Part shown: positions 1 to 32,367 of the stretch, one piece after another
Numbering within the stretch: position 1 is the stretch's first letter
Layout of the letters: each line of letters opens with the position of its first letter
DNA from: Coriobacteriia bacterium
GTDB taxonomy: Bacteria; Actinomycetota; Coriobacteriia; Coriobacteriales; UBA8131
NCBI GenBank assembly: GCA_009783245.1
Contig: WRHL01000014.1
Span: forward strand, 1 to 32,367
Length of the DNA: 32,367 nucleotides
Reading direction: 5' to 3'
Notes under the pieces: generated by a model
Database searches by the model: none
What the model saw: the letters and a program-made list of their open reading frames with translations, nothing else
What the model was told of the DNA's origin: nothing
Program-made: the position numbers and the translations under genes

Positions 1-4
1 GAAG

Positions 5-109
5 GACAGAAGGGGCCGTTTCAGGACAGAAGGGGACGTTTCTATTTTGTCCTTTTCAAGGACAAAATAGAACCGTCCCCTTCTGTCCTGAACCGTCCCC
101 TTTGTCATG
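5..109. repeat. Nested inverted-repeat element (family A, 'GGACAGAAGGGGACG...CGTCCCCTTCTGTCC' / 'CCGTCCCCTTTGTCAT'), upstream of the flotillin gene
   Basis: Direct reading: arm 24-52 'ggacagaaggggacgtttctattttgtcc' is the reverse complement of 60-88 'ggacaaaatagaaccgtccccttctgtcc'. An outer arm 5-24 pairs with 89-109. The 'ccgtcccctttgtcat' motif is shared with the copies at 18189, 30109 and 30775. Confidence 0.7.
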
Positions 110-331
110 CCGCTGGACGCGCATGGGAAGCGTGCGCTGGGCGGGGTGAAGCCGCGCGGTTTTTGGGCTCGCGTTGGGGTGAGACTCATCCTGCTCGTAA
201 CCTTTTCCTGTCTGCTTGATGCATGTCCTTGCATTACGTACGTGCAGACGATACTCTACAAGTAGGCTTGGTGTTATGAGTTCCTGTGCAAGCCGTATTC
301 CGCTTATCACCATGCAAAGAGGGAGAGGACC

Positions 332-2632
332 ATGGAGTCAGTACTGGGTGTGTTATCGACGATTATCTGGATAGTGGTAGCTATTGTTGTGCTGATTGTG
401 GTGATTATCGTCTTCAAGCTGCGCTATAAGATAGCGAAGTCCAACCAGGCGCTGGTCATCTCGGGCGGCAACAAGCGAAGAAAGAAGGTCGGCGCACAGG
501 GGCCCTCCGTGCTGGTGTCAGGAGGGGCGTTCATCTCGCCCTTCAAACGGCATGAGTTCTTCTCGCTGGCAGTGCTGACGGTTATCTCTGACGACAGGGA
601 GACCCAAACCAAGACCGTGGTCCCCGTTGTGGTGAAATGGACGGCACAGCTCAAGCCTGACACCGAGACCGAAGGAGCGCTGGCCAAGGCCGTCATGGGC
701 TTCATTGGCAAGAGCGAAATGGACATCAAGGAATCCCTGCAGCAGACCCTGGAAGGTGAGATCCGCGCGGTTGTTGCGACCCTGACGCCTGAGGAGGTCA
801 TCGAGGGACGCGAGAAATTCAAGAGCGACATTGAGGAGAACGTCAAGGAGCGCATGGCTGAGCTGGGCTTCAAGCTGATCTCGTTGAACATCACCGAGGT
901 GAAGGACAACAACGACCACTATAACAACCTTGCCGCGAAGGACCGCGAGGAGAAGCGGCGTATCGCTGAGAACCTGCGGGCAGAGGAGCAGAAGTCGATT
1001 GACGAGACCGCTGCGACAACCAGCCAGGTCTCAGAGTCTGCGCGTATCGCAAAGGACATGACCGTTGCGGAGAAGAACCGTGACCTCAAGCTGAAGCAGG
1101 CTGGCTTCAGGGAGGAGACCGACAAGGCCGACAAGGTTGCCGAGTTTGCCGGCCAACTTGAGGAGCAGGACAAGCTGAAGGACCTGGCGAGCAAGGAGGG
1201 CGAGGTCGCGGTTGAGCGGGAGAAGCAGAACAGGCGCGCTGCCGAGGCCCGCCGCGACGTGGAGACCACGCTTGCCGAGACCGAGAAGCAGAAGGCGGTC
1301 ATCAACGCCGAGGCCGCAAAGGCGAAATCCGAGATCGACGCGGACGCCCAAGCGGCCATTGCCGAGAAACGCGCCGCCGGTGAAGCTGAGGCAGCCAAGA
1401 GAAGGGCCCATGGCGATGCCGAGGCAAGGATCGAACGGGCCAAGGGCGAGGCCGACGCAGTCAGGGCCGCAGCAGACGCTGAGGCCGAGAAGATCCGCAA
1501 GACCCGTTCGGCAAACGCCGAGGGTATCGAGGCGGAAGGCCGGGCAGAGGCAGAGGCCATCCGTCAGAAGGGCCTTGCTGAGGCCGAGGCCGAGCGGGCC
1601 AAGGCCGAGGCTCTGGCCGCCCAGGAGGGTGTCAACCTGCAGGTCACGCTTGCTGAGATAGAGAGTCAGACCAGGATAAAGGTATCGACCGCCATCGCGA
1701 CCGCTGTTGCTGAGGTGGGCACCAACGCCACCATCATCGACATGGGCGCCGGCAACGGTATTACTGAGGGCGATCTGCTGTCGCGGCTTTTGGGGGGACT
1801 CCCTGAGACCTTGGCCAAGCTTGATGTGAAGAGTGCGGCGCTGAACGGACAGCCCTTCAGCTCCACGCTTAACGATCTTATCCGCTCTGTCACCAACACG
1901 CCGGAGAACCTTGCCGGGGCGGCGGTTACCGGAGTTGCGGCTGACAAAGCCTTGAACAAGCCGGCCAGGACACCGCGAGTTGGAGCCTTGGCAGCCAGCG
2001 ATGAACCAACTGCAGTTGATGCCGCTTCCCTGGATGCTGGAACGGCAGCGAATCTCACTGTCCCGGCTGTCACACCTGAGGATGAGCCAATCGAGGACAG
2101 CGCCGAGTTGATTGTGGAGATAATCCCTGAGACTGTTGAGCCTGTCACTGCCCCGCTTGAGGAAGCTCCCAAGGGCAGCGACTGGCAACCACCTTTCCGT
2201 GAGGGCTCAGGGGCAAGGAAGGCTGATAAGCCCAAGGAGAGCGAGAAACCCAAGGAAGTCGAAGTGCCCGAGGAAGTTGTTGAGGTAGCGGATGCCATAG
2301 AGGCAGCAGATGCCGTGGTGCCTTCAGCCGAGATGCTGCAGGCAGTTCAGAGCATCGCTAAGATAAACGAGATGGACCAGATACAGGCATGGGAACTTGC
2401 CCAGGTCTGCGAGGTCATCAAGGACGCCGGCCTACAGGTGGACAAAGACGTCTACACAGCTGCCTATAACGCAGTGGACGTCATCAAGACCATCCACAGG
2501 TCTGGCGAGAAAGTCGATGTCAAGCATGTCGCAAAGGCCATTCTTGACCTTGATGAGGGCGCAAGCTCCAGCGATATCCTCAAACGTGTCGCTGAACTGA
2601 CCAAAAAGGCCCGGGCCAGCAAAAAGAGCTGA
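332..2632 (+). CDS. Flotillin / SPFH (band-7) family membrane protein with a long Ala/Glu-rich coiled coil and an acidic C-terminal extension
   Basis: 766 aa. N-terminal TM helix 'IIWIVVAIVVLIVVIIVF'. SPFH-like region 'ALVISGG...GGAFISPF...', followed by a long EA/K-rich coiled coil typical of flotillins. RBS 'agagggagagg' before the ATG. Confidence 0.65.
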   Translation: MESVLGVLSTIIWIVVAIVVLIVVIIVFKLRYKIAKSNQALVISGGNKRRKKVGAQGPSVLVSGGAFISPFKRHEFFSLAVLTVISDDRETQTKTVVPVVVKWTAQLKPDTETEGALAKAVMGFIGKSEMDIKESLQQTLEGEIRAVVATLTPEEVIEGREKFKSDIEENVKERMAELGFKLISLNITEVKDNNDHYNNLAAKDREEKRRIAENLRAEEQKSIDETAATTSQVSESARIAKDMTVAEKNRDLKLKQAGFREETDKADKVAEFAGQLEEQDKLKDLASKEGEVAVEREKQNRRAAEARRDVETTLAETEKQKAVINAEAAKAKSEIDADAQAAIAEKRAAGEAEAAKRRAHGDAEARIERAKGEADAVRAAADAEAEKIRKTRSANAEGIEAEGRAEAEAIRQKGLAEAEAERAKAEALAAQEGVNLQVTLAEIESQTRIKVSTAIATAVAEVGTNATIIDMGAGNGITEGDLLSRLLGGLPETLAKLDVKSAALNGQPFSSTLNDLIRSVTNTPENLAGAAVTGVAADKALNKPARTPRVGALAASDEPTAVDAASLDAGTAANLTVPAVTPEDEPIEDSAELIVEIIPETVEPVTAPLEEAPKGSDWQPPFREGSGARKADKPKESEKPKEVEVPEEVVEVADAIEAADAVVPSAEMLQAVQSIAKINEMDQIQAWELAQVCEVIKDAGLQVDKDVYTAAYNAVDVIKTIHRSGEKVDVKHVAKAILDLDEGASSSDILKRVAELTKKARASKKS

Positions 2633-2670
2633 CCCTGATGTAGCTATAACACGGGACTCGGGGGCTTTCC

Positions 2671-4209
2671 ATGGATGATGGCGTAAGGGAGAAAGGCGGC
2701 GGCTCCGGCGACGGCGGGGAGAGCGGGGTCGGCGGTATCACTGCCATCTCCATCCGCACCTATGTCACTGCCTTTGTGGTGCTTGTCGCCTTGATGGTTG
2801 CGGCCTTCATCGTGACGCGGGTTTTGCCTGCAGGCGAATTCAGCAGGACGCTTGTTGATGGGGTCGAGGTTATAGTACCCGGCTCCTTCCAGGGCACAAC
2901 CGGTGACCTGCCATTCTGGAAGTGGCTGCTCTCGCCCCTGCTTATCCTTGGCGGGCCGAACAATGTCATGCTGATCTTCCTTTTGGTCTTCCTGTTTGTC
3001 ATAGGCGGGGCCTTCTACGCCCTGGAGTCCTGTGGTGTGCTCAGCTTCTTGATCACCAGCATCGCAAAGAGGTTCGAGCGCAACAACCGCCTGCTGCTCT
3101 TCATCCTACCCCTGGTCTTCATGTTGCTGGGGACGCTGATCGGCTCCTTTGAAGAGGTCATCCCCCTGGCTGCCATTGTTGTCGCCTTGGCCCTACGCCT
3201 GGGATGGGACCGCTTCCAGGGGCTGGGTATGAGCATTCTGGCCGTGGGCTGCGGTTTTGCGGTAGGCGTCATGAACCCCTTCACCACCGGCATCGCCCAG
3301 ACCATCGCCGGCCTGCCCATCTTCTCTGGAGCCTGGCTCCGCATTGTGTGCTTTGTGCTGGTCTATGCCCTGCTGATGGGCTTCCTGCTGCTAAATGCCC
3401 GTCGCTGCGAACGGGCTGGCAAAGCGAGCGGCTTTGGTATCAAAGCCAGCACGAGAAGTGCGGCAACAGAACCTGCCGCCAATCCCTCACAAACCGACGC
3501 CCCCGCAACCACCTTCCCAGCAGCTGATAACCCCGCAACCAACCCCCGTATGCCCAAGGCGCTGAAGGCCTTTGTCATTGTCTTTGTCATAGGCATTGCC
3601 GCGATAATCGCCTGCAGTGTGATTCCCCTGTCAGGGCTTGCTGACCTGGTCTTCCCCGTCTGCGCCCTCACCTTCCTGCTCTGTGGGATAATCGCCCCTC
3701 TGCTCTGCGGCTGCGGCGGAAAACAGCTTGTACTCTGGTTCCTCAACGGCATGAAGACCATCGCACCAGGCGCATTGCTGGTGCTGATGGCCTCCTCCAT
3801 CAGCTATATGCTGACCGAAGGCAGGGTGCTTGACACCATCATCTATTACACCTATAACTTCCTGGGCGACAAGCCAGGTTGGTTGACCATCCTTGGCATC
3901 TACCTGCTGGTCATGCTGCTGGAATTCGCCATTCCGTCGGGATCCGCCAAGGCGTTCCTGTTGATACCCCTGCTCGCCCCGCTTGTCGACCTCATCGACA
4001 TCCCGCGCCAGCTGTTAGTCCTCTCATACATCTTTGGGGATGGTTTCACCAACGTGTTATACCCCACCAATCCTGCCCTGCTCATCGCGCTCTCGCTGGG
4101 CGGCCTGAGCTACGGGCAGTGGATCAAGCGATCCTGGCCCTTCTTTGTGGGGCTGCTTATCCTGACGGCGATTATTCTGTTGGTGGCGCTGGCAATCGGC
4201 TACCAATGA
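2671..4209 (+). CDS. Polytopic membrane transporter, YfcC / DcuC-like (putative anaerobic C4-dicarboxylate or basic amino acid carrier) family
   Basis: 512 aa with more than 10 hydrophobic helices. Motifs 'LLEFAIPSGSAKAFLLIPLLAPL' and 'SYIFGDGFTNVLYPTNP' resemble the YfcC family. The exact start is uncertain (Gly-rich N-terminus). Confidence 0.45.
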   Translation: MDDGVREKGGGSGDGGESGVGGITAISIRTYVTAFVVLVALMVAAFIVTRVLPAGEFSRTLVDGVEVIVPGSFQGTTGDLPFWKWLLSPLLILGGPNNVMLIFLLVFLFVIGGAFYALESCGVLSFLITSIAKRFERNNRLLLFILPLVFMLLGTLIGSFEEVIPLAAIVVALALRLGWDRFQGLGMSILAVGCGFAVGVMNPFTTGIAQTIAGLPIFSGAWLRIVCFVLVYALLMGFLLLNARRCERAGKASGFGIKASTRSAATEPAANPSQTDAPATTFPAADNPATNPRMPKALKAFVIVFVIGIAAIIACSVIPLSGLADLVFPVCALTFLLCGIIAPLLCGCGGKQLVLWFLNGMKTIAPGALLVLMASSISYMLTEGRVLDTIIYYTYNFLGDKPGWLTILGIYLLVMLLEFAIPSGSAKAFLLIPLLAPLVDLIDIPRQLLVLSYIFGDGFTNVLYPTNPALLIALSLGGLSYGQWIKRSWPFFVGLLILTAIILLVALAIGYQ

Positions 4210-4221
4210 TCAACTGGCGGG

Positions 4222-5499
4222 CTAGCCTCTCCCGTCATCGACATCGATGCGCCTTGCTTTCTGCAGGGCATTGATCAAATGATAGAGAACCAGAGCGGCA
4301 ACGGCTCCCCAGGCGATACCGCCAAGGGTTATGTCGCCAAATGTAGTGGTGAAGTCAGCGATGCCCAGAACCAGTGGCACCGCACCGGTGATGATGTTGA
4401 TCGGCTTGGAGAAGTCGACCTTGTTCTGCACCCAGATACGTACACCCAACATACCGATCATACCGTAGAGCAGTATGCACACGCCACCAAGGACACCAGG
4501 AGGGATGGTGTTTATCGCCGCACCGAACTTTGGACAGAGCGAAAGTATCAAGGCGCCAATACCAGCAATCCAGTAGGCAGCAGTTGAGTAGACCCTCGTA
4601 GCCGCCATGACGCCGATATTCTCGGCATAGGTTGTGGTACCAGAACCGCCACCCAGACCAGCCAGGGTAGTGCCCAGGCCGTCGGAGAACAGCGCTCGGC
4701 CGATGTACTTGTCGAGGTTCTCGCCGGTCATGGCAGCCACAGACTTTACGTGGCCGATATTCTCGGCAATCAGCACCAGGACCACAGGTAGGAACATCGG
4801 CAGGATGCTGAAGTCGACCTGTGGAAGCATGAACTGCGGAAGGCCGACCCAGTCTGCTTGGCTAATGGCAGCAAAATCAACCTCCCCGCGGATGACAGCG
4901 CAGGCATAACCAATCAGTACGCCGCAGAGGATAGACAGCCTGCCAAGCATACCCTTGGAGAGCGCCTGGATCAAAACGATGGAGCCAAAGGTCACCACGG
5001 CGGTTACCGGGAAAGCCAGGAAGTTCCCCGCGGCTACCGGCGCCAGGTTGAAGCCGATCAGCGCAACGATAACGCCGGTGACCACCGGCGGCATCAGTTT
5101 GTCAACCCAGCTATAACCGACCTTCATGATCAACAGGCCTACCAGAGCAAGCAGTATGCCAGTGCTCATGATGCCAAAGGTCGCTATCGCAAAGTTCCCG
5201 CCAGAAGTCGCCGCCCAGATGGGCGCGAGGAAGGCAAAGGAGGAGCCAAGGTAACTGGGAACCCTGTTGCGGGTGATGAGTAAGAAGACCATGGTTGAGA
5301 TAGCGGAGAAGAACAGCGTGGTCGCCGGGGGGAAGCCGGTCAAGAGCGGCACCAGGAAGGTCGCACCGAACATCGCCACTATATGCTGGAGCCCAATACC
5401 GGTTGTCCGCACCCAGGACAGACGTTCATCTGGTGCGATCACCTCACCTGCCTTGATGGTCTTGCCGTCGCCGTGCAGCTTCCAATTGAACAGCGCCAT
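4222..5499 (-). CDS. Nucleobase:cation symporter-2 (NCS2) family permease (uracil/xanthine permease)
   Basis: 425 aa polytopic membrane protein. NCS2-like segments 'GLQHIVAMFGATFLVP' and 'TTYAENIGVMAATRVYS'. RBS 'ggaggga' upstream on the minus strand. Converges with the previous gene across a 12-bp gap. Confidence 0.7.
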   Translation of the reverse strand: MALFNWKLHGDGKTIKAGEVIAPDERLSWVRTTGIGLQHIVAMFGATFLVPLLTGFPPATTLFFSAISTMVFLLITRNRVPSYLGSSFAFLAPIWAATSGGNFAIATFGIMSTGILLALVGLLIMKVGYSWVDKLMPPVVTGVIVALIGFNLAPVAAGNFLAFPVTAVVTFGSIVLIQALSKGMLGRLSILCGVLIGYACAVIRGEVDFAAISQADWVGLPQFMLPQVDFSILPMFLPVVLVLIAENIGHVKSVAAMTGENLDKYIGRALFSDGLGTTLAGLGGGSGTTTYAENIGVMAATRVYSTAAYWIAGIGALILSLCPKFGAAINTIPPGVLGGVCILLYGMIGMLGVRIWVQNKVDFSKPINIITGAVPLVLGIADFTTTFGDITLGGIAWGAVAALVLYHLINALQKARRIDVDDGRG

Positions 5500-5661
5500 A
5501 GTCTCACTCCCTCCGTAGCTTCTTGGTCAGCCTATTGCTAAACCCTCCGGCTTTTTGTGGCCTTGTTCAATATACTCTTCCGCTTTGCTTACTGTCACTA
5601 CCTTACTTTGCAGACAGGTGTGCTACTATCTGTCTTCTGAAGCGAAGAAAGACAGGTTGGA

Positions 5662-6678
5662 ATGGAATATCAGGAACATGTGCCGCTATCTACGCTGACT
5701 ACCATACGGTTGGGAGGCCTTGCCAGGTATGTGGTTGAAGTTGCCGAGAAGGACGGCTTGGTGGCAGCAGTGGCGTTTGCGCGGGAGCGGAGGATCCCCT
5801 GGTTTGTGCTGGGTAGCGGCTCCAATGTAGTGGCGCGAGGCGACTATGCTGGGCTTATCATCCTGAACCGCATCAAAGGCTTTGAGAAGCTGCATGAGGA
5901 TGAGATCAGCGTCACTTACCGGATAGGGGCTGGTGAGATCTGGGATGCGGTTGTTGAGCGGCTGGTGGACGTTGACCTCAGTGGTGTTGAGGCGATGAGT
6001 GGGATTCCGGGTTACGCCGGATCGACCCTGGTCCAAAATGTCGGCGCCTACGGGCAGGAGATCTCCTCTGCCCTGGTCGAGCTGGAAGCCTATGATACTG
6101 ATAGCGGCTCCTTTACTATCCTGGCTCCCGATGACTGCGGTTTTTCCTATCGGAACAGCGTTTTCAAGGATCCCCGGACTCGACACCACATCATCACGAC
6201 GATAACCCTGCGCCTGAGCAAGGGGGCGCTGGAACCGCCCTTCTATCCCTCTTTAGAGCAGTTCCTGAACGACAACGCTGTCACTGACTACACACCAGCC
6301 AGCATCCGTGCGGCTGTCTTGGCTATCCGCTCTGACAAGCTTCCTGACCCACAAAAGATCGCCAGCGCTGGATCCTTCTTCAAGAACCCCGTTGTGGACA
6401 GTGACCTGGCTGCTGGACTGCTTGAGCGATATCCCAACGCCCCACATTGGGAAATGCCAGGCAGCCAGATGAAACTGGCTGCCGGCTGGTTGATAGAGCA
6501 GGTTGGGTTAGGGTCATATTCTGCCCACGGTCTGCAACTCTATCCCAAGAACGCACTGGTTGTGACTAATCTGAACGCTGAGTCTGCTGAGGATCTGGAA
6601 CGGTTCAAATCCGAGATCATCGCCAGGGTCCAAAAGGGGTTCGACATCACACTTGAGCAAGAGCCCGAGGACCTATGA
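5662..6678 (+). CDS. murB: UDP-N-acetylenolpyruvoylglucosamine reductase (UDP-N-acetylmuramate dehydrogenase)
   Basis: 338 aa. FAD-binding N-terminus 'TTIRLGGLARYVVEV...WFVLGSGSNVV'. C-terminal 'GSFFKNP...KLAAGWLIEQ.GL.G' motifs typical of MurB. Confidence 0.8.
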   Translation: MEYQEHVPLSTLTTIRLGGLARYVVEVAEKDGLVAAVAFARERRIPWFVLGSGSNVVARGDYAGLIILNRIKGFEKLHEDEISVTYRIGAGEIWDAVVERLVDVDLSGVEAMSGIPGYAGSTLVQNVGAYGQEISSALVELEAYDTDSGSFTILAPDDCGFSYRNSVFKDPRTRHHIITTITLRLSKGALEPPFYPSLEQFLNDNAVTDYTPASIRAAVLAIRSDKLPDPQKIASAGSFFKNPVVDSDLAAGLLERYPNAPHWEMPGSQMKLAAGWLIEQVGLGSYSAHGLQLYPKNALVVTNLNAESAEDLERFKSEIIARVQKGFDITLEQEPEDL

Positions 6679-7914
6679 ATCCTGCTGCTCTGTCTCAGAT
6701 GGCGGAGCAGGTGGTGGGTACTGCGCCTGTTTCTTGCTGAACCGCTTTGCCTGAACCTGTTGCCGTAGTTCCTGCAGATGAAGGGATTTCTCGATCTTTT
6801 CCTGAGCTCTCTTGTCCCTGCGTTTTTGCCGTGCCTTGCCTATACGGGTGTTCTTGAACCTGCCGCGACTCTTCCTTATCACAATGAAGATGATCCAGAG
6901 GATAAGCGCGATTGCTACCAGAAGCCCAATAACCGGCGCCGCACCAGCGAGGGACACAACTACGTCTTCCAGGAAGCTCTTCACGTTCTCTGCTGAGAGA
7001 AGGAAGGCCTCTGACGCGCGATCGCCTAAGGGCTCGCCGTCTTTGCCGATGGTCTCTGGCGTTATCAGCTCGACGAGGGTTATCTCCACGGTGGCATAGT
7101 CGACGATCTGGTCAAGGTGGCGCTTGTTGCTCTGGTAGCCATCGAGCTCATTCAATACGTTGGAAAGATCACGTTCAAAGGCGATGATATCCTCGGCTTT
7201 CTCCGCCAGGAGAAGGTAGTTGAGAAGGCGATCCCTGCGCATCTCGAGCATCGCTATGCGTGCCTCGGTGTCGAAATACTCTGACGTCAGATCCTGAGAC
7301 CACTTGTTCTTGCTTGTCATCTCGCCAATGCCGGAAAGACCGTCAAGGAACGAGTCATAGCCAAGCGCGGGTATCTTTGCCGTTATGCAACTGGAACGTG
7401 GCTGAGGTCGGTCGTATTTTGTGGAGTTGTCTATGGTCCTTTCCGTGGAAACATACCCTCCGGACTGCCGTATCATGTTATTGATCGCCTTGTAGTCGGC
7501 ATCGAAGTTCTTGGTGTTCATGCTATAGTCAGCCCAGAAGGTGATTTTTCGCCCCGTCATCACATTGTCTGGTAAATCCATCTGATTGGTGACATCCTCA
7601 GTGTCGACCTCTACATATGTGACGGTTTCCTTTTTTTTCTTGTTGGAGCTGGAAGAGCTGGAGCTTGAAGTTGCCATTGGGGTGGCGGCGTCTTCCATTA
7701 CCATTACCTCGTACCCATACCCACCATCTGTTGAGTACTTCGGCTCATAGGGGCTTGCTGAGCTTCCCGAAGATGCTGACTGCATCGGCGCCGAATCATG
7801 TGCCTCCCGCTTTGTGTTGGAGCTGCACGCACTTATGGAAGCCACCAACAGTAGGGCCATCAGTGTAGCCAGCAGCCCTTTTATCCTCTTTCCCTTACCC
7901 TTTTGAAACATCAT
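6673..7914 (-). CDS. Membrane-anchored lipoprotein, DUF4349-like, with a C-terminal TM helix and a highly basic cytoplasmic tail
   Basis: 413 aa. Lipoprotein signal 'LLVASISACSSN', Ser-rich linker, central conserved domain, TM 'VIGLLVAIALILWIIFIVI', then a tail rich in K/R/Q. GC visibly lower than the neighbours. RBS 'gggagga'. Confidence 0.45.
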   Translation of the reverse strand: MMFQKGKGKRIKGLLATLMALLLVASISACSSNTKREAHDSAPMQSASSGSSASPYEPKYSTDGGYGYEVMVMEDAATPMATSSSSSSSSNKKKKETVTYVEVDTEDVTNQMDLPDNVMTGRKITFWADYSMNTKNFDADYKAINNMIRQSGGYVSTERTIDNSTKYDRPQPRSSCITAKIPALGYDSFLDGLSGIGEMTSKNKWSQDLTSEYFDTEARIAMLEMRRDRLLNYLLLAEKAEDIIAFERDLSNVLNELDGYQSNKRHLDQIVDYATVEITLVELITPETIGKDGEPLGDRASEAFLLSAENVKSFLEDVVVSLAGAAPVIGLLVAIALILWIIFIVIRKSRGRFKNTRIGKARQKRRDKRAQEKIEKSLHLQELRQQVQAKRFSKKQAQYPPPAPPSETEQQDS

Positions 7915-8075
7915 GGTCCTCCCTACCTCTCTTTGTAGGCATTTTCCCGTCTGCCTTTTTAATCAATACGATTCAGATAACCTAAATGTCGCTTCCCAAA
8001 AAGTTATAATTCAGTCTTAGGGAAACCGTAGCGTTGTGAACACGTCAAGATACGCTACAAGGAACAGGGAGGGGC

Positions 8076-8939
8076 TTGGATATGCAACGGCTGAAGAGAG
8101 TGTTTTTTGGATTGCTGCTTGTGTCATTTGTTATCTCTGGGACAGGCCTACTTTCAGCCTGTTCGGCTCCAGCAGGCAACGGGGCTAAAGGTGATGGACA
8201 GTCAAATGCTGAGAAAAGGACCCTGACCGTTGCCATGGAGCTTGCCTATCCGCCCTTTGAGACCAAGGATGCAACGGGCAATCCCAGCGGATTGAGCGTC
8301 GATTTCATCACCGAGTTCGCCAAGGCCTACAACTACGACATAGTCATCGAGAACACCGCGTGGGACGGCCTGATACCCTCACTGCAGACCGGGTTGGCAG
8401 ACTGTGTCATCAGCTCGATGACCATAACCGATGCTCGCGCCCAACAGGTGGATTTCAGCGATCCTTATGCCGTTGCACAACTGGCGCTGCTCACCAACAG
8501 CGGCTCGGGGATCAGCTCGATAGACGACCTCAATCAGACGGGAAAGAGCATCGCGGTCAAGACGGGATCGACCGGAGATATCTATGCGACTAACAACCTT
8601 CCCCTCACCACCATCATCCGCCTGGCTGATGAGAGCGCCTGTGTCACCGAGGTGACTCAGGGCAAGGTCGACGCGTTCATCTATGACCAGTTGACCATCT
8701 ACCGCAACCAGCAGAACAATCCAGATACAACAACAGCGGTGTTCATTCCGTTCCAGGACCCGGAGCATTGGGGTATAGCCGTCCAGAAAGGCAACAGTGA
8801 GCTTCTTGCCGAGCTGAATGAGTTCATTGCAACCAGCAAGACCGACGGCACCTTTGACAGACTGACACAAAAACACCTCCCCTCAGAGAAGGCTACCTTT
8901 GATGAGCTGGGGTTCAGATGGTTCTTTGATTTCAGCTGA
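8076..8939 (+). CDS. Polar amino acid ABC transporter, substrate-binding lipoprotein
   Basis: 287 aa. Lipoprotein signal 'GLLSACSAPAG'. Family-3 SBP motifs 'LTVAMELAYPPFE' and 'DAFIYDQLT'. RBS 'gggagggg'. Confidence 0.75.
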   Translation: MDMQRLKRVFFGLLLVSFVISGTGLLSACSAPAGNGAKGDGQSNAEKRTLTVAMELAYPPFETKDATGNPSGLSVDFITEFAKAYNYDIVIENTAWDGLIPSLQTGLADCVISSMTITDARAQQVDFSDPYAVAQLALLTNSGSGISSIDDLNQTGKSIAVKTGSTGDIYATNNLPLTTIIRLADESACVTEVTQGKVDAFIYDQLTIYRNQQNNPDTTTAVFIPFQDPEHWGIAVQKGNSELLAELNEFIATSKTDGTFDRLTQKHLPSEKATFDELGFRWFFDFS

Positions 8940-8959
8940 GCGCCCGCGTCTGCAACAGG

Positions 8960-9763
8960 GTGAGCCCTTTCAAGCACATACTCAACCTTTTCCTTGCGAC
9001 CAAGGACAGGCCAACCCCTCCTCTCAAGGGGGCAGTCAACTACCTCTTGGTCTGCCTGCTGGTCATTGTGGTGTTCTGGGTATCGATCTCAGCGCTTGAC
9101 GTGAGTTTCAGCTTTGGGTTTGTTGGCTTCTATGGGATACGGATACGCGATGGATTCATCCTCACGGTTCAGCTTTCTGTTGTCAGCTTGATCATAAGCC
9201 TGGTGCTGGGAGGCCTGGTCGCCGGAGGGCACCGGTCACGCATCCTGCCGTTGCGCTACCTGTGTGACGCATATGTCAAGGTGATCAGAGGCACGCCCCT
9301 TATCGTACAGATATACCTTTTCTTCTACATCATCGGTACCGCCTGGGGAATCAAGAACCGTTTCATCGCAGGCGTGCTCATCCTCTCCATCTTTGAGGGC
9401 GCCTATATCGCAGAGATCATCCGTGGCAGCTTCCTTTCGCTCGACGAGACGCAGTTGGAAGCTGCGCGTTCGGTGGGATTCACGAGAAGACAGACTCTGC
9501 GCCACGTGATACTTCCACAGATGATCGCACGGACCCTTCCTGCCCTGACGGGGCAGTTCGCCAATGTAATCAAGGACTCGTCGCTGCTTTCCATCATCGC
9601 GGTCATAGAGATGACACAGACCATGCGCGAGATAAGCGCCACAACCTTCCAATTATTCGAGAGCTATATACTCCTGGGTGCGCTCTACCTGTGCCTTACG
9701 CTGCCTATCACCTTTGTCAGCCGCCTGTTTGAGAAAAGGTTCAACTATGCACGTAAGGCTTGA
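8960..9763 (+). CDS. Polar amino acid ABC transporter permease
   Basis: 267 aa. Probable GTG start. 'VKVIRGTPLIVQIYLFFY' and the EAA-type loop 'LDETQLEAARSVGFTRRQTL' are typical of HisM/GlnP-type permeases. Confidence 0.75.
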   Translation: MSPFKHILNLFLATKDRPTPPLKGAVNYLLVCLLVIVVFWVSISALDVSFSFGFVGFYGIRIRDGFILTVQLSVVSLIISLVLGGLVAGGHRSRILPLRYLCDAYVKVIRGTPLIVQIYLFFYIIGTAWGIKNRFIAGVLILSIFEGAYIAEIIRGSFLSLDETQLEAARSVGFTRRQTLRHVILPQMIARTLPALTGQFANVIKDSSLLSIIAVIEMTQTMREISATTFQLFESYILLGALYLCLTLPITFVSRLFEKRFNYARKA

Positions 9764-10481
9764 GGATATTTGCATGGATTTTGGTGACGCCACCGTATTG
9801 AGCCAGGTGAGCTTCTCTGACCATATAGACAAGCTTGCCATCATCGGGCCTTCTGGTGGTGGGAAGACAACGCTTCTGCGTATCATCGGCGGCCTTTTGA
9901 CGCCAAGCGCTGGCCGCCTGTATCTCGATGGGGAGGAAGTCGATTTCTTGGAGAACAGCCTCCCCGGATACCGGGCGCAGCTTGGCTATGTCTTCCAGCA
10001 GGGGGGGCTTTTCCATCATCTCAGCGCCCTGAAGAACATCGCCCTTCCCCTGCAGGTGGTGCATGGCGTAAGCGAGGAGGAGTCCCTGGAGCGTGCGCGG
10101 CAACTGCTGGAGCGCTTTGGGTTGGGCCAGGAAGGCGACAAGATGCCTGCCCAGCTGTCTGGAGGCCAACAGCAACGTGCCGCAATCGCACGGGCCATCG
10201 CAGCCTCGCCAAAACTGGTCCTGCTCGACGAGCCTACCAGCGCACTTGACCCTGAGTACACCAACGAGGTACTTGATGTCATCAATGACCTGGGGAAGAC
10301 CGGCATCCGCTTCATCATCGTCACCCACGAGATGGGTTTCGCCCGGCATGCCTGCGATAAGATAGCCTTCCTTTGCGGGGGGATGCTCCTGGAGTATGGC
10401 CCGAGCTCAGAGTTGTTTGAGGCCCCATCGACGCCTGAGCTGCAGAGGTTCCTGGGGAAGCTTTTGGAGTGGCGGGTGTGA
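9747..10481 (+). CDS. Amino acid ABC transporter ATP-binding protein
   Basis: Walker A 'GPSGGGKTT', signature 'LSGGQQQRAAIARA', Walker B 'LVLLDEPTSALD'. Start placed at 'MHVRLEDICMDFG' (ATG 9747). Its 5' end overlaps the permease 3' end. The TGA stop lies inside the first unit of a 12-bp tandem repeat. Confidence 0.8.
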   Translation: MHVRLEDICMDFGDATVLSQVSFSDHIDKLAIIGPSGGGKTTLLRIIGGLLTPSAGRLYLDGEEVDFLENSLPGYRAQLGYVFQQGGLFHHLSALKNIALPLQVVHGVSEEESLERARQLLERFGLGQEGDKMPAQLSGGQQQRAAIARAIAASPKLVLLDEPTSALDPEYTNEVLDVINDLGKTGIRFIIVTHEMGFARHACDKIAFLCGGMLLEYGPSSELFEAPSTPELQRFLGKLLEWRV

Positions 10482-10535
10482 TGGTGGGTGTGATGGTGGG
10501 TGTGATGATGGGTGTGATGATGGGTGTGATGGAGG
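10476..10535. repeat. Tandem repeat, 12-bp unit 'GTGTGATGGTGG' about 5 copies, overlapping the ABC ATPase stop codon
   Basis: Direct reading: gtgtgatggtgg / gtgtgatggtgg / gtgtgatgatgg / gtgtgatgatgg / gtgtgatgg. Confidence 0.85.
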
Positions 10536-10660
10536 CGGTTGCGACGGAAGCGCCGCGGGGTTTTGGCAAGAGCTTTGGCAAGAGCCGCATACTGCTGTAC
10601 ACTATAGTGCTAAAGTGTTTCTAGGAGCATAACGCTACTACATTACCGGAAGGACGGCCC

Positions 10661-11533
10661 ATGCTTTCACTCGCCTTGCCCAAAGGTAGCCTTGAGGAAC
10701 AGACCTACAAGCTCTTCGAGGACGCTGACCTGACGCTTCGTAAACCGAATCGAGGCTACAACCCCACCATCGACGACCCACGGATATCCAGGGTGAAAAT
10801 CCTCCGACCACAGGAGATCCCTGTCTTTGTCGCATCGGGGGACTTCGACCTTGGCATATCGGGGCACGACTGGGTGACCGAAAGCGGAGCTGATGTCATA
10901 GACATCGCGGAACTGCCCTATGCGAAGACCGGCACCGGTATCGTCAAAATGGTGCTTGCCGTTTCTGATGAGTCCACGGTGCGCTGTGCTCGTGATATCG
11001 CCCCTGGCAGCCGGATAACAACCGAGTTCCCCAATATCACGCGTTCATTCTTTGAGCAGCTTGGCATCCCCGTGGAGGTCTTCTTCAGTTATGGGGCGAC
11101 TGAGGCAAAGGTCCCCGACTTCATGGATGCGCTGGTAGACCTCACGGAAACCGGATATACCCTGAGACTCAATGGGCTACGCATCGTTGAGACGGTCCTT
11201 GAGTCTACAACCCGCCTGTTCACGAACCGCGCGTCCTGGGAGGACCCCGCAAAACGTGAGGCGATAGAGGCGATCCGCACTCTGCTCCTTGGCGCGATCG
11301 AGGCCAGAGGACGTGTCCTGCTGCTGATGAATACGCCGGCCGAATGCCTTGACGCCGTCATCGCAGAGCTGCCCGCCATGAAGCGCCCCACCATCAGCCA
11401 GCTTCATGGTTCGGATGACTACTCGTTGAGCACTGTCGCCGACAAAGCGAGCGTGAACGTCCTTATCCCCCAGCTGAAGGCCGCGGGCGCAGAGGACATC
11501 CTGGAACTGCCTATCAACAAGATCGTGAAGTGA
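10661..11533 (+). CDS. hisG: ATP phosphoribosyltransferase (long form)
   Basis: 290 aa. 'LSLALPKGSLEEQT', 'ILRPQEIPVFVASGDFDLGISGHDW' and a C-terminal regulatory domain are typical of long-form HisG. Confidence 0.8.
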   Translation: MLSLALPKGSLEEQTYKLFEDADLTLRKPNRGYNPTIDDPRISRVKILRPQEIPVFVASGDFDLGISGHDWVTESGADVIDIAELPYAKTGTGIVKMVLAVSDESTVRCARDIAPGSRITTEFPNITRSFFEQLGIPVEVFFSYGATEAKVPDFMDALVDLTETGYTLRLNGLRIVETVLESTTRLFTNRASWEDPAKREAIEAIRTLLLGAIEARGRVLLLMNTPAECLDAVIAELPAMKRPTISQLHGSDDYSLSTVADKASVNVLIPQLKAAGAEDILELPINKIVK

Positions 11534-11706
11534 CTGGATAGCTGTTCGCCTGCGGTAGTTGCCGCATCCACGCGCTTGGACCTTCTGGCTGACAAAGCCT
11601 GTTCAAACTGACAGAAAGTCCCATTTAAAGTCACTAATTAGCGCCCCTGATAAGGCTTTTATAAGATAGAATACAGCCAGGATTGTCAAGTGGTATGGAG
11701 GGTACT

Positions 11707-13401
11707 ATGAAACCTGTAAAGACACGTCTGACAATTGTTCTCTGCGCTCTTGTTCTGCTGTTAGCAGGTTGTGCAGCTGCACAGGATCCTGGTAAAAGCA
11801 GTTCAGTGCCAGAAACGGATTCTCTCCAGGTCAGTGCTGAGCTGTTCCCCCTGTCCTCAGAATGCATCAGGTGTCATAACGATGTTTTTCCAGGTGATGG
11901 CACTCACTATTCGTTTGTTGAGGACTGGTTCAACTCTATCCATGGTCAATCCTCAGTCGACCCGCTTTTCATGGCGGTGGTTCGGCGTGAGACCCTGGAA
12001 CATCCCGATGCCTCTGATGACATCCAGGCGATCTGTGCCAGCTGCCATCTACCAATGGCTGACATGATGGCTATCGCCACAAACCAATCCCGTAGTTTCT
12101 TGGATAATGCCGCCCTTTCTGGCCATGAGCTTAACCAGCTGTACCAAGATGGTGGTTCTTGCATGTTCTGCCACCAGATCACCTCATCGCCCATCGACGG
12201 GAACACCGCTTTCCGCGATACGATAATGTCTGTCAACCTGCACCAGGCTTCTGAGGGCCAGACCCGCTACCTGTATGGTTATCACCCGAGCAGCACGATA
12301 GCCCAGCAACCGATGATACAAGCCCTGGGCTACTCCACCGAGCAAAGCTTTGTAGAACGAAACGAACGGATCTGCACTGTTTGCCACACGCTCTATACGG
12401 ATTCTTTCACGGTAGACGGTCAGCCTACTGGGATGCAGCTGCCAGAGCAGGTAGTTGCCCTGGAGTGGAAGGGATCGGATTGGGGCGATAATTCCTGCCA
12501 ATCCTGCCATATGCCACCTGTTTTAGATGCGGGGCCATTCTCTAATCAGAATGTTGCTGAAGCTACGCAGGGTAGGATCTCCCTGCACAGCTTTGTAGGC
12601 GGCAACGCATACCTTCTGCAACTTAATGGAGGTACCGATGGCTCGCTGGAAAAAGGTGTGACGGCTACAACGGAATTCCTGCAGTCTCAGACGGCAACAC
12701 TTACGCTGAACAGCAGCATTGACGAGACTTCCGGGTCAGGTCCTGTGCTTATGCTGGATGTGGCGATAGACTCTCAGGTCGGCCACAAGTTCCCCACTGG
12801 GTTTCCTTCTCGACGGGCATGGATACACGTGCAGGTGTTTGATGAGGCGGGTTTCCTGATCTATGAATCTGGCGGCTACAACGCTGAAGGCATGATCCTT
12901 GACAACAATGCTGACCTGATCAAAGGAGCATTTGAACCGCACTATTCGATCATCGACCAACCTGGTCAGGTCCAGATCTACGAGTCAGTGATGCTCGACA
13001 GTGACGGCCTGGCAACAACCAGCCTGCTTCAAGGGGTTGTCTATGGCAAGGACAACAGGATCCTCCCTATCGGGTTTGAGAAGAATGAGCAGCAGAGAGA
13101 GGGATTTGCCGGAATCGATAAGAATGACAAGTCGGGTGATGCGGCGGTTGTCGGTGAGGCAGTGGAGGATGAGGATTTTGTCCAGGGTGGCGACATCACC
13201 TACTATCGTATCAGCCTGCCAGCCGATATTGGCGCTGTGGAAGTAAGGGTCGAATTACTCTACCAATCTGTTGGTTACCGCTTTATGGAAGACCTGCTGG
13301 GCCATCCGTCGCCTGAGCAACAGATCCTGGCAGACCTTGTCAAACAGCATCCCAACCTGCCGGTGTTGGTCGCCAAACAGGAGACCAAAGTCATCAGATA
13401 G
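11707..13401 (+). CDS. Lipoprotein pentahaem c-type cytochrome
   Basis: Five CxxCH motifs: CIRCH, CASCH, CMFCH, CTVCH, CQSCH. Sec/lipobox signal 'LVLLLAGCAAAQ'. RBS 'ggaggg' 6 nt before ATG 11707. About 270-aa haem-free C-terminal domain. GC visibly lower than the surroundings. Confidence 0.7.
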   Translation: MKPVKTRLTIVLCALVLLLAGCAAAQDPGKSSSVPETDSLQVSAELFPLSSECIRCHNDVFPGDGTHYSFVEDWFNSIHGQSSVDPLFMAVVRRETLEHPDASDDIQAICASCHLPMADMMAIATNQSRSFLDNAALSGHELNQLYQDGGSCMFCHQITSSPIDGNTAFRDTIMSVNLHQASEGQTRYLYGYHPSSTIAQQPMIQALGYSTEQSFVERNERICTVCHTLYTDSFTVDGQPTGMQLPEQVVALEWKGSDWGDNSCQSCHMPPVLDAGPFSNQNVAEATQGRISLHSFVGGNAYLLQLNGGTDGSLEKGVTATTEFLQSQTATLTLNSSIDETSGSGPVLMLDVAIDSQVGHKFPTGFPSRRAWIHVQVFDEAGFLIYESGGYNAEGMILDNNADLIKGAFEPHYSIIDQPGQVQIYESVMLDSDGLATTSLLQGVVYGKDNRILPIGFEKNEQQREGFAGIDKNDKSGDAAVVGEAVEDEDFVQGGDITYYRISLPADIGAVEVRVELLYQSVGYRFMEDLLGHPSPEQQILADLVKQHPNLPVLVAKQETKVIR

Positions 13402-13410
13402 CAAGTTGAT

Positions 13411-13465
13411 TTGAGGTTAGTCGTCAAAATGACGACCAACCTCAATGGTCGGGACGACAGGATTT
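13411..13465 (-). repeat. Duplicate of the tRNA-Pro 3' end (22 nt) plus its downstream hairpin, with compensatory stem changes
   Basis: 13444-13465 'aatggtcgggacgacaggattt' is identical to 13711-13732. The hairpin 13411-13445 'ttgaggttagtcgtcaaaatgacgaccaacctcaa' parallels 13676-13712 'tttgaggttagcccccataatgggggctaacctcaaa'. Confidence 0.75.
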
Positions 13466-13603
13466 CCGATCGCTCACTTCGTTCGCGCTCTCCCACCTTC
13501 GCTCACGTTGTTCGCTCGGTCTCGCGCCTACAGGCCTGCCACAGGCAGCCCTGTTTAACGGCGCCTTGCCCTGGGGTTCGCGCAAGCGCTCCCCATTCTC
13601 ACT

Positions 13604-13628
13604 GAAAACGTGCCACTGGCACGTTTTC
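13604..13628. terminator. Perfect hairpin 'GAAAACGTGCC ACTG GCACGTTTTC', candidate bidirectional terminator / structural element
   Basis: 9-10-bp perfect stem read directly. No clean T-tract beyond the stem itself. Confidence 0.3.
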
Positions 13629-13650
13629 CTGGCGTTCGAATCCCTTCCCA

Positions 13651-13668
13651 GGTTCAAATCCTGTCGTC
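13651..13668 (+). repeat. Inverted partial copy of the tRNA-Pro T-arm / 3' acceptor ('GGTTCAAATCCTGTCGTC')
   Basis: Matches the T-arm/acceptor 3' half of the adjacent tRNA, but on the opposite strand. Confidence 0.55.
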
Positions 13669-13712
13669 TAAAGCATTTGAGGTTAGCCCCCATAATGGGG
13701 GCTAACCTCAAA

Positions 13713-13789
13713 TGGTCGGGACGACAGGATTTGAACCTGCGACATCCTGCTCCCAAAGCAGGCGCGCTACCAAGCTGCGCTACGTCCCG
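13713..13789 (-). tRNA. tRNA-Pro (anticodon TGG)
   Basis: Minus-strand sequence 'CGGGACG TA GCGC AGCTTGGTA GCGC G CCTGC TTTGGGA GCAGG ATGTC GCAGG TTCAAAT CCTGT CGTCCCG A CCA'. 7-bp acceptor, D, anticodon and T stems all pair. The anticodon loop is TT-TGG-GA. Encoded CCA end. 77 nt. Confidence 0.85.
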
Positions 13790-13883
13790 ACTCCCAAAGT
13801 ACAGCCTTGGTATTATAGCAAAGCGGGAGCTGCAGAGAAGTCCAGTTCGCGGGAAACGGAAGTCTGCCGCAATACAGGGTCAT

Positions 13884-14312
13884 CTACTCGAAAATGCCAC
13901 TATCAGTCTCCCGCTTGACCATATACTTTCCTTCTACTGCGCGGAAGCCAAAACGCTCATACAGGCCATGTGCGTCGTTTGTCTCTAACCTGCCCTTCAA
14001 ACCTCTGATGCTTTCATGCCCAACCGCCGCTTCCACAAGGGCCTTCCCCAGCCCAAGCCCGCGGTACGCATCATCGATAATCACGTCGCCCAGCCAGTAC
14101 ATAGTCGCATAATCAGTCAAACAGCGAGCAAAGCCCACCTGTTTCTCCTGGTAATATACCCCAAAACACAACGCGTGTTCAAAGGACAGCTTGATAACAT
14201 CCTCAGTCCTGCTCTTCGCCCAATAAGACTCAGCCAGCATCTCCCTGATCCTGTGAACCTGCAGCTTGTCCTTATCGTCACTGATTATGAAACCGTTGTA
14301 TTCGATCTCCAT
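13884..14312 (-). CDS. GNAT family N-acetyltransferase
   Basis: 142 aa. Acetyl-CoA-binding motif 'RGLGLGKALVEAA' and 'YERFGF'. RBS 'gagggttgagg'. Confidence 0.7.
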   Translation of the reverse strand: MEIEYNGFIISDDKDKLQVHRIREMLAESYWAKSRTEDVIKLSFEHALCFGVYYQEKQVGFARCLTDYATMYWLGDVIIDDAYRGLGLGKALVEAAVGHESIRGLKGRLETNDAHGLYERFGFRAVEGKYMVKRETDSGIFE

Positions 14313-14319
14313 GAATACC

Positions 14320-14928
14320 TCAACCCTCGCTTACCCCACGCTCCTCTTGAAGCTGAGCGATGATCTCCTTGTACCTTTTCACAGGACGCATATAGTTTAT
14401 ACCTACCGCGAAAAAGCAGGCAGCTATCGCATAGAACGCACCGAGTTCAAGCGAGATAGCCAGGGGTATATAGGCAATCGCTATCACTATAAACGTGATG
14501 CCCGCCCCCTCGACATATTTCTTCCGTGCCTGGTACTCGGCAATGCGCGAGTCAAGGTCCGAGGTTATCTCAAAGGGGCCCAGCGCCGCAGGCCTTAAAG
14601 CGATAACACCTATCCTTGAGCCCAGGGTGTTGCGCTGCTCCACAATCAGGGCGCCGTCCGACACAAGCAGGTCGCTTAGTGCGGTAGCCGCCTGTTTATC
14701 ATAGAAGCCGTTCTTGGTAACCGTGATGGCAGTGCGGCAGATATACTCCCCGGGAGCACAGGGGACAAAGGTGAACTGGAACTCACCGTTCAAACGGATG
14801 AGTCGCCACCCCTGTTCCAGCATCTGGTTGGCGTACTCCTCCAGCGCCAGCAGGTCAGAGCCAATCGACTGGTTGTTCTGGATATGCTCGTCACCTTTGA
14901 TCTTCTTCCACTTTGGAGACTCCATCAT
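14320..14928 (-). CDS. DUF2812-like membrane protein (common PadR partner)
   Basis: 202 aa. Two C-terminal TM helices 'ITFIVIAIAYIPLAISL' and 'FYAIAACFFAVGI'. Overlaps the padR stop by 4 bp (ATGA). This arrangement is typical of PadR-DUF2812 pairs. Assignment is from memory. Confidence 0.4.
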   Translation of the reverse strand: MMESPKWKKIKGDEHIQNNQSIGSDLLALEEYANQMLEQGWRLIRLNGEFQFTFVPCAPGEYICRTAITVTKNGFYDKQAATALSDLLVSDGALIVEQRNTLGSRIGVIALRPAALGPFEITSDLDSRIAEYQARKKYVEGAGITFIVIAIAYIPLAISLELGAFYAIAACFFAVGINYMRPVKRYKEIIAQLQEERGVSEG

Positions 14929-15284
14929 CTTCCCTTCTCATCCTTGTGACTCTCGACCGCCTGCGTAAAGCCCGCAGCCCCTCCAGCCACCGCCTGTCCG
15001 TTTTGCAGCAATTCTGCAAGACGATGCATCTCCGCCTGTACCGCTGCCTGCCCCTCCGCCGTGATCACGTACTCCTTCTTGCGGTCATACTGCGCACCCT
15101 CAACAAGCCAGCCCTTCGCAACCAGCGAGCCCAGCGCCCCATACAGTGTGCCAGCGCCCAGGTGCACGCGCCCGCCACTCATTGTGTCCACCCTTTGCAT
15201 GATGCCGTACCCATGAAGCGGCTCATAAAGACTCAGCAATATGTAGTAAGCGGCCTCCGTCAAAGGAGTAGGGCCATCAGCCAT
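14925..15284 (-). CDS. PadR family transcriptional regulator
   Basis: 119 aa. 'YYILLSLYEPLHGYGIMQRV...GTLYGALGSLVAKGWL' is a PadR winged-helix signature. RBS 'gaggag'. Confidence 0.8.
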   Translation of the reverse strand: MADGPTPLTEAAYYILLSLYEPLHGYGIMQRVDTMSGGRVHLGAGTLYGALGSLVAKGWLVEGAQYDRKKEYVITAEGQAAVQAEMHRLAELLQNGQAVAGGAAGFTQAVESHKDEKGR

Positions 15285-15353
15285 CAGGTCTCCTCATTCC
15301 TTTTGTCACCCCCCTGGAGAGTGATGGATGCGCGACGACAACCTATCGCCTCT

Positions 15354-15378
15354 CGTTATATCGTTACATGATATAACG
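15354..15378. promoter_or_regulatory. Inverted repeat 'CGTTATATC-N7-GATATAACG', candidate PadR operator in the divergent promoter region
   Basis: Perfect 9-bp arms read directly, about 70 bp upstream of the padR start. PadR operators are typically AT-rich palindromes. Confidence 0.4.
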
Positions 15379-15626
15379 ATGACTGATATAGTACTCCGCT
15401 CCCCACCATGCGTCAAGTACCTATAACGATAAGGACGGGGCTCACCCCTTCGTACCCCTGTCCCACCCCTGTCCCGTCCTACAAATGGAAATAATATACA
15501 GACTTGCCCTATTCTTATGCAACTTGAAATTTGCGATAATGGATGCGCGTACCTATAGATGGCTCGGTTCGAGCAAGGTCGCAGCCCTGTTTTATACAGA
15601 TTGAGGGACTGCCAGGAGGTAATATC

Positions 15627-16724
15627 ATGCGGTTTCAGCTGAAAGAGTACATCCAACCTGATTTTCAGGCCCTCAAGCTTGTCGATGCCCCTGATGCCCA
15701 GCTGGTGCCTGCCCCGGCGGACGGGGTCGCTCCCTTGGACTATCATGCCACAACCATCTTCCCTGAGTACTTCAAGGTGGCAGGCCAATGGTTGCTTGCA
15801 CAGGAAAGCCGTATGGACTGCGTGGCGGTATACATACCCAAAGAGCACAGGGTTGCGGTGCGGGAGTTCCGCACCCTCAAGAAAGGCGAGCCTGTCTTTG
15901 TGGGGCGCGCAGAAGATGGCAGCCAGGGCATCTACGTGCACCTTGACGCCTTTGATGATATGCGCCAGATGACAGCTGACAGCTTCGCGTTCCGTCAGGG
16001 GCGCAGCCGGGAGACCGCCTTCTCGCTCGACTATGACTTTCTGTATGAGCAATTACGGTACGAGAAGGAGCATGGCTACATTGTCTGGGTGGCGGGCCCA
16101 GCTCTCACCTTTGACGCTGACAGCCGCAATGCCTTCTCGCTTCTGTGCGAGCATGGCTATGTGCATGCCCTGCTTGCAGGCAACGCGCTCGCAGCCCATG
16201 ACCTGGAGGCCGCCTACCGCAAGACCGCACTGGGGCAGGATATCTACACCCAGGTCAGCCACCCCAACGGACATTACAACCACCTGGATACCATCAACCG
16301 CGTGCGCCAATGCGGCTCTATTCCCGCATTCATACAGCAGGAGCACCTGGATAACGGCATCCTGTACCAGTGCGTCAGGCACCAGATACCCTTTGTCCTC
16401 ACCGGCTCCATACGCGATGACGGCCCTCTTCCCGAGGTGCACGCAGATGTCTATAGCGGACAGAACGCCATGCGTGAGCAGCTCAGCAAGGCGACCACGC
16501 TTATCTGCATGGCAACCGCCCTGCACTCCATAGCCGCAGGCAACATCACCCCCTCCTTCCGCGTGATGCCTGACGGAAAGATCCGCCAGGTGTATTTCTA
16601 CCTGGTGGATATCTCGGAATTCACCGCGAACAAGCTGGGCGACCGCGGGAGCCTCTCGGCAAAGAGCATCATCACCAATGTGCAGGACTTCATTGTGAAT
16701 ACCAGCCGGGGGCTGATCCCTTGA
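15627..16724 (+). CDS. Conserved hypothetical enzyme (about 365 aa). Possibly LOR/SDH-like (TIGR00300) / ornithine-cyclodeaminase-like family. Unverified.
   Basis: Strong RBS 'ccaggaggtaatatc' before ATG 15627. Soluble protein with motifs 'HGYVHALLAGNALAAHDLE' and 'LTGSIRDDGPLPEV'. No confident family call from the sequence alone. Confidence 0.4.
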   Translation: MRFQLKEYIQPDFQALKLVDAPDAQLVPAPADGVAPLDYHATTIFPEYFKVAGQWLLAQESRMDCVAVYIPKEHRVAVREFRTLKKGEPVFVGRAEDGSQGIYVHLDAFDDMRQMTADSFAFRQGRSRETAFSLDYDFLYEQLRYEKEHGYIVWVAGPALTFDADSRNAFSLLCEHGYVHALLAGNALAAHDLEAAYRKTALGQDIYTQVSHPNGHYNHLDTINRVRQCGSIPAFIQQEHLDNGILYQCVRHQIPFVLTGSIRDDGPLPEVHADVYSGQNAMREQLSKATTLICMATALHSIAAGNITPSFRVMPDGKIRQVYFYLVDISEFTANKLGDRGSLSAKSIITNVQDFIVNTSRGLIP

Positions 16725-16732
16725 GCCGCTGA

Positions 16733-16778
16733 CCCTGAACCCTGGGCCTGAACCCCTGGGCCTGAACCCCTGGGCCTC
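16733..16778. repeat. Tandem repeat, about 14-bp unit 'CTGAACCCCTGGGC' x3, intergenic
   Basis: Direct reading: ctgaaccctgggc / ctgaacccctgggc / ctgaacccctgggc. Confidence 0.8.
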
Positions 16779-16873
16779 TGAGCCAATGCGGCAACTGGGT
16801 TAGACCCGATCTCCTCGTAAACCAGAACGCCTGACAACCAGCCAGACCTATCGACCATGAAAGTGAGCTGTCC

Positions 16874-18193
16874 ATGAAGAGAATCATCATTATCGGAGCA
16901 GCGGGGCGGGATTTCCACAACTTCAATACCTGTTACCGGAACAACCCGGACTATGAGGTTGTGGCGTTTACCGCGGCGCAGATACCCGATATCGCGGGAC
17001 GCAGGTACCCGGCTGAGCTGGCTGGCAGCGGATACCCGGACGGGATTCCCATTTTTCCCCAGGATGATCTGGAGAGGTTGATACGGGAGTATGGGGTGGA
17101 TGAGTGCGTCTTCTCCTACAGCGATGTGACCTACAGTTTTGTCATGGGCCTGAGTGCGCGGGTGAATGCTGCCGGGGCGTCGTTTACGCTTCTGGGGCCC
17201 GCGCAGACCATGCTGAAGAGCGAGAAACCGGTGGTTGCCATTGGGGCGATCCGGACCGGCTGCGGCAAGAGCCAGACGGCGCGAAGGGTCATCGAGTGCC
17301 TCAACAAGAGGGGCCTAAGGGTTATCGCCATACGCCACCCCATGCCCTACGGCGACCTGAACGCGCAGGCTGTACAGCGTTTTGCCTCCCTGGATGACCT
17401 ACAAAGGCACAGCTGCACCATTGAGGAGATAGAGGAGTACGAGCCGCACATCACTAGCGGTAACGTGATCTATGCAGGTGTTGACTACGAGGCGATCCTA
17501 CGGCAGGCTGAGCAGGACCCGGCTGGCTGCGATATCATCCTCTGGGATGGCGGGAACAACGACTTCCCCTTTTATGAGCCTGACTTGATGATAACGGTGG
17601 TGGACCCGCACCGGCCGGGGCATGAGCTGTCCTATTACCCGGGTGAGGTTACGTTGCGCCTGGCGGATGTGGTGGTGATCAACAAGATCGACAGCGCGGA
17701 TTACGCTGGCATCCAGACGGTCAGGGACAACATCGCCCGGATCAACCCCGGGGCTTTGGTGGTGGATGCTGCTTCCACCATCAGGGTTGACGCACCAGAG
17801 CTGGTGAAGGGCAGGCGGGTCCTGGTGGTTGAGGATGGCCCCACGCTGACGCATGGGGAGATGCAGCTGGGTGCGGGGGTTGTTGCTGCCCAGCGCTTTG
17901 GCGCTGCTGCCATTGTGGACCCGCGCGCATATGCCGTGGGCCGTCTGGCTGATACCTATAGGACTTACCCCGGCATTGGCAAGGTGTTGCCTGCTATGGG
18001 TTACGGCGAGCAGCAGGTCAGCGACCTGGCCGCGACCATAGAGGCCACCCCCTGCGACACGGTTGTCATTGCAACTCCCATCGACCTGAGCAGGATCATC
18101 AGCATTGACAAGCCCCATACCCGGGTGAGTTATGACCTGCAGGAGATAGGGGCCCCTGACCTGGGCAGCATCCTGGACGAGTTTCTAGTATGA
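16874..18193 (+). CDS. P-loop NTPase resembling cyclic 2,3-diphosphoglycerate synthetase (COG2403-like)
   Basis: 439 aa. N-terminal Rossmann-like 'RIIIIGAAGRDFHNFN'. Central Walker A 'AIGAIRTGCGKSQTA'. Walker-B-like 'CDIILWDGGNND'. The size fits the cDPGS family. The assignment is from recollection of the family architecture. Confidence 0.45.
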   Translation: MKRIIIIGAAGRDFHNFNTCYRNNPDYEVVAFTAAQIPDIAGRRYPAELAGSGYPDGIPIFPQDDLERLIREYGVDECVFSYSDVTYSFVMGLSARVNAAGASFTLLGPAQTMLKSEKPVVAIGAIRTGCGKSQTARRVIECLNKRGLRVIAIRHPMPYGDLNAQAVQRFASLDDLQRHSCTIEEIEEYEPHITSGNVIYAGVDYEAILRQAEQDPAGCDIILWDGGNNDFPFYEPDLMITVVDPHRPGHELSYYPGEVTLRLADVVVINKIDSADYAGIQTVRDNIARINPGALVVDAASTIRVDAPELVKGRRVLVVEDGPTLTHGEMQLGAGVVAAQRFGAAAIVDPRAYAVGRLADTYRTYPGIGKVLPAMGYGEQQVSDLAATIEATPCDTVVIATPIDLSRIISIDKPHTRVSYDLQEIGAPDLGSILDEFLV

Positions 18194-18257
18194 CAAAGGG
18201 TATGACAAAAGGGACCGTCCCCTTTGTCATGACAAAGGGGACGGTCCCTTTTGTCAT
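18189..18257. repeat. Family-A palindromic element (two overlapping 'ATGACAAAGGG...CCCTTTTGTCAT' units). It supplies the TGA stop of the upstream gene.
   Basis: 'tatgacaaagggtatgacaaaagggaccgtcccctttgtcatgacaaaggggacggtcccttttgtcata'. 18217-18258 is a perfect palindrome. Confidence 0.85.
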
Positions 18258-18311
18258 AAAAAAGCGTAGAATCTCCCTTACGCAAATATGGGTGGGATAA
18301 GGAGTACTGCG

Positions 18312-19130
18312 ATGAGATACTACGTGGTTGACGCGTTTACCGATGAGCTGTTCAAAGGCAACCAGGCGGGCGTATGCCTGCTTGATGATGTGCTTCCCGC
18401 CGAGGTTATGCAGAGCATCGCCGCGGAGAACAACCTGGCTGAGACCGCTTTTATCGTCAAGCGTGATGGCTACTATGACCTGCGCTGGTTCAGCCCTGAG
18501 GTGGAGATCGACCTCTGCGGCCATGCGACCCTGGCCAGCGCATTCATCGTCTCCAGCTTTGTTGATCCAGGCGCTGAAACCCTGCGCTTTGAAACCATGA
18601 GCGGCCCTTTGCTGGTCACCCGCAAACAGGGCCTCTTTGAGATGGATTTCCCTACGAGAAGACCAGAGCCGGTTGAGTTGACACCGCTCATGAGTCAGGC
18701 CATAGGGCTACCCGTGCTGGAGGCCCATCTGTCTCGGGACCTGCTTCTCTTGGTTGAGAGCGAGCAGCAGGTACGGGAATTGGTGCCGGATTTCGCGCTG
18801 ATGCAGCAGATCCCCAACTGCTTTGCGGTGGTGGTCACCGCGCCGGGCGATGCTGCCGCTGCGCTGGGCGATGCGGTCACCGCGCCAGGCGGGCAGGTGG
18901 ATTTTGTCTCGCGCTTCTTTGCCCCCGGCGCCGGCGTACCCGAGGATCCCGTGACTGGCTCATCACACTGTACGCTCATCCCCTTCTGGGCCGAACGCCT
19001 GCAGAAAGACCAGTTGGTAGCCCGGCAACTCTCAAAGCGAGGCGGCACGCTGTATTGCGAGAACCGCGGCGAGCGCGTCAAGATCGCCGGCAAAGCGGTG
19101 CTCTACCTGCAGGGCGAGATCCTACTCTAG
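18312..19130 (+). CDS. PhzF family phenazine-biosynthesis-like isomerase
   Basis: 'MRYYVVDAFTDELFKGNQAGVCLL', 'AETAFIV', 'LRWFSPEVEIDLCGHATLASA' and 'VTGSSHC' are PhzF/DAP-epimerase-fold signatures. RBS 'aaggag' before ATG 18312. Confidence 0.75.
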   Translation: MRYYVVDAFTDELFKGNQAGVCLLDDVLPAEVMQSIAAENNLAETAFIVKRDGYYDLRWFSPEVEIDLCGHATLASAFIVSSFVDPGAETLRFETMSGPLLVTRKQGLFEMDFPTRRPEPVELTPLMSQAIGLPVLEAHLSRDLLLLVESEQQVRELVPDFALMQQIPNCFAVVVTAPGDAAAALGDAVTAPGGQVDFVSRFFAPGAGVPEDPVTGSSHCTLIPFWAERLQKDQLVARQLSKRGGTLYCENRGERVKIAGKAVLYLQGEILL

Positions 19131-19498
19131 GGAAGCACGCTTCCTGATGGTGTTGCGCTGCGAGATTGACAGTGTTACGTTGTGGGAAAGGCAGCGCCCT
19201 ACCGCGAGCCTGGCAAGATTCCGTTAGGAGACATGAGCTTGGTGGTGCCTTCTTAGGAGATCCATAACCTCCTGCCATCGGTAATGCCTCTGCGTATGCC
19301 TGCTCAGTGGTGCCCGCTAGCCGGGCGACCAGTTCCGCATCCCCTTTTCCCTGACAGAAGCAAAGCGCGCGACTCAGCTGCATTGAGGGGTGAACACTGG
19401 TTAAAGGACAGGCAGGTCACATATAATCAGTATTTATCGTTTGGATTGGAATTTCACGATTATCCAAAACGGCGCAATGCATTGAGGGAGCAAGGTTT

Positions 19499-20689
19499 AT
19501 GTTGGTTGAGAAAAGCAAGCTGGACCCTGCCGACCTTATCGGCAGGACGGTAATCATTACCGGCGGTGGCGGGGGAATCGCAACGGAGGCGGGTAGAGCG
19601 CTTGCCTATTTGGGTGCAAACGTGGTTTTGGCGGAATTGGATGAACAGAGGGGTCTGGCAGCCCAGCAAGATATCGGAACTGGCTGGAGGGGCAGGATTG
19701 TCTATCATCCGCTTGACCTTGTCGATTCACAGAGCATTGCCCGGCTCTCCGATTTTGTCATACGTGAATTCGGCCACGCTGACGCCATTATCCATAACGC
19801 CACGATCACTCCTCTAGGCAGCGTTGAGGACTTGCCGGTGAGCTCCTGGGACACCAGTTATCTGGTCCATCTGAAGGGGCCCCTGGAGTTGACGCGGCGG
19901 TTTTTGCCCGGCATGAGAGAGCGCGATTACGGCACCATTGTGTTCAATCCTTCCTCCGGGGCGATTCCGTTCATGGGAGCGTATGAGGTGTTCAAGGGCG
20001 CCCAGGTGATACTGGCGAACACCCTTGCCGCGGAACTGGAGAACACCAAAGTCCATGTTTTCTCCATTGGGCCGGGGCTGGTAAAGACCAAAACCGCGAC
20101 TGAGGCGATAGCACAGATTGCCCCTTGGATGGGAATGTCCCTCGATGAGTTCTATGCCGTGAACGCTGACAGTATAGTCAGCGCAGAAGAGGCCGGAACG
20201 TCGTTTGCTGTCTCGCTGTTGCTTGCTGAAAAATACCATGGAAACGAGATTGGCGGCATTCAGGCACTCATGGATGCGGGGATCATCGAAAAGGACGGCG
20301 ACTCTGAGCAGACTCAAGCCTGCGACTCCTATTCACCTCAAAACGAGGAGATCCTGGCCCGCATTGGTAAGACCTACGACGAACAATATGAGGGGTGGAG
20401 AAACGAGAGTCTGTTCAAGCGGGATTGGATCCTGCGCGACTTCAAGAAGCAGGTTGGTCGCCCTGCCGATGAGGTGCAACAAATACTGCGTGCATATATT
20501 TTGTCCTACAGGGACGCTGGAGTTGATGAACAGCGCAAGCTGAGGGGATTGCTGGCATCTCTACGCGCCTACTATTCCCACCAGATCGAAATGACCCATG
20601 GCTATGTCAAGGACGCCAAAACCAGAGCCGAGTGGATCGCGATCATCGAAACCTGGATCGCCGACATCGATTGCCTGGTGAAATCATAA
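19499..20689 (+). CDS. Short-chain dehydrogenase/reductase (SDR) domain protein with a ~140-aa C-terminal extension
   Basis: 396 aa. Rossmann 'VIITGGGGGIATEAGRALA', then 'NATI' and a later 'Y...K' catalytic-like segment. The C-terminal 250-396 region has no obvious family. RBS 'gagggag'. Confidence 0.6.
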   Translation: MLVEKSKLDPADLIGRTVIITGGGGGIATEAGRALAYLGANVVLAELDEQRGLAAQQDIGTGWRGRIVYHPLDLVDSQSIARLSDFVIREFGHADAIIHNATITPLGSVEDLPVSSWDTSYLVHLKGPLELTRRFLPGMRERDYGTIVFNPSSGAIPFMGAYEVFKGAQVILANTLAAELENTKVHVFSIGPGLVKTKTATEAIAQIAPWMGMSLDEFYAVNADSIVSAEEAGTSFAVSLLLAEKYHGNEIGGIQALMDAGIIEKDGDSEQTQACDSYSPQNEEILARIGKTYDEQYEGWRNESLFKRDWILRDFKKQVGRPADEVQQILRAYILSYRDAGVDEQRKLRGLLASLRAYYSHQIEMTHGYVKDAKTRAEWIAIIETWIADIDCLVKS

Positions 20690-20730
20690 CTGCAGGCAGG
20701 CTGGCAGCCGCTTACACGCTTACATGAACC

Positions 20731-21078
20731 CTAATACAGGGCCTCACCGGTCAGCTTCTCTAGCCAGAGTTCCTTAAGCGCCTTGATGTCGGCGGCAAAC
20801 TCCGCGTCTGTCTGGGTCTCGCCCTTTTCCAGTTCCTCCAAGATCTCAAAGGCAAAACCGACGCCGCCCTGCTCCTCCCAGTCTTTCTGCATCTTCAGAT
20901 AGACGCATGTCCCTGTCTCCTGCGCAAAGGCAAACCTGTTCATGCTGCCAGAGAGGTTGGTTGAGGCATCCAACAGCGCCTTGGCGGCAACCGTGTTCCT
21001 GATAAGGAAAACGCCGCCAAGCTTCTTCCTGTCCCGGTATTGCTGCGCCATTTCCCTGCGCGACTCGCTGCCTGCCAT
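20731..21078 (-). CDS. Hypothetical protein (115 aa), last gene of the amidohydrolase-mnmA operon
   Basis: RBS 'gggggag' 19 bp after the mnmA stop. No recognisable motif. Confidence 0.4.
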   Translation of the reverse strand: MAGSESRREMAQQYRDRKKLGGVFLIRNTVAAKALLDASTNLSGSMNRFAFAQETGTCVYLKMQKDWEEQGGVGFAFEILEELEKGETQTDAEFAADIKALKELWLEKLTGEALY

Positions 21079-21096
21079 ACGCTTACTCCCCCATTG

Positions 21097-22164
21097 TCAG
21101 TGTGCGCCTGTAATGGTGCCGCCGCCCAGTACCAGGTCGCCGTCATACAGGATCAGGGCCTGGCCCTTGGTGATGGCTTTCTGGGGCTCGTCGAAGACCA
21201 CTTCCAGGCGGTCCTCCTCCAGCTGAGTCACGGTGACCGGCTGTTCAGGCGAGCGGTAGCGGTGCTTGGCGGTTGCCCTGATGGCCCCTTCAAAGGATCC
21301 GCTGACGATAAGGTTGATGTCCTCCACGGTTGCGACCTTCCCATACAGGTCGGCTTCTGTGCCCACCACAACGGTTGCCGTCTGGGGGTCGATCTCCTTC
21401 ACATACAGCGGCTGGGCGGCGGCTATGCCTATCCCTTTGCGCTGGCCGATGGTGAAGCCGATGATGCCCTGGTGGGTTCCCAGCCGCCGCCCCTGGGTGT
21501 CGACTATGTCCCCGGGCGGGTACTCGCGGCCAGTGGTTCGGCGGATGAAAGCCCCGTAGTCATGGTTGGGAATGAAGCAGATGTCCTGGCTCTCACCCTT
21601 GTCAGCGGTGGGAAGGCCCTGGGCGCTGGCAAGCTCGCGCACCTGCTCCTTGGTGAGCCCACCCAGCGGGAAGAGCGTGTGTGCCAGCTGCTCCTGCGTG
21701 AGTGTGTAGAGCACGTAGCTCTGGTCCTTGCTGCGGTCCAGGGCGCGTTTCAGCAGGTGGTGGCCGGTGTCCTTATCGTAATCTATACGTGCGTAGTGGC
21801 CGGTGGCCACGTAGTTGAAGCCGGTTTCCTGTGCATGGGCCAACAGGCAGGCGAACTTGAGATGGCGGTTGCAGGCGATGCAAGGGTTGGGGGTCCAGCC
21901 CCGCTCGTAGGCCGCGATGAAAGGGGCTATGACCTGCTGCGTGAAAGTGGCGGTGAGGTCCAGCACCTCATGGGGGATCTGCAAATGGTCGCAGATGGCG
22001 CGGGCATCGGTGATGGCAGATGCGGAGGCGTTATCATCGCCATCATACAGGCGCATGGTGGCGCCGGTGCAGGTATGTCCCGCCTGCACGGTGAGGTATG
22101 CGGCCACCGATGAGTCGACGCCGCCGGAAAGCGCGATGAGAACGCTACTACTCATCAAGCTCAC
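21097..22164 (-). CDS. mnmA: tRNA-specific 2-thiouridylase
   Basis: 355 aa. PP-loop 'IALSGGVDSSVAAYL'. C-terminal 'GGGTI' typical of MnmA. 4-bp overlap with the upstream gene. Confidence 0.8.
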   Translation of the reverse strand: MSLMSSSVLIALSGGVDSSVAAYLTVQAGHTCTGATMRLYDGDDNASASAITDARAICDHLQIPHEVLDLTATFTQQVIAPFIAAYERGWTPNPCIACNRHLKFACLLAHAQETGFNYVATGHYARIDYDKDTGHHLLKRALDRSKDQSYVLYTLTQEQLAHTLFPLGGLTKEQVRELASAQGLPTADKGESQDICFIPNHDYGAFIRRTTGREYPPGDIVDTQGRRLGTHQGIIGFTIGQRKGIGIAAAQPLYVKEIDPQTATVVVGTEADLYGKVATVEDINLIVSGSFEGAIRATAKHRYRSPEQPVTVTQLEEDRLEVVFDEPQKAITKGQALILYDGDLVLGGGTITGAH

Positions 22165-23471
22165 AGGCTCGCGGCGATCTGGGCGCTGAAGCGCTTGGTG
22201 TCATGGCAGGCCCGCTGGATGTCGATGCTCAGCCAGGCGCCGTCGCGGTAGAGCACGGCCCCGTCCACCATGGTGAGCGCCACGTCGGTGCCCTGGGCGG
22301 AGTACACCAGGTTGTTGACCAGGCTGTGGATGGGCTGCATCCAGGGTGCGCAGATGTCCAGCGCCACCAGGTCGGCGCGTTTGCCCACCTCTATGGCGCC
22401 GCAGTCCAGGCGGCCCTGCGAGCGCGCGCCGTTGACGGTTGCCACGGCCAGCGCCTGCCCAGGGCTCACCACGGTGGGGTCACCACTGGCGCCCTTGCTG
22501 AGCAGGGCAAACAGGTACAGGTCCTTCAATATGTTGTGCGAGTTGTTGCTCGCAACCCCGTCAGTGCCTATGCACACGTTCACGCCAGCCCCCAGCATGT
22601 CACCCACCGGAGCAAAACCGCTGGCCAGCTTCATGTTGCTCGCCGGGTTGCTGGAGACGCTCACGCCGCGAGCCGCGAAGATCTCCCAGTCCGCCGGCTC
22701 TGTCCACACGCAGTGCGCCGCTGTGCAGGGCACGCCAAAGAAGCCCAGCGAGTCGAAGTACTGCGTGGGCGTCAACCCGCCACGACGCTGCTTGCACTCC
22801 TCGTGCTCCTTGTGGGTCTCGCTGATGTGCACGTGGGTCTGTACGCCCAGCTCAGCGGCGTGCTCGCCCACCGCGCGAACCACCTGTGGGTTGGAGATGT
22901 ACTCGGAATGTATGTTCAGGTCGATCTTCAGCCGGCCATCCAGGCTGTTGTGGTGCGCCCTCACCAGCTCCTCGTTGCGCTTGCGGTTGGGGGTCTGGTC
23001 ATAGGTGGTCTCATTGTCAAAGACCATGATGCCGTCGCACAGGTTGGCCTTGATGCCGCTTTCCGTCACCGCCCGGATGCGCGCGTCGCTGAAGAAATAC
23101 ATGTCGGTCACGCCCACCACGCCAAAGCGCAGCATCTCGGCAATGGCCAAAAGGGTTGCCGGGTAGGCCTTCTCGTCATCTATCTTGGCCTCAAAGGGGA
23201 ATATCTTGTTGAACAGCCAGTCCTGCAGCGCGAGGCCCTCGGCATAACCGCGCAGTAAGGTCATGGGTATGTGCGCGTGGGTGTTGTACATGCCGGGCAT
23301 GAGCAGCCTGCCTCGCCCCTCATAGCGCTCGCCAAAATCCTCTGACGAGAAGCCCGGATCCTGCACGGGATCCACCTCGCCCACATAGGTGATGTGTGCC
23401 CCTTGGGTACCCACAAAACCGCGCTTGACCTCAAAGTCGCTGGTCAGATAGTCGATGTTCGCAAAAAGCAT
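22161..23471 (-). CDS. Amidohydrolase, 5-methylthioadenosine/S-adenosylhomocysteine deaminase (MtaD/TRZ-ATZ) family
   Basis: 436 aa. 'LLMPGMYNTHAHIPMTLLRGYAEGLALQDWL' is the metal-binding HxH region. 'HVHISET' and 'CIGTDGVASNN' are typical of this subfamily. Confidence 0.65.
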   Translation of the reverse strand: MLFANIDYLTSDFEVKRGFVGTQGAHITYVGEVDPVQDPGFSSEDFGERYEGRGRLLMPGMYNTHAHIPMTLLRGYAEGLALQDWLFNKIFPFEAKIDDEKAYPATLLAIAEMLRFGVVGVTDMYFFSDARIRAVTESGIKANLCDGIMVFDNETTYDQTPNRKRNEELVRAHHNSLDGRLKIDLNIHSEYISNPQVVRAVGEHAAELGVQTHVHISETHKEHEECKQRRGGLTPTQYFDSLGFFGVPCTAAHCVWTEPADWEIFAARGVSVSSNPASNMKLASGFAPVGDMLGAGVNVCIGTDGVASNNSHNILKDLYLFALLSKGASGDPTVVSPGQALAVATVNGARSQGRLDCGAIEVGKRADLVALDICAPWMQPIHSLVNNLVYSAQGTDVALTMVDGAVLYRDGAWLSIDIQRACHDTKRFSAQIAASL

Positions 23472-23489
23472 GGCTGCTCCCTGTTAATA

Positions 23490-23518
23490 CCCGGCTCCTG
23501 CTTTGTGCCGGCTTTTTT
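23490..23518 (+). terminator. Candidate rho-independent terminator oriented on the + strand, between two minus-strand genes
   Basis: 'ccggc tcctgctttgt gccgg c tttttt': 5-bp GC stem, 11-nt loop, T6 tract. Confidence 0.25.
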
Positions 23519-23528
23519 ACGCTGTGCC

Positions 23529-24359
23529 CTAGTACGCCTTGAAGGCGCTCTTCGCGGTGAGGCAGACAGGGCAGGCTGTGAACGCCTCTCCTTTGTGGAT
23601 GTAGCCGCAGACAGGACAGAGGTAGTACTTGTCGTCATCTGGGGTATCAATGGTGTTGTAAGCGTTGAGGTAGCGCTCGGCATGATAGGCCTCAGCCAGT
23701 TTTGCTCGCGTGAAGATCTGTACCGCCTCGCTCTCGCCCTCATCCTGGGCCTTCTTGATGAAGGAGGGATACATATCCGAGGTCTCATACATCTCACCGC
23801 TTGCCCCCATGATCAGGTTGATGTCGGTTTCATGCGCAGTGGCCGCGGGGGCTGTTGGACGCGTAGTGCTGGAGTCCATCTTGGAGGCCAGGGCGAACTC
23901 GAGCTCGATGTGGATCTTCTCGGCATCAGAGGTGCAGGTGAACAGCCGGGCGAGCTGAGGAAAACCCTCCTTCTTTGCCGCTTCTGCAAAGGCAGCGTAT
24001 TTTGCCGATGCCCCCGTCTCGCCTGCAATAGCCGAGCAGAGGTTGTCATACGTGCTGCCAACAGCGGTTGTGCTGCCGGACATGATGTTGAAATTGCTTG
24101 CGCTATCAGCAGAGGGGACCGACGTTGGTGAGAGGACCCCACTCGTTGACCCCTCCGTAGAGCCACCGCTCGCACCAGCGTTACCAGATTTGGTATCACC
24201 TGCGCAAGCAGCCAAGATCCCCGCCATAGAGACTGTGGTGGCTCCCACAGCTGCCTTCTTCACAAAGTCCCGCCTGGTGACCTGTGCCAAAGGATGCTCC
24301 TTGGTGTTGTGTGAGCTCCCAGTTACGCCTGGGCTCTGCATTTCTCCTGATTCAAACAT
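23529..24359 (-). CDS. Rubrerythrin with a Tat signal peptide, a lipobox and a C-terminal rubredoxin-like domain
   Basis: Start placed at 'MFESGEM' with RBS 'gggaagggaaag'. Twin-arginine motif 'TRRDFVKKAAVGA', lipobox 'ILAAC'. S/G/T-rich linker. Rubrerythrin di-iron region 'ASAKYAAFAEAAKKEGFPQLARLF...EKIHIELEF'. C-terminal 'CPVCGY...CPVC'. Confidence 0.65.
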   Translation of the reverse strand: MFESGEMQSPGVTGSSHNTKEHPLAQVTRRDFVKKAAVGATTVSMAGILAACAGDTKSGNAGASGGSTEGSTSGVLSPTSVPSADSASNFNIMSGSTTAVGSTYDNLCSAIAGETGASAKYAAFAEAAKKEGFPQLARLFTCTSDAEKIHIELEFALASKMDSSTTRPTAPAATAHETDINLIMGASGEMYETSDMYPSFIKKAQDEGESEAVQIFTRAKLAEAYHAERYLNAYNTIDTPDDDKYYLCPVCGYIHKGEAFTACPVCLTAKSAFKAY

Positions 24360-24447
24360 AGTGCTTTCCCTTCCCCATCGGTATTTTACGTGCCTTTCCA
24401 AACAGCACGAGTATAGCGGATTGGCAGGGGAGTAGCATCTTCCTCAG

Positions 24448-24522
24448 GATAGAGGACGGTTCACAGGACAGAATGGGGACGGCAGAATGGGGACGGCATT
24501 ATCCTGCGAACCGTCCTCTGTC
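24448..24522. repeat. Family-A-related element with tandem 'CAGAATGGGGACGG' x2 flanked by inverted arms 'AGGACGGTTC/GAACCGTCCT'
   Basis: 'ggatagaggacggttcacaggacagaatggggacggcagaatggggacggcattatcctgcgaaccgtcctctgtccc', located between the rbr start and the tyrS stop. Confidence 0.65.
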
Positions 24523-24527
24523 CCAGC

Positions 24528-25742
24528 TTACAACTTGATGCGGGCGAATTTACGCTTGCCCACCTGGATGACTGCGCCGGCAAGGCAGGTAACAGCCACG
24601 TTATACTCGCCGACGGCAAGAGGCTCGCCGGCAATCTTGACGCCGCCACCGTCGATGAGGCGGCGGGCCTCCCCGCTGCTGGTAGCAAAGCCCAGCTCAG
24701 CCAGGACGCCAGGCACGTAGACCAACCCCTCCTCGTTGGGAGCCAGCGCCACAGAGACCTCCTCGATCTCATCGGGCAGCTCCTTGTCCCTGTGCAGGCG
24801 GTTGAAGGCGGCCTCGGCCTCAAGGGCGGCCTGCTCGCCATGATAGGCGGTCACTATGTTGGCCGCCAGCTGGCGTTTGACCTCATTGGGGTGCAGGCTT
24901 CCGTCCTCCAGGCCGGCGGCGATCCGGTCGACCTGTTCCACCGGCAGCGTGGATGCCAGGTAGAAGTACCGTGGCATCAGCTCATCGGGGATGGACATGA
25001 CCTTGCCGAACATGTCGTCCGGTTCATCCGTGATGCCAATGTAGTTGCCGTAACTCTTCGACATCTTCTGTACGCCGTCCGTTCCCTCCAACAGCGGCAG
25101 GGTCAGGCAGACCTGCGGCTCCATGCCCATCTTCTCCATGAGCTCGCGCCCTGCAAGCAGGTTGAAGAGTTGGTCGGTGCCGCCCAGCTCGATGTCTGCC
25201 TGCACCATGACCGAGTCATAGGCCTGCATCACAGGGTAGAGTATCTCATGCAGCGAGATGGGCTGCTGCGCCTTGTAGCGGTTGGAGAAGTCGTCGCGCT
25301 CAAGCGTGCGCGCCACGGTGAAATGCGAAGTCAGCTTGAGTATCTGCGCCAGATCAAGCGGCGTCAGCCAGTCACCGTTCCAAACCAGCTCGGTCTTGTC
25401 CTTATCGAGGATCCTATAAGCCTGGTCAACATAGGTCTGGGCGTTGGTGGCGATCTCTTCTGCCGTCAACGGCGGCCGTGTGGAATTGCGCCCCGAGGGG
25501 TCGCCCACAAGGGCGGTGCCGTTGCCGATTATCAAAACCACCTGGTGCCCCAGATCCTGCATCTGGCGCAGCTTGCGCAGGGGCACCGCGTGACCCAGGT
25601 GCAAATCAGGGGCGGTGGGGTCAACACCCAGCTTCACCCGCAGGGGCGCCCCGCGGTCGAGCTTTTGCACCAGCGCGGCTTCAGGAACAAGGGACGCGCC
25701 ACCGCTACGGATGATATGCAGTTGATCTTGGGTTGGAAGCAC
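24528..25742 (-). CDS. tyrS: Tyrosine--tRNA ligase
   Basis: HIGH motif 'DLHLGH', 'KMSKS' present, C-terminal S4-like domain. Start assigned to GTG 25742 preceded by RBS 'aggcgaggagaaacc' (the first residue of the tracked ORF 'VLPTQDQLHII...'). A 'tataat' -10 box lies upstream on the minus strand. Confidence 0.8.
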   Translation of the reverse strand: MLPTQDQLHIIRSGGASLVPEAALVQKLDRGAPLRVKLGVDPTAPDLHLGHAVPLRKLRQMQDLGHQVVLIIGNGTALVGDPSGRNSTRPPLTAEEIATNAQTYVDQAYRILDKDKTELVWNGDWLTPLDLAQILKLTSHFTVARTLERDDFSNRYKAQQPISLHEILYPVMQAYDSVMVQADIELGGTDQLFNLLAGRELMEKMGMEPQVCLTLPLLEGTDGVQKMSKSYGNYIGITDEPDDMFGKVMSIPDELMPRYFYLASTLPVEQVDRIAAGLEDGSLHPNEVKRQLAANIVTAYHGEQAALEAEAAFNRLHRDKELPDEIEEVSVALAPNEEGLVYVPGVLAELGFATSSGEARRLIDGGGVKIAGEPLAVGEYNVAVTCLAGAVIQVGKRKFARIKL

Positions 25743-25852
25743 GGTTTCTCCTCGCCTTTGCTGTGGTGACTTGAGGTGACGATAAAAGCAAGTAGCCATT
25801 ATACTATGACTGGGGAAGTACCCGAGCATTACTCCTCTGAAGGGAGATTCAC

Positions 25853-26848
25853 ATGAACGTGTTGGTTGTTGGCGGAGCGGGCTACATTGGCAGCCATACC
25901 ACCTACGAGCTGATCCGCGCCGGGCATGAGGTGGTGGTCCTTGACAACCTCTCAACCGGCAGCCACAAGAGCATCCACCCCCAGGCGCACTTTGAGTGGG
26001 GCGACATCCGCCGCAAGGGCGACATCACGCGCGTGCTGAAGGCTCAGGCCCAGGCCGGCAAGCCCATCGACGTAGCCATGCATTTTGCCGCCAAGCTCAT
26101 CGTGCCGGAAAGCGTCACCCAACCCCTGGCATATTATGAGAACAACGTGGAGGGCCTGCGCTGCATGTTGGAGGCGCTGATAGAATGCGGCGTGCAGAAC
26201 ATCGTCTTCTCCTCCACAGCAGCGGTCTACGGTGAACCCAAGGCCCCAGAGTGCCGCGAGGGCGACCCCACTGAGCCCATCAACCCCTACGGTGAGACCA
26301 AACTCGCCTGCGAGAAGATGATCAAATGGGCTGCGGCCGCACACGGCCTCAACTACTGCATACTGCGGTACTTCAACGTGGCTGGCGCCGATGCCAGCCT
26401 ACAGATAGGCCTGGACAAGGACCAGCTCACCCACCTGGTGCCCCTCATCATGCAGGCCGCGCTGGGATTGCGTGACAAGCTCTCCATCTTTGGCGCTGAC
26501 TACCCCACCCCGGATGGCACCTGCATCCGCGACTACATCCATGTCACCGACCTGGCCCAAGCCCACGTGTTGGGCGCCGCCTATATCCTCAACAACAACA
26601 CCAATGTGCTGGCGAATCTGGGCTCGGGCACCGGTTTCAGTGTCAAGCAGGTGGTGGACGCGGCCCTGGAGCTCTTCGACGTGCCCTTTGAGTACGCGCC
26701 GCGCCGCCCGGGCGACCCGGCCAAGCTCATCGCGAACATCGACCATGCAAAAACCGTGCTGGGCTGGGAGCCACAGCACGGTCTACAAAGCATTCTGAAA
26801 AGCGATTACGACTTCCGCCAGAAACTCAACAAAAGCAGCGAGGTCTAA
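25853..26848 (+). CDS. galE: UDP-glucose 4-epimerase
   Basis: 331 aa. 'VLVVGGAGYIGSH', 'YxxxK' in 'YGETKLACE'. Typical GalE length and C-terminal region. RBS 'aagggag'. Confidence 0.8.
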   Translation: MNVLVVGGAGYIGSHTTYELIRAGHEVVVLDNLSTGSHKSIHPQAHFEWGDIRRKGDITRVLKAQAQAGKPIDVAMHFAAKLIVPESVTQPLAYYENNVEGLRCMLEALIECGVQNIVFSSTAAVYGEPKAPECREGDPTEPINPYGETKLACEKMIKWAAAAHGLNYCILRYFNVAGADASLQIGLDKDQLTHLVPLIMQAALGLRDKLSIFGADYPTPDGTCIRDYIHVTDLAQAHVLGAAYILNNNTNVLANLGSGTGFSVKQVVDAALELFDVPFEYAPRRPGDPAKLIANIDHAKTVLGWEPQHGLQSILKSDYDFRQKLNKSSEV

Positions 26849-26917
26849 GACCCAAGCTTTGATCCAAGCTAAGGCCCAAGCTCAGGTCAAAGCCTGTGAG
26901 CAGCGCCACAGCAAGGC

Positions 26918-29119
26918 CTACCCGTTACCTGTACCAGGATCTGGGTCGGGATCCGGGTCTGGATCAGGGTCTGAATCAGGATCCGGGTCTGGATCAGGGT
27001 CAGGGGTAGGAGGCTTAGGCTTGTTCTTCTCCTCTTCCTCTTTCTTCTTAGCTTCTTCCTCGGCTTTCTTCTTAGCCTCTTCCTCTTTCTTCTTCTTGTC
27101 TGCCTCTTCCTTCTTCAGCTTGTCTTCCTCTTCCTTCTTCTTCTTTGCTTCCTCTTCTTCCTGCTTCTTCTTCTCTTCAGCAGTCAGGAAGGTTGCCTGG
27201 GGATCATAGTTAGGGCTGCTCGCCCACGTGAAGCTCTCAGCTTCGTTGTACCAAAGCGCCTCTATCATGAAATCCCGCCACACCGGGCAACAATTCATGC
27301 CACTGTTGTCTTGGATGGGTCTGGGATACTCACGGGCGCCTATCCAGACCGCGCAGGAAAGCTGTGGCGTATAGCCTACAAACCAGGAGTCCCAATAGTT
27401 CTCAGCAGTACCGGTCTTGCCGGCTGCAACCTGCCAACCAAGGTTGGCGCTGGCGCCGGTACCACCGGTCACCACGCCGGTAAGCACCTGATTGGCGGCA
27501 TAGGCAACCTCAGGTGAGACGGCCTGAACCCCGTCATCGTGGTTCTCGTGGTCATAGAGGACCTCGCCTTTATACGTGACGATCTTGGTGATGGCAGTCG
27601 GCTCATGGTGCACCCCGCCTGCAGCTAAGGTCCCAAACGCAGAGGCCATCTCCAGCGTGTTCACTCCCTCAGCGCCCAGCACAGCAGACATATAGGGCTG
27701 GATCTCAGTGGTGATGCCCATGCGATAAGCGGCGTCTATCATGGAATGCACGCCTATCTTACGGATGATTCGCGCATAGGCGGTGTTGGAAGACTGCCAG
27801 GTCGCGCTCTCCAGGGTCATCATCCCGTAGCTGCCGTTCCCATAGTTCTGCACCGGCCAGGGCGGTCCTCCATCGCCGGGGTCAATGGTGATCGGGCCCT
27901 GCCCAGAGACCTGTGTCTTTGGGGAGTACCCCTGCTCCAGAGCCGCTACCAGCGCGAAGACTTTAAAGGTCGACCCCGCCTGGCGTTGCATCTGCCAACA
28001 GGTGTTGAACTGGTCCTCATAGAAGTCCTTGCCGCCGCGCATGACCAGGATATGACCGGTATTAGGGTCTACACAACAGAGGGATACCTCAACATCATCC
28101 TCTCCGTACACATACCATAGCTGCGCCTCTTTCTCTGCACAGGCTATCTCGGCGTAGTACTGCATGTCCCGGTCGATGGTGGTGTAGACGTCCAGTCCAC
28201 CCTTGAAGATGGTGTCCGAGGAATACTCGGTCAGGAGAATGTGGCGCACATAGGAGGTGAAGTAAGGCTCCGCATAGATGCCATCGAACTTCCTGCTCTT
28301 GACATTGAGGTTCAGCTCCTCAGCCCTGTACTGTTCGCGTTCAGCATCGGTGATGTAGCCGTTGACATACATACGGTCGAGCACCATATTGCGCCGTGCC
28401 AGTGCGTTGTCGGGGTATTCGACAGGGTTGTTATAGGTGGGGTTCTGGGGGATTCCCGCAAGCAGGGCAGCCTCGGGGATCGACAGCTGCGAGGCATCTT
28501 TGGAGAAGTAATGCTGGGATGCAGATTGGATGCCCCAGGCGCCATCACCGTAGTTGATGGTGTTAAGGTACATCATCAGGATCTCCGTCTTGCCGTACTT
28601 CTCCTCAACCGCCATTGCCAGCGAAGCCTCGCGCACCTTCCGTTCCAGGGTGCTGTCGTTTGCTTCATCCATGAGGATGGTCGAGCGGACCAGCTGCTGC
28701 GTGATGGTGGAAGCGCCCTGAAGCTGACCGCCTGTCAGGTCATTGATGGCGGCGCGGGCGATGCCGTAGTAGTCAACGCCGTTATGCTCCCAGAAGCGCT
28801 CATCCTCAATGGCGATGGTGGCGTTGAACACATTGGGCGACACCTGGTCGGCAGCCACCGGCTCACGATCCAAGAGCATGATCTCGCCCAACAGTGTGCC
28901 ATCAGGCGCCCAGATCCGCGTCTTGCGCTCCAGGCTGTAGTCCTCGATATCATCGAAACCCGGCAGATCGACAAGCCAGGACTGCACCACCGCATAGGCG
29001 CCGACTGTTGAGAAGGTCAACAGCCCTACGAATACTACGACTACGAGAACAAATGCAAACGGTATAATGAGCTTTCCACGTTTTGGTTGTTGTGCTGCTC
29101 GTTTCCTGCGCGACGACAT
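26918..29119 (-). CDS. Class A penicillin-binding protein (transglycosylase + transpeptidase) with a low-complexity KE-rich and (DP)n C-terminal tail
   Basis: 733 aa. N-terminal TM 'LIIPFAFVLVVVVFVGLLTF'. GT51 motifs 'EDERFWEHNGVD' and 'GASTITQQL'. TP motifs 'STFK', 'SSN', 'KTGT'. Tail '...KKEEEEKNKPKPPTPDPDPDPDPDSDPDPDPDPDPD'. Confidence 0.8.
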   Translation of the reverse strand: MSSRRKRAAQQPKRGKLIIPFAFVLVVVVFVGLLTFSTVGAYAVVQSWLVDLPGFDDIEDYSLERKTRIWAPDGTLLGEIMLLDREPVAADQVSPNVFNATIAIEDERFWEHNGVDYYGIARAAINDLTGGQLQGASTITQQLVRSTILMDEANDSTLERKVREASLAMAVEEKYGKTEILMMYLNTINYGDGAWGIQSASQHYFSKDASQLSIPEAALLAGIPQNPTYNNPVEYPDNALARRNMVLDRMYVNGYITDAEREQYRAEELNLNVKSRKFDGIYAEPYFTSYVRHILLTEYSSDTIFKGGLDVYTTIDRDMQYYAEIACAEKEAQLWYVYGEDDVEVSLCCVDPNTGHILVMRGGKDFYEDQFNTCWQMQRQAGSTFKVFALVAALEQGYSPKTQVSGQGPITIDPGDGGPPWPVQNYGNGSYGMMTLESATWQSSNTAYARIIRKIGVHSMIDAAYRMGITTEIQPYMSAVLGAEGVNTLEMASAFGTLAAGGVHHEPTAITKIVTYKGEVLYDHENHDDGVQAVSPEVAYAANQVLTGVVTGGTGASANLGWQVAAGKTGTAENYWDSWFVGYTPQLSCAVWIGAREYPRPIQDNSGMNCCPVWRDFMIEALWYNEAESFTWASSPNYDPQATFLTAEEKKKQEEEEAKKKKEEEDKLKKEEADKKKKEEEAKKKAEEEAKKKEEEEKNKPKPPTPDPDPDPDPDSDPDPDPDPDPDPGTGNG

Positions 29120-29211
29120 AGTAACCTCCCGTCCGGTTAGGAGTTACCATCATGCCACAAATCAGGCCTTTTTGCTTGTGAGGCTGGCGCATCTGCCGTG
29201 ATTGTAAGCCA

Positions 29212-32058
29212 ATGATTACCTTAGAACCTGATACTATGACGATAAATACAACTCCCGAAAAACCCGTCACAAGGCCGGAACTGCTGGCGCCCGCCGGTAG
29301 TCATGACGCCCTGCTCGCCGCCCTGAGCGCGGGCGCCGATGCCGTCTACCTGGGAGTTGAGGACTTCAACGCCCGCCGCAATGCCACAAACTTCCAGCTG
29401 GATAGGCTTACTGAGGTCTGCGACCTGGTCCACCTCGCCGGCAGGCGGCTCTACCTCACCTTGAACACGCTGGTGTTGCCGGACGAGACCGCTGAGGCGC
29501 TGGAAGTCGCACGTCAGGCTTGGTACGCTGGTGTCGACGCTGTGATTGTCTCCGATCTGGGGCTGCTCGACCGCTTGGCTACAGAGTTGCCACAGCTTGA
29601 GTTGCACGCCTCTACCCAGATGAACCTCCACAGCGGGCCCGCCGTGCGCCAGGCTGCCCGCTTGGGCGCCTCGCGTGTCACACTGTCGCGCGAGCTTTCC
29701 TTGGAGCAGATAGCGCAGATCGCCCAGGAAGGCGTGCCGCTTGAGGTCTTCGCCCATGGCGCGCTCTGCGTCTGCTATTCTGGCCAGTGCCTGTTCTCCT
29801 CGTTGGTGGGCCGCCGCTCCGCCAACCGCGGCCTGTGCGCCCAGGCATGCCGTCTGCCCTACCGCCTCATCGACACCTCCACCGGCAAGCGCCTCAAGGC
29901 GCCCGGCGAGCACCTGCTCAGCCCCGCTGACCTCGCCACCATCGACATCCTGCCCCAGCTTGTCGCCAGCGGTATCACGTCCCTCAAGATCGAGGGCCGC
30001 ATGAAGTCAGCTGCCTATGTCGCCACTGTGACCCGCGTTTATCGTGAAGCTTTAGATGGGCCCGCTAGTGTGGAAGGGATGCCTCAGCTGACTCGCGTCC
30101 CGAAAGCCGATCATGACAAAGGGGACGGTCCGTTTTGTCATGATTGCGAGGGCCTGCAAGCCGCTCAAATCCCTCGTCATTGCGAGGAGCGAAGCAACGC
30201 GAGCGACGTGGCAATCTACGGCAGCGGTCAGGGATCAGTGGCGCTGACACAGCGAAATGACAAAGAGGGCGGAGCGCATGAGATTCTCTCGGAGACTTTC
30301 TCGCGGGGTTTCACCACCGCGTATCTTGAGGGCGACCGCACAAACAGCATGATGAGCTATGCGCGGCCCAACAACCAGGGAGTTGCAGTGGGTCGCATTG
30401 CCGCGCTGGACAAGGGGCTGGTGGCCCTTGCACTGACCAAGCGGGTCACCCAAGGCGACCTGCTTGAGATCCGCACCTCGCGAGGACGTGCCACCGTTAC
30501 GCTTGAAAACTTTTGGGCCTCTTCTGACACCAAGAAGCCTCCGCTTACTGAGGCAGCAGAAGAAACCCGTATCTGGCTGCGGATCCCCGACCCCGTAAGC
30601 CCGGGCGACCGGGTATTCCGCATCCGCAACGCCGAGCTGCAGGATGAGGCCGAGTCCCACTACAACAACACCCTCTTCCAAGGCAACAACGGCCTGGTAG
30701 ACCTTCACGCCCAGGTCACCGCCCATCTCAACCATCCCCTGACCATCACCTTCACCACAGACTGGGACGGGGCACATGACAAAGGATATGACAAAGGGGA
30801 CGGTCCCTTTTGTCATATGCTTGTCACCCCGGGCTTGACCCGCGGCCTACCGTCGCCATCGCAGGACGATAATGGCTGTCGTCCAAACGGGCTGCCTTCC
30901 CGCCAGGCCTCGCCCATCCAAGGCACTGCAAGCGGCGACCCACTCCAGCCAGCCCGCACCAAAGCCCTCACCCCAGAGGACATCCGCGAGCACGTTGGAC
31001 GCGTAGGCGGCACCCCCTTCAGCATCGCATCCTGGGACATCCAACTTGACGAGGGCGTGGGCCTTGGCTTCTCGCAGCTGCACAGCCTGCGCACCCAGGC
31101 GCTCGAGGACCTCACGGAGAACCTGCTGCAACCCTGGCGGCAACGCCGCCTCACCAAGCGCGATGACCCTCCAGCCTTAGCGCCCGCGCAGAAAGGCAAG
31201 CCACGTGTTGCCGCCATAGTGCGCGACGCGGCCAGCGCAAAGGCCGCGGTACTCGGCGGCGCGGAGCTCATCTACCTGCACTACCTCACGTTTGAGGCGG
31301 AAAGCCAGCCAGACGCCAACGGCAGCGGCGGCAACGCCAGTAGCCCCGGCGCCAGCCCCAAAAGGCTGCCGACAAAGGTGCCCATCGTAGCGCTGCTGCC
31401 CGCCATCACCCATGACAGCGAGCTACCGCCCCTGCTGGCAAGCCTCAAGAACCGCAAAGCGGCCGTCGCCAACAACCTGGCGCAGGTCGAACTGCTCGCC
31501 GACACGCTCGACAGCCTGGAAGCCGGCCCCTCGCTGGGCATTGGCAACCAGGACGCCCTCGCCCTGGCCGTCAAATGCAAACTGTCGCAGGCCTGGCTGA
31601 GCCCCGAGCTCAGCTACCAGGACATAGCGCACATCTCCCCCACCGCACCGCTGCCGCTGGCGCTGACCATTGTGGGCCGCCAGGAGCTCATGGTCACCGA
31701 GCACTGCCTGCTCATGGCCCAGGGCCCCTGCGACCAACGCTGCGCCACCTGCGCCCGCCGCAAGGCCCCGCGCCTGCTGGAAGACCGCAAAGGCTACCTC
31801 TTCCCCCTGCGCACCGACCAGGCCGGCCGCAGCCACCTCTTCAATTCCGTGCCGCTTGACCTGGTGCCCTCCATGCCGGAGATCGTCAGCCTGGGCATCT
31901 CCACCCTGGTGGTCGACGGTACGCTCATGACGACAAAAGAGTTGCGCGCGGAGGTTGAACGCGCCACGCGTGCCCGCGACCTGGCCGTCAGGGGCGCCGG
32001 CAGCCTCCCCAAGCGCGAGGGCCAGACCACCGGCCACTTCTTCCGCGGCGTGTGGTAG
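29212..32058 (+). CDS. Peptidase U32 family protein (long form with DUF3656-like and second U32-like region). Carries in-frame insertions of the dispersed repeats.
   Basis: 'RPELLAPAGSHDALLAALSAGADAVYLG', 'TQMNLHS', 'EVFAHGALCVCYSGQCLFSS' and 'KIEGRMKS' are U32 signatures. The start may instead be ATG 29236. Repeat elements at 30109-30275 and 30775-30818 are translated in frame ('HDKGDGPFCH'). Confidence 0.7.
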   Translation: MITLEPDTMTINTTPEKPVTRPELLAPAGSHDALLAALSAGADAVYLGVEDFNARRNATNFQLDRLTEVCDLVHLAGRRLYLTLNTLVLPDETAEALEVARQAWYAGVDAVIVSDLGLLDRLATELPQLELHASTQMNLHSGPAVRQAARLGASRVTLSRELSLEQIAQIAQEGVPLEVFAHGALCVCYSGQCLFSSLVGRRSANRGLCAQACRLPYRLIDTSTGKRLKAPGEHLLSPADLATIDILPQLVASGITSLKIEGRMKSAAYVATVTRVYREALDGPASVEGMPQLTRVPKADHDKGDGPFCHDCEGLQAAQIPRHCEERSNASDVAIYGSGQGSVALTQRNDKEGGAHEILSETFSRGFTTAYLEGDRTNSMMSYARPNNQGVAVGRIAALDKGLVALALTKRVTQGDLLEIRTSRGRATVTLENFWASSDTKKPPLTEAAEETRIWLRIPDPVSPGDRVFRIRNAELQDEAESHYNNTLFQGNNGLVDLHAQVTAHLNHPLTITFTTDWDGAHDKGYDKGDGPFCHMLVTPGLTRGLPSPSQDDNGCRPNGLPSRQASPIQGTASGDPLQPARTKALTPEDIREHVGRVGGTPFSIASWDIQLDEGVGLGFSQLHSLRTQALEDLTENLLQPWRQRRLTKRDDPPALAPAQKGKPRVAAIVRDAASAKAAVLGGAELIYLHYLTFEAESQPDANGSGGNASSPGASPKRLPTKVPIVALLPAITHDSELPPLLASLKNRKAAVANNLAQVELLADTLDSLEAGPSLGIGNQDALALAVKCKLSQAWLSPELSYQDIAHISPTAPLPLALTIVGRQELMVTEHCLLMAQGPCDQRCATCARRKAPRLLEDRKGYLFPLRTDQAGRSHLFNSVPLDLVPSMPEIVSLGISTLVVDGTLMTTKELRAEVERATRARDLAVRGAGSLPKREGQTTGHFFRGVW
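30109..30275. repeat. Composite family-A + family-B + partial-A repeat block, embedded in frame in the U32 CDS
   Basis: 30109-30145 is the palindrome 'gatcatgacaaaggggacggtccgttttgtcatgatt'. 30172-30222 is 'cctcgtcattgcgaggagcgaagcaacgcgagcgacgtggcaatctacgg'. 30255-30273 is 'gaaatgacaaagagggcgg'. Confidence 0.8.
30775..30818. repeat. Family-A palindromic element within the U32 CDS
   Basis: 'catgacaaaggatatgacaaaggggacggtcccttttgtcatatg'. Confidence 0.85.
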
Positions 32059-32367
32059 CACAGAAGGGGACGGTTCTATTCTGTCCCCGGTGCAGTTGAC
32101 GCACTCCCCTGCGCTTGCGCTAGAGCCTCCGTCATTGCGAGCGCAGCGCCCGATGGGCGCGCAGCGTGGCAATCTACGCAGCAGACTCTCATTGTTGGCA
32201 GTTTGTCACAGCGCATCACCTTGCAGGTTCGTAGAGAAAGAGAATCAAACGGGAGGCAATGCGCTGTGTTAGCGTCCCTCATCCCCAGCCGCTGGCGTAG
32301 ATTGCCACGTCGCCTTCGGCTCCTCGCAATGACGAGGAGGCAATGCGCCGCGTTTGCGTCCCTCATC
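32057..32367. repeat. Composite repeat array at the window end: A-like (32060-32088), B (32121-32170), C (32251-32284), B reverse-complement (32293-32337), C (32334-32367)
   Basis: B copies share 'cctcgtcattgcgagg...gcgacgtggcaatctacg' with the intragenic copy at 30172-30222. C copies share 'gaggcaatgcgc.g.gtt.gcgtccctcatc'. The two C copies are about 83 bp apart. The array is truncated by the window edge. Confidence 0.75.

Follow-up and report, generated by a model that had tools for sequence, protein, structure and literature searches.

A dispersed family of tiny hairpin-forming repeats, probably REP/BIME-like, in an uncultured Coriobacteriia bacterium

The stretch of DNA analysed here (the window) is an entire contig, 32,367 nt long, from the NCBI MAG of an uncultured Coriobacteriia bacterium, and the tiny hairpin-forming repeats in it belong to a genuine, dispersed family. 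Copies appear to have multiplied and spread through the genome of this lineage of Coriobacteriia, and the family is probably best described as a REP/BIME-like, partly MITE- and Correia-like, non-autonomous and lineage-restricted repeat superfamily that lacks GTAG/CGTC end tags. One contig of the MAG was examined and, together with about 60 kb of related loci, the sequence surveyed amounted to about 90 kb. The related loci included taxonomically unassigned contigs of the JGI metagenome Ga0082212, which were chosen for carrying a copy; L003, a second sample of the same species from an independent assembly; and L022, a relative with a cDPGS protein 87% identical to that of the window, and not a same-species strain.

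An earlier note on this DNA had placed a palindromic repeat family at six named loci and called its density high, and both statements hold. The motif GGGGACGG is present at all six loci, and it occurs nine times in the window (both strands) against 1.58 expected, with a maximum of five in 100 shuffles. The 29-mer ATGACAAAGGGGACGGTCCCTTTTGTCAT, for which zero sites are expected in the window, has four. Table 1 gives the coordinates of the elements, their neighbours and the host gene of the intragenic copies.

Table 1. Repeat elements and the repeat-bearing gene in the window
Feature	Position	Strand	Label	Remarks
Compound foldback	1-109	.	I3	Left-truncated by contig end
Head + inverted type A dimer	18190-18257	.	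I6	29-nt arms, 100% complementary
29-mer ATGACAAAGGGGACGGTCCCTTTTGTCAT	18202-18230	-		Exact
29-mer ATGACAAAGGGGACGGTCCCTTTTGTCAT	18229-18257	+		Exact
Compound hairpin	24447-24523	.	I24	22-nt arms, 91% complementary
U32 family peptidase (host gene), 948 aa	29212-32058	+		Pfam Peptidase_U32 and DUF3656; homologues; alignment A1; AlphaFold2 model
Single type A palindrome	30111-30143	+		1 mismatch (GTCCG); in-frame in U32 peptidase
29-mer ATGACAAAGGGGACGGTCCCTTTTGTCAT	30113-30141	+		1 mismatch
Second repeat family, CGTCATTGCGAG..GC-rich hairpin..GGCAATCTACG	30175-30220	+	I1	In-frame in U32 peptidase
Partial head ATGACAAAGGAT + type A palindrome	30776-30816	+		In-frame in U32 peptidase, DUF3656 domain
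29-mer ATGACAAAGGGGACGGTCCCTTTTGTCAT	30788-30816	+		Exact
Third repeat family	30819-30883	+		Directly 3' of second intragenic type A copy; in-frame in U32 peptidase
Single type B unit	32057-32088	+	D5, I7	Begins 1 nt past U32 TAG stop
Second repeat family, further copy	32130-32178	+		
Second repeat family, further copy	32296-32334	-		

What had been described as two arm types of one palindrome are instead two related subfamilies, type A and type B. Type A is an imperfect palindrome of 27-29 nt, (A)TGACAAAGGGGACGGTCCCTTTTGTCA(T), with 13-nt arms, a 1-nt centre and one conserved G/A mismatch in the stem. Most copies are identical, this single mismatch included; 24 of the 34 type A copies tabulated are exact, the same G/A stem asymmetry is found in all of them, and a partial TGACAAAGGG head often stands on their 5' side. 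Two of the three type A reading frames are open on either strand (MTKGTVPFV and DKGDGPFCH or DKRDRPLCH), and the remaining frame begins with TGA. Type B consists of units (GGACAGAAGGGGACGGTTC...) that assemble into long foldback hairpins. The basic module of both is a half-site, (T/G)GACA(G)AAGGGGACGG: the 27-nt type A palindrome is two inverted half-sites, and the type B foldbacks are tandem plus inverted half-sites. The computed DNA folds of type A elements have z scores of -6.7 to -11.4, the latter for the dimer element at 18190-18257 (-33.2 kcal/mol), which is the short, stem-loop-forming imperfect palindrome characteristic of REP/BIME repeats. That every copy is a near-perfect palindrome is correct for type A, but the single type B unit is a weak hairpin (z = -1.9), and type B forms a strong one only as inverted arrays (-47.6 kcal/mol and z = -13.9 for 1-109; -20.5 kcal/mol and z = -5.2 for 24445-24525).

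The element at the left end of the contig contains the motif as reported, but its extent, given as 5-109, is 1-109, and the contig end truncates it. Its arms, each with two type B units (GGACAGAAGGGGACG..), flank a TTC loop, the outermost right arm terminates in a type A half, ACCGTCCCCTTTGTCATG (92-109), and the 45-nt arms are 93% complementary; the element is 91% identical to L005 1-88, of metagenome Ga0082212. The copy at 18202-18257, formerly taken to be tandemised, is really an inverted dimer, a minus-strand unit followed by a plus-strand unit with a 2-nt overlap, and a partial head of 12 nt, ATGACAAAGGGT, stands before it. An A-run follows 18257, but for the flanking plus-strand genes its strand is the wrong one. 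The compound hairpin, whose outer arms GGATAGAGGACGGTTCACAGGA and TCCTGCGAACCGTCCTCTGTCC enclose two direct CAGAATGGGGACGG units, is placed between the stop codon of TyrRS and the start codon of rubrerythrin, both genes lying on the minus strand. At the TyrRS/rubrerythrin point, the GGGGACGG motif is missing from the relatives L004 and L020, in which the gene order differs as well.

Copies occur both between and inside genes, as had been claimed: two are in-frame within one ORF, that of a U32 peptidase which, at 948 aa, compares with roughly 820-870 aa in most relatives and has two repeat-bearing in-frame insertions. The first copy translates as HDKGDGPFCHD and falls, by homologue alignment, in a length-variable linker; residues 286-352 have pLDDT <50 and no secondary structure in the AlphaFold2 model. 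The second translates as HDKGYDKGDGPFCH at a position that is a gap in relatives, where the Pfam DUF3656 match takes 170 residues for 109 profile positions and where the model gives residues 519-565 a pLDDT <50. Both in-frame copies are thus predicted, from alignment and model, to occupy disordered, length-variable loops of the enzyme. In a relative of 69% GC, a type-B-like foldback of 130 nt is in-frame in the same DUF3656 loop of U32.

The extragenic copies lie 0-5 nt past stop codons. One overlaps the cDPGS stop, a second is 4 nt away from that of TyrRS and a third 1 nt beyond that of U32; on L007 a copy stands 3 nt past the argJ stop. As in REP/BIME families the copies are mostly extragenic and near the 3' end of the upstream ORF; of the six loci in the window, two fall within a gene. 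The head of the element at 18190-18257 provides the TGA stop (18191-18193) of a cDPG-synthase-like gene. L022 presents the empty site, in which the cDPG-synthase and PhzF genes share an ATGA overlap and the cDPG-synthase-like protein has a C-terminus 10 residues longer than that of the window. After stop codons, copies can provide the stop and uncouple overlapping genes. L003 matches the window at 99.86% identity for 5152 nt, up to a point of divergence within the 32057 element, where an array of three direct GGGGACGG units replaces the single type B unit, a structural polymorphism between the two samples; the intragenic copies, that at 30111-30143 among them, are the same in both.

The family is not confined to one region, as a local duplication would be. 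Identical 27-mers are found on 10 contigs of metagenome Ga0082212, which hold 29 of the 34 tabulated type A copies (these contigs having been selected as copy carriers) in addition to the six loci of the window. These contigs and the window have only repeats in common, and their copies are found among unrelated housekeeping genes, for example beside groES/EL, between argJ and argD, and beside a gene of the DNA polymerase III delta-subunit family. Syntenic relatives (L004, L020, L018 and L022) have no copies. A translated dimer is present in the hypothetical protein MCL1846987.1, whose accession is close to those of the window proteins MCL1846861.1 and MCL1846871.1 but which is encoded on a contig of 28,963 nt, apparently another contig of the same MAG. 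Overall, the contigs with copies come from three or more JGI metagenomes, from two GTDB-representative MAGs and from one ENA assembly, and searches of Rfam, viral contigs, phages and plasmids gave no match to the repeat. On related contigs, a BIME-like pair of 101 nt (palindrome, conserved 47-nt spacer, inverted palindrome) recurs at no fewer than four distinct loci (L007 6191, L007 7335, L016 1312, L009 1974 and L011). This is the inverted pairing with conserved linkers known of BIMEs; the window dimer at 18202-18257 has zero spacer. L007 as a whole forms a large inverted duplication with a type A dimer at its centre, maybe an assembly fold-back.

The neighbours of these copies are repeats of other families. 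The second family in Table 1 ends in CGTC on one side and CTAC(G) on the other. The third is 86% identical, over 30819-30883, to L007 1744-1808 and 3303-3367, and the interval 30788-30851, which includes the type A copy, has 94% identity to L013 107-167. Type A and type B copies co-cluster with CGTC/GTAG-tagged REPs, and both ends of the contig fall in repeats.

The earlier note had proposed a dispersed element or a REP/BIME-like motif. This is supported, and the REP/BIME-like alternative fits best because of the 27-29 nt unit, the inverted dimers with a conserved spacer, the position 0-5 nt past stops and the clustering with other REP families. Like REPs and BIMEs, the family consists of imperfect palindromes of 20-40 nt, apparently in many copies, mostly just 3' of ORFs, forms inverted pairs with conserved linkers, is sometimes clustered with several families in one genome, and at times gives a stop codon or lies in-frame in an ORF; REPs that provide stop codons and REPs within ORFs are documented (PMC3733652). 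The GTAG and CGTC end tags define two described REP superfamilies (Di Nocera et al. 2013, PMC3733652). The present family differs in having no unpaired tag of either kind at one end, as type A ends in (A)TGACA...TGTCA(T) and carries CGTC or GACG at the hairpin apex. Its 13-bp stem has practically no loop, in contrast to CGTC REP families with stems of 8-9 bp and loops of 4-5 nt (PMC3733652), and the half-site from which it is assembled is reused in tandem-arm foldbacks. Also distinct are the host, a member of the Coriobacteriia (Actinomycetota), and the absence of a RAYT from the ORFs scanned; CGTC REPs, too, occur without a dedicated transposase (PMC3733652).

It is conceivable, although we consider it unlikely, that the repeats are true MITEs, i.e. 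deletion derivatives of a DDE-type IS with the TGACA...TGTCA palindromes as TIRs, moved by cut-and-paste with duplication of a TA target. The 101-nt units, with 27-nt inverted termini around a conserved 47-nt core at four or more loci, have the short TIR-bounded core of such elements, other repeated units of 110-130 nt start with a type A palindrome, and the periodic subterminal TGAC half-sites resemble arrays of transposase-binding sites. A few copies are flanked by TA on both sides (e.g. window 30789 and L007 7409), and the empty site of L022 has TA where the window dimer shows TA...TA flanks, which is TA-compatible, although not clean. However, no consistent target-site duplication emerged from the flanks of the 34 copies, the left flank being CA, TA, TG, GG or GA. 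Most window copies are single palindromes of 27-41 nt, which have no TIR-bounded core and are too short for a two-ended MITE. The autonomous partner envisaged earlier did not turn up either: the roughly 90 kb surveyed contained no autonomous IS with these termini and, homologous genes apart, no shared repeat longer than about 130 nt, the window and the about 60 kb of related loci had no transposase of any kind, and no Y1 transposase was present among their scanned ORFs.

Another view is that the repeats are kept by host selection, as sites that bind a protein or as hairpins that serve as factor-independent terminators or stabilisers, and are not mobile; copies do lie shortly after stop codons. 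The same 25-nt core occurs in an Acidaminococcaceae MAG (44% GC), a Verrucomicrobiaceae MAG (63% GC) and a 36% GC contig, with compensatory changes in both arms in these distant taxa, and on L012 a T-run comes after the hairpin, as in an intrinsic terminator. We nonetheless regard this explanation as improbable: copies are in-frame within a peptidase gene beside two other repeat families, orthologous sites in relatives have no copies, none of the copies in 17000-32367 is called terminator-like by the criterion of a hairpin plus T-run, and operators would hardly account for the partial heads and the foldback arrays. Moreover, an arbitrary stem mismatch is kept in all copies, which is better explained if they derive from a master copy than if pairing had been selected. 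A local duplication or assembly artefact limited to this contig, to which the repeats at both contig ends and the inverted duplication of L007 might point, is effectively refuted by the same intragenic copies in the independent, nearly identical L003 assembly, by the spread of copies over many contigs of the metagenomes, MAGs and assembly listed above, and by the intact 948-aa reading frame across the copies.

The REP/BIME-like reading does not exclude likenesses to other small elements. Correia elements are Neisseria MITEs that duplicate a TA target; the 101-nt pairs resemble them in having inverted termini of about 26-27 nt, a conserved core and positions between operon genes, and as RNA would fold, by computation, into a long hairpin. 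Unlike Correia elements, the pairs are not consistently flanked by duplicated TA; the sequences are not similar either, and each terminus of a pair is itself palindromic and also occurs singly. With the IS200/IS605-derived PATEs, the family shares imperfect hairpins with a conserved stem irregularity, of the sort that Y1 HUH transposases read, and neither has classical terminal inverted repeats or makes a target duplication; however, the two hairpins of the pair elements are mutually inverted rather than in the same strand sense, and neither a conserved 4-5 nt target or cleavage site nor TnpA or TnpB was found in the loci surveyed. The in-frame copies behave as do insertions of Rickettsia palindromic elements (RPEs), adding peptide segments and hitting the same gene twice, a likeness of insertion behaviour only. 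RPE-1 is longer, about 100-150 bp, whereas the window inserts are modules of 27-41 nt mixed with two other repeat families, lie in loops already length-variable across the whole gene family, and are presumably unrelated in sequence. Such elements, including the intragenic REPs of Opitutus terrae, lie in-frame in housekeeping proteins at permissive surface positions, with one gene hit twice (PMC3733652).

It is reasonable to suppose that the repeats do not move autonomously but are copied in trans, the template probably being a single-stranded hairpin, by an enzyme that would read the asymmetric stem; purely by inference, the leading candidate would be a tyrosine transposase of the HUH class, related to RAYT or to IS200/IS605. 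The partial heads and the tandem arm units may come from slippage or template switching driven by the hairpins, and the extragenic copies would most likely act as 3' mRNA hairpins in stability, attenuation or processing. The (G)GACAAAGGGGAC-N-GTCCCCTTTGTC(C) hairpin is seen in Coriobacteriia, the Acidaminococcaceae and Verrucomicrobiaceae MAGs and the 36% GC contig, and adjoins CGTC/GTAG-type REPs in the Coriobacteriia loci and the Acidaminococcaceae contig. A more speculative and rather doubtful proposal is that this hairpin is the signature of an undescribed, untagged REP-like superfamily across distant phyla, with a conserved mobilising or binding protein that reads it and repeated in-frame remodelling of the same permissive loops in different lineages.

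A limited literature search found no description of a REP or MITE for the class Coriobacteriia, to which REP/BIME-like repeats now appear to extend, in the form of a family without the GTAG and CGTC tags by which most REPs are classified. Such repeats break metagenome assemblies, as is apparent from the many contigs, the window's own and related ones, that end in copies, and they create spurious small ORFs, e.g. 'MTKGTVPFVMTKGTVPFV...'. Within one 32-kb contig, three outcomes of one small palindrome can be seen: the supply of a stop, which truncates a protein and uncouples two overlapping genes, the addition of an in-frame peptide, and a silent intergenic position. Finally, the near-identical core in distant phyla offers a lead toward the machinery that spreads such elements.

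Motif counts bear out the family of palindromic repeats that the earlier note had described at six loci in the window. The 8-mer GGGGACGG is present nine times against 1.58 expected (100 shuffles gave a maximum of 5), the half-site AAGGGGACGG, with at most one mismatch allowed, occurs ten times against 2.4 expected, and the 29-mer ATGACAAAGGGGACGGTCCCTTTTGTCAT, for which the expectation is 0, is found at four positions. Read by sequence, the six loci resolve into a type A and a related type B subfamily that have GACA(G)AAGGGGACGGT in common. Type A is a palindrome of 27-29 nt with 13-nt arms and a 1-nt centre, and it bears a fixed imperfection in which a left-arm G lies opposite a right-arm T, to give a G-T wobble, or an A-C mismatch on the other strand. 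A 12-nt partial head, ATGACAAAGG(G/A)T, stands 5' of two type A copies (at 18190 and 30776). The type B unit, GGACAGAAGGGGACGGTTCTATT(T/C)TGTCC, makes a poor hairpin when single (32057-32088, z = -1.9), and builds long foldbacks when set in inverted and tandem arrays. Fold energies in the table were computed as single-stranded DNA.

Repeat copies, folded segments and gene-associated positions in the window
Feature	Position	Strand	Detail
29-mer ATGACAAAGGGGACGGTCCCTTTTGTCAT	18202-18230	minus	
29-mer ATGACAAAGGGGACGGTCCCTTTTGTCAT	18229-18257	plus	
29-mer ATGACAAAGGGGACGGTCCCTTTTGTCAT	30113-30141	plus	one mismatch
29-mer ATGACAAAGGGGACGGTCCCTTTTGTCAT	30788-30816	plus	
Fold	1-109		-47.6 kcal/mol, z = -13.9
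Fold	18186-18262		-33.2 kcal/mol, z = -11.4; takes in the 18190-18257 locus
Fold	24445-24525		-20.5 kcal/mol, z = -5.2
Copy over cDPGS-like stop codon	18191-18193		TGA, from the element's ATGA
Copy at TyrRS			4 nt past the stop
Copy at U32			1 nt past the stop
Copy at Band_7			~220 nt upstream of the gene
Two copies at U32			within the ORF
Second repeat family, CGTCATTGCGAG-(GC-rich hairpin)-GGCAATCTACG	30175-30220	plus	
Second repeat family	32130-32178	plus	
Second repeat family	32296-32334	minus	
Third repeat family (cttgtcaccccgggcttgacccgcggcctaccgtcgcc...)	30819-30883		directly 3' of the second intragenic palindrome; in-frame in U32

The window holds ordinary chromosomal genes, namely Band_7, DcuC, MurB, an ABC transporter, HisG, tRNA-Pro, a PhzF-like gene, MnmA, rubrerythrin, TyrRS, PBP1A and a U32 family peptidase. 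Its cyclic 2,3-diphosphoglycerate synthase-like (cDPGS-like) protein is 100% identical to MCL1846861.1, annotated at NCBI as 'MAG: ... [Coriobacteriia bacterium]', and the homologues of the U32 peptidase are from Coriobacteriales or Coriobacteriia too. The window is a whole contig, both ends of which lie inside repeats, the left in a type B foldback and the right in a different repeat family.

Several further features of the contig were recorded. At 13402-13742, a terminator-like hairpin together with the last 20 nt of tRNA-Pro(tgg) is present in two direct copies (13409-13466 and 13675-13733), which bracket ~250 nt. Within this stretch are fragments that resemble a tRNA T-arm, and another repeat (13572-13643), 96% identical to positions 153-224 of the related contig L011, which adjoin a truncated and an intact tRNA-Ala; the region resembles what an integration or duplication at the tRNA 3' end would leave behind. 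The 572-aa ORF at 11683-13401 has a weak, below-threshold match to an MtrC/MtrF-like outer-membrane multihaem cytochrome domain, which is unexpected for a Coriobacteriia genome. Five tandem copies of the 12-nt unit GGGTGTGATGGT (10462-10535) overlap the end of the ABC-transporter ATPase ORF, and PBP1A (minus strand) has a low-complexity C-terminal tail encoded by CT-rich repeats of 12-27 nt period (26929-27178). The gene annotated at NCBI as cDPGS (16874-18193) has homologues 75-87% identical in MAGs that span very different phyla (Oscillospiraceae, Treponema, Desulfovibrio, Synergistaceae and a Nitrososphaerota archaeon), an unusually high conservation that suggests recent horizontal spread within one community type.

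The junction of the cDPGS-like and PhzF-like genes can be compared in an empty and a filled state. In the syntenic relative L022, where the site is empty, the two genes overlap by ATGA and the cDPGS C-terminus reads ...GDFLSEMRLVEGAWQ*. In the window a head and a dimer stand between ...DEFL and the PhzF gene; the cDPGS protein ends ...DEFLV* at the TGA of the element with the loss of its last 10 residues, and PhzF has its own AAGGAG ribosome-binding site. A TA at the empty site corresponds to TA...TA at the filled one, at a junction too diverged to prove duplication. The target-site duplications proposed as a check in the earlier note did not emerge as a consistent feature of the tabulated copies, which often have TA or TG on the 3' side and variable sequence on the 5' side.

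Two type A copies lie inside the U32 peptidase, the ORF of which is 948 aa as compared to ~820-870 aa in most relatives. Both share one open frame, DKGDGPFCH, the predicted U32 peptides being ...HDKGDGPFCHD... and ...DKGYDKGDGPFCH..., and both are located in stretches that are length-variable in every homologue (alignment A1). The Pfam DUF3656 match extends over 170 residues for 109 profile positions, and AlphaFold2 gives residues 286-352 and 519-565 a pLDDT below 50 without secondary structure; for the segments on either side the values are mostly well above 80. Read on either strand, type A has two open frames (MTKGTVPFV; DKGDGPFCH or DKRDRPLCH) and a third that begins with TGA, which accounts for the stop codon that a copy can donate as well as for the tolerance of in-frame copies. 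Each insert is a mosaic, the first of type A with a CGTCATTGCGAG...GGCAATCTACG repeat after it, and the second of a head, type A and a 65-nt repeat also found in the Ga0082212 contig L007, with an adjoining stretch common to L013. The former repeat belongs to a second family with CGTC at one end and CTAC(G), or GTAG on the opposite strand, at the other, in keeping with the tagged REP superfamilies of PMC3733652; U32 contains one copy of it in-frame, and related copies occur in L005 (Ga0082212) and L013. Two inverted copies in L007 match the third family at 86% identity, and the adjoining 30788-30851 is 94% identical to L013 107-167.

A second sample, assembled independently, has the same U32 copies without change (L003, 99.86% identity over 5152 nt); 3' of its U32 stop are three direct GGGGACGG units as against the single type B unit of the window. 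L003 was the one contig to give a same-species comparison; exact-protein look-ups with the PhzF-like protein (either start codon), the cDPGS entry P0125 and the small ORF P0121 gave none. In L019, a relative of 69% GC, the same DUF3656 loop contains an in-frame, type-B-like foldback of 130 nt (-73 kcal/mol). The loops of L018 hold a REP-like hairpin with a TGTC tag as well as half a type A palindrome, and those of L020 a less clear REP-like stretch. No copies were found in the syntenic relatives L004 and L020 (U32 protein ~61-63% identical), nor in L018 and L022 (cDPGS 87% identical).

The family appears to be dispersed rather than confined to one region, with copies on 10 contigs of the metagenome Ga0082212 among unrelated genes. 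A scan of GTDB (one genome per species) with GACAAARGGGACSGTCCCYTTTGTC returned two contigs only, from an Acidaminococcaceae MAG and a Verrucomicrobiaceae MAG, and as such the source species is not among the representatives. In JGI metagenomes the same sequence was found at 13 loci, 11 of them on the 10 contigs of Ga0082212, which have repeats and no genes in common with the window. Copies there adjoin groES-groEL, are present in the argJ/argD interval, and occur close to a gene of the DNA polymerase III delta-subunit family and elsewhere. Type A copies tabulated from all sources number 34, of which 29 are on Ga0082212 contigs, 4 in the window and 1 on the contig L006; 24 are exact 27-mers and all 34 keep the G/A asymmetry. 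Many lie within ~100 nt of a contig end, the usual effect of multi-copy repeats on short-read assemblies. A peptide search for further in-frame copies yielded four small ORFs only; the 'cluster members' P0245 and P0247 are without the motif and were left out. The hypothetical protein MCL1846987.1 (FWF91_03360), from this search, reads MTKGTVPFVMTKGTVPFV..., a translated dimer, on a 28,963-nt contig; from its accession number, close to those of the window proteins MCL1846861.1 and MCL1846871.1, we infer this to be another contig of the window's MAG.

Within Ga0082212, a 101-nt unit composed of a type A palindrome, a conserved 47-nt spacer and an inverted palindrome (fold, -40 kcal/mol) occurs at at least 4 distinct loci. 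Two such units are located in the two intergenic gaps of the argJ-argD interval, and the stretch that they bound may encode argB. Other repeated units of 110-130 nt start with the type A palindrome, and runs of partial TGACAAAGGG heads, 8-11 nt apart, are found outside the palindromes. A type B foldback with at least 3 tandem units per arm (L005 1-101) is 91% identical to window 2-86.

Possible rearrangements were also seen at copies. L007 (Ga0082212_10005652) contains at 231-4880 a large inverted duplication with arms of ~2.3 kb, the exact centre of which is a type A dimer (2523-2588); it is either a genuine palindromic rearrangement or the product of assembly folding back at the hairpin. Gene order in the window differs from that of L022, L004 and L020 at several points, and two breakpoints, upstream of Band_7 and at rubrerythrin between TyrRS and an amidohydrolase, coincide with copies; the repeats may mark or mediate rearrangements.

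Other origins were considered for these elements. A viral, phage or plasmid source found no support: a 25-mer and an 18-mer had no match in IMG/VR, the dimer had no blastn match in plasmid or phage collections, and the one viral match of a type B 17-mer was an unrelated coding tandem repeat. The type B arm contains GACAAAATAG, which is similar to the core of the sites bound by Tn7 TnsB; Tn7-like genes were not seen, and a match of 10 nt carries no weight as evidence. An autonomous partner, as the earlier note had envisaged, did not appear, with no transposase detected by Pfam among 30 ORFs in the window and related loci, and all-against-all blastn gave no long repeat shared between loci. With respect to RNA or regulatory elements, an Rfam gathering scan of the window returned tRNA-Pro only, no copy in 17000-32367 was called terminator-like, and the TTGACA-like ends with the 47-nt spacer, inspected by eye, showed no convincing sigma-70 promoter geometry. 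Literature searches returned only unrelated constructs for the core sequence, and nothing relevant on REPs or MITEs in Coriobacteriia.

A near-identical core, GGGACAAAGGGGAC-N-GTCCCCTTTGTCCC, is present on several contigs of distant taxa. The Acidaminococcaceae contig (44% GC) has three copies with a variable centre adjoining CGTC-type REPs, the Verrucomicrobiaceae contig (63% GC) has a foldback with tandem GGGACAAAA units, and a 36% GC contig has a hairpin followed by a T-run. The similarity may reflect a common origin, horizontal spread or recognition by a shared protein.

The earlier note's interpretation as a non-autonomous or structured element is supported in its REP/BIME-like form. The family behaves like REP/BIME repeats: its units are short and imperfectly palindromic, form inverted dimers across conserved linkers, lie immediately 3' of ORFs, at times donate a stop codon or sit in-frame within a gene, and coexist and cluster with other REP families. 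GTAG- and CGTC-tagged REPs have been described with all of these features (Di Nocera et al. 2013, PMC3733652). Type A differs from tagged REPs, however, in that it lacks a tag, its CGTC being at the hairpin apex rather than at an unpaired end, and in that its stem is longer and nearly loopless. A resemblance to Correia-type MITEs is seen in the 101-nt pair units, but these are without clean duplications, and no matching IS was found in the window or related loci. Conservation of an arbitrary stem mismatch in essentially every copy argues for copying from a master sequence rather than for independent selection for pairing. Such a mismatch would be a feature of the kind used by hairpin-reading HUH transposases, and the copies may have a role as hairpins at mRNA 3' ends. 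The absence of a tag, the modular half-site, the foldbacks and the repeated in-frame use of the same loops are unusual, and the family is a new example of an already known kind of element.

What the first reader, a model, noticed from the sequence alone, without database searches (positions are those of the whole stretch)
13404..13800. tRNA-Pro(TGG) with duplicated 3'-end/hairpin copies: an integration or excision scar flanked by lower-GC cargo
A 55-bp segment is directly repeated 267 bp apart, at 13411-13465 and 13678-13732. The segment comprises the terminator-like hairpin plus the last 20 nt of the tRNA and the nucleotides just beyond it. The hairpin inner stems differ (TCGTC/GACGA versus CCCCC/GGGGG) but both remain self-complementary. 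That implies selection for the structure. An inverted T-arm fragment (13651-13668) lies between the copies. This is the classic att-type signature of an integrative element at a tRNA 3' end, but the intervening DNA is only about 250 bp. That suggests a decayed or excised island. The genes on both sides have visibly lower GC than the ~60% background: the pentahaem cytochrome on one side and the PadR-DUF2812-GNAT operon on the other. That is consistent with horizontally acquired cargo at this tRNA hotspot.
Basis: partly seen in the sequence, partly recalled or inferred. Interest (0 to 1): 0.6.

Follow-up and report, generated by a model that had tools for sequence, protein, structure and literature searches.

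The report
Gene-less integration scar at tRNA-Pro
The end of a proline tRNA gene and its downstream hairpin are duplicated 267 bases apart, most likely the leftover ends of a mobile element that once inserted into the tRNA gene; this is a well-known kind of genomic scar and carries no genes.

Summary
tRNA-Pro(TGG) lies on the minus strand at 13713-13789. Its last 20 nt (plus 2 nt beyond) recur exactly at 13444-13465, 267 bp away. Each copy is followed by a homologous hairpin (H2 13675-13711, H1 13409-13445). The hairpin apices differ by three fully compensated base pairs. An inverted T-arm copy sits at 13646-13668. An independent assembly of the same species shows the identical structure.

The best reading is attL/attR-type repeats left by a site-specific integrase that crosses over in the T-loop. 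Only 209 bp of non-coding, hairpin-rich DNA remains between the repeats, so this is a decayed, CIME-like remnant.

Support from other loci:
- A termite-gut relative (L194) has three direct copies with the same T-loop boundary.
- A contig with an identical tRNA and upstream flank (L159) diverges exactly after CCA into 43% GC DNA carrying a toxin-antitoxin gene.
- A phage attP (L006/L007) shows the same hairpin-plus-tRNA-end layout next to an open reading frame that I presume, but did not confirm, to be the integrase.

The cargo claim is not supported. The cytochrome gene and the PadR-DUF2812-GNAT operon lie outside the repeat-bounded interval, and their GC deviation is mild. The 32 kb window has no integrase. 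This is ordinary, known biology.

The parts
13713..13789 (-). Intact tRNA-Pro(TGG) gene with encoded CCA (plus-strand TGG at 13713-13715).
   Evidence: ARAGORN. Rfam RF00005, 68.8 bits.
13711..13732 (-). Core copy 1, attL-like. It covers the last 20 nt of the tRNA (second half of the T-loop, 3' T-stem, 3' acceptor strand, discriminator, CCA) plus 2 nt beyond.
   Evidence: 22/22 identical to 13444-13465. Only two occurrences in the window, 0 expected.
13675..13711 (.). Hairpin H2, a perfect 19-bp palindromic stem that abuts or overlaps the CCA. It is the presumed element-supplied terminator or processing hairpin for the restored tRNA.
   Evidence: -34.9 kcal/mol (minus) and -35.6 (plus), z -8.5 and -10. 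No U-tract, and not called by the consensus terminator scan.
13646..13668 (+). F2, an inverted copy of the tRNA T-arm plus 4 nt of the acceptor strand (TCcCAGGTTCAAATCCTGTCGTC). It contains the whole symmetric T-stem/loop/stem. Together with H2 it makes 48-nt inverted arms with the tRNA 3' half.
   Evidence: Exact 18-mer. I1 arms 90% complementary. A read-through minus-strand RNA is predicted to pair F2's complement with the tRNA 3' half, -93 kcal/mol. Its origin is unexplained.
13466..13645 (.). Orphan non-coding filler between the repeats, 60% GC. It holds three local hairpins, including a perfect 12-bp stem at 13604-13628 and a degenerate T-loop-like GGCGTTCGAATCCC at 13632-13645.
   Evidence: For 13466-13674 the fold z is -5.0 (plus) and -3.3 (minus). 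No Rfam family. No Pfam hit for the overlapping ORFs. No other copy in the window, the fetched loci, phages, plasmids or IMG/VR.
13470..13515 (+). Two 17-nt direct repeats TCGCTCAC-T-GTTCGC (13470-13486 and 13499-13515, 15/17 identical), 29 nt apart and 4 nt from the displaced core. They are candidate arm-type recombinase binding sites; this is an inference.
   Evidence: The pattern has 0.04 chance matches expected in the window (but the pattern was chosen after seeing the data).
13444..13465 (-). F1, the displaced tRNA 3' fragment and attR-like core copy 2. It starts in the T-loop (AAAT), runs through CCA, and adds 2 nt.
13409..13445 (.). Hairpin H1. It is homologous to H2, with an identical outer stem apart from one position and an apex changed by three compensated pairs. 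It is the presumed original tRNA-Pro terminator. It lies 8 nt after the cytochrome stop codon, so it probably also ends that convergent gene.
   Evidence: It folds better as minus-strand RNA (-25.2 versus -20.8 kcal/mol), because a G.U pair on the minus strand is an A.C mismatch on the plus strand.

Best explanation
A site-specific recombinase, most likely a tyrosine integrase of the T-loop-targeting kind, once inserted a circular element into the tRNA-Pro(TGG) gene.

Proposed sequence of events:
1. Crossover occurred inside the T-loop.
2. The element supplied a new copy of the last 20 nt of the tRNA together with its own downstream hairpin (H2). This kept the tRNA intact.
3. The original 3' end (F1) and the original terminator hairpin (H1) were pushed to the far side of the element.
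4. The element later lost its integrase and all cargo by internal deletion.

What remains is a 267-bp unit: one copy of the core, H2, an inverted T-arm piece, and about 180 bp of hairpin-rich filler that includes a pair of 17-nt direct repeats next to F1. In current terminology this is a fully decayed, CIME-like remnant that retains attL and attR but no genes.

The hairpins probably act as terminator or processing structures. H2 would serve the tRNA. H1 would now serve the convergent cytochrome gene.

Shown directly: the repeat anatomy, its boundaries, the hairpin folds, the absence of genes and of an integrase in the window, the parallel loci, and the independent assembly. Inferred: that an integrase made the repeats, which copy is host-derived and which element-derived, the arm-site role of the 17-mers, and the terminator role of the hairpins.
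For: 1. The direct repeat of the tRNA 3' end lies downstream of, and in the same orientation as, the intact gene.
2. [quoted passage not shown] This is one of the canonical sublocations for integrases. It is described for genomic islands in Klebsiella (bioRxiv 10.1101/2020.11.02.365908), for Dehalococcoides ssrA islands with 20-bp repeats (PMC3146451), and for mycobacteriophage Ms6 (PMC1762012, abstract).
3. The core is 22/22 identical whereas the adjoining 36-37 nt differ at 8 positions plus an indel. This is expected if the core is fixed by crossover and by the need to rebuild the tRNA, while the flanks come from different sources.
4. L194, a termite-gut contig with the identical tRNA, has two further direct 3' fragments at about 737 and 845 with the same T-loop boundary (plus or minus 1 nt). 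The last one is followed by a hairpin.
5. L159 has the identical tRNA and a 29/29 identical upstream flank, but diverges exactly after CCA into 43% GC DNA. That DNA encodes a hypothetical protein and a HigA-type antidote.
6. IMG/VR phage contigs L006/L007 carry the same 22-nt core as part of a 46-nt tRNA-Pro 3' half that begins 84 nt after the stop codon of a truncated ORF. I presume that ORF is the integrase 3' end, but its 82 visible residues have no Pfam hit. A hairpin lies directly after the CCA, the same hairpin-plus-core layout as H2 plus core.
7. Integrase-less mini-islands bounded by 3' repeats of this same tRNA occur in Melainabacteria: 1.4 kb in L016 and 2.1 kb in L081.
8. The structure is identical in an independent assembly.
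Against: - No integrase or other mobile-element gene was found among 24 main genes of the window scanned against Pfam.
- No attP-bearing element with hairpin H2 or the filler sequence was found in IMG/VR, the JGI metagenomes, phages or plasmids.
- No true empty site (tRNA followed directly by H1) was recovered.
- The outer stems of H1 and H2 are nearly identical (21/22) and the differences cluster in the apex. That is not what two unrelated sources would give. It requires that the element picked up its att flank from a related host's tRNA-Pro locus.
- The inverted T-arm copy F2 is not predicted by a simple integration model.
- The link between L159 and the window rests on only 29 nt of flank.
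Confidence: 0.62

Rival explanations
1. Truncated paralogue. The lineage once had two tandem tRNA-Pro(TGG) genes, each with its own homologous terminator hairpin. The distal copy lost everything 5' of the T-loop through an ordinary deletion or rearrangement. F1 plus H1 would then be a tRNA pseudogene fragment, not an att site.
For: - It explains naturally why H1 and H2 are clearly homologous, with outer stems 21/22 identical and an apex changed by compensated pairs. Both would have been maintained as RNA structures for a long time.
- It explains why the tRNA-derived part is still perfect.
- tRNA genes are commonly tandem in this class. About 110 of 120 related loci have tRNA-Pro followed within about 8 nt by tRNA-Gly(TCC).
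Against: [quoted passage not shown] The same boundary (plus or minus 1 nt) is seen in two independent fragments in L194. A random deletion would not reproduce it.
- None of about 200 fetched loci shows two full tandem tRNA-Pro genes.
- The 209 bp between the copies has no similarity to the tRNA 5' part or to any spacer in relatives.
Confidence: 0.15
2. Replication-based local rearrangement. Slippage or template switching at the long palindromic hairpin duplicated and inverted neighbouring sequence, producing both the direct copy (H1+F1) and the inverted T-arm copy (F2). No recombinase would be involved.
For: - H2 is a perfect 19-bp palindrome, and F2 extends it into 48-nt arms that are 90% complementary. 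This is the kind of structure that template switching can build.
- Compensated changes in a hairpin apex can also arise by intra-palindrome template switching without selection.
Against: - F2 is separated from the hairpin by a 6-nt block, TAAAGC versus CCGACC, with 4 of 6 positions different, while the 23 nt beyond it have one mismatch. A copied arm should be contiguous with the palindrome.
- A slippage duplication of unit A-B should give A-B-A-B, but the filler is unrelated to the rest of the tRNA.
- The model does not explain the T-loop boundary shared with L194, or the divergence exactly after CCA in L159.
Confidence: 0.1
3. A still-active, gene-less miniature element. The 267-bp unit, with intact attL and attR, candidate arm sites and a full inverted T-arm core, would be excised, reintegrated or inverted in trans by an integrase encoded elsewhere in the genome.
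For: - Both cores are perfect.
- A 17-nt direct repeat pair lies 4 nt from the F1 core.
- F2 holds a complete symmetric T-arm core.
- CIMEs that keep attL and attR and are mobilised in cis or trans are documented (PMC5704250; PMC3146451).
Against: - No second copy of the filler or of hairpin H2 was found anywhere searched.
- No integrase is in the window.
- Two strains carry the unit unchanged.
Confidence: 0.08

Closest known systems
attL/attR direct repeats of integrative elements (prophages, genomic islands, ICEs/IMEs/AICEs) inserted in the 3' end of tRNA or tmRNA genes, T-loop sublocation
   Same: - A direct repeat of the tRNA 3' end lies downstream of the intact gene.
- The repeat starts in the T-loop and runs through CCA.
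- The repeat length, about 20 nt, matches the 20-bp ssrA repeats of Dehalococcoides islands (PMC3146451).
- The core is perfect while the flanks have diverged.
- Occupancy varies in a close relative (L159).
   Different: - There is no integrase and no cargo. The bounded interval is only 267 bp and non-coding.
- The similarity extends 37 nt past the tRNA into a homologous hairpin.
- An extra inverted T-arm copy lies inside the interval.
[quoted passage not shown]
   Same: Both att-like repeats are retained, with no recombination or transfer genes in between. It sits at the 3' end of a tRNA gene, where a new element could add on by accretion.
   Different: Described CIMEs are kilobases long and carry genes. 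This unit is about 0.27 kb with no ORF. Its mobility is untested.
Phage attP carrying a tRNA-Pro 3' half (IMG/VR contigs L006/L007 found here; the classical actinomycete example from my own knowledge is pSAM2 integrating in tRNA-Pro)
   Same: The same 22-nt core sequence is present. A hairpin lies directly after the CCA of the tRNA fragment, as with H2.
   Different: The phage is an unrelated low-GC phage. Its tRNA homology extends 46 nt to the anticodon stem, and it has an adjacent ORF that is presumably the integrase. It shows no similarity to the window outside the tRNA part.
MITE-like or REP-like intergenic repeat elements
   Same: The unit is short, non-coding and rich in hairpins. It has 22-nt imperfect terminal inverted repeats (13444-13465 and 13656-13677, 82% complementary).
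   Different: The terminal repeats are simply tRNA-derived sequence. There is no target-site duplication. No other copy was found in the window or in any collection searched.

Membership tests
tRNA-targeted integrative element scar (attL/attR) | Direct repeat of the tRNA 3' end located downstream of, and in the same orientation as, the intact tRNA gene | tested here: met
   13444-13465 equals 13711-13732, 22/22. Only two copies in the window, 0 expected by chance.
tRNA-targeted integrative element scar (attL/attR) | Repeat boundary at a canonical sublocation (anticodon loop, T-loop or 3' end), with identity running through the 3' end of the gene | tested here: met
   Identity starts at AAAT of the T-loop TTCAAAT and runs through CCA. 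The same boundary is seen in L194. Sublocations are taken from the literature.
tRNA-targeted integrative element scar (attL/attR) | Integrase or recombinase gene inside the repeat-bounded interval, usually next to the tRNA | tested here: not met
   The interval is 267 bp with no Pfam-matching ORF. No integrase among 24 main genes of the 32-kb window scanned against Pfam. This is compatible only with a decayed element.
tRNA-targeted integrative element scar (attL/attR) | Variable occupancy of the site among close relatives (empty and/or differently filled) | tested here: inconclusive
   L159 has the identical tRNA and a 29-nt identical upstream flank but different, 43% GC DNA straight after CCA. 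Only 29 nt link it to this species. No empty site was found. Relatives at 55-70% protein identity have no synteny at all.
tRNA-targeted integrative element scar (attL/attR) | Foreign composition of the DNA between the repeats | tested here: not met
13466-13674 is 60% GC against a window mean of 58%.
CIME (cis-mobilizable element) | Retains attL and attR but lacks integration and transfer genes | tested here: met
   Both cores are perfect and no genes lie between them. Definition from PMC5704250.
CIME (cis-mobilizable element) | Can be excised or mobilised by a cognate integrase supplied by another element | not testable with these tools
   This needs raw-read junction analysis or an experiment.
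Intrinsic (Rho-independent) terminator, for H1 and H2 | GC-rich stem-loop followed by a U-tract | tested here: not met
   The stems are strong but have no U-run. The consensus scan does not call H1 or H2. A terminator or processing role therefore remains an inference.
MITE / dispersed repeat family | Multiple dispersed copies, terminal inverted repeats, target-site duplication | tested here: not met
   Single copy in the window and no hits in any collection. No target-site duplication. The rest of the genome was not available.
Known structured RNA (Rfam) | Match at or above the gathering score to an Rfam family other than tRNA | tested here: not met
   Only tRNA passes. The miRNA-model hits are hairpin artefacts far below the gathering score.

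The most novel reading that the evidence does not exclude
The 267-bp unit might not be dead. It could be a gene-less miniature integrative cassette with intact attL and attR, two 17-nt arm-type repeats and a complete inverted T-arm core. An integrase encoded elsewhere in the genome could still excise or reinsert it. The same integrase could also recombine the inverted T-arm (F2) with the tRNA's own T-loop. That would flip the palindromic H2 segment and swap the tRNA's CCGACC end for TAAAGC, giving a recombinase-driven on/off switch for the tRNA-Pro(TGG) gene.
Probability: 0.06. Interest if true: 0.55.

Novelty: already known. Interest (0 to 1): 0.2.

Why it matters
It matters mainly as annotation. 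It marks tRNA-Pro(TGG) as an integration hotspot in termite-gut Coriobacteriia. In this lineage the tRNA-Pro/tRNA-Gly tandem that is usual in the class is absent, so insertion downstream of tRNA-Pro does not break a tRNA operon. The locus could serve as a landmark when looking for islands or prophages in better assemblies of these uncultured bacteria. It also shows that element-borne att regions bring their own hairpin for the rebuilt tRNA. It does not reveal a new mechanism.

Tried and rejected
- Exact look-up of the cytochrome protein from the first in-frame TTG start found nothing. The GNAT and HisG look-ups then located the same-species contig L001/L002.
- Homologues of the cytochrome (63-64% identity; L004, L005) and of DUF2812 (55-70%; L205-L209) were fetched to test synteny. 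None has tRNA-Pro nearby, so at that evolutionary distance synteny says nothing either way.
- Scans for hairpin H2/H1 found nothing, alone in IMG/VR and joined to the tRNA end in the metagenomes. Scans of IMG/VR for the 25-nt perfect hairpin and for the 17-mer pair also found nothing.
- blastn of 13400-13712 against the phage and plasmid collections gave no match.
- The genome-contig scan with the tRNA pattern mostly returned other phyla (Melainabacteria, Peptococcaceae, Acidimicrobiales). Only one Eggerthellaceae locus was returned (L044).
- A hidden tRNA, tmRNA or other RNA family in the filler was rejected.
- A protein-coding role for the ORFs spanning the region (104 aa and 140 aa) was rejected, as neither has a Pfam hit.
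- A tandem repeat array was rejected because TRF finds none.
- An assembly artefact was rejected because an independent contig has the same structure.
- The weak third 'copy' at 13042-13063 (68%, inside the cytochrome gene) was rejected as chance.
- Codon-usage distance per gene tracked gene length and was not informative.
Full report
**What is there**

The window is a 32,367-bp contig of an uncultured Coriobacteriia bacterium. The identification comes from the source name of the cytochrome protein.

ARAGORN and Rfam find one tRNA, tRNA-Pro(TGG), on the minus strand at 13713-13789 with an encoded CCA. Reading leftwards from its 3' end, the features are:
- **H2** (13675-13711): a perfect 19-bp palindromic hairpin that reaches into the CCA.
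- A 6-nt spacer.
- **F2** (13646-13668): a plus-strand, and therefore inverted, copy of the tRNA T-arm plus 4 nt of acceptor strand. It matches 23 nt with one mismatch, and the 18-mer 13651-13668 is exact.
- **Filler** (13466-13645): about 180 bp of non-coding DNA.
- **F1** (13444-13465): 22/22 identical to 13711-13732. [quoted passage not shown]
- **H1** (13409-13445): a second hairpin, lying 8 nt after the stop codon of the convergent multihaem cytochrome gene.

H1 and H2 share their outer stems (one difference and a 1-nt indel). Their apical five pairs are TCGTC/GACGA versus CCCCC/GGGGG, which is three pairs changed on both sides.

**Is it more than chance, and is it real?**
- The 20-nt core with up to three mismatches occurs only at these two places in the window. 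It never occurred in shuffles.
- The hairpin outer-stem pattern also occurs only twice, with 0 expected.
- Both hairpins fold far better than shuffled controls, with z about -8.
- An independently assembled ENA contig from another sample is 99.6% identical over 6.15 kb. It differs at 2 nt across the 451-bp stretch covering the intergenic region. Assembly error is therefore excluded.
The one correction is that the '55-bp repeat' is imperfect: about 84% overall, with a perfect 22-nt core.

**What the surroundings show**

Pfam scans of 24 main genes in the window find housekeeping or ordinary accessory functions. Examples are HisG, ABC transporter parts, MurB, MnmA, TyrRS, a PBP and a U32 peptidase. 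None is an integrase, recombinase, transposase or phage gene; the short 56-313 ORF and two ORFs spanning the scar were also scanned and had no hit.

Window GC is 57.9%. Composition of the flanking genes:

| Gene | GC | GC3 |
|---|---|---|
| Cytochrome | 52.8% | 0.579 (lowest of 24) |
| GNAT | 50.8% | 0.629 |
| DUF2812 | – | 0.67 |
| PadR | – | 0.66 |
| Other genes in the window | – | 0.64-0.85 |

A stretch of similar GC lies at 6.3-9.9 kb. The compositional signal is therefore weak.

The topology matters more. In a tRNA-targeted insertion the foreign DNA lies between the intact tRNA and the displaced 3' fragment. Here that interval is 267 bp. The cytochrome gene lies beyond F1/H1, and the PadR-DUF2812-GNAT operon lies upstream of the tRNA 5' end. 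No more distal copy of the core exists in the window. These genes cannot be cargo of the element that made this repeat.

**Related loci**

*Flanking-gene homologues.* Cytochrome homologues (63-64% identity) and DUF2812 homologues (55-70%) sit in unrelated contexts without tRNA-Pro. Synteny at that distance is uninformative.

*The tRNA itself.* Scanning for the tRNA was more useful.
- In about 110 of 120 metagenome loci with the identical 3' 52 nt, tRNA-Pro is followed within about 8 nt by tRNA-Gly(TCC). These loci are mostly human-gut contigs with this same tRNA; their taxonomy was not checked.
- The one GTDB Eggerthellaceae hit, L044, shows the same tandem after 4 nt.
- The window lacks that tandem. 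So do a few contigs that I take to be from termite guts.

Two of those contigs are telling.
- **L194** has the identical tRNA, then a small ORF, then two further direct 3' fragments (cAATCCTGTCGTCCCGACCA and AAATCCTTTCGCCCCGACCA). Both start at the same T-loop position as F1. The last one is followed by a hairpin.
- **L159** has the identical tRNA and a 29/29 identical upstream flank that includes the TATAAT box. By comparison, L158 matches the window at only 89% over 112 nt spanning the tRNA and its flank. L159 diverges from the window exactly after CCA into 43% GC DNA. That DNA encodes a hypothetical protein and a HigA-type antidote with a partner toxin-like ORF.

*Other comparators.*
- Two IMG/VR phage contigs carry the 22-nt core as part of a 46-nt tRNA-Pro 3' half that begins 84 nt after the stop codon of a truncated ORF. 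I presume this ORF is the integrase 3' end, but its 82 residues have no Pfam hit. A hairpin sits directly after the CCA. That is the same 'hairpin plus tRNA end' module as H2 plus core.
- In Melainabacteria with the same tRNA acceptor and T-arm, integrase-less islands of 1.4 and 2.1 kb are bounded by 3' repeats.

**Most likely mechanism**

The anatomy fits the known picture of site-specific integration into the T-loop sublocation of a tRNA gene.
1. The element's attP carries the tRNA 3' end, so the gene is rebuilt on insertion.
2. The original 3' end is displaced.
3. The result is a direct repeat that starts at the crossover in the T-loop and runs through the end of the gene.

This picture is described in PMC3146451 and bioRxiv 10.1101/2020.11.02.365908 and in the abstract of PMC1762012.

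The perfect core next to a diverged hairpin, the shared boundary in L194 and the divergence exactly after CCA in L159 all favour this model. The element must then have lost its integrase and cargo by internal deletion. Clean excision would have restored a single site. What is left matches the definition of a CIME, which keeps attL and attR but no integration or transfer genes (PMC5704250). This one is shrunk to 267 bp.

H1 folds better as minus-strand RNA, because a G.U pair there is an A.C mismatch on the plus strand (-25.2 versus -20.8 kcal/mol). This fits H1 being the original hairpin of the tRNA transcript. Neither hairpin has a U-tract and the consensus scan does not call them, so a terminator or processing role is an inference.

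The pair of 17-nt direct repeats 4 nt from F1 could be arm-type binding sites. That too is an inference, and the pattern was chosen after seeing the data.

**What does not fit neatly**
- The outer stems of H1 and H2 are almost identical and the differences cluster in the apex. This requires that the element's att flank came from a related host's tRNA-Pro locus. Alternatively, the two copies are old paralogues, which is the rival 'truncated tandem tRNA' model. That model explains the hairpins well but not the T-loop boundary shared with L194.
- F2, the inverted T-arm copy, is not predicted by simple integration. It is also not a simple palindrome extension, because a 6-nt block with 4 of 6 positions different separates it from H2 while the 23 nt beyond have one mismatch.
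- If transcription read through H2, the F2 complement would pair with the tRNA 3' half (-93 kcal/mol).
- The filler is more structured than shuffles, with z -5.0 on the plus strand. It matches no Rfam family and has no copy anywhere I could search.
- No attP, no empty site and no cognate integrase were recovered.

**Comparison with known systems, and novelty**

This works like, and is best filed as, an att-type scar or fully decayed CIME at a tRNA 3' end.

Membership features that are met:
- the direct 3' repeat;
- the canonical T-loop boundary;
- the retained attL and attR.

Features that are not met or not settled:
- an integrase in the interval is not met, which is why it can only be called a remnant;
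- foreign composition of the interval is not met;
- variable occupancy is only suggestive.

It is not a MITE or REP family on present evidence, not a classical intrinsic terminator, and not a known RNA family. The phenomenon is textbook. Only the very small size and the extra inverted T-arm are slightly unusual.

**Verdict**

The att-scar reading stands, while the flanking-cargo and 'excised' readings do not. Interest is low, at 0.2.

The most novel reading not excluded is that the unit is a live miniature cassette, or that F2 and the tRNA T-loop form an integrase-driven invertible switch of the tRNA 3' end. I put that at about 6%.

Noticed in passing
window 13713-13789, compared with L044 and L085-L204: In about 110 of 120 loci carrying the identical tRNA-Pro 3' part, tRNA-Gly(TCC) follows within about 8 nt. 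In L044 (Eggerthellaceae) it follows after 4 nt. The window and a few contigs that I take to be from termite guts (L158, L159, L194) lack this tandem. In L152 the two tRNAs are 325 nt apart.
   Followed up: partly
L194 1-1055 (Ga0209628_10626630): tRNA-Pro is followed by a 128-aa ORF with no Pfam hit, then two more direct 3' fragments at about 737 and 845. The second fragment is preceded by an inverted copy of its own start (AGGATTTG-aagag-CAAATCCT) and followed by a hairpin. This looks like a tandem array of att-like scars.
   Followed up: partly
L159 107-1716 (Ga0082212_10232232): Straight after the CCA of an identical tRNA-Pro there is 43% GC DNA. It has a hairpin, a 256-aa protein with no Pfam hit, and a HigA-type antidote (PF21716) with an overlapping toxin-like ORF. 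It is probably the start of an island, but the contig ends too soon to see an integrase.
   Followed up: partly
window 11707-13401 (+): The multihaem cytochrome (weak MtrC/MtrF domain II/IV hit) has the lowest GC3 of the 24 genes (0.579). Its closest homologues (63-64% identity) lie in entirely different gene neighbourhoods. It may have been acquired separately, but this is not tied to the tRNA repeats.
   Followed up: partly
window 13604-13628 and 13632-13645: A perfect 12-bp hairpin GAAAACGTGCCA-C-TGGCACGTTTTC is followed by a degenerate T-loop-like GGCGTTCGAATCCC just before the inverted T-arm copy. This may be a trace of another tRNA-end fragment.
   Followed up: partly
L016 3113-4575 and L081 3357-5570 (Melainabacteria): The same tRNA-Pro acceptor and T-arm is followed by integrase-less segments of 1.4 kb and 2.1 kb, each bounded by 26-34-nt repeats of the tRNA 3' part. 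The L016 segment encodes an HTH-nucleotidyltransferase, which is toxin-antitoxin-like.
   Followed up: partly
L006 241-400 and L007 2900-3060 (IMG/VR phage contigs): Upstream of the attP there is a triple tandem motif TTGACCAAC-TTTTGACCAAC-TTTTGACCAACC, between the stop codon of the adjacent ORF (presumed integrase) and the attP hairpin. These could be arm-type sites.
   Followed up: no
window 8960-9763 and 9678-10481: The longest ORFs for the ABC permease and the ABC ATPase overlap by 86 nt. The real ATPase start is probably further downstream.
   Followed up: no

Follow-up and report, generated by a model that had tools for sequence, protein, structure and literature searches.

Results

The 32,367-nt stretch of DNA analysed here (the window) carries, between positions 15627 and 20689, four open reading frames on the + strand, designated G1 to G4, and since strong homology stands behind each of them none is a chance ORF. 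G1 (15627-16724; 365 aa) has GGAGG 7 nt upstream and is followed by a 149-bp spacer (16725-16873) that holds three copies of the 14-nt unit CCCTGGGCCTGAAC. G2 (16874-18193; 439 aa) is preceded by a weak purine-rich ribosome binding site only, GAAAGTGAG. A spacer of 118 bp (18194-18311), in which a 27-nt palindromic repeat element occurs twice in tandem, leads to G3 (18312-19130; 272 aa), which has AAGGAG upstream and an alternative start at 18288 giving a longer product of 280 aa. G4 (19499-20689; 396 aa; GAGGGAG upstream) is separated from G3 by 368 bp of non-coding DNA (19131-19498), in which neither a gene nor an Rfam match was found and which lies within a 1.6-kb segment missing from the closest syntenic relative, locus L081. 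The initial annotation had described four co-directional genes with short intergenic gaps and good ribosome binding sites. The common direction was confirmed; the measured spacers of 149, 118 and 368 bp do not agree with short gaps, and the binding site of G2 is weak. Its four family or fold calls proved essentially right at the superfamily level.

In an HMM search G1 scored 586.9 bits against the NCBIfam model NF052526, above the equivalog cutoff of 440. This model, which itself bears the label "putative", describes a putative NPN (nickel-pincer)-dependent ornithine cyclodeaminase. The possible LOR/SDH-like identity (TIGR00300) suggested earlier holds as a relationship (238 bits) but not as membership, the score being under the TIGR00300 cutoff of 411. 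Pfam ArgZ-like_C_2nd was matched with 206 bits, and the PDB sequence matches were the C-terminal halves of Alr4995 and Sll1336 (ArgZ/AgrE) together with 3c2q (E = 1e-48 to 1e-54). We regard G1 as a putative ornithine cyclodeaminase of the ArgZ-C / TIGR00300 superfamily, placed in the variant clade NF052526 and putatively dependent on a nickel-pincer cofactor. The nickel-pincer adenine-dinucleotide dependence of such cyclodeaminases is ascribed, in PMC13524815, to Desguin 2025 (Int J Biol Macromol 330:147799). No LarB, LarC or LarE cofactor genes were found within the window, and no Lar genes were among the ten commonest neighbour families of 80 G1 homologs.

The NCBI product name of G2 is "cyclic 2,3-diphosphoglycerate synthase" and its JGI name "predicted GTPase". 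In a search that extended to Crenarchaeota, full-length alignment of the protein, over 432-437 aa, with proteins of Hyperthermus butylicus and Pyrodictium occultum gave 47% identity (E = 8e-152 and 3e-139). Both genera are listed as holders of ArcE in the study that identified Thermococcus kodakarensis TK2200 (ArcE) as an arginine synthetase, with the reaction Arg + ADP + Pi <-> citrulline + NH3 + ATP (PMC11032458; Michimori, Yokooji, Atomi, PNAS 2024); the assignment of G2 rests on homology to these genus-level members. The AlphaFold2 model of G2 (pLDDT 87) gave Foldseek matches to cDPG synthetase (cDPGS), LpxK and HypB, in that order, the best being cDPGS 8ORU (E = 6e-19, 15% identity), with LpxK 4LKV and 4EHX at E = 1e-8. 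Sequence motifs comprise a Walker A GAIRTGCGKS (residues 124-133), a Walker B WDGG (224-227) and NKID (270-273). Every ArcE descriptor of PMC11032458 was independently reproduced here, that is the "predicted GTPase" naming, which G2 relatives also carry, the LpxK-like P-loop fold, the weak similarity to cDPGS (to which ArcE is described as only distantly similar), the adjacency to arcC, and the broad distribution among bacteria (Desulfovibrio and Dysgonomonadaceae being examples) together with a few eukaryotic members. For this reason G2 is considered a bacterial member of the ArcE family, with predicted arginine synthetase activity.

Other identities for G2 were considered and rejected. Weak CobW and HypB matches had prompted a reading as a G3E metallochaperone delivering nickel to the nickel-pincer enzyme, which was dropped on account of the arginine and carbamoyl-phosphate contexts described below and of the ArcE paper. 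Fold matches to 1dts, 2obn and 7xrj had pointed to a DgcN-like acetyltransferase or to a new enzyme that forms carbamoyl phosphate or a ureido group, and this has been superseded by ArcE.

The guanine-specificity motif NKxD is invariant in the bacterial ArcE clade (118/119 sequences), while the crenarchaeal clade has mostly (T/N)KxS at this position. Since G2 has NKxD, it may use a nucleotide other than ADP/ATP, on which the characterised enzyme works, and the motif suggests that GDP/GTP is possibly preferred.

Gene neighbourhoods were sampled for G2 homologs at 80 loci from genomes, and for G1 homologs at 80 loci from metagenomes. The carbamate kinase gene arcC adjoins a G2 homolog at two loci (L056 and L066), and one protein (P0247) is a carbamate kinase-ArcE fusion. 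At 18 loci, of which almost all carry a Bacteroidota label, pyrB-pyrI lies downstream of the G2 homolog, and at two others (L009 and L083) argC-J-B-D-F follows it, with argF in the same operon. Both the pyrB-pyrI and the argC-J-B-D-F contexts agree with a route through ArcE and ornithine carbamoyltransferase (OTC) that supplies carbamoyl phosphate (PMC13260591). No OTC or carbamate kinase gene was found within the 32-kb window.

None of G1, G3 and G4 occurred within 8 kb of a G2 homolog at the 80 genome loci; among the 80 G1 loci, G2 was present at one, and G3 and G4 at none. The partner gene of the G1-G2 pair is hence missing in 79/80 G1 loci and 80/80 G2 genome loci, and conservation of the four-gene set is rejected over both samples. 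In the window and in L081 the order is G1 then G2, and the G1-G2 block aligns to L081 in one piece, spacer included, with 79% identity. A third locus (L100) has the two genes adjacent independently, in reverse order and with a 13-bp gap. Scanning the + strand of the G1-G2 spacer for terminators gave no candidate site. The 149-bp spacer and the weak ribosome binding site of G2 weigh against a firm claim of co-transcription for G1 and G2.

G3 matched Pfam PhzC-PhzF (PF02567) with 189 bits and TIGR00654 with 125.5 bits (cutoff 76), which supports the earlier call of a PhzF-fold isomerase. The closest solved structures, 4dun and 1s7j, are structural-genomics entries deposited as putative or family-level PhzF proteins only, and no phz genes (phzA-G operon) are present in the window. 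The protein is predicted to be an ordinary PhzF-family isomerase, and it keeps company with G1 and G2 in this lineage only, the synteny being confined to L081. The spacer between G2 and G3 forms a perfect palindrome with 29-nt arms, folding as RNA into a hairpin of -51.4 kcal/mol (z = -10.3), and its repeat element recurs at window positions 89-106, 30113-30141 and 30788-30818. L081 is without this element, its G2 and G3 having 4 bp in common. The search for riboswitches or other RNA elements in the spacers returned only hairpin noise under gathering scores.

G4 matched Pfam adh_short with 111 bits over residues 17-203. The TGxxxGxG cofactor motif is present as TGGGGGIA (21-28), and the catalytic residues S152, Y162 and K166 (Y-x3-K) are invariant in 48 homologs. 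The AlphaFold2 model (pLDDT 89) shows an SDR core of about residues 1-260 followed by a five-helix C-terminal domain (280-395), and this full-length architecture is kept in Firmicutes homologs of ~390-400 aa. The tail of ~135 aa has no Pfam or PDB sequence match, and for the C-terminal domain there was no PDB fold match, the listed matches aligning ~250-290 columns to SDR chains of ~230-300 residues. This is in line with the initial description of an SDR with a 140-aa C-terminal domain of no known family; G4 belongs to the classical SDRs, and its helical tail is conserved. As it is absent from L081 and its homologs sit in unrelated neighbourhoods, G4 is an independent gene outside the G1-G2 module.

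Discussion

The region probably consists of a two-gene arginine/ornithine module, made up of the ArcE-family G2 and the ornithine cyclodeaminase G1, and of two unrelated neighbours, G3 and G4. The best reading of G1 and G2 is that of a loose arginine-to-proline pair to which the other two genes are bystanders. In such a pair G2 would convert arginine to citrulline with formation of NTP, and G1 would convert ornithine to proline and NH3. The ornithine carbamoyltransferase that would link the two, and possibly a carbamate kinase, must come from elsewhere in the genome. Together with these the pair would then lead from arginine through citrulline and ornithine to proline, with NTP, carbamoyl phosphate and proline as products. 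This fits a route already described, and not the uncharacterised pathway, perhaps to a compatible solute, that the initial annotation had considered; in T. kodakarensis the supply of ornithine for proline synthesis genetically requires ArcE. Family memberships, folds and neighbourhood statistics are observed here, while both catalytic activities, the coupling between G1 and G2 and the direction of flux are inferred.

The alternative that retains most weight, although we consider it rather unlikely, is that G1 and G2 are adjacent by chance, G2 serving carbamoyl-phosphate or arginine supply and G1 acting independently on ornithine or another diamino acid. The rarity of the pairing (1/80 G1 loci, 0/80 G2 loci) and the wide variation in the neighbourhoods of both families are what such a coincidence would predict, and at two loci (L124 and L125) the G1 homolog has a different context, coming after ygeY-ygeW-arcC. 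Yet the adjacency arose in two independent events, with opposite gene orders, among the ~80 sampled G1 loci, for which a rough estimate from 2 neighbouring positions in ~2,500 genes gives a chance expectation of ~0.06 events, and in an arginine-to-proline route that has been demonstrated the two products are separated by two steps.

Very improbable is the initial proposal that G1 to G4 form one operon for a new small-molecule pathway, with a compatible solute or a modified amino acid as product. All four genes do lie on the same strand, no canonical terminators were found between them on the + strand, and G1-G2-G3 are syntenic in L081 with the overlapping G2 and G3 mentioned above. Against this, conservation was not seen past that one close relative (0/80 and 1/80 loci), where G3 is directly followed by the downstream gene and G4 is absent; in the window G4 is 368 bp away from G3, and a hairpin of -51 kcal/mol stands between G2 and G3. 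The families of G1 and G2 also have reactions already assigned to them. The four-gene cluster, and the new pathway built on it, do not stand.

The least credible reading, in which G2 would be a true cyclic 2,3-diphosphoglycerate synthetase in keeping with its NCBI name, has in its favour that many homologs bear the same name and that the M. fervidus enzyme is the best structural match over the whole length, but the identity amounts to no more than 15%, similarity at the sequence level is confined to ~100 residues of chain 9sxb (family profile, E = 6e-7; phmmer against 8ORK, E = 0.11), the P-loop Lys-Arg pair K145 and R146, which binds 2,3-DPG (PMC10690619), is replaced (9sxb GKRVGKT aligned to RTGCGKS of G2 in the profile alignment), this cDPGS has TLAD against NKxD in G2, and the G2 family occurs in gut and sediment anaerobes, adjoining arginine and pyrimidine genes, whereas PMC10690619 reports cDPG from hyperthermophilic methanogens only. 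Of the resemblance to cDPG synthetase noted initially it is the fold that stands, with 8ORU as top match at 15% identity; G2 belongs with the ArcE family and not with cDPGS.

For the ArcE-type enzyme with NKxD it is tempting, if tentative, to go further and see in this bacterial clade a GDP/GTP-dependent arginine synthetase in two undescribed uses. The first would be the two-gene arginine-to-proline module with the nickel-pincer ornithine cyclodeaminase (the window, L081 and L100), and the second a one-step replacement of ArgG and ArgH heading the argC-J-B-D-F operons of Oscillospiraceae (L009 and L083).

The practical value of these observations lies in annotation. Homology to arginine synthetase apparently extends to thousands of bacterial proteins that go under the names "cyclic 2,3-diphosphoglycerate synthase" or "predicted GTPase", and the contexts of the family (carbamate kinase, pyrBI, arg operons and ornithine cyclodeaminase) indicate arginine and carbamoyl-phosphate metabolism. 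If the pairing of G1 and G2 is functional, it would let gut anaerobes turn arginine into proline while conserving energy, by means of two families of enzymes whose descriptions date only from 2024 and 2025.

Among known systems, G2 may best be compared to ArcE TK2200, with which it shares the family (47% identity to members in the named genera) and a P-loop fold like that of LpxK and cDPGS; the genomic link of its family to carbamate kinase and carbamoyltransferase genes is also found for both, and a role in providing ornithine and proline would be common to them. It differs in coming from a mesophilic bacterial clade and in adjoining an ornithine cyclodeaminase gene here, not arcB or arcC. 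With the cDPG synthetase of M. fervidus (PDB 8ORK, 8ORU), the top Foldseek match, it has the overall two-domain architecture and the P-loop core in common, while in G2 the substrate-binding Lys-Arg pair is lost and the nucleotide-specificity motif changed, and host organisms and gene contexts are others. G1 resembles the TIGR00300 nickel-pincer ornithine cyclodeaminase and the C-terminal domain of ArgZ/AgrE (PDB 6LRF, 6JUY) in its ArgZ-like_C fold and domains, the match to the C-terminal half of Alr4995 having E = 1e-54; unlike the TIGR00300 enzyme it is under that cutoff and falls in the separate "putative" model NF052526. Finally, the predicted route is similar to the arcABC arginine deiminase (ADI) pathway in its overall conversion of arginine to ornithine and carbamoyl phosphate, with ArcE in place of ArcA, and would differ from it in that ArcE is reversible and conserves one extra NTP, that the pathway genes are unclustered in the window, and that the last step is a cyclodeamination to proline.

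Results

The four co-directional open reading frames of the initial annotation were found on the + strand: G1 (15627-16724, 365 aa), G2 (16874-18193, 439 aa), G3 (18312-19130, 272 aa, or 280 aa from a start at 18288) and G4 (19499-20689, 396 aa). Good ribosome binding sites, proposed for all four, precede G1 (GGAGG), G3 (AAGGAG) and G4 (GAGGGAG), but that of G2 is weak, and the supposedly short gaps are not short, since the spacers measure 149 bp (G1-G2), 118 bp (G2-G3) and 368 bp (G3-G4). The first spacer holds three copies of a 14-nt unit, CCCTGGGCCTGAAC (16740-16781), and its counterpart in L081, the closest syntenic relative, has other short repeats, CCGCGGTGGC-like. The second is taken up by a perfect palindrome whose arms measure 29 nt (folding energy -51.4 kcal/mol, z = -10.3). 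Neither a gene nor an Rfam family was found in the G3-G4 gap, and across the whole window tRNA-Pro was the only Rfam family at gathering score. A 101-aa antisense ORF without support (19078-19383, - strand) lies across this gap and could be a remnant of the insertion that brought in G4.

The palindromic element ATGACAAAGGGGACGGTCCCTTTTGTCAT, 27-29 nt long, recurs in the window (9 matches, 0.03 expected) at 89-106, 18201-18258, 30113-30141 and 30788-30818. Two of these four sites fall within a still-open 948-aa U32-peptidase ORF (29212-32058), and comparison with L081 shows the pair at 18201-18258 to be an insertion between G2 and G3.

The four genes are not a conserved unit, as seen from the neighbourhood counts and from L081, which lacks G4. 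Of the 80 genome loci centred on G2 homologs, not one contained G1, G3 or G4; among 80 metagenome loci around G1 homologs, G3 and G4 were absent and G2 was present once (L100), immediately upstream of G1 with a 13-bp gap, the order opposite to that in the window. G4 homologs have unrelated contexts. L081 is 84% (G1), 87% (G2) and 82% (G3) identical to the window and is ordered Band_7-MurB-G1-G2-G3-orf115; its G2 and G3 share a 4-bp overlap, and both the hairpin insert and G4 with its flanks (19131-20730) are missing. Relative to L081, the window also has a 9-kb block between MurB and G1 (6673-15284) with DUF4349, an amino-acid ABC transporter, HisG, a 572-aa ORF, tRNA-Pro, GNAT, DUF2812 and PadR; the 572-aa ORF matches an MtrC/MtrF-like cytochrome domain below threshold (28 bits, cutoff 30), and in L081 tRNA-Pro lies upstream of Band_7.

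G1 passes NCBIfam NF052526, "putative NPN-dependent ornithine cyclodeaminase" (587 bits, cutoff 440), matches Pfam ArgZ-like_C and aligns with the cyclodeaminase halves of ArgZ/AgrE; TIGR00300 also matches, under its cutoff. According to what PMC13524815 relays of Desguin 2025, a nickel-pincer adenine-dinucleotide cofactor occurs in ornithine cyclodeaminases. G3 is a PhzF-family protein (Pfam, NCBIfam), near 4dun and 1s7j from structural genomics. G4 belongs to the classical SDRs, and its AlphaFold2 model (pLDDT 89) shows a Rossmann core up to about residue 260, then a disordered linker and finally a C-terminal domain of five helices that has no match in Pfam or PDB; the full-length architecture is kept in Firmicutes homologs of about 390-400 aa.

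G2 has no match in NCBIfam and matches CobW only marginally. Homologs 68-87% identical occur in Oscillospiraceae, Bacteroidales, Treponema, Desulfovibrio, Bathyarchaeia and Methanomassiliicoccaceae, named "cyclic 2,3-diphosphoglycerate synthase" (NCBI) or "predicted GTPase" (JGI). G2 was compared with members from Hyperthermus and Pyrodictium, both genera named in PMC11032458, and shares 47% full-length identity with them. TK2200 of Thermococcus kodakarensis is ArcE, an arginine synthetase (Arg + ADP + Pi <-> Cit + NH3 + ATP). [quoted passage not shown] At the G4 position (the motif, not the gene), NKID is found in 118 of 119 sequences of the bacterial clade, whereas (T/N)KxS predominates in the crenarchaeal clade, with Asp kept in only 4 of 119, which suggests that the bacterial enzymes may prefer GDP/GTP.

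Arginine or pyrimidine genes occur in 25 of 80 loci around G2 homologs. One context, mostly in Bacteroidales, has divergent argS and downstream pyrB-pyrI, the latter explicable because ArcE and ArcB (ornithine carbamoyltransferase, OTC) supply carbamoyl phosphate for pyrimidines (PMC13260591). Carbamate kinase directly adjoins the homolog in L056 and L066, and P0247, a singleton on a 2.8-kb contig, is a carbamate kinase-ArcE fusion. The ArcE-family representatives P0247, P0354 and the P0259 cluster also include an ArcE homolog whose matched C-terminal part is preceded by intein and LAGLIDADG domains, as well as homologs from the green algae Pycnococcus and Pseudoscourfieldia. Downstream of the homolog lie argC, argJ and argB in the archaeal locus L008 and argC-argJ-argB-argD-argF in L009 (7992-17054) and L083 (6001-12785), where it heads the operon. 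Neither argG nor argH occurs within these two operons, which hints that the synthetase might be anabolic there and take the place of the two steps that otherwise lead from citrulline to arginine.

Discussion

The analysis establishes the family memberships and gene contexts; the activities of G1 and G2, their coupling and the direction of flux we infer as follows. G2 would convert arginine to citrulline with gain of NTP, an OTC encoded elsewhere would yield ornithine and carbamoyl phosphate, and G1 would cyclise ornithine to proline. In T. kodakarensis, ornithine supply for proline synthesis requires ArcE (PMC11032458), and G1-G2 adjacency arose in two independent cases among about 80 loci, against some 0.06 expected by chance on a rough estimate. 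Against coupling, homologs of G1 and G2 are mostly not neighbours, and in L124 (4378-9101) and L125 a G1 homolog, in L124 one passing NF052526, instead directly follows ygeY, ygeW (knotted carbamoyltransferase) and arcC; this variant cyclodeaminase may thus have a role in another catabolic pathway linked to carbamoyl chemistry as well. The G1 reading is weakened by the word "putative" in NF052526. A further point against it is that the window contains neither an OTC nor a carbamate kinase gene, nor any Lar gene (nickel-pincer cofactor biosynthesis).

Overall, the family calls of the initial annotation stand and its cluster idea does not. G1 and G2 each add a member to a known family that was described only recently.

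It was right to compare the architecture of G2 to cDPG synthetase, because the M. fervidus enzyme is the best match to its model (pLDDT 87; E = 6e-19, 15% identity), followed by LpxK and HypB; the ArcE model is likewise LpxK-like and weakly similar to cDPGS (PMC11032458). Sequence similarity to the solved cDPGS is limited to about 100 residues, G2 has other residues in place of the Lys-Arg pair with which the P-loop of cDPGS binds 2,3-DPG (PMC10690619), and NKxD, invariant in G2, does not occur in cDPGS.

What the first reader, a model, noticed from the sequence alone, without database searches (positions are those of the whole stretch)
23529..24401. Tat-exported lipoprotein rubrerythrin with a rubredoxin domain
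A canonical twin-arginine motif (TRRDFVKKAAVGA) and a lipobox (ILAAC) precede an S/G/T-rich linker and a complete rubrerythrin (di-iron four-helix bundle plus C-terminal CxxC...CxxC). Rubrerythrins are normally cytoplasmic peroxidases. Tat export is consistent with a metallated, folded protein. The signals suggest an extracytoplasmic, membrane-tethered peroxide-detoxifying enzyme.
Basis: partly seen in the sequence, partly recalled or inferred. Interest (0 to 1): 0.55.

Follow-up and report, generated by a model that had tools for sequence, protein, structure and literature searches.

The report
Tat-exported lipoprotein nigerythrin (rubrerythrin peroxidase)
A gut-type actinobacterium (Coriobacteriia) encodes a normally cytoplasmic iron peroxidase, nigerythrin, behind a conserved folded-protein export signal and a lipid-anchor site, so it probably removes hydrogen peroxide on the outer face of the cell membrane, with an unknown electron supply.

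Summary
The minus-strand ORF 23529..24401 encodes a complete nigerythrin-type rubrerythrin. It is 61% identical, without gaps, to Desulfovibrio vulgaris nigerythrin, and all seven di-iron ligands and four Cys are present. Ahead of it lie TRRDFVK, an uncharged h-region, the lipobox L-A-A-C and a 23-residue G/S/T-rich tether.

The signal is not chance. All 95 full-length relatives carry [ST]RRx[FL]xK and a lipobox Cys 22-26 residues downstream. RR and that Cys are invariant in an 83-sequence alignment. Against the closest relative, the signal codons show 10 synonymous-only and 4 amino-acid differences, and both Arg codons differ synonymously.

No plausible start removes the RR motif. The candidates are TTG 24290 (253 aa) and ATG 24359 (276 aa).

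The family spans Eggerthellaceae, including Eggerthella lenta, where signal-less paralogues also occur. The gene stands apart from its neighbours and has no adjacent redox partner.

Export, lipidation, activity and electron donor are all inferred. Databases already label relatives "nigerythrin" or "Tat signal domain-containing protein", and signal-bearing rubrerythrins are common in metagenomes. I found no paper discussing them.

Verdict: real, a new variant of a known kind, of moderate interest.

The parts
23529..24290 (-). Most likely CDS: 253 aa plus stop, TTG start. This is the precursor of the Tat-lipoprotein nigerythrin. An alternative start at ATG 24359 gives 276 aa.
   Evidence: ORF list. 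It is identical to the NCBI gene model P0001, 'rubrerythrin family protein [Coriobacteriia bacterium]', on a 32367-bp contig. The family-wide median n-region is 5 residues, which fits the TTG start. The relative L029 has no start codon at the TTG position but does have the upstream ATG.
24297..24302 (-). Shine-Dalgarno-like AAGGAG, 6 nt upstream of TTG 24290.
   Evidence: Read directly from the sequence.
24357..24376 (-). Alternative start ATG (24357..24359) with the purine-rich GGGGAAGGGAAAG just upstream. Both are conserved in the closest relative.
   Evidence: DNA alignment with L029. The residues between this ATG and the TTG are not conserved as protein: 3 identical, 2 synonymous-only and 13 amino-acid-changing codons.
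24405..24421 (-). 17-nt block ATCCGCTATACTCGTGC, 100% conserved with the closest relative. It contains a -10-like TATACT (24410..24415) and is a candidate promoter.
   Evidence: Its function is inferred; the consensus promoter scan did not call it.
24258..24278 (-). Twin-arginine motif T-R-R-D-F-V-K (RR codons at 24270..24275).
   Evidence: The consensus [ST]RRx[FL][LVMI]K is present in 95 of 95 relatives. R6 and R7 are invariant. Both Arg codons differ synonymously from L029.
24207..24290 (-). Predicted Tat/lipoprotein signal peptide MAQVTRRDFVKKAAVGATTVSMAGILAA, cleaved before Cys.
   Evidence: The h-region is uncharged, with a family median Kyte-Doolittle hydropathy of 1.59. TIGR01409 scores 16.5 bits against a cut-off of 16.7. 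The AlphaFold model has low confidence here, as expected for a signal peptide.
24204..24215 (-). Lipobox L-A-A-C. The Cys (24204..24206) would become the lipidated N-terminus.
   Evidence: Family frequencies are L 90/95, A/G/S 90/95, A/G 95/95 and C 95/95, and the Cys lies 22-26 residues after RR. C29 is invariant.
24135..24203 (-). Low-complexity G/S/T/A-rich tether of 23 residues between the lipidated Cys and the enzyme.
   Evidence: In relatives the distance from the Cys to the conserved xNF motif inside the N-terminal segment is 24-46 residues, rich in A, T, S, P, E and D. Model pLDDT is about 44-50.
23532..24134 (-). Complete nigerythrin, 201 residues.
   Evidence: NF045783 matches profile positions 2-202 of 202. 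PDB 1YUZ/1YUX match at 5e-80 over 197 residues without gaps. The model superposes on 1yuz_B at rmsd 0.8 A, TM 0.96 and 61% identity.
23658..24047 (-). Di-iron four-helix-bundle domain. Ligands in P0001 numbering are E91, E124/H127, E166/E169 and E200/H203.
   Evidence: Pfam PF02915 at 3e-25. All seven ligand positions are invariant in 83 sequences.
23538..23621 (-). C-terminal rubredoxin-like Fe(Cys)4 domain: CPVC...CPVC.
   Evidence: Pfam PF21349 at 30.6 bits against a cut-off of 26.5. C225, C228, C240 and C243 are invariant.

Best explanation
The gene encodes a nigerythrin, a rubrerythrin-family hydrogen-peroxide reductase with a non-haem di-iron site and an Fe(Cys)4 site.

Proposed pathway:
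1. The protein folds and takes up iron in the cytoplasm.
2. It is exported, folded, through the Tat translocase by an N-terminal twin-arginine signal.
3. It is lipid-modified on the lipobox cysteine and cleaved by the lipoprotein machinery (Lgt, Lsp).
4. It then hangs on a flexible tether of about 23 residues from the outer leaflet of the cytoplasmic membrane of this monoderm Coriobacteriia bacterium.
5. There it reduces H2O2 to water at the di-iron site. Electrons enter through the solvent-exposed Fe(Cys)4 centre from an extracytoplasmic donor that is not yet identified.

The likely benefit is protection of the many oxygen- and peroxide-sensitive Tat-exported Mo, Fe-S and flavin reductases of Eggerthellaceae. 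The enzyme might also let H2O2 serve as an electron sink.

Shown here: the gene, an intact enzyme with all ligands, a conserved and selected Tat motif and lipobox, and the family distribution.

Inferred: export route, lipidation, peroxidase activity outside the cell, the donor and the physiological role.
For: - Enzyme identity: Pfam Rubrerythrin plus RUBY_RBDX. The nigerythrin equivalog scores above its cut-off over its full length. The match to D. vulgaris nigerythrin is gapless at 61% identity, and the predicted fold matches at rmsd 0.8 A. All di-iron and Cys ligands are invariant. Only 5 positions consistently distinguish exported from signal-less forms, so it is the same enzyme.
- Signal: the motif, uncharged h-region and lipobox occur at fixed spacing in 95 of 95 relatives. 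R6, R7 and C29 are invariant. TIGR01409 matches 44 of 83 relatives, and the formate-dehydrogenase Tat-target model matches 34 of 83.
- Selection on the signal codons: 13 identical, 10 synonymous-only and 4 amino-acid changes. This resembles the enzyme domain (108, 63, 30) and differs from the unconstrained upstream stretch (3, 2, 13).
- Paralogues: truly signal-less nigerythrins, with an in-frame stop 12 codons upstream of the start, occur in Eggerthellaceae MAGs. One such paralogue and the Senegalimassilia anaerobia Tat-lipoprotein form both list a longest contig of 2,903,547 bp, so they are probably in one genome. The signal therefore marks one paralogue rather than all copies.
- Biological plausibility: E. 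lenta exports Tat-signal Mo enzymes and the signal is removed (PMC7028382). Tat-dependent lipoproteins are established in Actinobacteria (PMC6833217). The Fe(Cys)4 centre of nigerythrin sits at +213 mV (PMC7482061), so quinol- or cytochrome-level donors are thermodynamically adequate.
- Candidate donor nearby: a lipoprotein with five CxxCH haem-binding motifs is encoded 10 kb away in the window.
- Link to oxidative stress: a Fur/PerR-family gene lies directly upstream in one relative. A catalase gene lies about 6-8 kb away in Gordonibacter and Paraeggerthella.
Against: - No experiment supports export, and no SignalP, TatP or LipoP run was possible.
- The Tat HMM is marginally below its cut-off for this particular protein (16.5 against 16.7 bits), and Pfam TAT_signal did not report it.
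- The known reductant, rubredoxin fed by NAD(P)H, is cytoplasmic. No donor gene is linked: the gene has no adjacent redox partner in variable contexts in ten neighbourhoods.
- H2O2 crosses membranes, so the selective advantage of an external scavenger is not self-evident.
- If the ATG at 24359 is the true start, the Cys lies at residue 52. That is outside the usual 15-35 range of lipoprotein rules (recalled from memory).
Confidence: 0.65

Rival explanations
1. Same exported lipoprotein, but its main role is respiratory. It would be a quinol- or extracellular-electron-transfer-linked terminal H2O2 (or O2) reductase that lets the cell use peroxide as an electron acceptor. That would make it a non-haem analogue of periplasmic cytochrome c peroxidase rather than a simple detoxifier.
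For: - E. coli Ccp is a periplasm-facing enzyme that lets the respiratory chain use H2O2 as terminal oxidant (PMC8115020, citing Khademian and Imlay 2017).
- Eggerthellaceae are respiratory specialists, and Tat-exported reductases sit next to the gene in some relatives.
- The nigerythrin centres have high potentials (PMC7482061).
- A multihaem lipoprotein is encoded in the window.
Against: - No linkage to quinol dehydrogenase, NrfD-type or cytochrome genes was seen in any neighbourhood examined.
- Gut H2O2 fluxes are low.
- Nothing in the sequence separates this role from detoxification.
Confidence: 0.2
2. The N-terminal signal is vestigial or acts only as an uncleaved membrane anchor or chaperone-binding tag. 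The enzyme would then work on the cytoplasmic side, as classical rubrerythrins do.
For: - Remnant Tat signals are known in some cytoplasm-facing enzymes (own knowledge, for example NarG).
- The Tat HMM is borderline for this protein.
- The only known reductants are cytoplasmic.
Against: - A vestigial signal would not keep RR, an uncharged h-region and a lipobox Cys invariant at fixed spacing in 95 of 95 sequences at 53-82% identity.
- It would not show purifying selection equal to the enzyme domain.
- Signal-less paralogues exist in the same family of bacteria, so a cytoplasmic copy is already available.
Confidence: 0.07
3. Exported, but not a peroxidase in vivo. It would be an extracytoplasmic iron-handling protein, acting as a ferroxidase or in iron capture, or as a redox sensor.
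For: - Ferroxidase and other activities have been reported for rubrerythrins in vitro (summarised in PMC3672088).
- The fold is ferritin-like.
- A Fur-family regulator lies upstream in one relative.
Against: - All residues of the peroxidase-type di-iron site and the electron-entry Fe(Cys)4 domain are invariant.
- Identity to an enzyme with demonstrated peroxidase activity is 61% (the title of Iyer et al. 2005, listed in PMC5114695, names peroxidase activity).
- No iron-transport genes are linked.
Confidence: 0.06
4. A lipoprotein exported unfolded by Sec, with the RR pair incidental. Iron would be acquired outside the cell.
For: Many other rubrerythrins in metagenomes and in Bacteroidales or Spirochaetota MAGs carry plain Sec or lipoprotein signals without RR. 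Export without Tat therefore seems possible for this fold.
Against: - The full S/T-R-R-x-F-L-K consensus, not just RR, is conserved.
- The h-region has the low hydrophobicity typical of Tat signals.
- Tat HMMs match about half of the family.
Confidence: 0.05

Closest known systems
Desulfovibrio vulgaris nigerythrin (PDB 1YUZ, 1YUX, 1YV1; NCBIfam NF045783)
   Same: - 61% identity over 197 residues without a gap.
- Same fold, at rmsd 0.8 A.
- Same N-terminal segment before helix 1, the same seven di-iron ligands and the same Fe(Cys)4 domain.
- Scores above the equivalog cut-off.
   Different: The characterised protein is 202 aa, has no signal and is regarded as cytoplasmic. This one has 52 extra N-terminal residues: a Tat signal, a lipobox and a tether. 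Only 5 positions in the mature part consistently differ from signal-less forms.
Classical rubrerythrin (D. vulgaris Rbr, PDB 1RYT/1B71; P. furiosus Rbr)
   Same: [quoted passage not shown]
   Different: Only about 32-37% identity. The RuberyRbr equivalog scores 115 bits against a cut-off of 200. Classical rubrerythrin is cytoplasmic and rubredoxin-dependent (PMC545781).
TAT-SOR: superoxide reductases predicted to carry twin-arginine signals (SORGOdb)
   Same: An anaerobe-type, non-haem-iron ROS reductase, normally cytoplasmic, found with a predicted Tat signal. It is known only from sequence (PMC3116461).
   Different: A different enzyme family and substrate (superoxide). It was reported in Desulfovibrio, Desulfuromonas and Geobacter, with no lipobox described.
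Bacterial cytochrome c peroxidase (E. coli Ccp/YhjA)
   Same: A membrane-associated enzyme facing outward from the cytoplasm, reducing H2O2 with respiratory-chain electrons (PMC8115020, PMC10301912). This is the closest functional analogue for what an exported nigerythrin would do.
   Different: A haem enzyme that is unrelated in sequence and fold. The protein here has no CxxCH motif (direct reading). Ccp's quinol link is established; here the donor is unknown.
Tat-dependent lipoproteins of Actinobacteria (for example Streptomyces SCO1639)
   Same: A twin-arginine signal ending in a lipobox, in an actinobacterium (PMC6833217).
   Different: The cargo is different. None of the described examples I know of is a rubrerythrin.

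Membership tests
Rubrerythrin family (Pfam PF02915 + PF21349) | Ferritin-like di-iron four-helix-bundle domain above the gathering score. | tested here: met
   89.6 bits against a cut-off of 22.8, covering profile positions 1-137 of 137.
Rubrerythrin family (Pfam PF02915 + PF21349) | Seven di-iron ligands: E, ExxH, ExxE, ExxH. | tested here: met
   E91, E124/H127, E166/E169 and E200/H203 are present and invariant in 83 relatives. They align to nigerythrin.
Rubrerythrin family (Pfam PF02915 + PF21349) | C-terminal rubredoxin-like Fe(Cys)4 domain with two CxxC pairs. | tested here: met
   PF21349 scores 30.6 bits against a cut-off of 26.5. C225, C228, C240 and C243 are invariant.
Rubrerythrin family (Pfam PF02915 + PF21349) | H2O2 reductase activity with a reduced one-electron donor. 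| not testable with these tools
   Needs purified protein.
Nigerythrin (NCBIfam NF045783 equivalog) | Whole-protein score at or above the curated cut-off, over the full profile. | tested here: met
   343.7 to 344.2 bits against 340, covering profile positions 2-202 of 202. The margin is narrow. All 83 relatives match the model at E<=0.01.
Nigerythrin (NCBIfam NF045783 equivalog) | Sequence and structure match to the characterised D. vulgaris protein, including its N-terminal segment. | tested here: met
   The match is gapless from residue 6 of 1YUZ at 5e-80. The model gives TM 0.96 and rmsd 0.8 A.
Nigerythrin (NCBIfam NF045783 equivalog) | Signal-less, roughly 202-aa cytoplasmic architecture of the characterised member. 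| tested here: not met
   52 extra N-terminal residues form a Tat/lipoprotein signal and tether. This is an architectural variant.
Twin-arginine (Tat) signal peptides (TIGR01409 / PF10518) | S/T-R-R-x-F-L-K consensus near the N-terminus. | tested here: met
   TRRDFVK is present. The consensus holds in 95 of 95 relatives.
Twin-arginine (Tat) signal peptides (TIGR01409 / PF10518) | HMM score above the curated cut-off. | tested here: inconclusive
   TIGR01409 scores 16.5 bits against 16.7 for this protein. 44 of 83 relatives match at E<=0.01. PF10518 is precomputed on 4 relatives but was not reported for this protein.
Twin-arginine (Tat) signal peptides (TIGR01409 / PF10518) | Uncharged h-region of at least 13 residues and moderate hydrophobicity after the motif. 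| tested here: met
   19 uncharged residues here. No family member has a charged residue in the h-region, and the median Kyte-Doolittle value is 1.59.
Twin-arginine (Tat) signal peptides (TIGR01409 / PF10518) | Export depends on TatA/TatC. | not testable with these tools
   No tat genes lie in the window, and no genetics is possible.
Bacterial lipoproteins (lipobox; Lgt/Lsp substrates) | [LVI][ASTVI][GAS]C at the end of the h-region. | tested here: met
   L-A-A-C is present. The Cys is invariant (95 of 95) and lies 22-26 residues after RR.
Bacterial lipoproteins (lipobox; Lgt/Lsp substrates) | Cys at residues 15-35 with K/R in the first 7 residues (PROSITE PS51257-type rule, recalled from memory). 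| tested here: inconclusive
   Met with the TTG start (Cys 29; R6, R7). Not met with the ATG start (Cys 52). The start is not settled.
Bacterial lipoproteins (lipobox; Lgt/Lsp substrates) | Diacylglyceryl modification and cleavage by signal peptidase II. | not testable with these tools
   Needs mass spectrometry or globomycin.
Bacterial cytochrome c peroxidase (functional analogue only) | CxxCH haem-binding motifs. | tested here: not met
   The translated ORF has none. It is not a member of this family; the resemblance is functional only.

The most novel reading that the evidence does not exclude
Exported nigerythrin is the terminal enzyme of a previously unrecognised extracytoplasmic, non-haem H2O2 (or O2) reducing branch of the electron-transport chain of gut Eggerthellaceae. 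It would be fed from menaquinol through multihaem cytochromes or flavinylated lipoproteins. It would both shield the cell's large set of exported oxygen-sensitive reductases and allow peroxide respiration. More broadly, signal-bearing rubrerythrins would form a widespread, unstudied class of cell-surface or periplasmic peroxidases. These include Sec-type forms in Bacteroidales, lipoprotein forms in Spirochaetota, and giant secreted proteins with up to 8 rubrerythrin domains.
Probability: 0.2. Interest if true: 0.7.

Novelty: new variant of a known kind. Interest (0 to 1): 0.45.

Why it matters
Rubrerythrin and nigerythrin are the textbook cytoplasmic peroxide defence of anaerobes, driven by rubredoxin. 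A conserved, selected Tat-lipoprotein version implies that peroxide is also reduced outside the membrane in Eggerthellaceae. It also implies that an unknown extracytoplasmic electron donor exists.

These bacteria, including E. lenta and Gordonibacter, carry out drug, catechol and polyphenol metabolism with exported, oxygen-sensitive metalloenzymes. An external peroxidase could therefore set their tolerance to the oxic-anoxic interface of the gut mucosa.

The hypothesis can be tested directly in cultivable species. The same question applies to the many signal-bearing rubrerythrins seen in metagenomes.

Tried and rejected
The only later Met lies inside the h-region, and the upstream residues are conserved and under purifying selection.
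- **290-aa start at 24401: judged unlikely.** It lies 9 nt after a conserved TATACT box, and the extension is not conserved as protein.
- **Search for an operon partner or electron donor: none found.** I examined ten neighbourhoods across the family. The gene has no adjacent redox partner and its contexts vary: tyrS-ngr-amidohydrolase here and in L029, and pgi-ngr-lytTR in Eggerthella, Gordonibacter, Paraeggerthella and Senegalimassilia.
- **Whether the exported form is ancestral to signal-less nigerythrin: unresolved.** One NJ tree nests the signal-less clade inside the exported forms. In bootstraps, all Tat-lipoprotein forms are monophyletic in 31 of 100 replicates and the signal-less forms in 44 of 100.
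- **Residues specific to exported forms that might mark a new donor-docking surface:** only 5 discriminating positions, none obviously informative.
- **Genome-contig scan with a single protein:** it returned only 18 loci, because it finds close relatives only.
- **Literature:** six full-text searches and several paper look-ups found no description of an exported, periplasmic, Tat or lipoprotein rubrerythrin. The original nigerythrin and rubrerythrin papers (PMC179298, PMC94855) are not held. Subscription journals are not covered, so absence of a report is not proof.
- **Promoter and terminator consensus scan:** it gave nothing useful for the minus strand.
Full report
**Observation**

The ORF 23529..24401 on the minus strand is real.
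- TRRDFVKKAAVGA, with the RR codons AGG CGG at 24270..24275.
- An uncharged stretch ending in I-L-A-A-C, with the Cys codon at 24204..24206.
- A 23-residue G/S/T/A-rich segment.
- A rubrerythrin with two C-terminal CPVC pairs.

Pfam gives Rubrerythrin (3e-25) and the rubrerythrin rubredoxin-like domain (2e-7), both above their gathering scores.

**What the enzyme is**

NCBIfam places it in the nigerythrin equivalog, at 343.7 bits against a cut-off of 340 and covering the whole 202-position profile. The classical rubrerythrin equivalog scores only 115 against 200.

Against solved structures the best match is Desulfovibrio vulgaris nigerythrin (1YUZ, 1YUX) at 5e-80. The alignment runs from residue 6 to residue 202 of that protein without a gap.

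An AlphaFold model built on an 83-sequence alignment has a mean pLDDT of 87.5. Residues 1-50 have low confidence. Residues 51-253 form four long helices plus a small beta domain. The model superposes on 1yuz_B with rmsd 0.8 A, TM 0.96 and 61% identity.

In the alignment the seven di-iron ligands are invariant: E91, E124, H127, E166, E169, E200 and H203. So are the four cysteines C225, C228, C240 and C243. The enzyme part is therefore an intact nigerythrin.

**Is the signal real?**

A search of 5.8 billion proteins gave 942 homologues at E<=1e-10.
- The best roughly 100 are 250-270 aa long and come from Eggerthellaceae and other Coriobacteriia.
- Below them come 200-204-aa signal-less nigerythrins, at about 65% identity over the mature part only.

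Of the 120 listed, 95 are full-length with an RR, and every one of those has a lipobox cysteine. Their features are:
- Positions around RR read [IVL]-[ST]-R-R-x-[FL]-[LVMI]-[KR]-x-A.
- The Cys follows RR by 22-26 residues (median 23).
- The lipobox reads L (90/95), A/G/S (90/95), A/G (95/95), C (95/95).
- No h-region contains a charged residue, and the median hydropathy is 1.59.

R6, R7 and C29 are among the 49 invariant columns of the 83-sequence alignment. TIGR01409 matches 44 of 83 members, and the formate-dehydrogenase Tat-target model matches 34 of 83. For the window's own protein TIGR01409 is just under its cut-off, at 16.5 against 16.7 bits.

The few family members without RR are truncated gene calls. 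They begin, for example, with MKGAA... or at an internal Met, and some are nearly identical to full-length members.

**Codon-level test**

The closest relative, P0002, is 80% identical. It lies on the syntenic contig L029, which has the order tyrS, nigerythrin, amidohydrolase. Codon comparison with the window:

| Region | Identical | Synonymous-only | Amino-acid change |
|---|---|---|---|
| Signal, Q40 to C66 | 13 | 10 | 4 |
| Enzyme domain | 108 | 63 | 30 |
| Stretch upstream of the TTG | 3 | 2 | 13 |

Both arginine codons differ synonymously: AGG CGG here and AGA AGG in L029. The signal peptide is therefore translated and under purifying selection.

**Start codon**

There are three candidates.
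It lies 9 nt downstream of a TATACT box. That box sits within a 17-nt block that is 100% conserved with L029. This start is unlikely.
- ATG 24359 (276 aa). Both the ATG and the purine-rich GGGGAAGGGAAAG before it are conserved in L029. L029 has no start codon at the TTG position.
- TTG 24290 (253 aa). It has AAGGAG 6 nt upstream and is the NCBI model. It gives the 5-residue n-region seen in most relatives.

I cannot decide between the last two.

**Surroundings**

The window is a Coriobacteriia MAG contig. Its genes are housekeeping and transport genes. TyrRS lies upstream, and an amidohydrolase and MnmA lie downstream on the same strand.

Ten neighbourhoods of family members show no adjacent redox partner and no conserved partner.
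- In Eggerthella, Gordonibacter, Paraeggerthella and Senegalimassilia the gene sits between pgi and a LytTR regulator, or a LysR-type regulator.
- In one relative a Fur-family gene is immediately upstream.
- In another, Tat-signal flavin and molybdopterin reductases flank it.

No rubredoxin, cytochrome or quinol dehydrogenase is linked. About 10 kb away the window encodes a lipoprotein with five CxxCH motifs and a weak MtrC/MtrF-like match. Its family is widespread in Coriobacteriia and Chloroflexota. It is a possible donor, but the link is only spatial.

**Distribution and paralogy**

Cluster look-ups name these hosts:
- Eggerthella lenta (ACV54132.1, UniProt C8WJD0) and E. sinensis.
- Gordonibacter, Paraeggerthella and Arabiibacter.
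- Raoultibacter massiliensis and Senegalimassilia anaerobia.
- Enteroscipio rubneri, Hugonella massiliensis and Denitrobacterium.

NCBI labels them "nigerythrin", "rubrerythrin family protein" or [quoted passage not shown].

Signal-less nigerythrins also occur in Eggerthellaceae MAGs (L009-L011 and L023). One very common signal-less form, P0371, has an in-frame stop 12 codons upstream of its start. It lies in a typical Eggerthellaceae context, with a FAD reductase, a LuxR-type regulator and ApbE, at 64.6% GC. Its longest contig is 2,903,547 bp, the same figure as for the Senegalimassilia exported form. Both paralogues are therefore probably in one genome.

Only five positions of the mature domain consistently differ between exported and signal-less forms. 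The order of branching between the two forms is not resolved.

**How unusual is it?**

An exhaustive HMMER search of 1.84 billion cluster representatives gave 3013 hits. I classified the N-termini of 148 of the best 150 with my own simple rules:

| N-terminal class | Representatives |
|---|---|
| Hydrophobic, Sec-like | 37 |
| Lipobox without RR | 14 |
| RR plus lipobox | 10 |
| Long multi-domain protein with a hydrophobic N-terminus | 23 |
| No extension | 17 |
| Extension that does not look like a signal | 24 |
| Remainder | other or unclassifiable |

Named examples include 206-aa rubrerythrins with a classic Sec signal in Bacteroidales and Bacteroidetes MAGs, and a lipoprotein form in a Spirochaetota MAG. 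Predicted export of rubrerythrins is therefore common in sequence space. The Tat-lipoprotein nigerythrin is the Coriobacteriia version of it.

**Literature**

The published view is that the superoxide reductase and rubrerythrin system acts in the cytoplasm (PMC545781). My searches for rubrerythrin together with twin-arginine, Tat, periplasm, signal peptide, extracytoplasmic, Eggerthella or nigerythrin found no paper describing an exported rubrerythrin. The closest items are these:
- A rubrerythrin-like protein accumulating in Ruminococcus flavefaciens supernatants, noted by the authors as unexpected (PMC3672088).
- Predicted Tat-signal superoxide reductases (PMC3116461).
- A rubrerythrin gene clustered with multihaem cytochromes in Anaerosomatales, which are also Coriobacteriia (PMC9686372).

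Supporting background:
- E. lenta exports Tat-signal molybdoenzymes, and the signal is removed (PMC7028382).
- Tat-dependent lipoproteins exist in Streptomyces (PMC6833217).
- The Fe(Cys)4 centre of nigerythrin has a potential of +213 mV (PMC7482061).
- E. coli Ccp uses H2O2 as a respiratory oxidant from the periplasmic side (PMC8115020).

The library does not cover subscription journals, so prior description cannot be excluded.

**Mechanism proposed**

1. The precursor folds and binds iron in the cytoplasm (inferred; this is the rationale for Tat).
2. The Tat system translocates it (inferred from the motif).
3. Lgt and Lsp lipidate Cys 29 and remove the signal (inferred from the lipobox).
4. 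The enzyme is held at the outer face of the membrane on a disordered tether (model).
5. H2O2 is reduced at the di-iron site, with electrons entering through the Fe(Cys)4 domain (by homology to nigerythrin).
6. The donor is unknown. Candidates are multihaem cytochromes, flavinylated lipoproteins of extracellular electron-transfer chains, or Fe-S subunits of exported reductases. All are thermodynamically adequate and none is shown.

**Verdict**

It is a known enzyme joined to a known targeting signal in a combination I did not find in the literature. It is conserved across a medically relevant bacterial family, is already auto-annotated in databases, and belongs to a wider unstudied population of signal-bearing rubrerythrins. 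Interest is moderate.

Noticed in passing
window 11707..13401 (+): A 564-aa ORF with a lipoprotein signal (MKPVKTRLTIVLCALVLLLAGC) and five CxxCH haem-binding motifs. It has a weak Pfam MtrC/MtrF domain II/IV match, below the cut-off. NCBI calls it a hypothetical protein and uses a later start (476 aa). Homologues are widespread in Coriobacteriia and Chloroflexota. It is a possible extracytoplasmic electron carrier.
   Followed up: partly
window 3..102, 24447..24523 and 32065..32076: A dispersed intergenic hairpin-forming repeat family with core AG(A/G)GGACGGTTC. It occurs 5 times against 0.12 expected by chance. The copy between tyrS and the nigerythrin gene has 22-nt inverted arms around two tandem CAGAATGGGGACGG units. 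That copy is absent from the homologous site of the closest relative L029, so it looks like a REP- or MITE-like insertion, or a terminator for tyrS.
   Followed up: partly
P0121-P0128, P0136, P0140 (representative library; no window coordinates): Giant predicted secreted proteins with Sec-type signals and 3 to 8 tandem rubrerythrin domains, for example P0121 (1957 aa, 8 matched stretches) and P0122 (1338 aa, 6 stretches). Their source organisms are unnamed.
   Followed up: no
L013, L014, L016-L018, L021 (Bacteroidales/Bacteroidetes MAGs); L019 (Spirochaetota MAG): 206-aa rubrerythrins with a classic Sec signal (MKKTLLSLVILGVFSVFGFAQ...) and a 205-aa form with a lipoprotein signal (...MTVFGC). 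Predicted export without a Tat motif would require metal loading outside the cytoplasm.
   Followed up: partly
L009-L011, L023, L031-L033: Truly signal-less nigerythrin paralogues in Eggerthellaceae. P0371 and the Tat-lipoprotein form of Senegalimassilia anaerobia share a longest-contig length of 2,903,547 bp, which suggests both copies sit in one genome.
   Followed up: partly
L005 7401..7850 (+), immediately upstream of the homologue at 8001..8774: A Fur-family (possibly PerR-like) regulator gene lies directly upstream on the same strand. This recalls the Fur-like gene of the D. vulgaris rubrerythrin operon (own knowledge).
   Followed up: no
window 24405..24421 (-): The 17-nt block ATCCGCTATACTCGTGC is perfectly conserved with the closest relative, although the flanks have diverged. 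It contains a -10-like TATACT and may be the promoter or a regulator site.
   Followed up: no
window 15543..16724 (+) and 16874..18193 (+): A protein matching only the C-terminal Rossmann part of arginine dihydrolase ArgZ is followed by a 439-aa ORF with no Pfam match at E<=1e-5. I did not examine this unannotated pair further.
   Followed up: no

Follow-up and report, generated by a model that had tools for sequence, protein, structure and literature searches.

Palindromic repeat mosaics lie in frame in two variable loops of a long-form U32 peptidase gene from a Coriobacteriia bacterium

The 32,367-nt window analyzed here is the whole stretch of DNA under study and comes from the metagenome assembly of an uncultured Coriobacteriia bacterium. 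It contains a 948-codon open reading frame whose product is annotated as intact by NCBI ('U32 family peptidase [Coriobacteriia bacterium]', MCL1846871.1). The Pfam Peptidase_U32 model (PF01136) matches this protein with 269 bits against a gathering cut-off of 22.4, and DUF3656 matches it with 54.7 bits. Judged by sequence, its nearest named kin are the TrhP/UbiU-type U32 proteins. With TrhP, UbiU-UbiV, and RlhA, the protein shares a U32 domain at the N terminus in which Cys residues are conserved, but it differs from them in being a long form of ~840 aa that carries DUF3656 and a second U32-like domain. Equivalog status was not reached for either named relative, as the scores fall far under both NCBIfam cut-offs (TrhP, 207 bits versus 534; UbiU, 184 bits versus 440). 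A PDB sequence search returned 0 matches among solved structures. All columns that are invariant in 24 orthologues are present in the protein, Cys clusters included, and PBP1A-U32 synteny is kept across the orthologue loci. A search for intrinsic terminators found no terminator-like site on the coding strand of the gene, and Rfam at gathering thresholds gave tRNA-Pro as its sole match, with nothing in the repeat region. The gene, its two insert blocks, and the intergenic repeats of the window are as follows.

29212..32058, + strand: U32 host gene, 948-codon open ORF with Pfam Peptidase_U32 and DUF3656
30111..30275, + strand: insert block 1, a 165-nt repeat mosaic encoding aa 300-355 (..HDKGDGPFCHDCEGLQAAQIPRHCEERSNASDVAIYGSGQGSVALTQRNDKEGGA..)
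30113..30141, + strand: family-A palindrome copy 1 (ATGACAAAGGGGACGGTCCGTTTTGTCAT), 1 mismatch to the core
30142..30175, + strand: putative partial B-like head (GATTGCGAGGGCCTGCAAGCC...) that separates A from the full B unit, a weak assignment read against the B consensus TCGTCATTGCGAGGAGC
30172..30259, + strand: family-B unit (CCTCGTCATTGCGAGGAGC...GCGACGTGGCAATCTAC...ACACAGCG), matching intergenic 32257-32337 (- strand)
30257..30272, + strand: A half-site (ATGACAAAGAGGGCGG), called A' in the first-pass annotation; 14 of its 16 bases equal the left half of A
30776..30908, + strand: insert block 2, a mosaic encoding about aa 522-566 (HDKGYDKGDGPFCHMLVTPGLTRGLPSPSQDDNGCRPNGLPSRQ); the 3' end is approximate (30900-30908)
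30776-30787 and 30788-30816, + strand: A half-site (12 nt) and family-A palindrome copy 2, the latter an exact core match
about 30821..30900, + strand: family-C element (TTGTCACCCCGGGCTTGACCCGCGGCCTAC, a variable second hairpin, and TGTCGTCCAAAC), with matches in metagenome loci
1..110, no strand assigned: cluster of related GGACAGAAGGGGACG palindromes, intergenic, at the window start
18190..18258, no strand assigned: intergenic family-A reference copy, made up of a half-site and a pair of palindromes inverted to each other
24447..24523, no strand assigned: GGACGGT-type intergenic inverted repeat between the rubrerythrin and tyrS genes
32057..32086, no strand assigned: palindrome of the related GGGGACGGTTC type, covering the last two bases of the U32 stop codon (32057-32058) and continuing downstream
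32128..32367, both strands: intergenic family-B copies, a + strand copy at about 32128-32225 and a - strand array at 32250-32367

The first-pass annotation had described two repeat blocks in frame inside the U32 gene, and both were found, with the reading frame open throughout and the A core matched in each. It gave block 1 as a 170-bp A+B+A' composite at 30109-30275. The composition stood, with the order family-A palindrome, partial B, full B, and A half-site, while the extent was corrected to 165 nt, which is exactly 55 codons. The A half-sites at the ends of block 1 are direct and not inverted. A copy 1 shows 97% complementarity with intergenic 18202-18232, and its variant also occurs in metagenome locus L081 (6191-6217). 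The B unit matches the inverted intergenic copy at 32257-32337 with 82% identity over 57 nt, 81% over 83 nt (E = 7e-11), and, across the longer alignments, 77 to 81% over 83 to 88 nt (E about 1e-11); further matches lie in L079 (938-1014, 79% over 80 nt) and L006 (7049-7098).

Block 2 had been read as a 44-bp A palindrome and proved to be longer and composite. Its half-site and palindrome (30776..30816) share 90% identity with an intergenic unit (18190-18230), and the same layout is also found in L079, L081, L083, and L088. The palindrome of block 2 is followed by a family-C element, so the insert adds about 42 to 45 codons (about 125 to 133 nt) rather than 15. Family C has six matching sites in L081 and further ones in both L079 and L086, the strongest match being 86% over 65 nt (E = 8e-16), and the A-C junction of block 2 was found again in L086. 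The two A copies are translated in the same phase and orientation, as had been noted, but the peptide that they share is DKGDGPFCH and not HDKGDGPFCH (..DHDKGDGPFCHD.. in copy 1 and ..HDKGYDKGDGPFCHM.. in copy 2). Family A is open in four of the six frames, and the common phase is therefore unremarkable. The whole blocks are more restrictive: block 1 is open in two of six frames and block 2 in one of six, and the gene reads an open frame in each case.

The 27-nt A core (TGACAAAGGGGACGGTCCCTTTTGTCA) occurs four times in the 32 kb, at 30114-30140 (1 mismatch), at 30789-30815 (0 mismatches), and, as an inverted doublet, between genes at 18203-18256; in dinucleotide-shuffled sequence the count was 0.00. 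The full A palindrome is 29 nt long and has a 13-bp stem with one G-T pair. In family B, the arms ATTGC/GCAAT enclose a variable inner GC hairpin, and the C hairpin is CCCCGGG-CTTGA-CCCGGGG. Five of seven B copies end in ...GGCAATCTAC, which carries a CTAC tag, and six of nine full C hairpins end in ...GGGGCCTAC or ...GGGGTCTAC, also CTAC, the others ending in CTAG or CTAT. On the opposite strand, these CTAC ends read GTAG. Family A has no terminal GTAG or CGTC tag; in its doublets, GGTAG sits ~10 nt beyond the palindrome.

All three families also have intergenic copies in the window and on related contigs from metagenomes, where they form inverted doublets and mosaics; A-C and A-B mosaics were seen repeatedly. 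The in-gene repeat copies are 96 to 100% identical at the DNA level to intergenic copies, and matches of B and C to intergenic copies in the window, L006, L079, L081, and L086 have E values of 1e-11 to 8e-16. The inverted A doublet at 18201-18258 has zero spacing, and the stop codon TGA of the upstream ORF (16874-18193) falls within the A copy at 18190..18258. The - strand family-B array at 32250-32367 is an 84-nt tandem that runs past the window end. The exact A 25-mer was found at 11 metagenome loci, of which a single sample supplied 10. A doublets in L081, L083, and L088 are 74 nt apart, start to start, and those in L081 are located between argJ, argB, and argD. An ORF flanked by A doublets was considered as a candidate transposase and rejected when it turned out to be argB, an ordinary intercistronic placement. 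Long ORFs over A copies in the metagenome loci were likewise rejected as in-frame insertions, because the copies turned out to be placed at the ends of genes or within non-coding clusters, as in L079 390-1925. Among the genes of the window there is no transposase, RAYT, or other mobilizing gene.

The wider distribution of the repeats was assessed by scans of genome and viral collections. In the genome collection, about half of the 70 loci matching the 17-mer GACAAAGGGGACGGTCC were discarded as chance matches to the carB motif RTVPFVSK in many phyla; by our own arithmetic, about 70 matches to a 17-mer are expected by chance in 596 Gb. The matches that are likely to be real repeats are confined to Atopobiaceae, Coriobacteriaceae, and Collinsella, plus a few MAG matches in Firmicutes and Propionibacteriaceae. 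A scan of viral contigs gave 0 matches for family A and 18 stretches with the C core, in unrelated, high-GC contigs. In four of these 18 stretches, a GIY-YIG ORF of 99 aa follows 24 nt downstream. No GIY-YIG gene is present in any Coriobacteriia locus, so the viral pairing is only a lead.

Comparison with orthologues indicates that both blocks occupy variable loops. The first of these loops is 78 aa here versus a median of 33 aa in 114 orthologues, and the segment containing the second is 110 aa versus a median of 57. Block 1 is missing from the orthologues in the alignment, and no conservation was seen across loop 1 or loop 2, where the orthologues have short, unrelated, and length-variable sequence. 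The first-pass annotation had expected clean indels of roughly 57 and 15 aa at loop positions; the loops are variable and nonconserved as expected, and the sizes become 55 and ~42 to 45 aa. It had also named same-length orthologues with conserved residues across these segments as an argument against insertion, and nothing is conserved in either loop. Each insert interrupts a Pfam model at a variable loop, block 1 that of Peptidase_U32 and block 2 that of DUF3656, which replaces the earlier placement between U32 domains. Removal of the 101 codons in silico raised both Pfam scores. The Peptidase_U32 match became continuous (profile 6-231 versus 6-197) and rose from 269 to 280.5 bits, and the DUF3656 match shortened from 171 to 126 aa, the length seen in insert-free orthologues (125 to 126 aa). 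In the AlphaFold2 model, pLDDT falls to <50 only over aa 287-352 (block 1) and aa 519-565 (block 2), which have no secondary structure and lie between flanks mostly >80 to 90; the inserted peptides are thus predicted to be disordered. The proposal that the protein tolerates the inserts as loops is borne out by the low pLDDT, the loop variation among orthologues, and the Pfam continuity after deletion.

The inserts also differ in composition from the rest of the gene (GC3 of 0.58 versus 0.80, Fisher P = 7e-6). This difference is significant, yet the trough reaches into native sequence upstream of block 1, with the lowest values in 50-codon windows that begin at aa 262-278. GC3 was therefore rejected as proof of foreign origin and is supportive only. 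A contig from another sample (L078) is 99.86% identical and carries both inserts in the same frame with 0 SNPs within them; SNPs in the U32 gene comprise three third-position and two replacement changes. No empty-site allele was found in the same species, as the 90%-identity cluster contains nothing but the window contig, its counterpart from the second sample, and a fragment of 50 aa, and the next orthologue beyond this species is only 66% identical. The insertion is therefore deduced from distant orthologues and from repeat identity.

Other Coriobacteriia orthologues carry palindromic repeats of their own in the same two loops. Loop 2 of L003 contains a ~140-nt palindrome, L005 has a GGGGACGGTTCCC hairpin in loop 1, and L001 has B-like and C-like pieces. 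In L004, a C-like hairpin lies at the same position with arms TTCCAGA/TCTGGAA in place of CCCCGGG/CCCGGGG. Between the orthologues P0104 and P0072, which share 91% identity, loop 2 shows a clean indel of 18 aa. At the DNA level, in the filled/empty pair L090 and L091 (the latter encoding P0058), this indel is a 54-nt repeat insertion (TGTCATCCTGGGCGG...GTCGAAGGATCC), and no target-site duplication of at least 4 nt is visible at this site. The insert-bearing ORFs of other lineages are also intact. Most orthologues have no insert and short loops, and the inserted peptides are wholly different from one orthologue to another. Repeat-derived inserts were seen in these two loops only; the other variable regions contain low-complexity expansions. 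Random landing plus tolerance alone may be an incomplete account.

Families A, B, and C resemble REPs and BIMEs, including Gilson's BIMEs. They are short stem-loop palindromes that are dispersed and mainly extragenic (1-110, 18190-18258, 24447-24523, and 32057-32367), and several motif types are combined into inverted dimers and mosaics. A GTAG-type end is present in most B and C copies, with A untagged. REP/BIME systems have a cognate RAYT (IS200/IS605-like Y1 transposase) gene that is flanked by the repeats somewhere in the genome. The system described here differs from known REPs in that whole mosaics of 125 to 165 nt, and not single 20- to 40-nt units, are translated, and in that the host is a Gram-positive Coriobacteriia MAG whose window is without a RAYT. 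We found no account of REPs in Coriobacteriia in the literature searched. REPs are mostly extragenic short imperfect palindromes that often overlap stop codons, a minority lies wholly in ORFs and adds amino acids, and recB of two Xanthomonas species is reported to carry different REPs at roughly the same position (Di Nocera et al. 2013, PMC3733652).

The first-pass annotation had likened the inserts to Rickettsia palindromic elements (RPEs). As cited in PMC3184786 and PMC10969869, Ogata et al. (2000) described RPEs as palindromic repeats of ~100 to 150 nt that lie in frame in intact housekeeping genes and whose peptide is thought to be compatible with the protein fold. In-frame insertion into an intact gene at fold-compatible positions is what we observed, and the likeness is one of kind. 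RPEs, which comprise the families RPE-1 to RPE-10, are single defined elements with a conserved peptide, whereas here the inserts are three-family mosaics with peptides as by-products; many genes are hit in Rickettsia versus one gene known to be hit in 32 kb here; and the host belongs to a different phylum (Coriobacteriia, not Rickettsiales). The further statement that such events are rare outside Rickettsia was too strong. In-frame REPs are documented (PMC3733652), and Correia/NEMIS, RUP/BOX, ERIC, Anabaena MITEs, and the Bordetella BRE are non-autonomous hairpin repeats with occasional in-frame ORF fusion (PMC3184786, PMC10969869). The blocks have the size of MITEs (~50 to 500 bp) and no transposase domain, but no signature of terminal inverted repeats plus a target-site duplication was found at the block ends or at the L090/L091 site, and the units are shorter than MITEs or BREs and modular in combination. 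The L003 palindrome could be read as a MITE-like hairpin.

Several alternatives were weighed against simple tolerance of the repeats. Co-option would mean that the hairpins or peptides are kept for ribosome pausing, RNA processing, or metal/cluster binding by a Cys/His-rich peptide (..FCHDCEG..PRHCEE..) in an Fe-S-type U32 protein, or that the loops are actively targeted by the insertion machinery. Such a role would fit the presence of palindromic repeats in the same two loops of at least eight orthologue lineages, with other variable regions free of them, and the orientation of both A copies, which gives a G-U pair and not an A-C mismatch in the mRNA. It would also fit the RNA fold of block 2, which is far better than that of shuffled sequence (z = -4.5; block 1, at z = -1.65, folds no better than shuffles), and the change of both stem arms in the L004 hairpin, although each genome may just have its own C variant. 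The near identity of in-gene and intergenic copies means that it is the repeat family, and not the protein, that is conserved. This, the entirely different peptides among orthologues, the insert-free majority, and the predicted disorder make co-option unlikely.

A dead or dying U32 gene, freed from selection and invaded while its frame is transiently open in a GC-rich genome, would account for the three places where it carries repeats, two within the gene and one across its stop codon, as dispensable DNA gathers repeats more easily. This is quite improbable for a gene that keeps 948 codons open through blocks with so few open frames, retains every invariant column, scores high against Pfam (269 bits), and holds its frame in a second sample with SNPs mostly in third positions; intact insert-bearing orthologues in other lineages argue against it as well. 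Another possibility is that the loops are native lineage-specific linkers that resemble intergenic repeats through low complexity or because the gene is the source of the repeats. Orthologue loops are indeed hypervariable and often of low complexity, but the palindromes are not, three families are each multicopy and intergenic in several genomes at 77 to 100% DNA identity, and the C core is also present in unrelated viral contigs, so we regard native linkers as very improbable. Mis-threading of repeat reads into the gene during assembly or binning is the least credible explanation. L078 breaks exactly at the repeats, ending at window position 32073 in the post-stop palindrome, and these repeats therefore do disturb assembly. 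Nevertheless, assemblies of two different samples agree base for base over both inserts, the frame is kept, the flanks are unique on both sides of the inserts, and the same phenomenon occurs in orthologues from other projects.

We therefore favor, with a probability of about 0.8, the reading that selfish REP/BIME-like repeats survive in two permissive U32 loops. A, B, and C would be selfish or neutral DNA that may spread through the genome by copying of short single-stranded hairpins. For B and C, the GTAG/CTAC end tag makes a REP-associated tyrosine transposase the most likely candidate agent, a tentative suggestion. Copies could land anywhere in the genome; inside essential or useful genes, purifying selection would spare only those in a permissive loop, with an open frame and a length divisible by three, and the repeats would persist in the two loops because only in-frame copies are tolerated there. 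A first repeat in a loop probably seeds further accretion, which would account both for the make-up of the blocks as mosaics and for the recurrence of repeats in these two loops among other Coriobacteriia orthologues. The inserted peptides probably have no function of their own. A more far-reaching version is doubtful: the two loops might be preferred landing or retention sites of a new Coriobacteriia REP/BIME-like system (three modular families, two of them GTAG-tagged), in which an ancestral copy seeds accretion and turnover across species and the hairpins are kept for an action on the mRNA, such as pausing between folding units or processing. If true, the loops would form a conserved "intragenic REP site" and not a one-off accident.

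Part of the first-pass observation required correction, and its core reading of dispersed palindromic repeats, inserted in frame and tolerated in loops much as RPEs are, was supported. In-frame REPs, RPEs, and BREs have already been published, so the U32 inserts belong to a known kind of event and open no new mechanism. They extend the in-frame colonization of housekeeping genes by palindromic repeats, described earlier in Rickettsia, Xanthomonas, Pseudomonas, Bordetella, and others, to the Coriobacteriia, which are common gut Actinomycetota. For annotation, peptides such as DKGDGPFCH, MTKGTVPFV, VTPGLTRG, HCEERS.., and VILSERSESKDL in proteins flag translated repeat DNA and not new domains; such translated repeats inflate protein length and break domain models. 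The two loops that have repeatedly absorbed repeat DNA show, as a natural map, where long-form U32 enzymes permit insertions.

The U32 peptidase gene (29212..32058, +) is open throughout its 948 codons and encodes a long-form U32 protein with Pfam matches to Peptidase_U32 and DUF3656. The protein retains its Cys clusters and every residue that is invariant in an alignment of 24 sequences, and its product in this NCBI Coriobacteriia MAG contig, MCL1846871.1, is annotated as intact. Two blocks of palindromic repeat DNA, drawn from three families (A, B, and C), lie inside this open reading frame, and copies or related palindromes occur elsewhere in the window.

Palindromic repeats in the U32 gene and in the rest of the window (half-site, one half of the A palindrome)
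30111-30275: block 1, 165 nt or exactly 55 codons, A + B + A half-site
30114-30140: family-A core TGACAAAGGGGACGGTCCCTTTTGTCA (27 nt), copy 1, 1 mismatch
30257-30272: A half-site ending block 1
30776-30787: block 2, part 1, A half-site of 12 nt
30788-30816: block 2, part 2, A palindrome
30789-30815: family-A core TGACAAAGGGGACGGTCCCTTTTGTCA, copy 2, exact
About 30821-30900: block 2, part 3, family C, comprising TTGTCACCCCGGGCTTGACCCGCGGCCTAC, a variable hairpin, and TGTCGTCCAAAC
1-110: related palindromes, intergenic
18190-18258: family-A repeat cluster, intergenic, supplying the TGA stop of the upstream ORF
18203-18256: two intergenic copies of the family-A core, an inverted doublet
24447-24523: related palindromes, intergenic
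32057-32086: related palindrome overlapping the U32 stop codon
32128-32367: family-B copies, including an 84-nt tandem array

The family-A core is found at four places in the window and had no matches in dinucleotide-preserving shuffles. The B segment of block 1 (30172-30259) has an intergenic counterpart in inverted orientation at 32257-32337 (57 nt at 82%; 83 nt at 81%, E = 7e-11). Family C has six matching places in one other locus (L081) and more in two others (L079 and L086), with a top match of 86% over 65 nt (E = 8e-16), and the A-C junction of block 2 is seen again in L086. The first-pass annotation had described an A+B+A' composite of 170 bp at 30109-30275. The composite exists, with its A core, B match, and closing half-site, but at the smaller size and different start listed for block 1. 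Block 2, taken to be a lone 44-bp A palindrome, had been under-called, as it also holds a half-site and family C. The peptide common to both A copies is DKGDGPFCH rather than HDKGDGPFCH, and while the two copies are indeed read in one phase, this means little because A is open in four of six frames.

Judged from sequence comparison and structure prediction, blocks 1 and 2 are a real in-frame insertion, and the first-pass annotation was essentially correct on this point. No same-species empty site is available because the closest different orthologue is only 66% identical, and the case for insertion is an indirect one built on several independent lines. In the 24-sequence alignment, both blocks fall in unconserved, length-variable loops, one after YREALD (loop 1) and the other after ..ITFTT (loop 2), which insert-free orthologues span with few residues, as the annotation had expected of such an alignment. 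Among 114 orthologues, the median length of loop 1 is 33 aa (78 aa in the window) and that of the loop-2 segment is 57 aa (110 aa in the window). When aa 300-355 and 522-566 were deleted in silico before Pfam rescoring, the Peptidase_U32 match extended from profile positions 6-197 (269 bits) to 6-231 (280.5 bits), and the DUF3656 match shortened from 171 to 126 aa while rising from 54.7 to 60.9 bits, which brings it to the match length of orthologues P0004 and P0017 (125 aa). Both inserts thus interrupt the Pfam family models, at loops, and do not lie between U32 domains as had been proposed. In an AlphaFold2 model (pTM 0.77), aa 287-352 and 519-565 lack secondary structure and score below 50 in pLDDT, with flanks mostly above 80-90. 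Together with the open frame and the improved Pfam matches, this agrees with the earlier suggestion that the inserts are tolerated as loops. The 101 inserted codons have a GC3 of 0.58, compared with 0.80 in the remainder of the gene (Fisher p = 7e-6); this is supportive only, because the low-GC3 stretch begins a little before the inserts, within native codons. That the two segments are instead native linker is highly improbable. The repeats are, as far as frame and model predict, now translated within an intact gene, in two loops that are disordered and free to vary across the family.

An assembly artefact is scarcely credible, since contig L078, assembled from another ENA sample and 99.86% identical to the window over 5152 nt, has both inserts with no SNP in them; of its five SNPs in the U32 gene, three are third-position and two change amino acids. 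It is also very unlikely that the gene is decaying, given its open frame, conserved invariant residues, and intact annotation. Block 1 is open in only two of six frames and block 2 in one of six, and the U32 gene reads an open one in both, which matches the prediction of a survivorship filter. No terminator-like site was found on the U32 coding strand.

Other Coriobacteriia orthologues carry different palindromic repeats in these same two loops; their ORFs are all intact, and PBP1A-U32 synteny is conserved among them.

Repeats in the two loops of other orthologues
L003 (P0012), loop 2: near-perfect palindrome of ~140 nt, core GGGGACGGTTC; the loop (243 nt) folds at -175 kcal/mol
L005 (P0013), loop 1: GGGGACGGTTCCC hairpin
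L001 (P0008), loop 1: B-like and C-like pieces
L004 (P0002), loop 2: C-like hairpin TGTCATTCCAGACTTGATCTGGAACCTAGAC, roughly where the window has its C
P0074, P0081, P0096, P0104, P0107: peptides typical of translated B-like repeats

The clearest example, a filled/empty pair, is P0104 and P0072, which are 91% identical with one 18-aa indel in loop 2. At the DNA level (L090 versus L091, which encodes P0058), this indel is a 54-nt insertion, TGTCATCCTGGGCGGAACGCGCAGCGCGCGGTCGAAGGATCC..., with no evident target-site duplication. Between P0096 and P0081 (92% identical), the difference is 60 aa of expanded GVQSGAQS-type tandem repeat adjoining a translated B-like unit (FVASEAKQS), so loop 2 grows by tandem repeat expansion too. 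In the window, the neighboring class A penicillin-binding protein gene PBP1A has, at its 3' end (26918-27210, -), a long low-complexity tail, first E/K-rich and then a run of repeated Pro-Asp dipeptides; the DNA encoding it is tandemly repeated at 12- to 27-nt spacings.

Across the orthologue alignment, palindromic repeats turned up in these two loops only; elsewhere, variable stretches contain low-complexity or tandem expansions. This restriction, above all, is left partly unexplained by simple tolerance. It would fit co-option of the RNA or peptide for a function, or insertion actively directed at the loops, which we nevertheless consider unlikely. We favor tolerated insertion, in which A, B, and C would have multiplied as hairpin DNA that is selfish or neutral, intragenic copies would survive only where the loop is permissive and the frame open, and a resident copy would promote further accretion, giving mosaics and repeated loop occupancy.

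By sequence, A, B, and C are repeat DNA of the extragenic type, and their organization is that of mosaics of repetitive extragenic palindromes (REP/BIME). Eleven metagenome loci contain one 25-mer of A without mismatch, and a single sample supplied 10 of these loci; the copies there are inverted doublets with 74-nt spacing, accompanied by extra TGACAAAGGG half-sites. In L081, A copies are situated between argJ, argB, and argD, and A-C and A-B neighbors are found repeatedly. The B terminus is GGCAATCTAC in five of seven copies and the C terminus GGGGCCTAC or GGGGTCTAC in six of nine full hairpins; read on the opposite strand, this motif is GTAG, the classical REP tag, which family A lacks. Copies differ in the sequence of the inner B hairpins and of the second C hairpin, but the pairing is preserved. 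No Rfam family matched A, B, or C. Movement of the GTAG-tagged B and C by a single-strand transposase resembling the REP-associated tyrosine transposase (RAYT) is the most plausible route, though a doubtful one, and would also account for the missing target duplication; no RAYT or other transposase was found within the window.

The C core hairpin GTCACCCCGGGCTTGACCCGGGG (30822-30844) is exact in 18 IMG/VR viral stretches (L092-L109, notably L097, L100, L103, and L104), nearly all of 62-72% GC, with one at 49%. A 99-aa GIY-YIG ORF (Pfam PF01541, E = 2e-11) begins 24 nt downstream of the hairpin in four stretches. This association may point to a mover of the C family; no GIY-YIG gene was found in any Coriobacteriia locus examined.

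Several other repeat features were noted. The B array at 32250-32367 runs head to tail on the minus strand with an 84-nt period and continues past the window end. The TGA stop (18188-18193 region) of a 439-aa ORF with no Pfam match (16874-18193) lies within the first half-site of the A cluster, and the repeat may have reset its C terminus. In L079, more than 1 kb (390-1925) is nearly all A, B, and other repeat units and yields a spurious 511-aa ORF packed with repeat-derived peptides (DKGDGPFCH, VIASGAP.., VILSERSESKDL); clusters of this sort will probably be called as proteins during annotation. Many of the matches to the 17-mer GACAAAGGGGACGGTCC (among loci L010-L076) were rejected as family A, as its other strand encodes the conserved carbamoyl-phosphate synthase motif RTVPFVSK. 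These matches come from many phyla, including archaea, and are a coincidence that contaminates family-A pattern scans.

Features of the tRNA-Pro region
13713-13789 (-): tRNA-Pro(tgg)
13446-13466: 21-nt copy of the tRNA-Pro 3' end
13646-13670: inverted T-arm-like fragment

The copy and the fragment each adjoin a TTGAGGTTAG...CTAACCTCAA hairpin, and the features at 13400-13800 resemble remnants left by an integrative element at the att site of a tRNA. The adjacent 72 nt (13572-13643) are 96% identical to L085 153-224, a metagenome contig otherwise sharing nothing but family-A repeats with the window, and are probably another dispersed repeat family.

In-frame repeats are documented for Rickettsia palindromic elements (RPEs), in passages of PMC3184786 and PMC10969869, and for Bordetella BRE, BOX/RUP, ERIC, and Anabaena MITEs (PMC3184786, PMC10969869). 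REPs lie within genes of several proteobacteria, and two Xanthomonas species have differing REPs at about one recB site (PMC3733652). The U32 inserts behave as these systems do. Judged by host, they are not members of the RPE family, and they lack the TIR-plus-TSD signature of MITEs, whereas they fit REP/BIME in structure and distribution and in part only in the tag. The literature searched, of limited coverage, yielded no description of REPs in Coriobacteriia. In-frame insertion of this kind is already known; what is undescribed here is the three-family repeat system in Coriobacteriia, and the interest comes mainly from that system and from one pair of loops being occupied time and again within a protein family.

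Follow-up and report, generated by a model that had tools for sequence, protein, structure and literature searches.

Hairpin repeats behind a U32 peptidase-like gene of a Coriobacteriia-like bacterium probably belong to the Ssn class of repeats

The stretch of DNA analyzed here (32,367 nt, in the following called the window) ends with a U32 peptidase-like gene and a cluster of repeats located directly behind it. Other genes in the window encode a 733-aa penicillin-binding-like protein and a 331-aa epimerase-like protein, and the window ORFs examined look housekeeping-like. Three types of repeats, termed A, B and C, are present in and behind the U32 gene:

29212-32058, plus strand: U32 peptidase-like gene, 948 aa, intact, with two repeat-derived in-frame inserts and the repeat cluster directly after it
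30111-30175, plus strand: A palindrome (30111-30141) and a degenerate B-like head (ATGATTGCGAGGGCCTGCAAGCC...AAATC), inside the U32 gene
30176-30259, plus strand: within the coding sequence of U32, B copy 1 (30176-30220) and behind it a C-like unit (30221-30259)
32057-32086, no strand assigned: A' palindrome (GCACAGAAGGGGACGGTTCTATTCTGTCC), a hairpin of 8 bp, overlapping with the U32 stop codon and visible in the fold
32131-32333, no strand assigned: imperfect palindrome of 203 nt with two inverted arms, B+C' and C+B
32131-32178, plus strand: B copy 3, consisting of GTCATTGCGAG, an apical stem (GCGCCC GAT GGGCGC) and TGGCAATCTACG; left end of the palindromic doublet
approximately 32190-32222, minus strand: C', a degenerate inverted C with the core GTCACAGCGCA; inner part of the left arm
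32252-32283, plus strand: C copy (GGAGGCAATGCGCTGTGTTAGCGTCCCTCATC); inner part of the right arm
32296-32333, minus strand: B copy 2, reading GTCATTGCGAGGAGCCGAAGGCGACGTGGCAATCTACG on this strand; it closes the palindromic doublet on the right
32336-32367, plus strand: second copy of C, truncated by the window end

A previous sequence-only reading had described the region downstream of the U32 stop codon as A', B, C, B (reverse complement) and C, and we could confirm these positions and their order. The three B copies of the window are 38-48 nt long and have the head GTCATTGCGAG and the tail GCAATC in common. The pattern GTCATTGCGAG-N(8-38)-TGGCAATCTACG is matched three times in the window, compared to 0.00 matches expected from 100 shuffles. 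The apical hairpins of the three copies are not alike, thus they are not recent descendants of one master copy. The two C copies (32 nt, 91% identical) have a measured start-to-start spacing of 84 nt, compared to about 83 bp in the previous reading. The 52 nt separating them consist of a linker and a B repeat and contain no unique spacer. C always adjoins B in the window, where it takes the inner position of a palindromic arm, and the B-then-C order is repeated at 30176-30259, where 57 nt are 82% complementary to 32257-32313. In this window, B and C do not represent two families; together they make up one composite arm of approximately 85 nt.

Alignment of the three B+C arms as well as the fold showed that C' pairs with the C copy at 32252-32283. 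The presence of this degenerate inverted unit after the first B turns 32131-32333 into an imperfect palindrome of 203 nt. The RNA fold of 32040-32367 has a z-score of -6.5, and none of 100 shuffled sequences folds equally well; a second fold of the palindrome region resulted in z = -5.4, with very stable structures on both strands. If 32252-32333 is taken as a model, another B on the minus strand would be expected to follow the second C copy (32336-32367). C', the palindromic anatomy, the composite B+C arm and the link to Ssn GIY-YIG nucleases reported below had been missed in the previous reading.

A scan of the cluster for promoters and terminators found nothing; a site resembling an intrinsic terminator is missing because the stems are not followed by a T-run. 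In the Rfam search at gathering scores only a tRNA-Pro was detected in the window, and nothing meaningful was found for 29900-32367 at E-values up to 10. A' is part of a separate, lineage-specific repeat family apart from B and C. The core of the A family (AAGGGGACGGT) occurs eight times in the window (0.46 expected), and the repeat A pattern had 0 matches in IMG/VR.

Inside the U32 gene, the A palindrome and the B-like head at 30111-30175 represent the first part of an in-frame insert that continues with B copy 1 and the C-like unit. The latter part (30176-30259) is translated in frame as RHCEERSNASDVAIYGSGQGSVALTQRND, and an example of a predicted U32 peptide spanning the inserts is HCEERSNASDVAIYGSGQGSVALTQR. 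On the minus strand, ORF 30065-30250 reads ...RRSRCFAPRNDEG..., as had been stated previously, and a protein search with this ORF, which is regarded as spurious, yielded no candidate. The U32 orthologs found are from Coriobacteriia MAGs with identities of at most 58%; none of them carries B, and the ortholog in locus L002 is without the B+C unit seen at 30176-30259. Comparison of loci L084 and L116 revealed an in-frame repeat insertion also in a phage portal-like gene.

A homologous palindrome of 207 nt is located in a different context in locus L134 (positions 805-1013; 72.6% identity over 186 nt). C' is kept in this element, which has a DNA fold with z = -8.9 and is a closed palindrome without periodic continuation. 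The different context in L134 and the U32 ortholog lacking the B+C unit are evidence, from the comparison of sequences, for a probable movement in this lineage. Target-site duplications, a conserved target and extended inverted flanks were all absent when a total of 69 convergent B pairs and B-flanked cassettes was inspected: the window element and 58 of the 69 related pairs have no direct duplication, and the duplications at the remaining pairs are 1-2 nt long, which is chance level. Because target-site duplications are missing around the B pairs, transposition cannot be taken as demonstrated, and the search for a clean empty site of the window-edge element was without success. Compared to a classical MITE, inverted ends are present and the target-site duplication is absent.

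B is a very widespread repeat, as had been proposed. The looser pattern GTCATTGCGAG-N(8-38)-GCAATC was found in at least 120 IMG/VR loci and the exact window-type B pattern in at least 105 metagenome loci; the 105 loci add up to 584 kb. C was detected outside the window solely in L134 and in a diverged form. In the fetched loci, 267 distinct variants of B were counted; their ends (GTCATTGCGAG and GCAATC) are fixed, and the apical hairpin in between varies. The variant GTCATTGCGAGGAGCGAAGCGACGAAGCAATC (six occurrences in five fetched loci) encodes LLRRFAPRND on its complement, thus the LRRFAPRND-type peptide named in the previous reading matches the B family. Such peptides may often carry the annotation of hypothetical proteins, as had been suggested there. 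A full-text literature search with the peptide strings returned nothing relevant, and the DNA words led to unrelated primers.

The B element starts with a fixed GTC at the 5' end, which is followed by the outer stem ATTGC/GCAAT and a final C. GA on the 5' side of an internal loop faces G-(A/T/C)-(A/G) on the 3' side, and both the length and the sequence of the apical hairpin are variable. The ATTGC/GCAAT stem is part of the minimum-energy fold in 214 of the 267 variants. The hairpin structure is under selection: in the 30-nt B class, compensatory changes were observed at all three variable inner pairs, with 22 compensatory cells compared to 7.0 in shuffled alignments (none of the 500 shuffles attains 22; slid controls are far lower). 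Upstream of B the flank is pyrimidine-rich; downstream of GCAATC just C or T is favoured, and the wider family shows no conserved GTAG. Among 131 adjacent pairs, the convergent arrangement is the most frequent one (51 pairs, mostly 10-28 nt apart), and B elements sit in unrelated contexts including the interior of ORFs. The asymmetric GTCAT head, which is conserved across the family, points to recognition by a protein.

Ssn nucleases are single-domain GIY-YIG proteins of about 94 aa, described as a family in 2025 and reported mostly from Gram-negatives (Chenal et al., 2025, Nat Commun, PMC11893778). The target of the Neisseria Ssn is single-stranded DNA with an oriented hairpin repeat, which the enzyme binds, cutting a few bases upstream of it (PMC11893778). 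The Neisseria Transformation Sequence (NTS) is an Ssn-related motif (SRM); NTS repeats flank the ssnA gene, and intragenic NTS account for merely 2% in N. meningitidis (PMC11893778).

A GIY-YIG gene of this size (approximately 93 aa) is present in nine of the 105 metagenome loci found with B. The arrangement is B on the same strand, 10-33 nt, the GIY-YIG gene, 9-59 nt and B on the opposite strand, and the B-flanked proteins (92-96 aa) match Pfam PF01541 with E-values of 1e-13 to 1e-17. When ORFs within 150 nt of B were clustered, the recurrent clusters included GIY-YIG and no other family resembling nucleases or transposases; other large ORF clusters near B look phage-derived. The association holds in both directions, since a reciprocal test with loci chosen by the protein (P0057, P0090, P0036, P0056 and P0071, one of them from a Dehalococcoidia MAG) showed B-type hairpins on both sides of the gene in five of five cases. 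Cassettes from three loci (L167, L198 and L205) share 81-83% homology over 373 nt, with the outermost bases of the two B copies as its exact limits. The element in L194 is 79-88% identical to this cassette, starts at the same B and runs off the contig end, and the flanks of the cassette are unrelated. The ssn cassettes with identical B ends appear to originate from other phyla; the closest named homolog comes from a Syntrophaceae MAG.

The protein of L167 is 48.8% identical to an ORF of N. gonorrhoeae over 86 aa (E 2e-19, residues 5-90 of 93). Seven exact NTS repeats are located within about 750 nt of this ORF, which corresponds to the NTS-ssnA-NTS architecture (Chenal et al., 2025, PMC11893778). 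At this level of similarity the B-associated protein is a homolog of Neisseria SsnA, and it is predicted to fall into the CDD family cd10448. The best PDB sequence match of the small GIY-YIG protein is just UPF0213 BH0048 (E 0.0014), NCBIfam has no specific model for the small B-associated GIY-YIG proteins, and approximately 4,400 protein clusters are related to this partner enzyme.

Since B flanks a GIY-YIG gene that is homologous to Neisseria ssnA, B is best read as an Ssn-related hairpin motif. The window-edge cluster would then most likely be a gene-less derivative of a B-ssn-B cassette, and we give this reading, including the assignment of B to the Ssn class, a probability of roughly 70%. 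Two inverted B units, each with an inner C module, make up the 203-nt palindrome that directly follows U32, and a further C unit, possibly with B, starts at the window edge. The doublet would be REPIN- or MITE-like, and an Ssn-type nuclease with its gene in another part of the genome would have spread it or would at least recognise it. A GIY-YIG gene was not found in the 32-kb window, and we infer that the source genome contains a cognate ssn gene. The putative Ssn would bind and cut B as single-stranded DNA, and the B+C doublet would be mobile now or have been so formerly. Several points weigh against the Ssn account. Besides the lack of a GIY-YIG gene in the window, the published SRM pattern does not match B, the ssn cassettes with identical B ends appear to be from other phyla, and neither target-site duplications nor a clean empty site were seen. 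In addition, just three B copies are visible here, and strongly populated genomes hold hundreds.

A more far-reaching proposal is that the B-ssn-B unit of about 373 nt is itself an autonomous mobile element, with the 93-aa GIY-YIG single-stranded DNA nuclease as transposase and the B doublets as derivatives; we put this forward tentatively and consider it rather doubtful. If true, B-ssn-B would be among the smallest autonomous mobile elements, with GIY-YIG as its only protein. The 203-nt B+C palindrome and the copies in the U32 gene would be non-autonomous derivatives, B doublets would insert without target duplication and could ride in frame within proteins, and the pseudo-peptides of the type LRRFAPRND/VIARSEATKQS seen in many phyla would be footprints of this system.

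Other explanations for the cluster were weighed. One is that a periodic array, CRISPR-like or other, begins with the C units and runs past the window; in its favour are two 32-nt copies with 91% identity, 84-nt spacing and truncation of the second one by the window end. However, just two C copies are visible where three or more would be needed, the 52-nt interval between them is linker and B without a unique spacer, and C occurs also inverted and degenerate in the palindrome and beside B at 30221-30259. Tandem Repeats Finder reports no array for 31900-32367, Rfam has no match, C is found solely beside B and the L134 homolog is closed without further periodic units, so that a periodic or CRISPR-type array has next to no chance of being correct. 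Hairpins serving the host without a nuclease partner here, as relics or domesticated repeats with a role for the U32 transcript as 3' stabiliser or terminator-like barrier, or else as recombination hot spots, are an unlikely explanation, albeit one compatible with an Ssn origin. The cluster begins at the U32 stop codon and folds very stably on both strands, the 32-kb window is without an ssn gene, the apical hairpins differ among the three B copies and intragenic copies are tolerated in frame, all of which would suit such a role. However, an intrinsic-terminator-like site is missing, as the stems have no T-run, and the GTCAT head conserved family-wide points to recognition by a protein. Furthermore, the occurrence of B in unrelated contexts, ORFs included, argues against a locus-specific regulatory role.

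Less probable still, and in our opinion very unlikely, is that B is a REP with a GTAG head mobilised by a RAYT (Y1 HUH, IS200/IS605-like) and that the cluster represents a BIME. On the complementary strand, B in the window indeed reads C-GTAG-ATTGCC..., in each of the three copies a GTAG head followed by an imperfect palindrome, and both the predominance of convergent doublets and the absence of target-site duplications, known from single-stranded DNA transposons, are in agreement with it. In addition, the Neisseria sequence ATTCCCGCGCAGGCGGGAATC, which is related to B, has been treated as a REP/REPIN tied to Group 2 RAYT (Bertels and Rainey). However, conservation of the GTAG head does not extend to the wider family, and inverted B pairs enclose ordinary or phage genes, none of them RAYT-like. 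The recurrent ORF families near B include GIY-YIG and none that is RAYT-like, in a comparison based on ORF clusters with limited sensitivity to divergent RAYTs. The association of B with GIY-YIG in both directions speaks against a RAYT as well. The region at the window edge is selfish or structural repeat DNA and neither a CRISPR array nor a gene.

The interpretation of B as an Ssn-class repeat can be compared with known palindromic repeat systems. Rickettsia palindromic elements (RPEs, about 100-150 bp) and cyanobacterial MITEs are palindromic repeats carried in frame within protein-coding genes, and the repeats in the U32 gene and in the portal-like gene of L084 are carried likewise. B is another sequence family than these and has no target-site duplication, and no dedicated nuclease is known for RPEs. 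With the REP/REPIN/BIME repeats of E. coli, Pseudomonas and Neisseria, B shares the short imperfect palindromes, the inverted doublets forming long hairpins, the clusters after genes, the repeat-flanked partner gene and the lack of target-site duplications. In contrast, the partner of B is a GIY-YIG nuclease and not a Y1 HUH transposase, and the GTAG head is not family-wide. In Neisseria dRS3/NIME, inverted hairpin repeats alternate with other short modules as B does with C; the modules differ, and C is confined to this lineage.

SRM/NTS repeats and B are both oriented hairpins of 20-50 nt with a conserved GTCAT head and an end in ...ATC. In both, a gene for a single-domain GIY-YIG protein of about 94 aa lies between inverted copies (for B at other loci), and orphan copies as well as clusters near genes occur. 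In contrast to NTS, the outer stem of B is ATTGC/GCAAT and not ATTCCCGC/GCGGGAAT, a GA/GWR internal loop is present and the apical hairpin has a variable length. Furthermore, window B is joined to a lineage-specific C module in a 203-nt palindrome and has in-frame copies within a protein-coding gene, the host is Gram-positive and Coriobacteriia-like, and the 32-kb window is without a visible ssn gene. The published SRM pattern, HGTCWYN(0-2)YYVSBRHN(0-5)WNVSBRGN(0-2)RNCYNB, has 0 matches in the window or in any B copy, while the NTS control matches, and it also misses the hairpins that flank a Planktothrix Ssn homolog. This pattern is a search tool that under-covers the family and not its definition; it misses at least one very large class, namely GAG-loop hairpins with ATTGC, ATCCT or ATTCT stems. 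The hairpin-bounded cassettes, the occurrence of one doublet in differing contexts and the in-frame carriage in two genes have a bearing on the mobility of Ssn/SRM systems. As a hairpin partner of Ssn nucleases specific for single-stranded DNA, a repeat that annotators meet in many phyla would obtain a concrete identity.

The end of the window, behind the stop codon of a U32 peptidase-like gene (29212-32058, plus strand), carries repeats of three kinds: the hairpin repeat B, the 32-nt repeat C beside it and the separate palindrome family A. The elements listed by the sequence-only reading (end of U32, A, B and C) were all found where it had placed them, as was the peptide RCFAPRNDEG in the minus-strand ORF 30065-30250.

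Repeat elements at the window edge, in the U32 gene and in the A family
32058: end of the U32-like ORF
32057-32086: A-type palindrome after the U32-like ORF (repeat listing, direct and inverted)
32131-32178, plus strand: first window-edge B (pattern match)
about 32190-32222: degenerate inverted C after the first window-edge B (arm alignment)
32252-32283 and 32336-32367: C copies, direct repeat, 91% identical, 84 nt apart
32296-32333, minus strand: second window-edge B (pattern match)
30176-30220: B inside U32 (pattern match)
30111-30259: U32 insert 1, A, degenerate B, B and a C-like unit
30776-30822: U32 insert 2, two A palindromes
3-102, 18190-18258, 30111-30141, 30776-30822, 32057-32086: A family in the window
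L134 1-110, 638-712, 2392-2450; L001 4332-4415: A family on other contigs

The pattern GTCATTGCGAG-N(8-38)-TGGCAATCTACG matches three times in the window (0.00 expected), and the repeat finding is real, beyond chance. B and C are not independent units. Since a degenerate inverted C also follows the first window-edge B, 32131-32333 forms a single imperfect palindrome of 203 nt, whose two arms (~85 nt) each consist of B and C. A C-like unit follows the B inside U32 as well, where 30203-30259 is 82% complementary to 32257-32313, and alignment of the three arms showed the shared order pyrimidine-rich flank, B, linker, C. The final C (32336-32367) looks like the beginning of another unit of C and minus-strand B. 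The cluster folds far better than shuffled sequences on either strand (z = -6.5 and -5.4). A periodic, CRISPR-like array, which had been proposed from the C spacing, is not supported, as Tandem Repeats Finder detected no tandem array in the cluster. Scans of the cluster for terminator-like and promoter-like sites found none, and an Rfam search gave no match for it.

The suggestion that B belongs to a widespread repeat family was borne out: the relaxed pattern GTCATTGCGAG-N(8-38)-GCAATC was found in at least 120 IMG/VR loci and the window-type pattern in at least 105 metagenome loci. Among the matches listed, many loci have multiple copies, most commonly as two convergent copies 10-28 nt apart; lengths bunch at 26-37 nt without an even spread, pyrimidine-rich sequence lies 5' of GTCAT, and the only preference after GCAATC is C or T. 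In all 267 distinct variants among these matches the ends are fixed and the middle varies, usually forming its own stem-loop, and the outer stem ATTGC/GCAAT is present in the minimum-energy fold of 214 of them. Compensatory changes occur at all three variable inner pairs of the 25 distinct 30-nt variants; 22 compensatory cells were counted in this class against 7.0 in shuffles, a value reached by 0 of 500 shuffles, and slid controls collapse. The B hairpin is thus a selected structure. The complement of a frequent variant encodes LLRRFAPRND, which fits the RRFAPRNDG-type peptide named in the sequence-only reading, and its forward strand encodes VIARSEATKQ, SLRGAKRRSN and HCEERSDEAI. Five of the six reading frames through B are open.

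The U32 gene remains open at 948 aa despite its two repeat-derived in-frame inserts. Its ortholog in L002 has neither insert, and L001 and L003 carry different repeats in the same two linkers. The closest U32 relatives (54-58% identity) come from MAGs of Coriobacteriales, Eggerthellales and other Coriobacteriia, and no B was found in their loci. A phage portal-like gene (L084 3846-5330, minus strand) carries a B doublet in frame, adding 19 aa net and including ...EIATPSARNDSPFVSLRGAEHRSNLVK...; the doublet is absent from a homolog (L116 489-1877, plus strand). On L134, a contig from a related organism, a 511-codon open frame (390-1925, plus strand) stays uninterrupted across ~600 nt made up of A, B, C and GTCATCCTGAG-type repeats.

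The A palindromes (ATGACAAAGGGGACGGTCCCTTTTGTCAT and GGACAGAAGGGGACGGTTCTATT) make up a second family, which is specific to the lineage and often adjoins B; its core AAGGGGACGGT occurs eight times in the window (0.46 expected), and the repeat was absent from IMG/VR. Elsewhere in the window, a 48-nt inverted repeat with 90% complementarity (13646-13742) overlaps the 3' part of a tRNA-Pro (13713-13789, minus strand), with two more hairpins beside it (13409-13445 / 13675-13711, ATTTGAGGTTAG...CTAACCTCAA). In appearance, this region resembles a partial, inverted copy of the tRNA or the scar of an integration event.

Among the loci listed, genes enclosed by inverted B pairs included no transposase; one enclosed ORF encodes a small GIY-YIG protein. 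With tblastn and an HMM built from this ORF, GIY-YIG genes were found in 10 loci, nine of them among the 105 listed metagenome loci. The proteins are single-domain, 92-96 aa long and match Pfam PF01541. Usually, the gene has a B on its own strand 10-33 nt upstream, and the downstream B, at a distance of 9-59 nt, is inverted. The homology (81-83%) among three such units (L167, L198 and L205) spans 373 nt, with the outermost bases of the two B copies as its exact limits; homology to a fourth (L194, 79-88%) begins at the same B, and the contig ends within the unit. When ORFs within 150 nt of B in the listed loci were clustered, GIY-YIG was the sole nuclease- or transposase-like recurrent family, and the remaining large clusters appeared phage-derived. 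In a reciprocal test, five of the 4,418 clusters related to the L167 protein were chosen on contig size or copy number, disregarding B, and in all five loci, among them a Dehalococcoidia MAG and a contig from an unclassified bacterium, B-type hairpins flank the gene on either side.

The N. meningitidis protein SsnA, 94 aa long with a GIY-YIG domain as its single domain (cd10448), binds the Neisseria Transformation Sequence (NTS) CGTCATTCCCGCGMAVGCGGGAATCYRG as ssDNA only and on one strand only, and cleaves just upstream of it; its gene lies in the context NTS-ssnA-NTS, and thousands of Ssn homologs are flanked by Ssn-related motifs (SRMs) (Chenal et al., 2025; PMC11893778). By their sequence, the B-associated proteins are Ssn homologs, since the L167 protein shares 48.8% identity (E 2e-19) with an N. 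gonorrhoeae ORF that has seven exact NTS copies within ~750 nt. This ORF comes from chromosomes in the plasmid collection PLSDB; NZ_CP119142.1 and NZ_CP119140.1 are 2.17-Mb Neisseria gonorrhoeae chromosomes mislabelled there as plasmids. At L248 (10286-10410), 3' of an ssn homolog, a ~60-nt insert splits the apical part of the B hairpin (GATTGCCACGCCTCGCAAAATCC...GAGGCTCGACTCGCAATGAC).

Most likely, B serves an Ssn-type nuclease as its recognition hairpin, and the 203-nt palindrome is a doublet of such hairpins that lacks the gene. Whenever the GTCAT strand becomes single-stranded (in replication, transformation or conjugation, or in a transcription bubble), the enzyme would bind its folded form and make a nick a few bases to the 5' side of the hairpin. 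A 207-nt element homologous to the palindrome lies in a different context on L134 (805-1013), which also has the A palindromes of the window, and the B and C unit of U32 is absent from the L002 ortholog; both comparisons point to movement or duplication in this lineage. No target-site duplication was found, which fits ssDNA-type elements and proves nothing. The window contains no ssn gene; we infer such a gene in this genome, as well as cleavage and mobility.

The main rival is a REP/RAYT system, a parallel remarked on for Ssn together with an IS-like look, mobility not being demonstrated there (PMC11893778). It is disfavoured because a GIY-YIG nuclease is the enzyme adjoining B and because the GTAG head, although present on the complement of all three window copies, lacks conservation in the wider family. 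The hairpins may also be purely host-serving RNA or DNA structures, which is compatible with an Ssn origin. Some predicted viral contigs in IMG/VR are dense in B-type hairpins, partly as direct arrays with ~40 nt spacing (15 copies in 13 kb in L080, 8 in 6.6 kb in L084, 6 in 13 kb in L036); phage DNA would not be expected to be so rich in them if Ssn restricts incoming ssDNA.

The frame GTC-AT-xyz...z'y'x'-AT-C, with stems that covary, is common to B, NTS and further hairpin classes; the classes ATCCT/AGGAT, ATTCT/AGAAT and ATCAC/GTGAT were seen beside other Ssn homologs. Hairpins of these classes, some of them flanking Ssn homologs, occur at four loci.

Other hairpin classes of the GTCAT...ATC frame
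L134 1076-1110
L252 1212-1961
L250 9008-9916
L151 343-377

The published SRM pattern had no match in L252, the one of these four that was scanned. NTS matches this degenerate pattern, whereas neither B nor the hairpins around a Planktothrix Ssn homolog do; therefore, the pattern is narrower than the family. The window-edge cluster is best filed as a cluster of SRM-type hairpins of a sequence class outside the published pattern. The general Ssn system is already known (published 2025); the additions made here are a large unrecognised hairpin class, sharply bounded 373-nt cassettes and in-frame intragenic copies.
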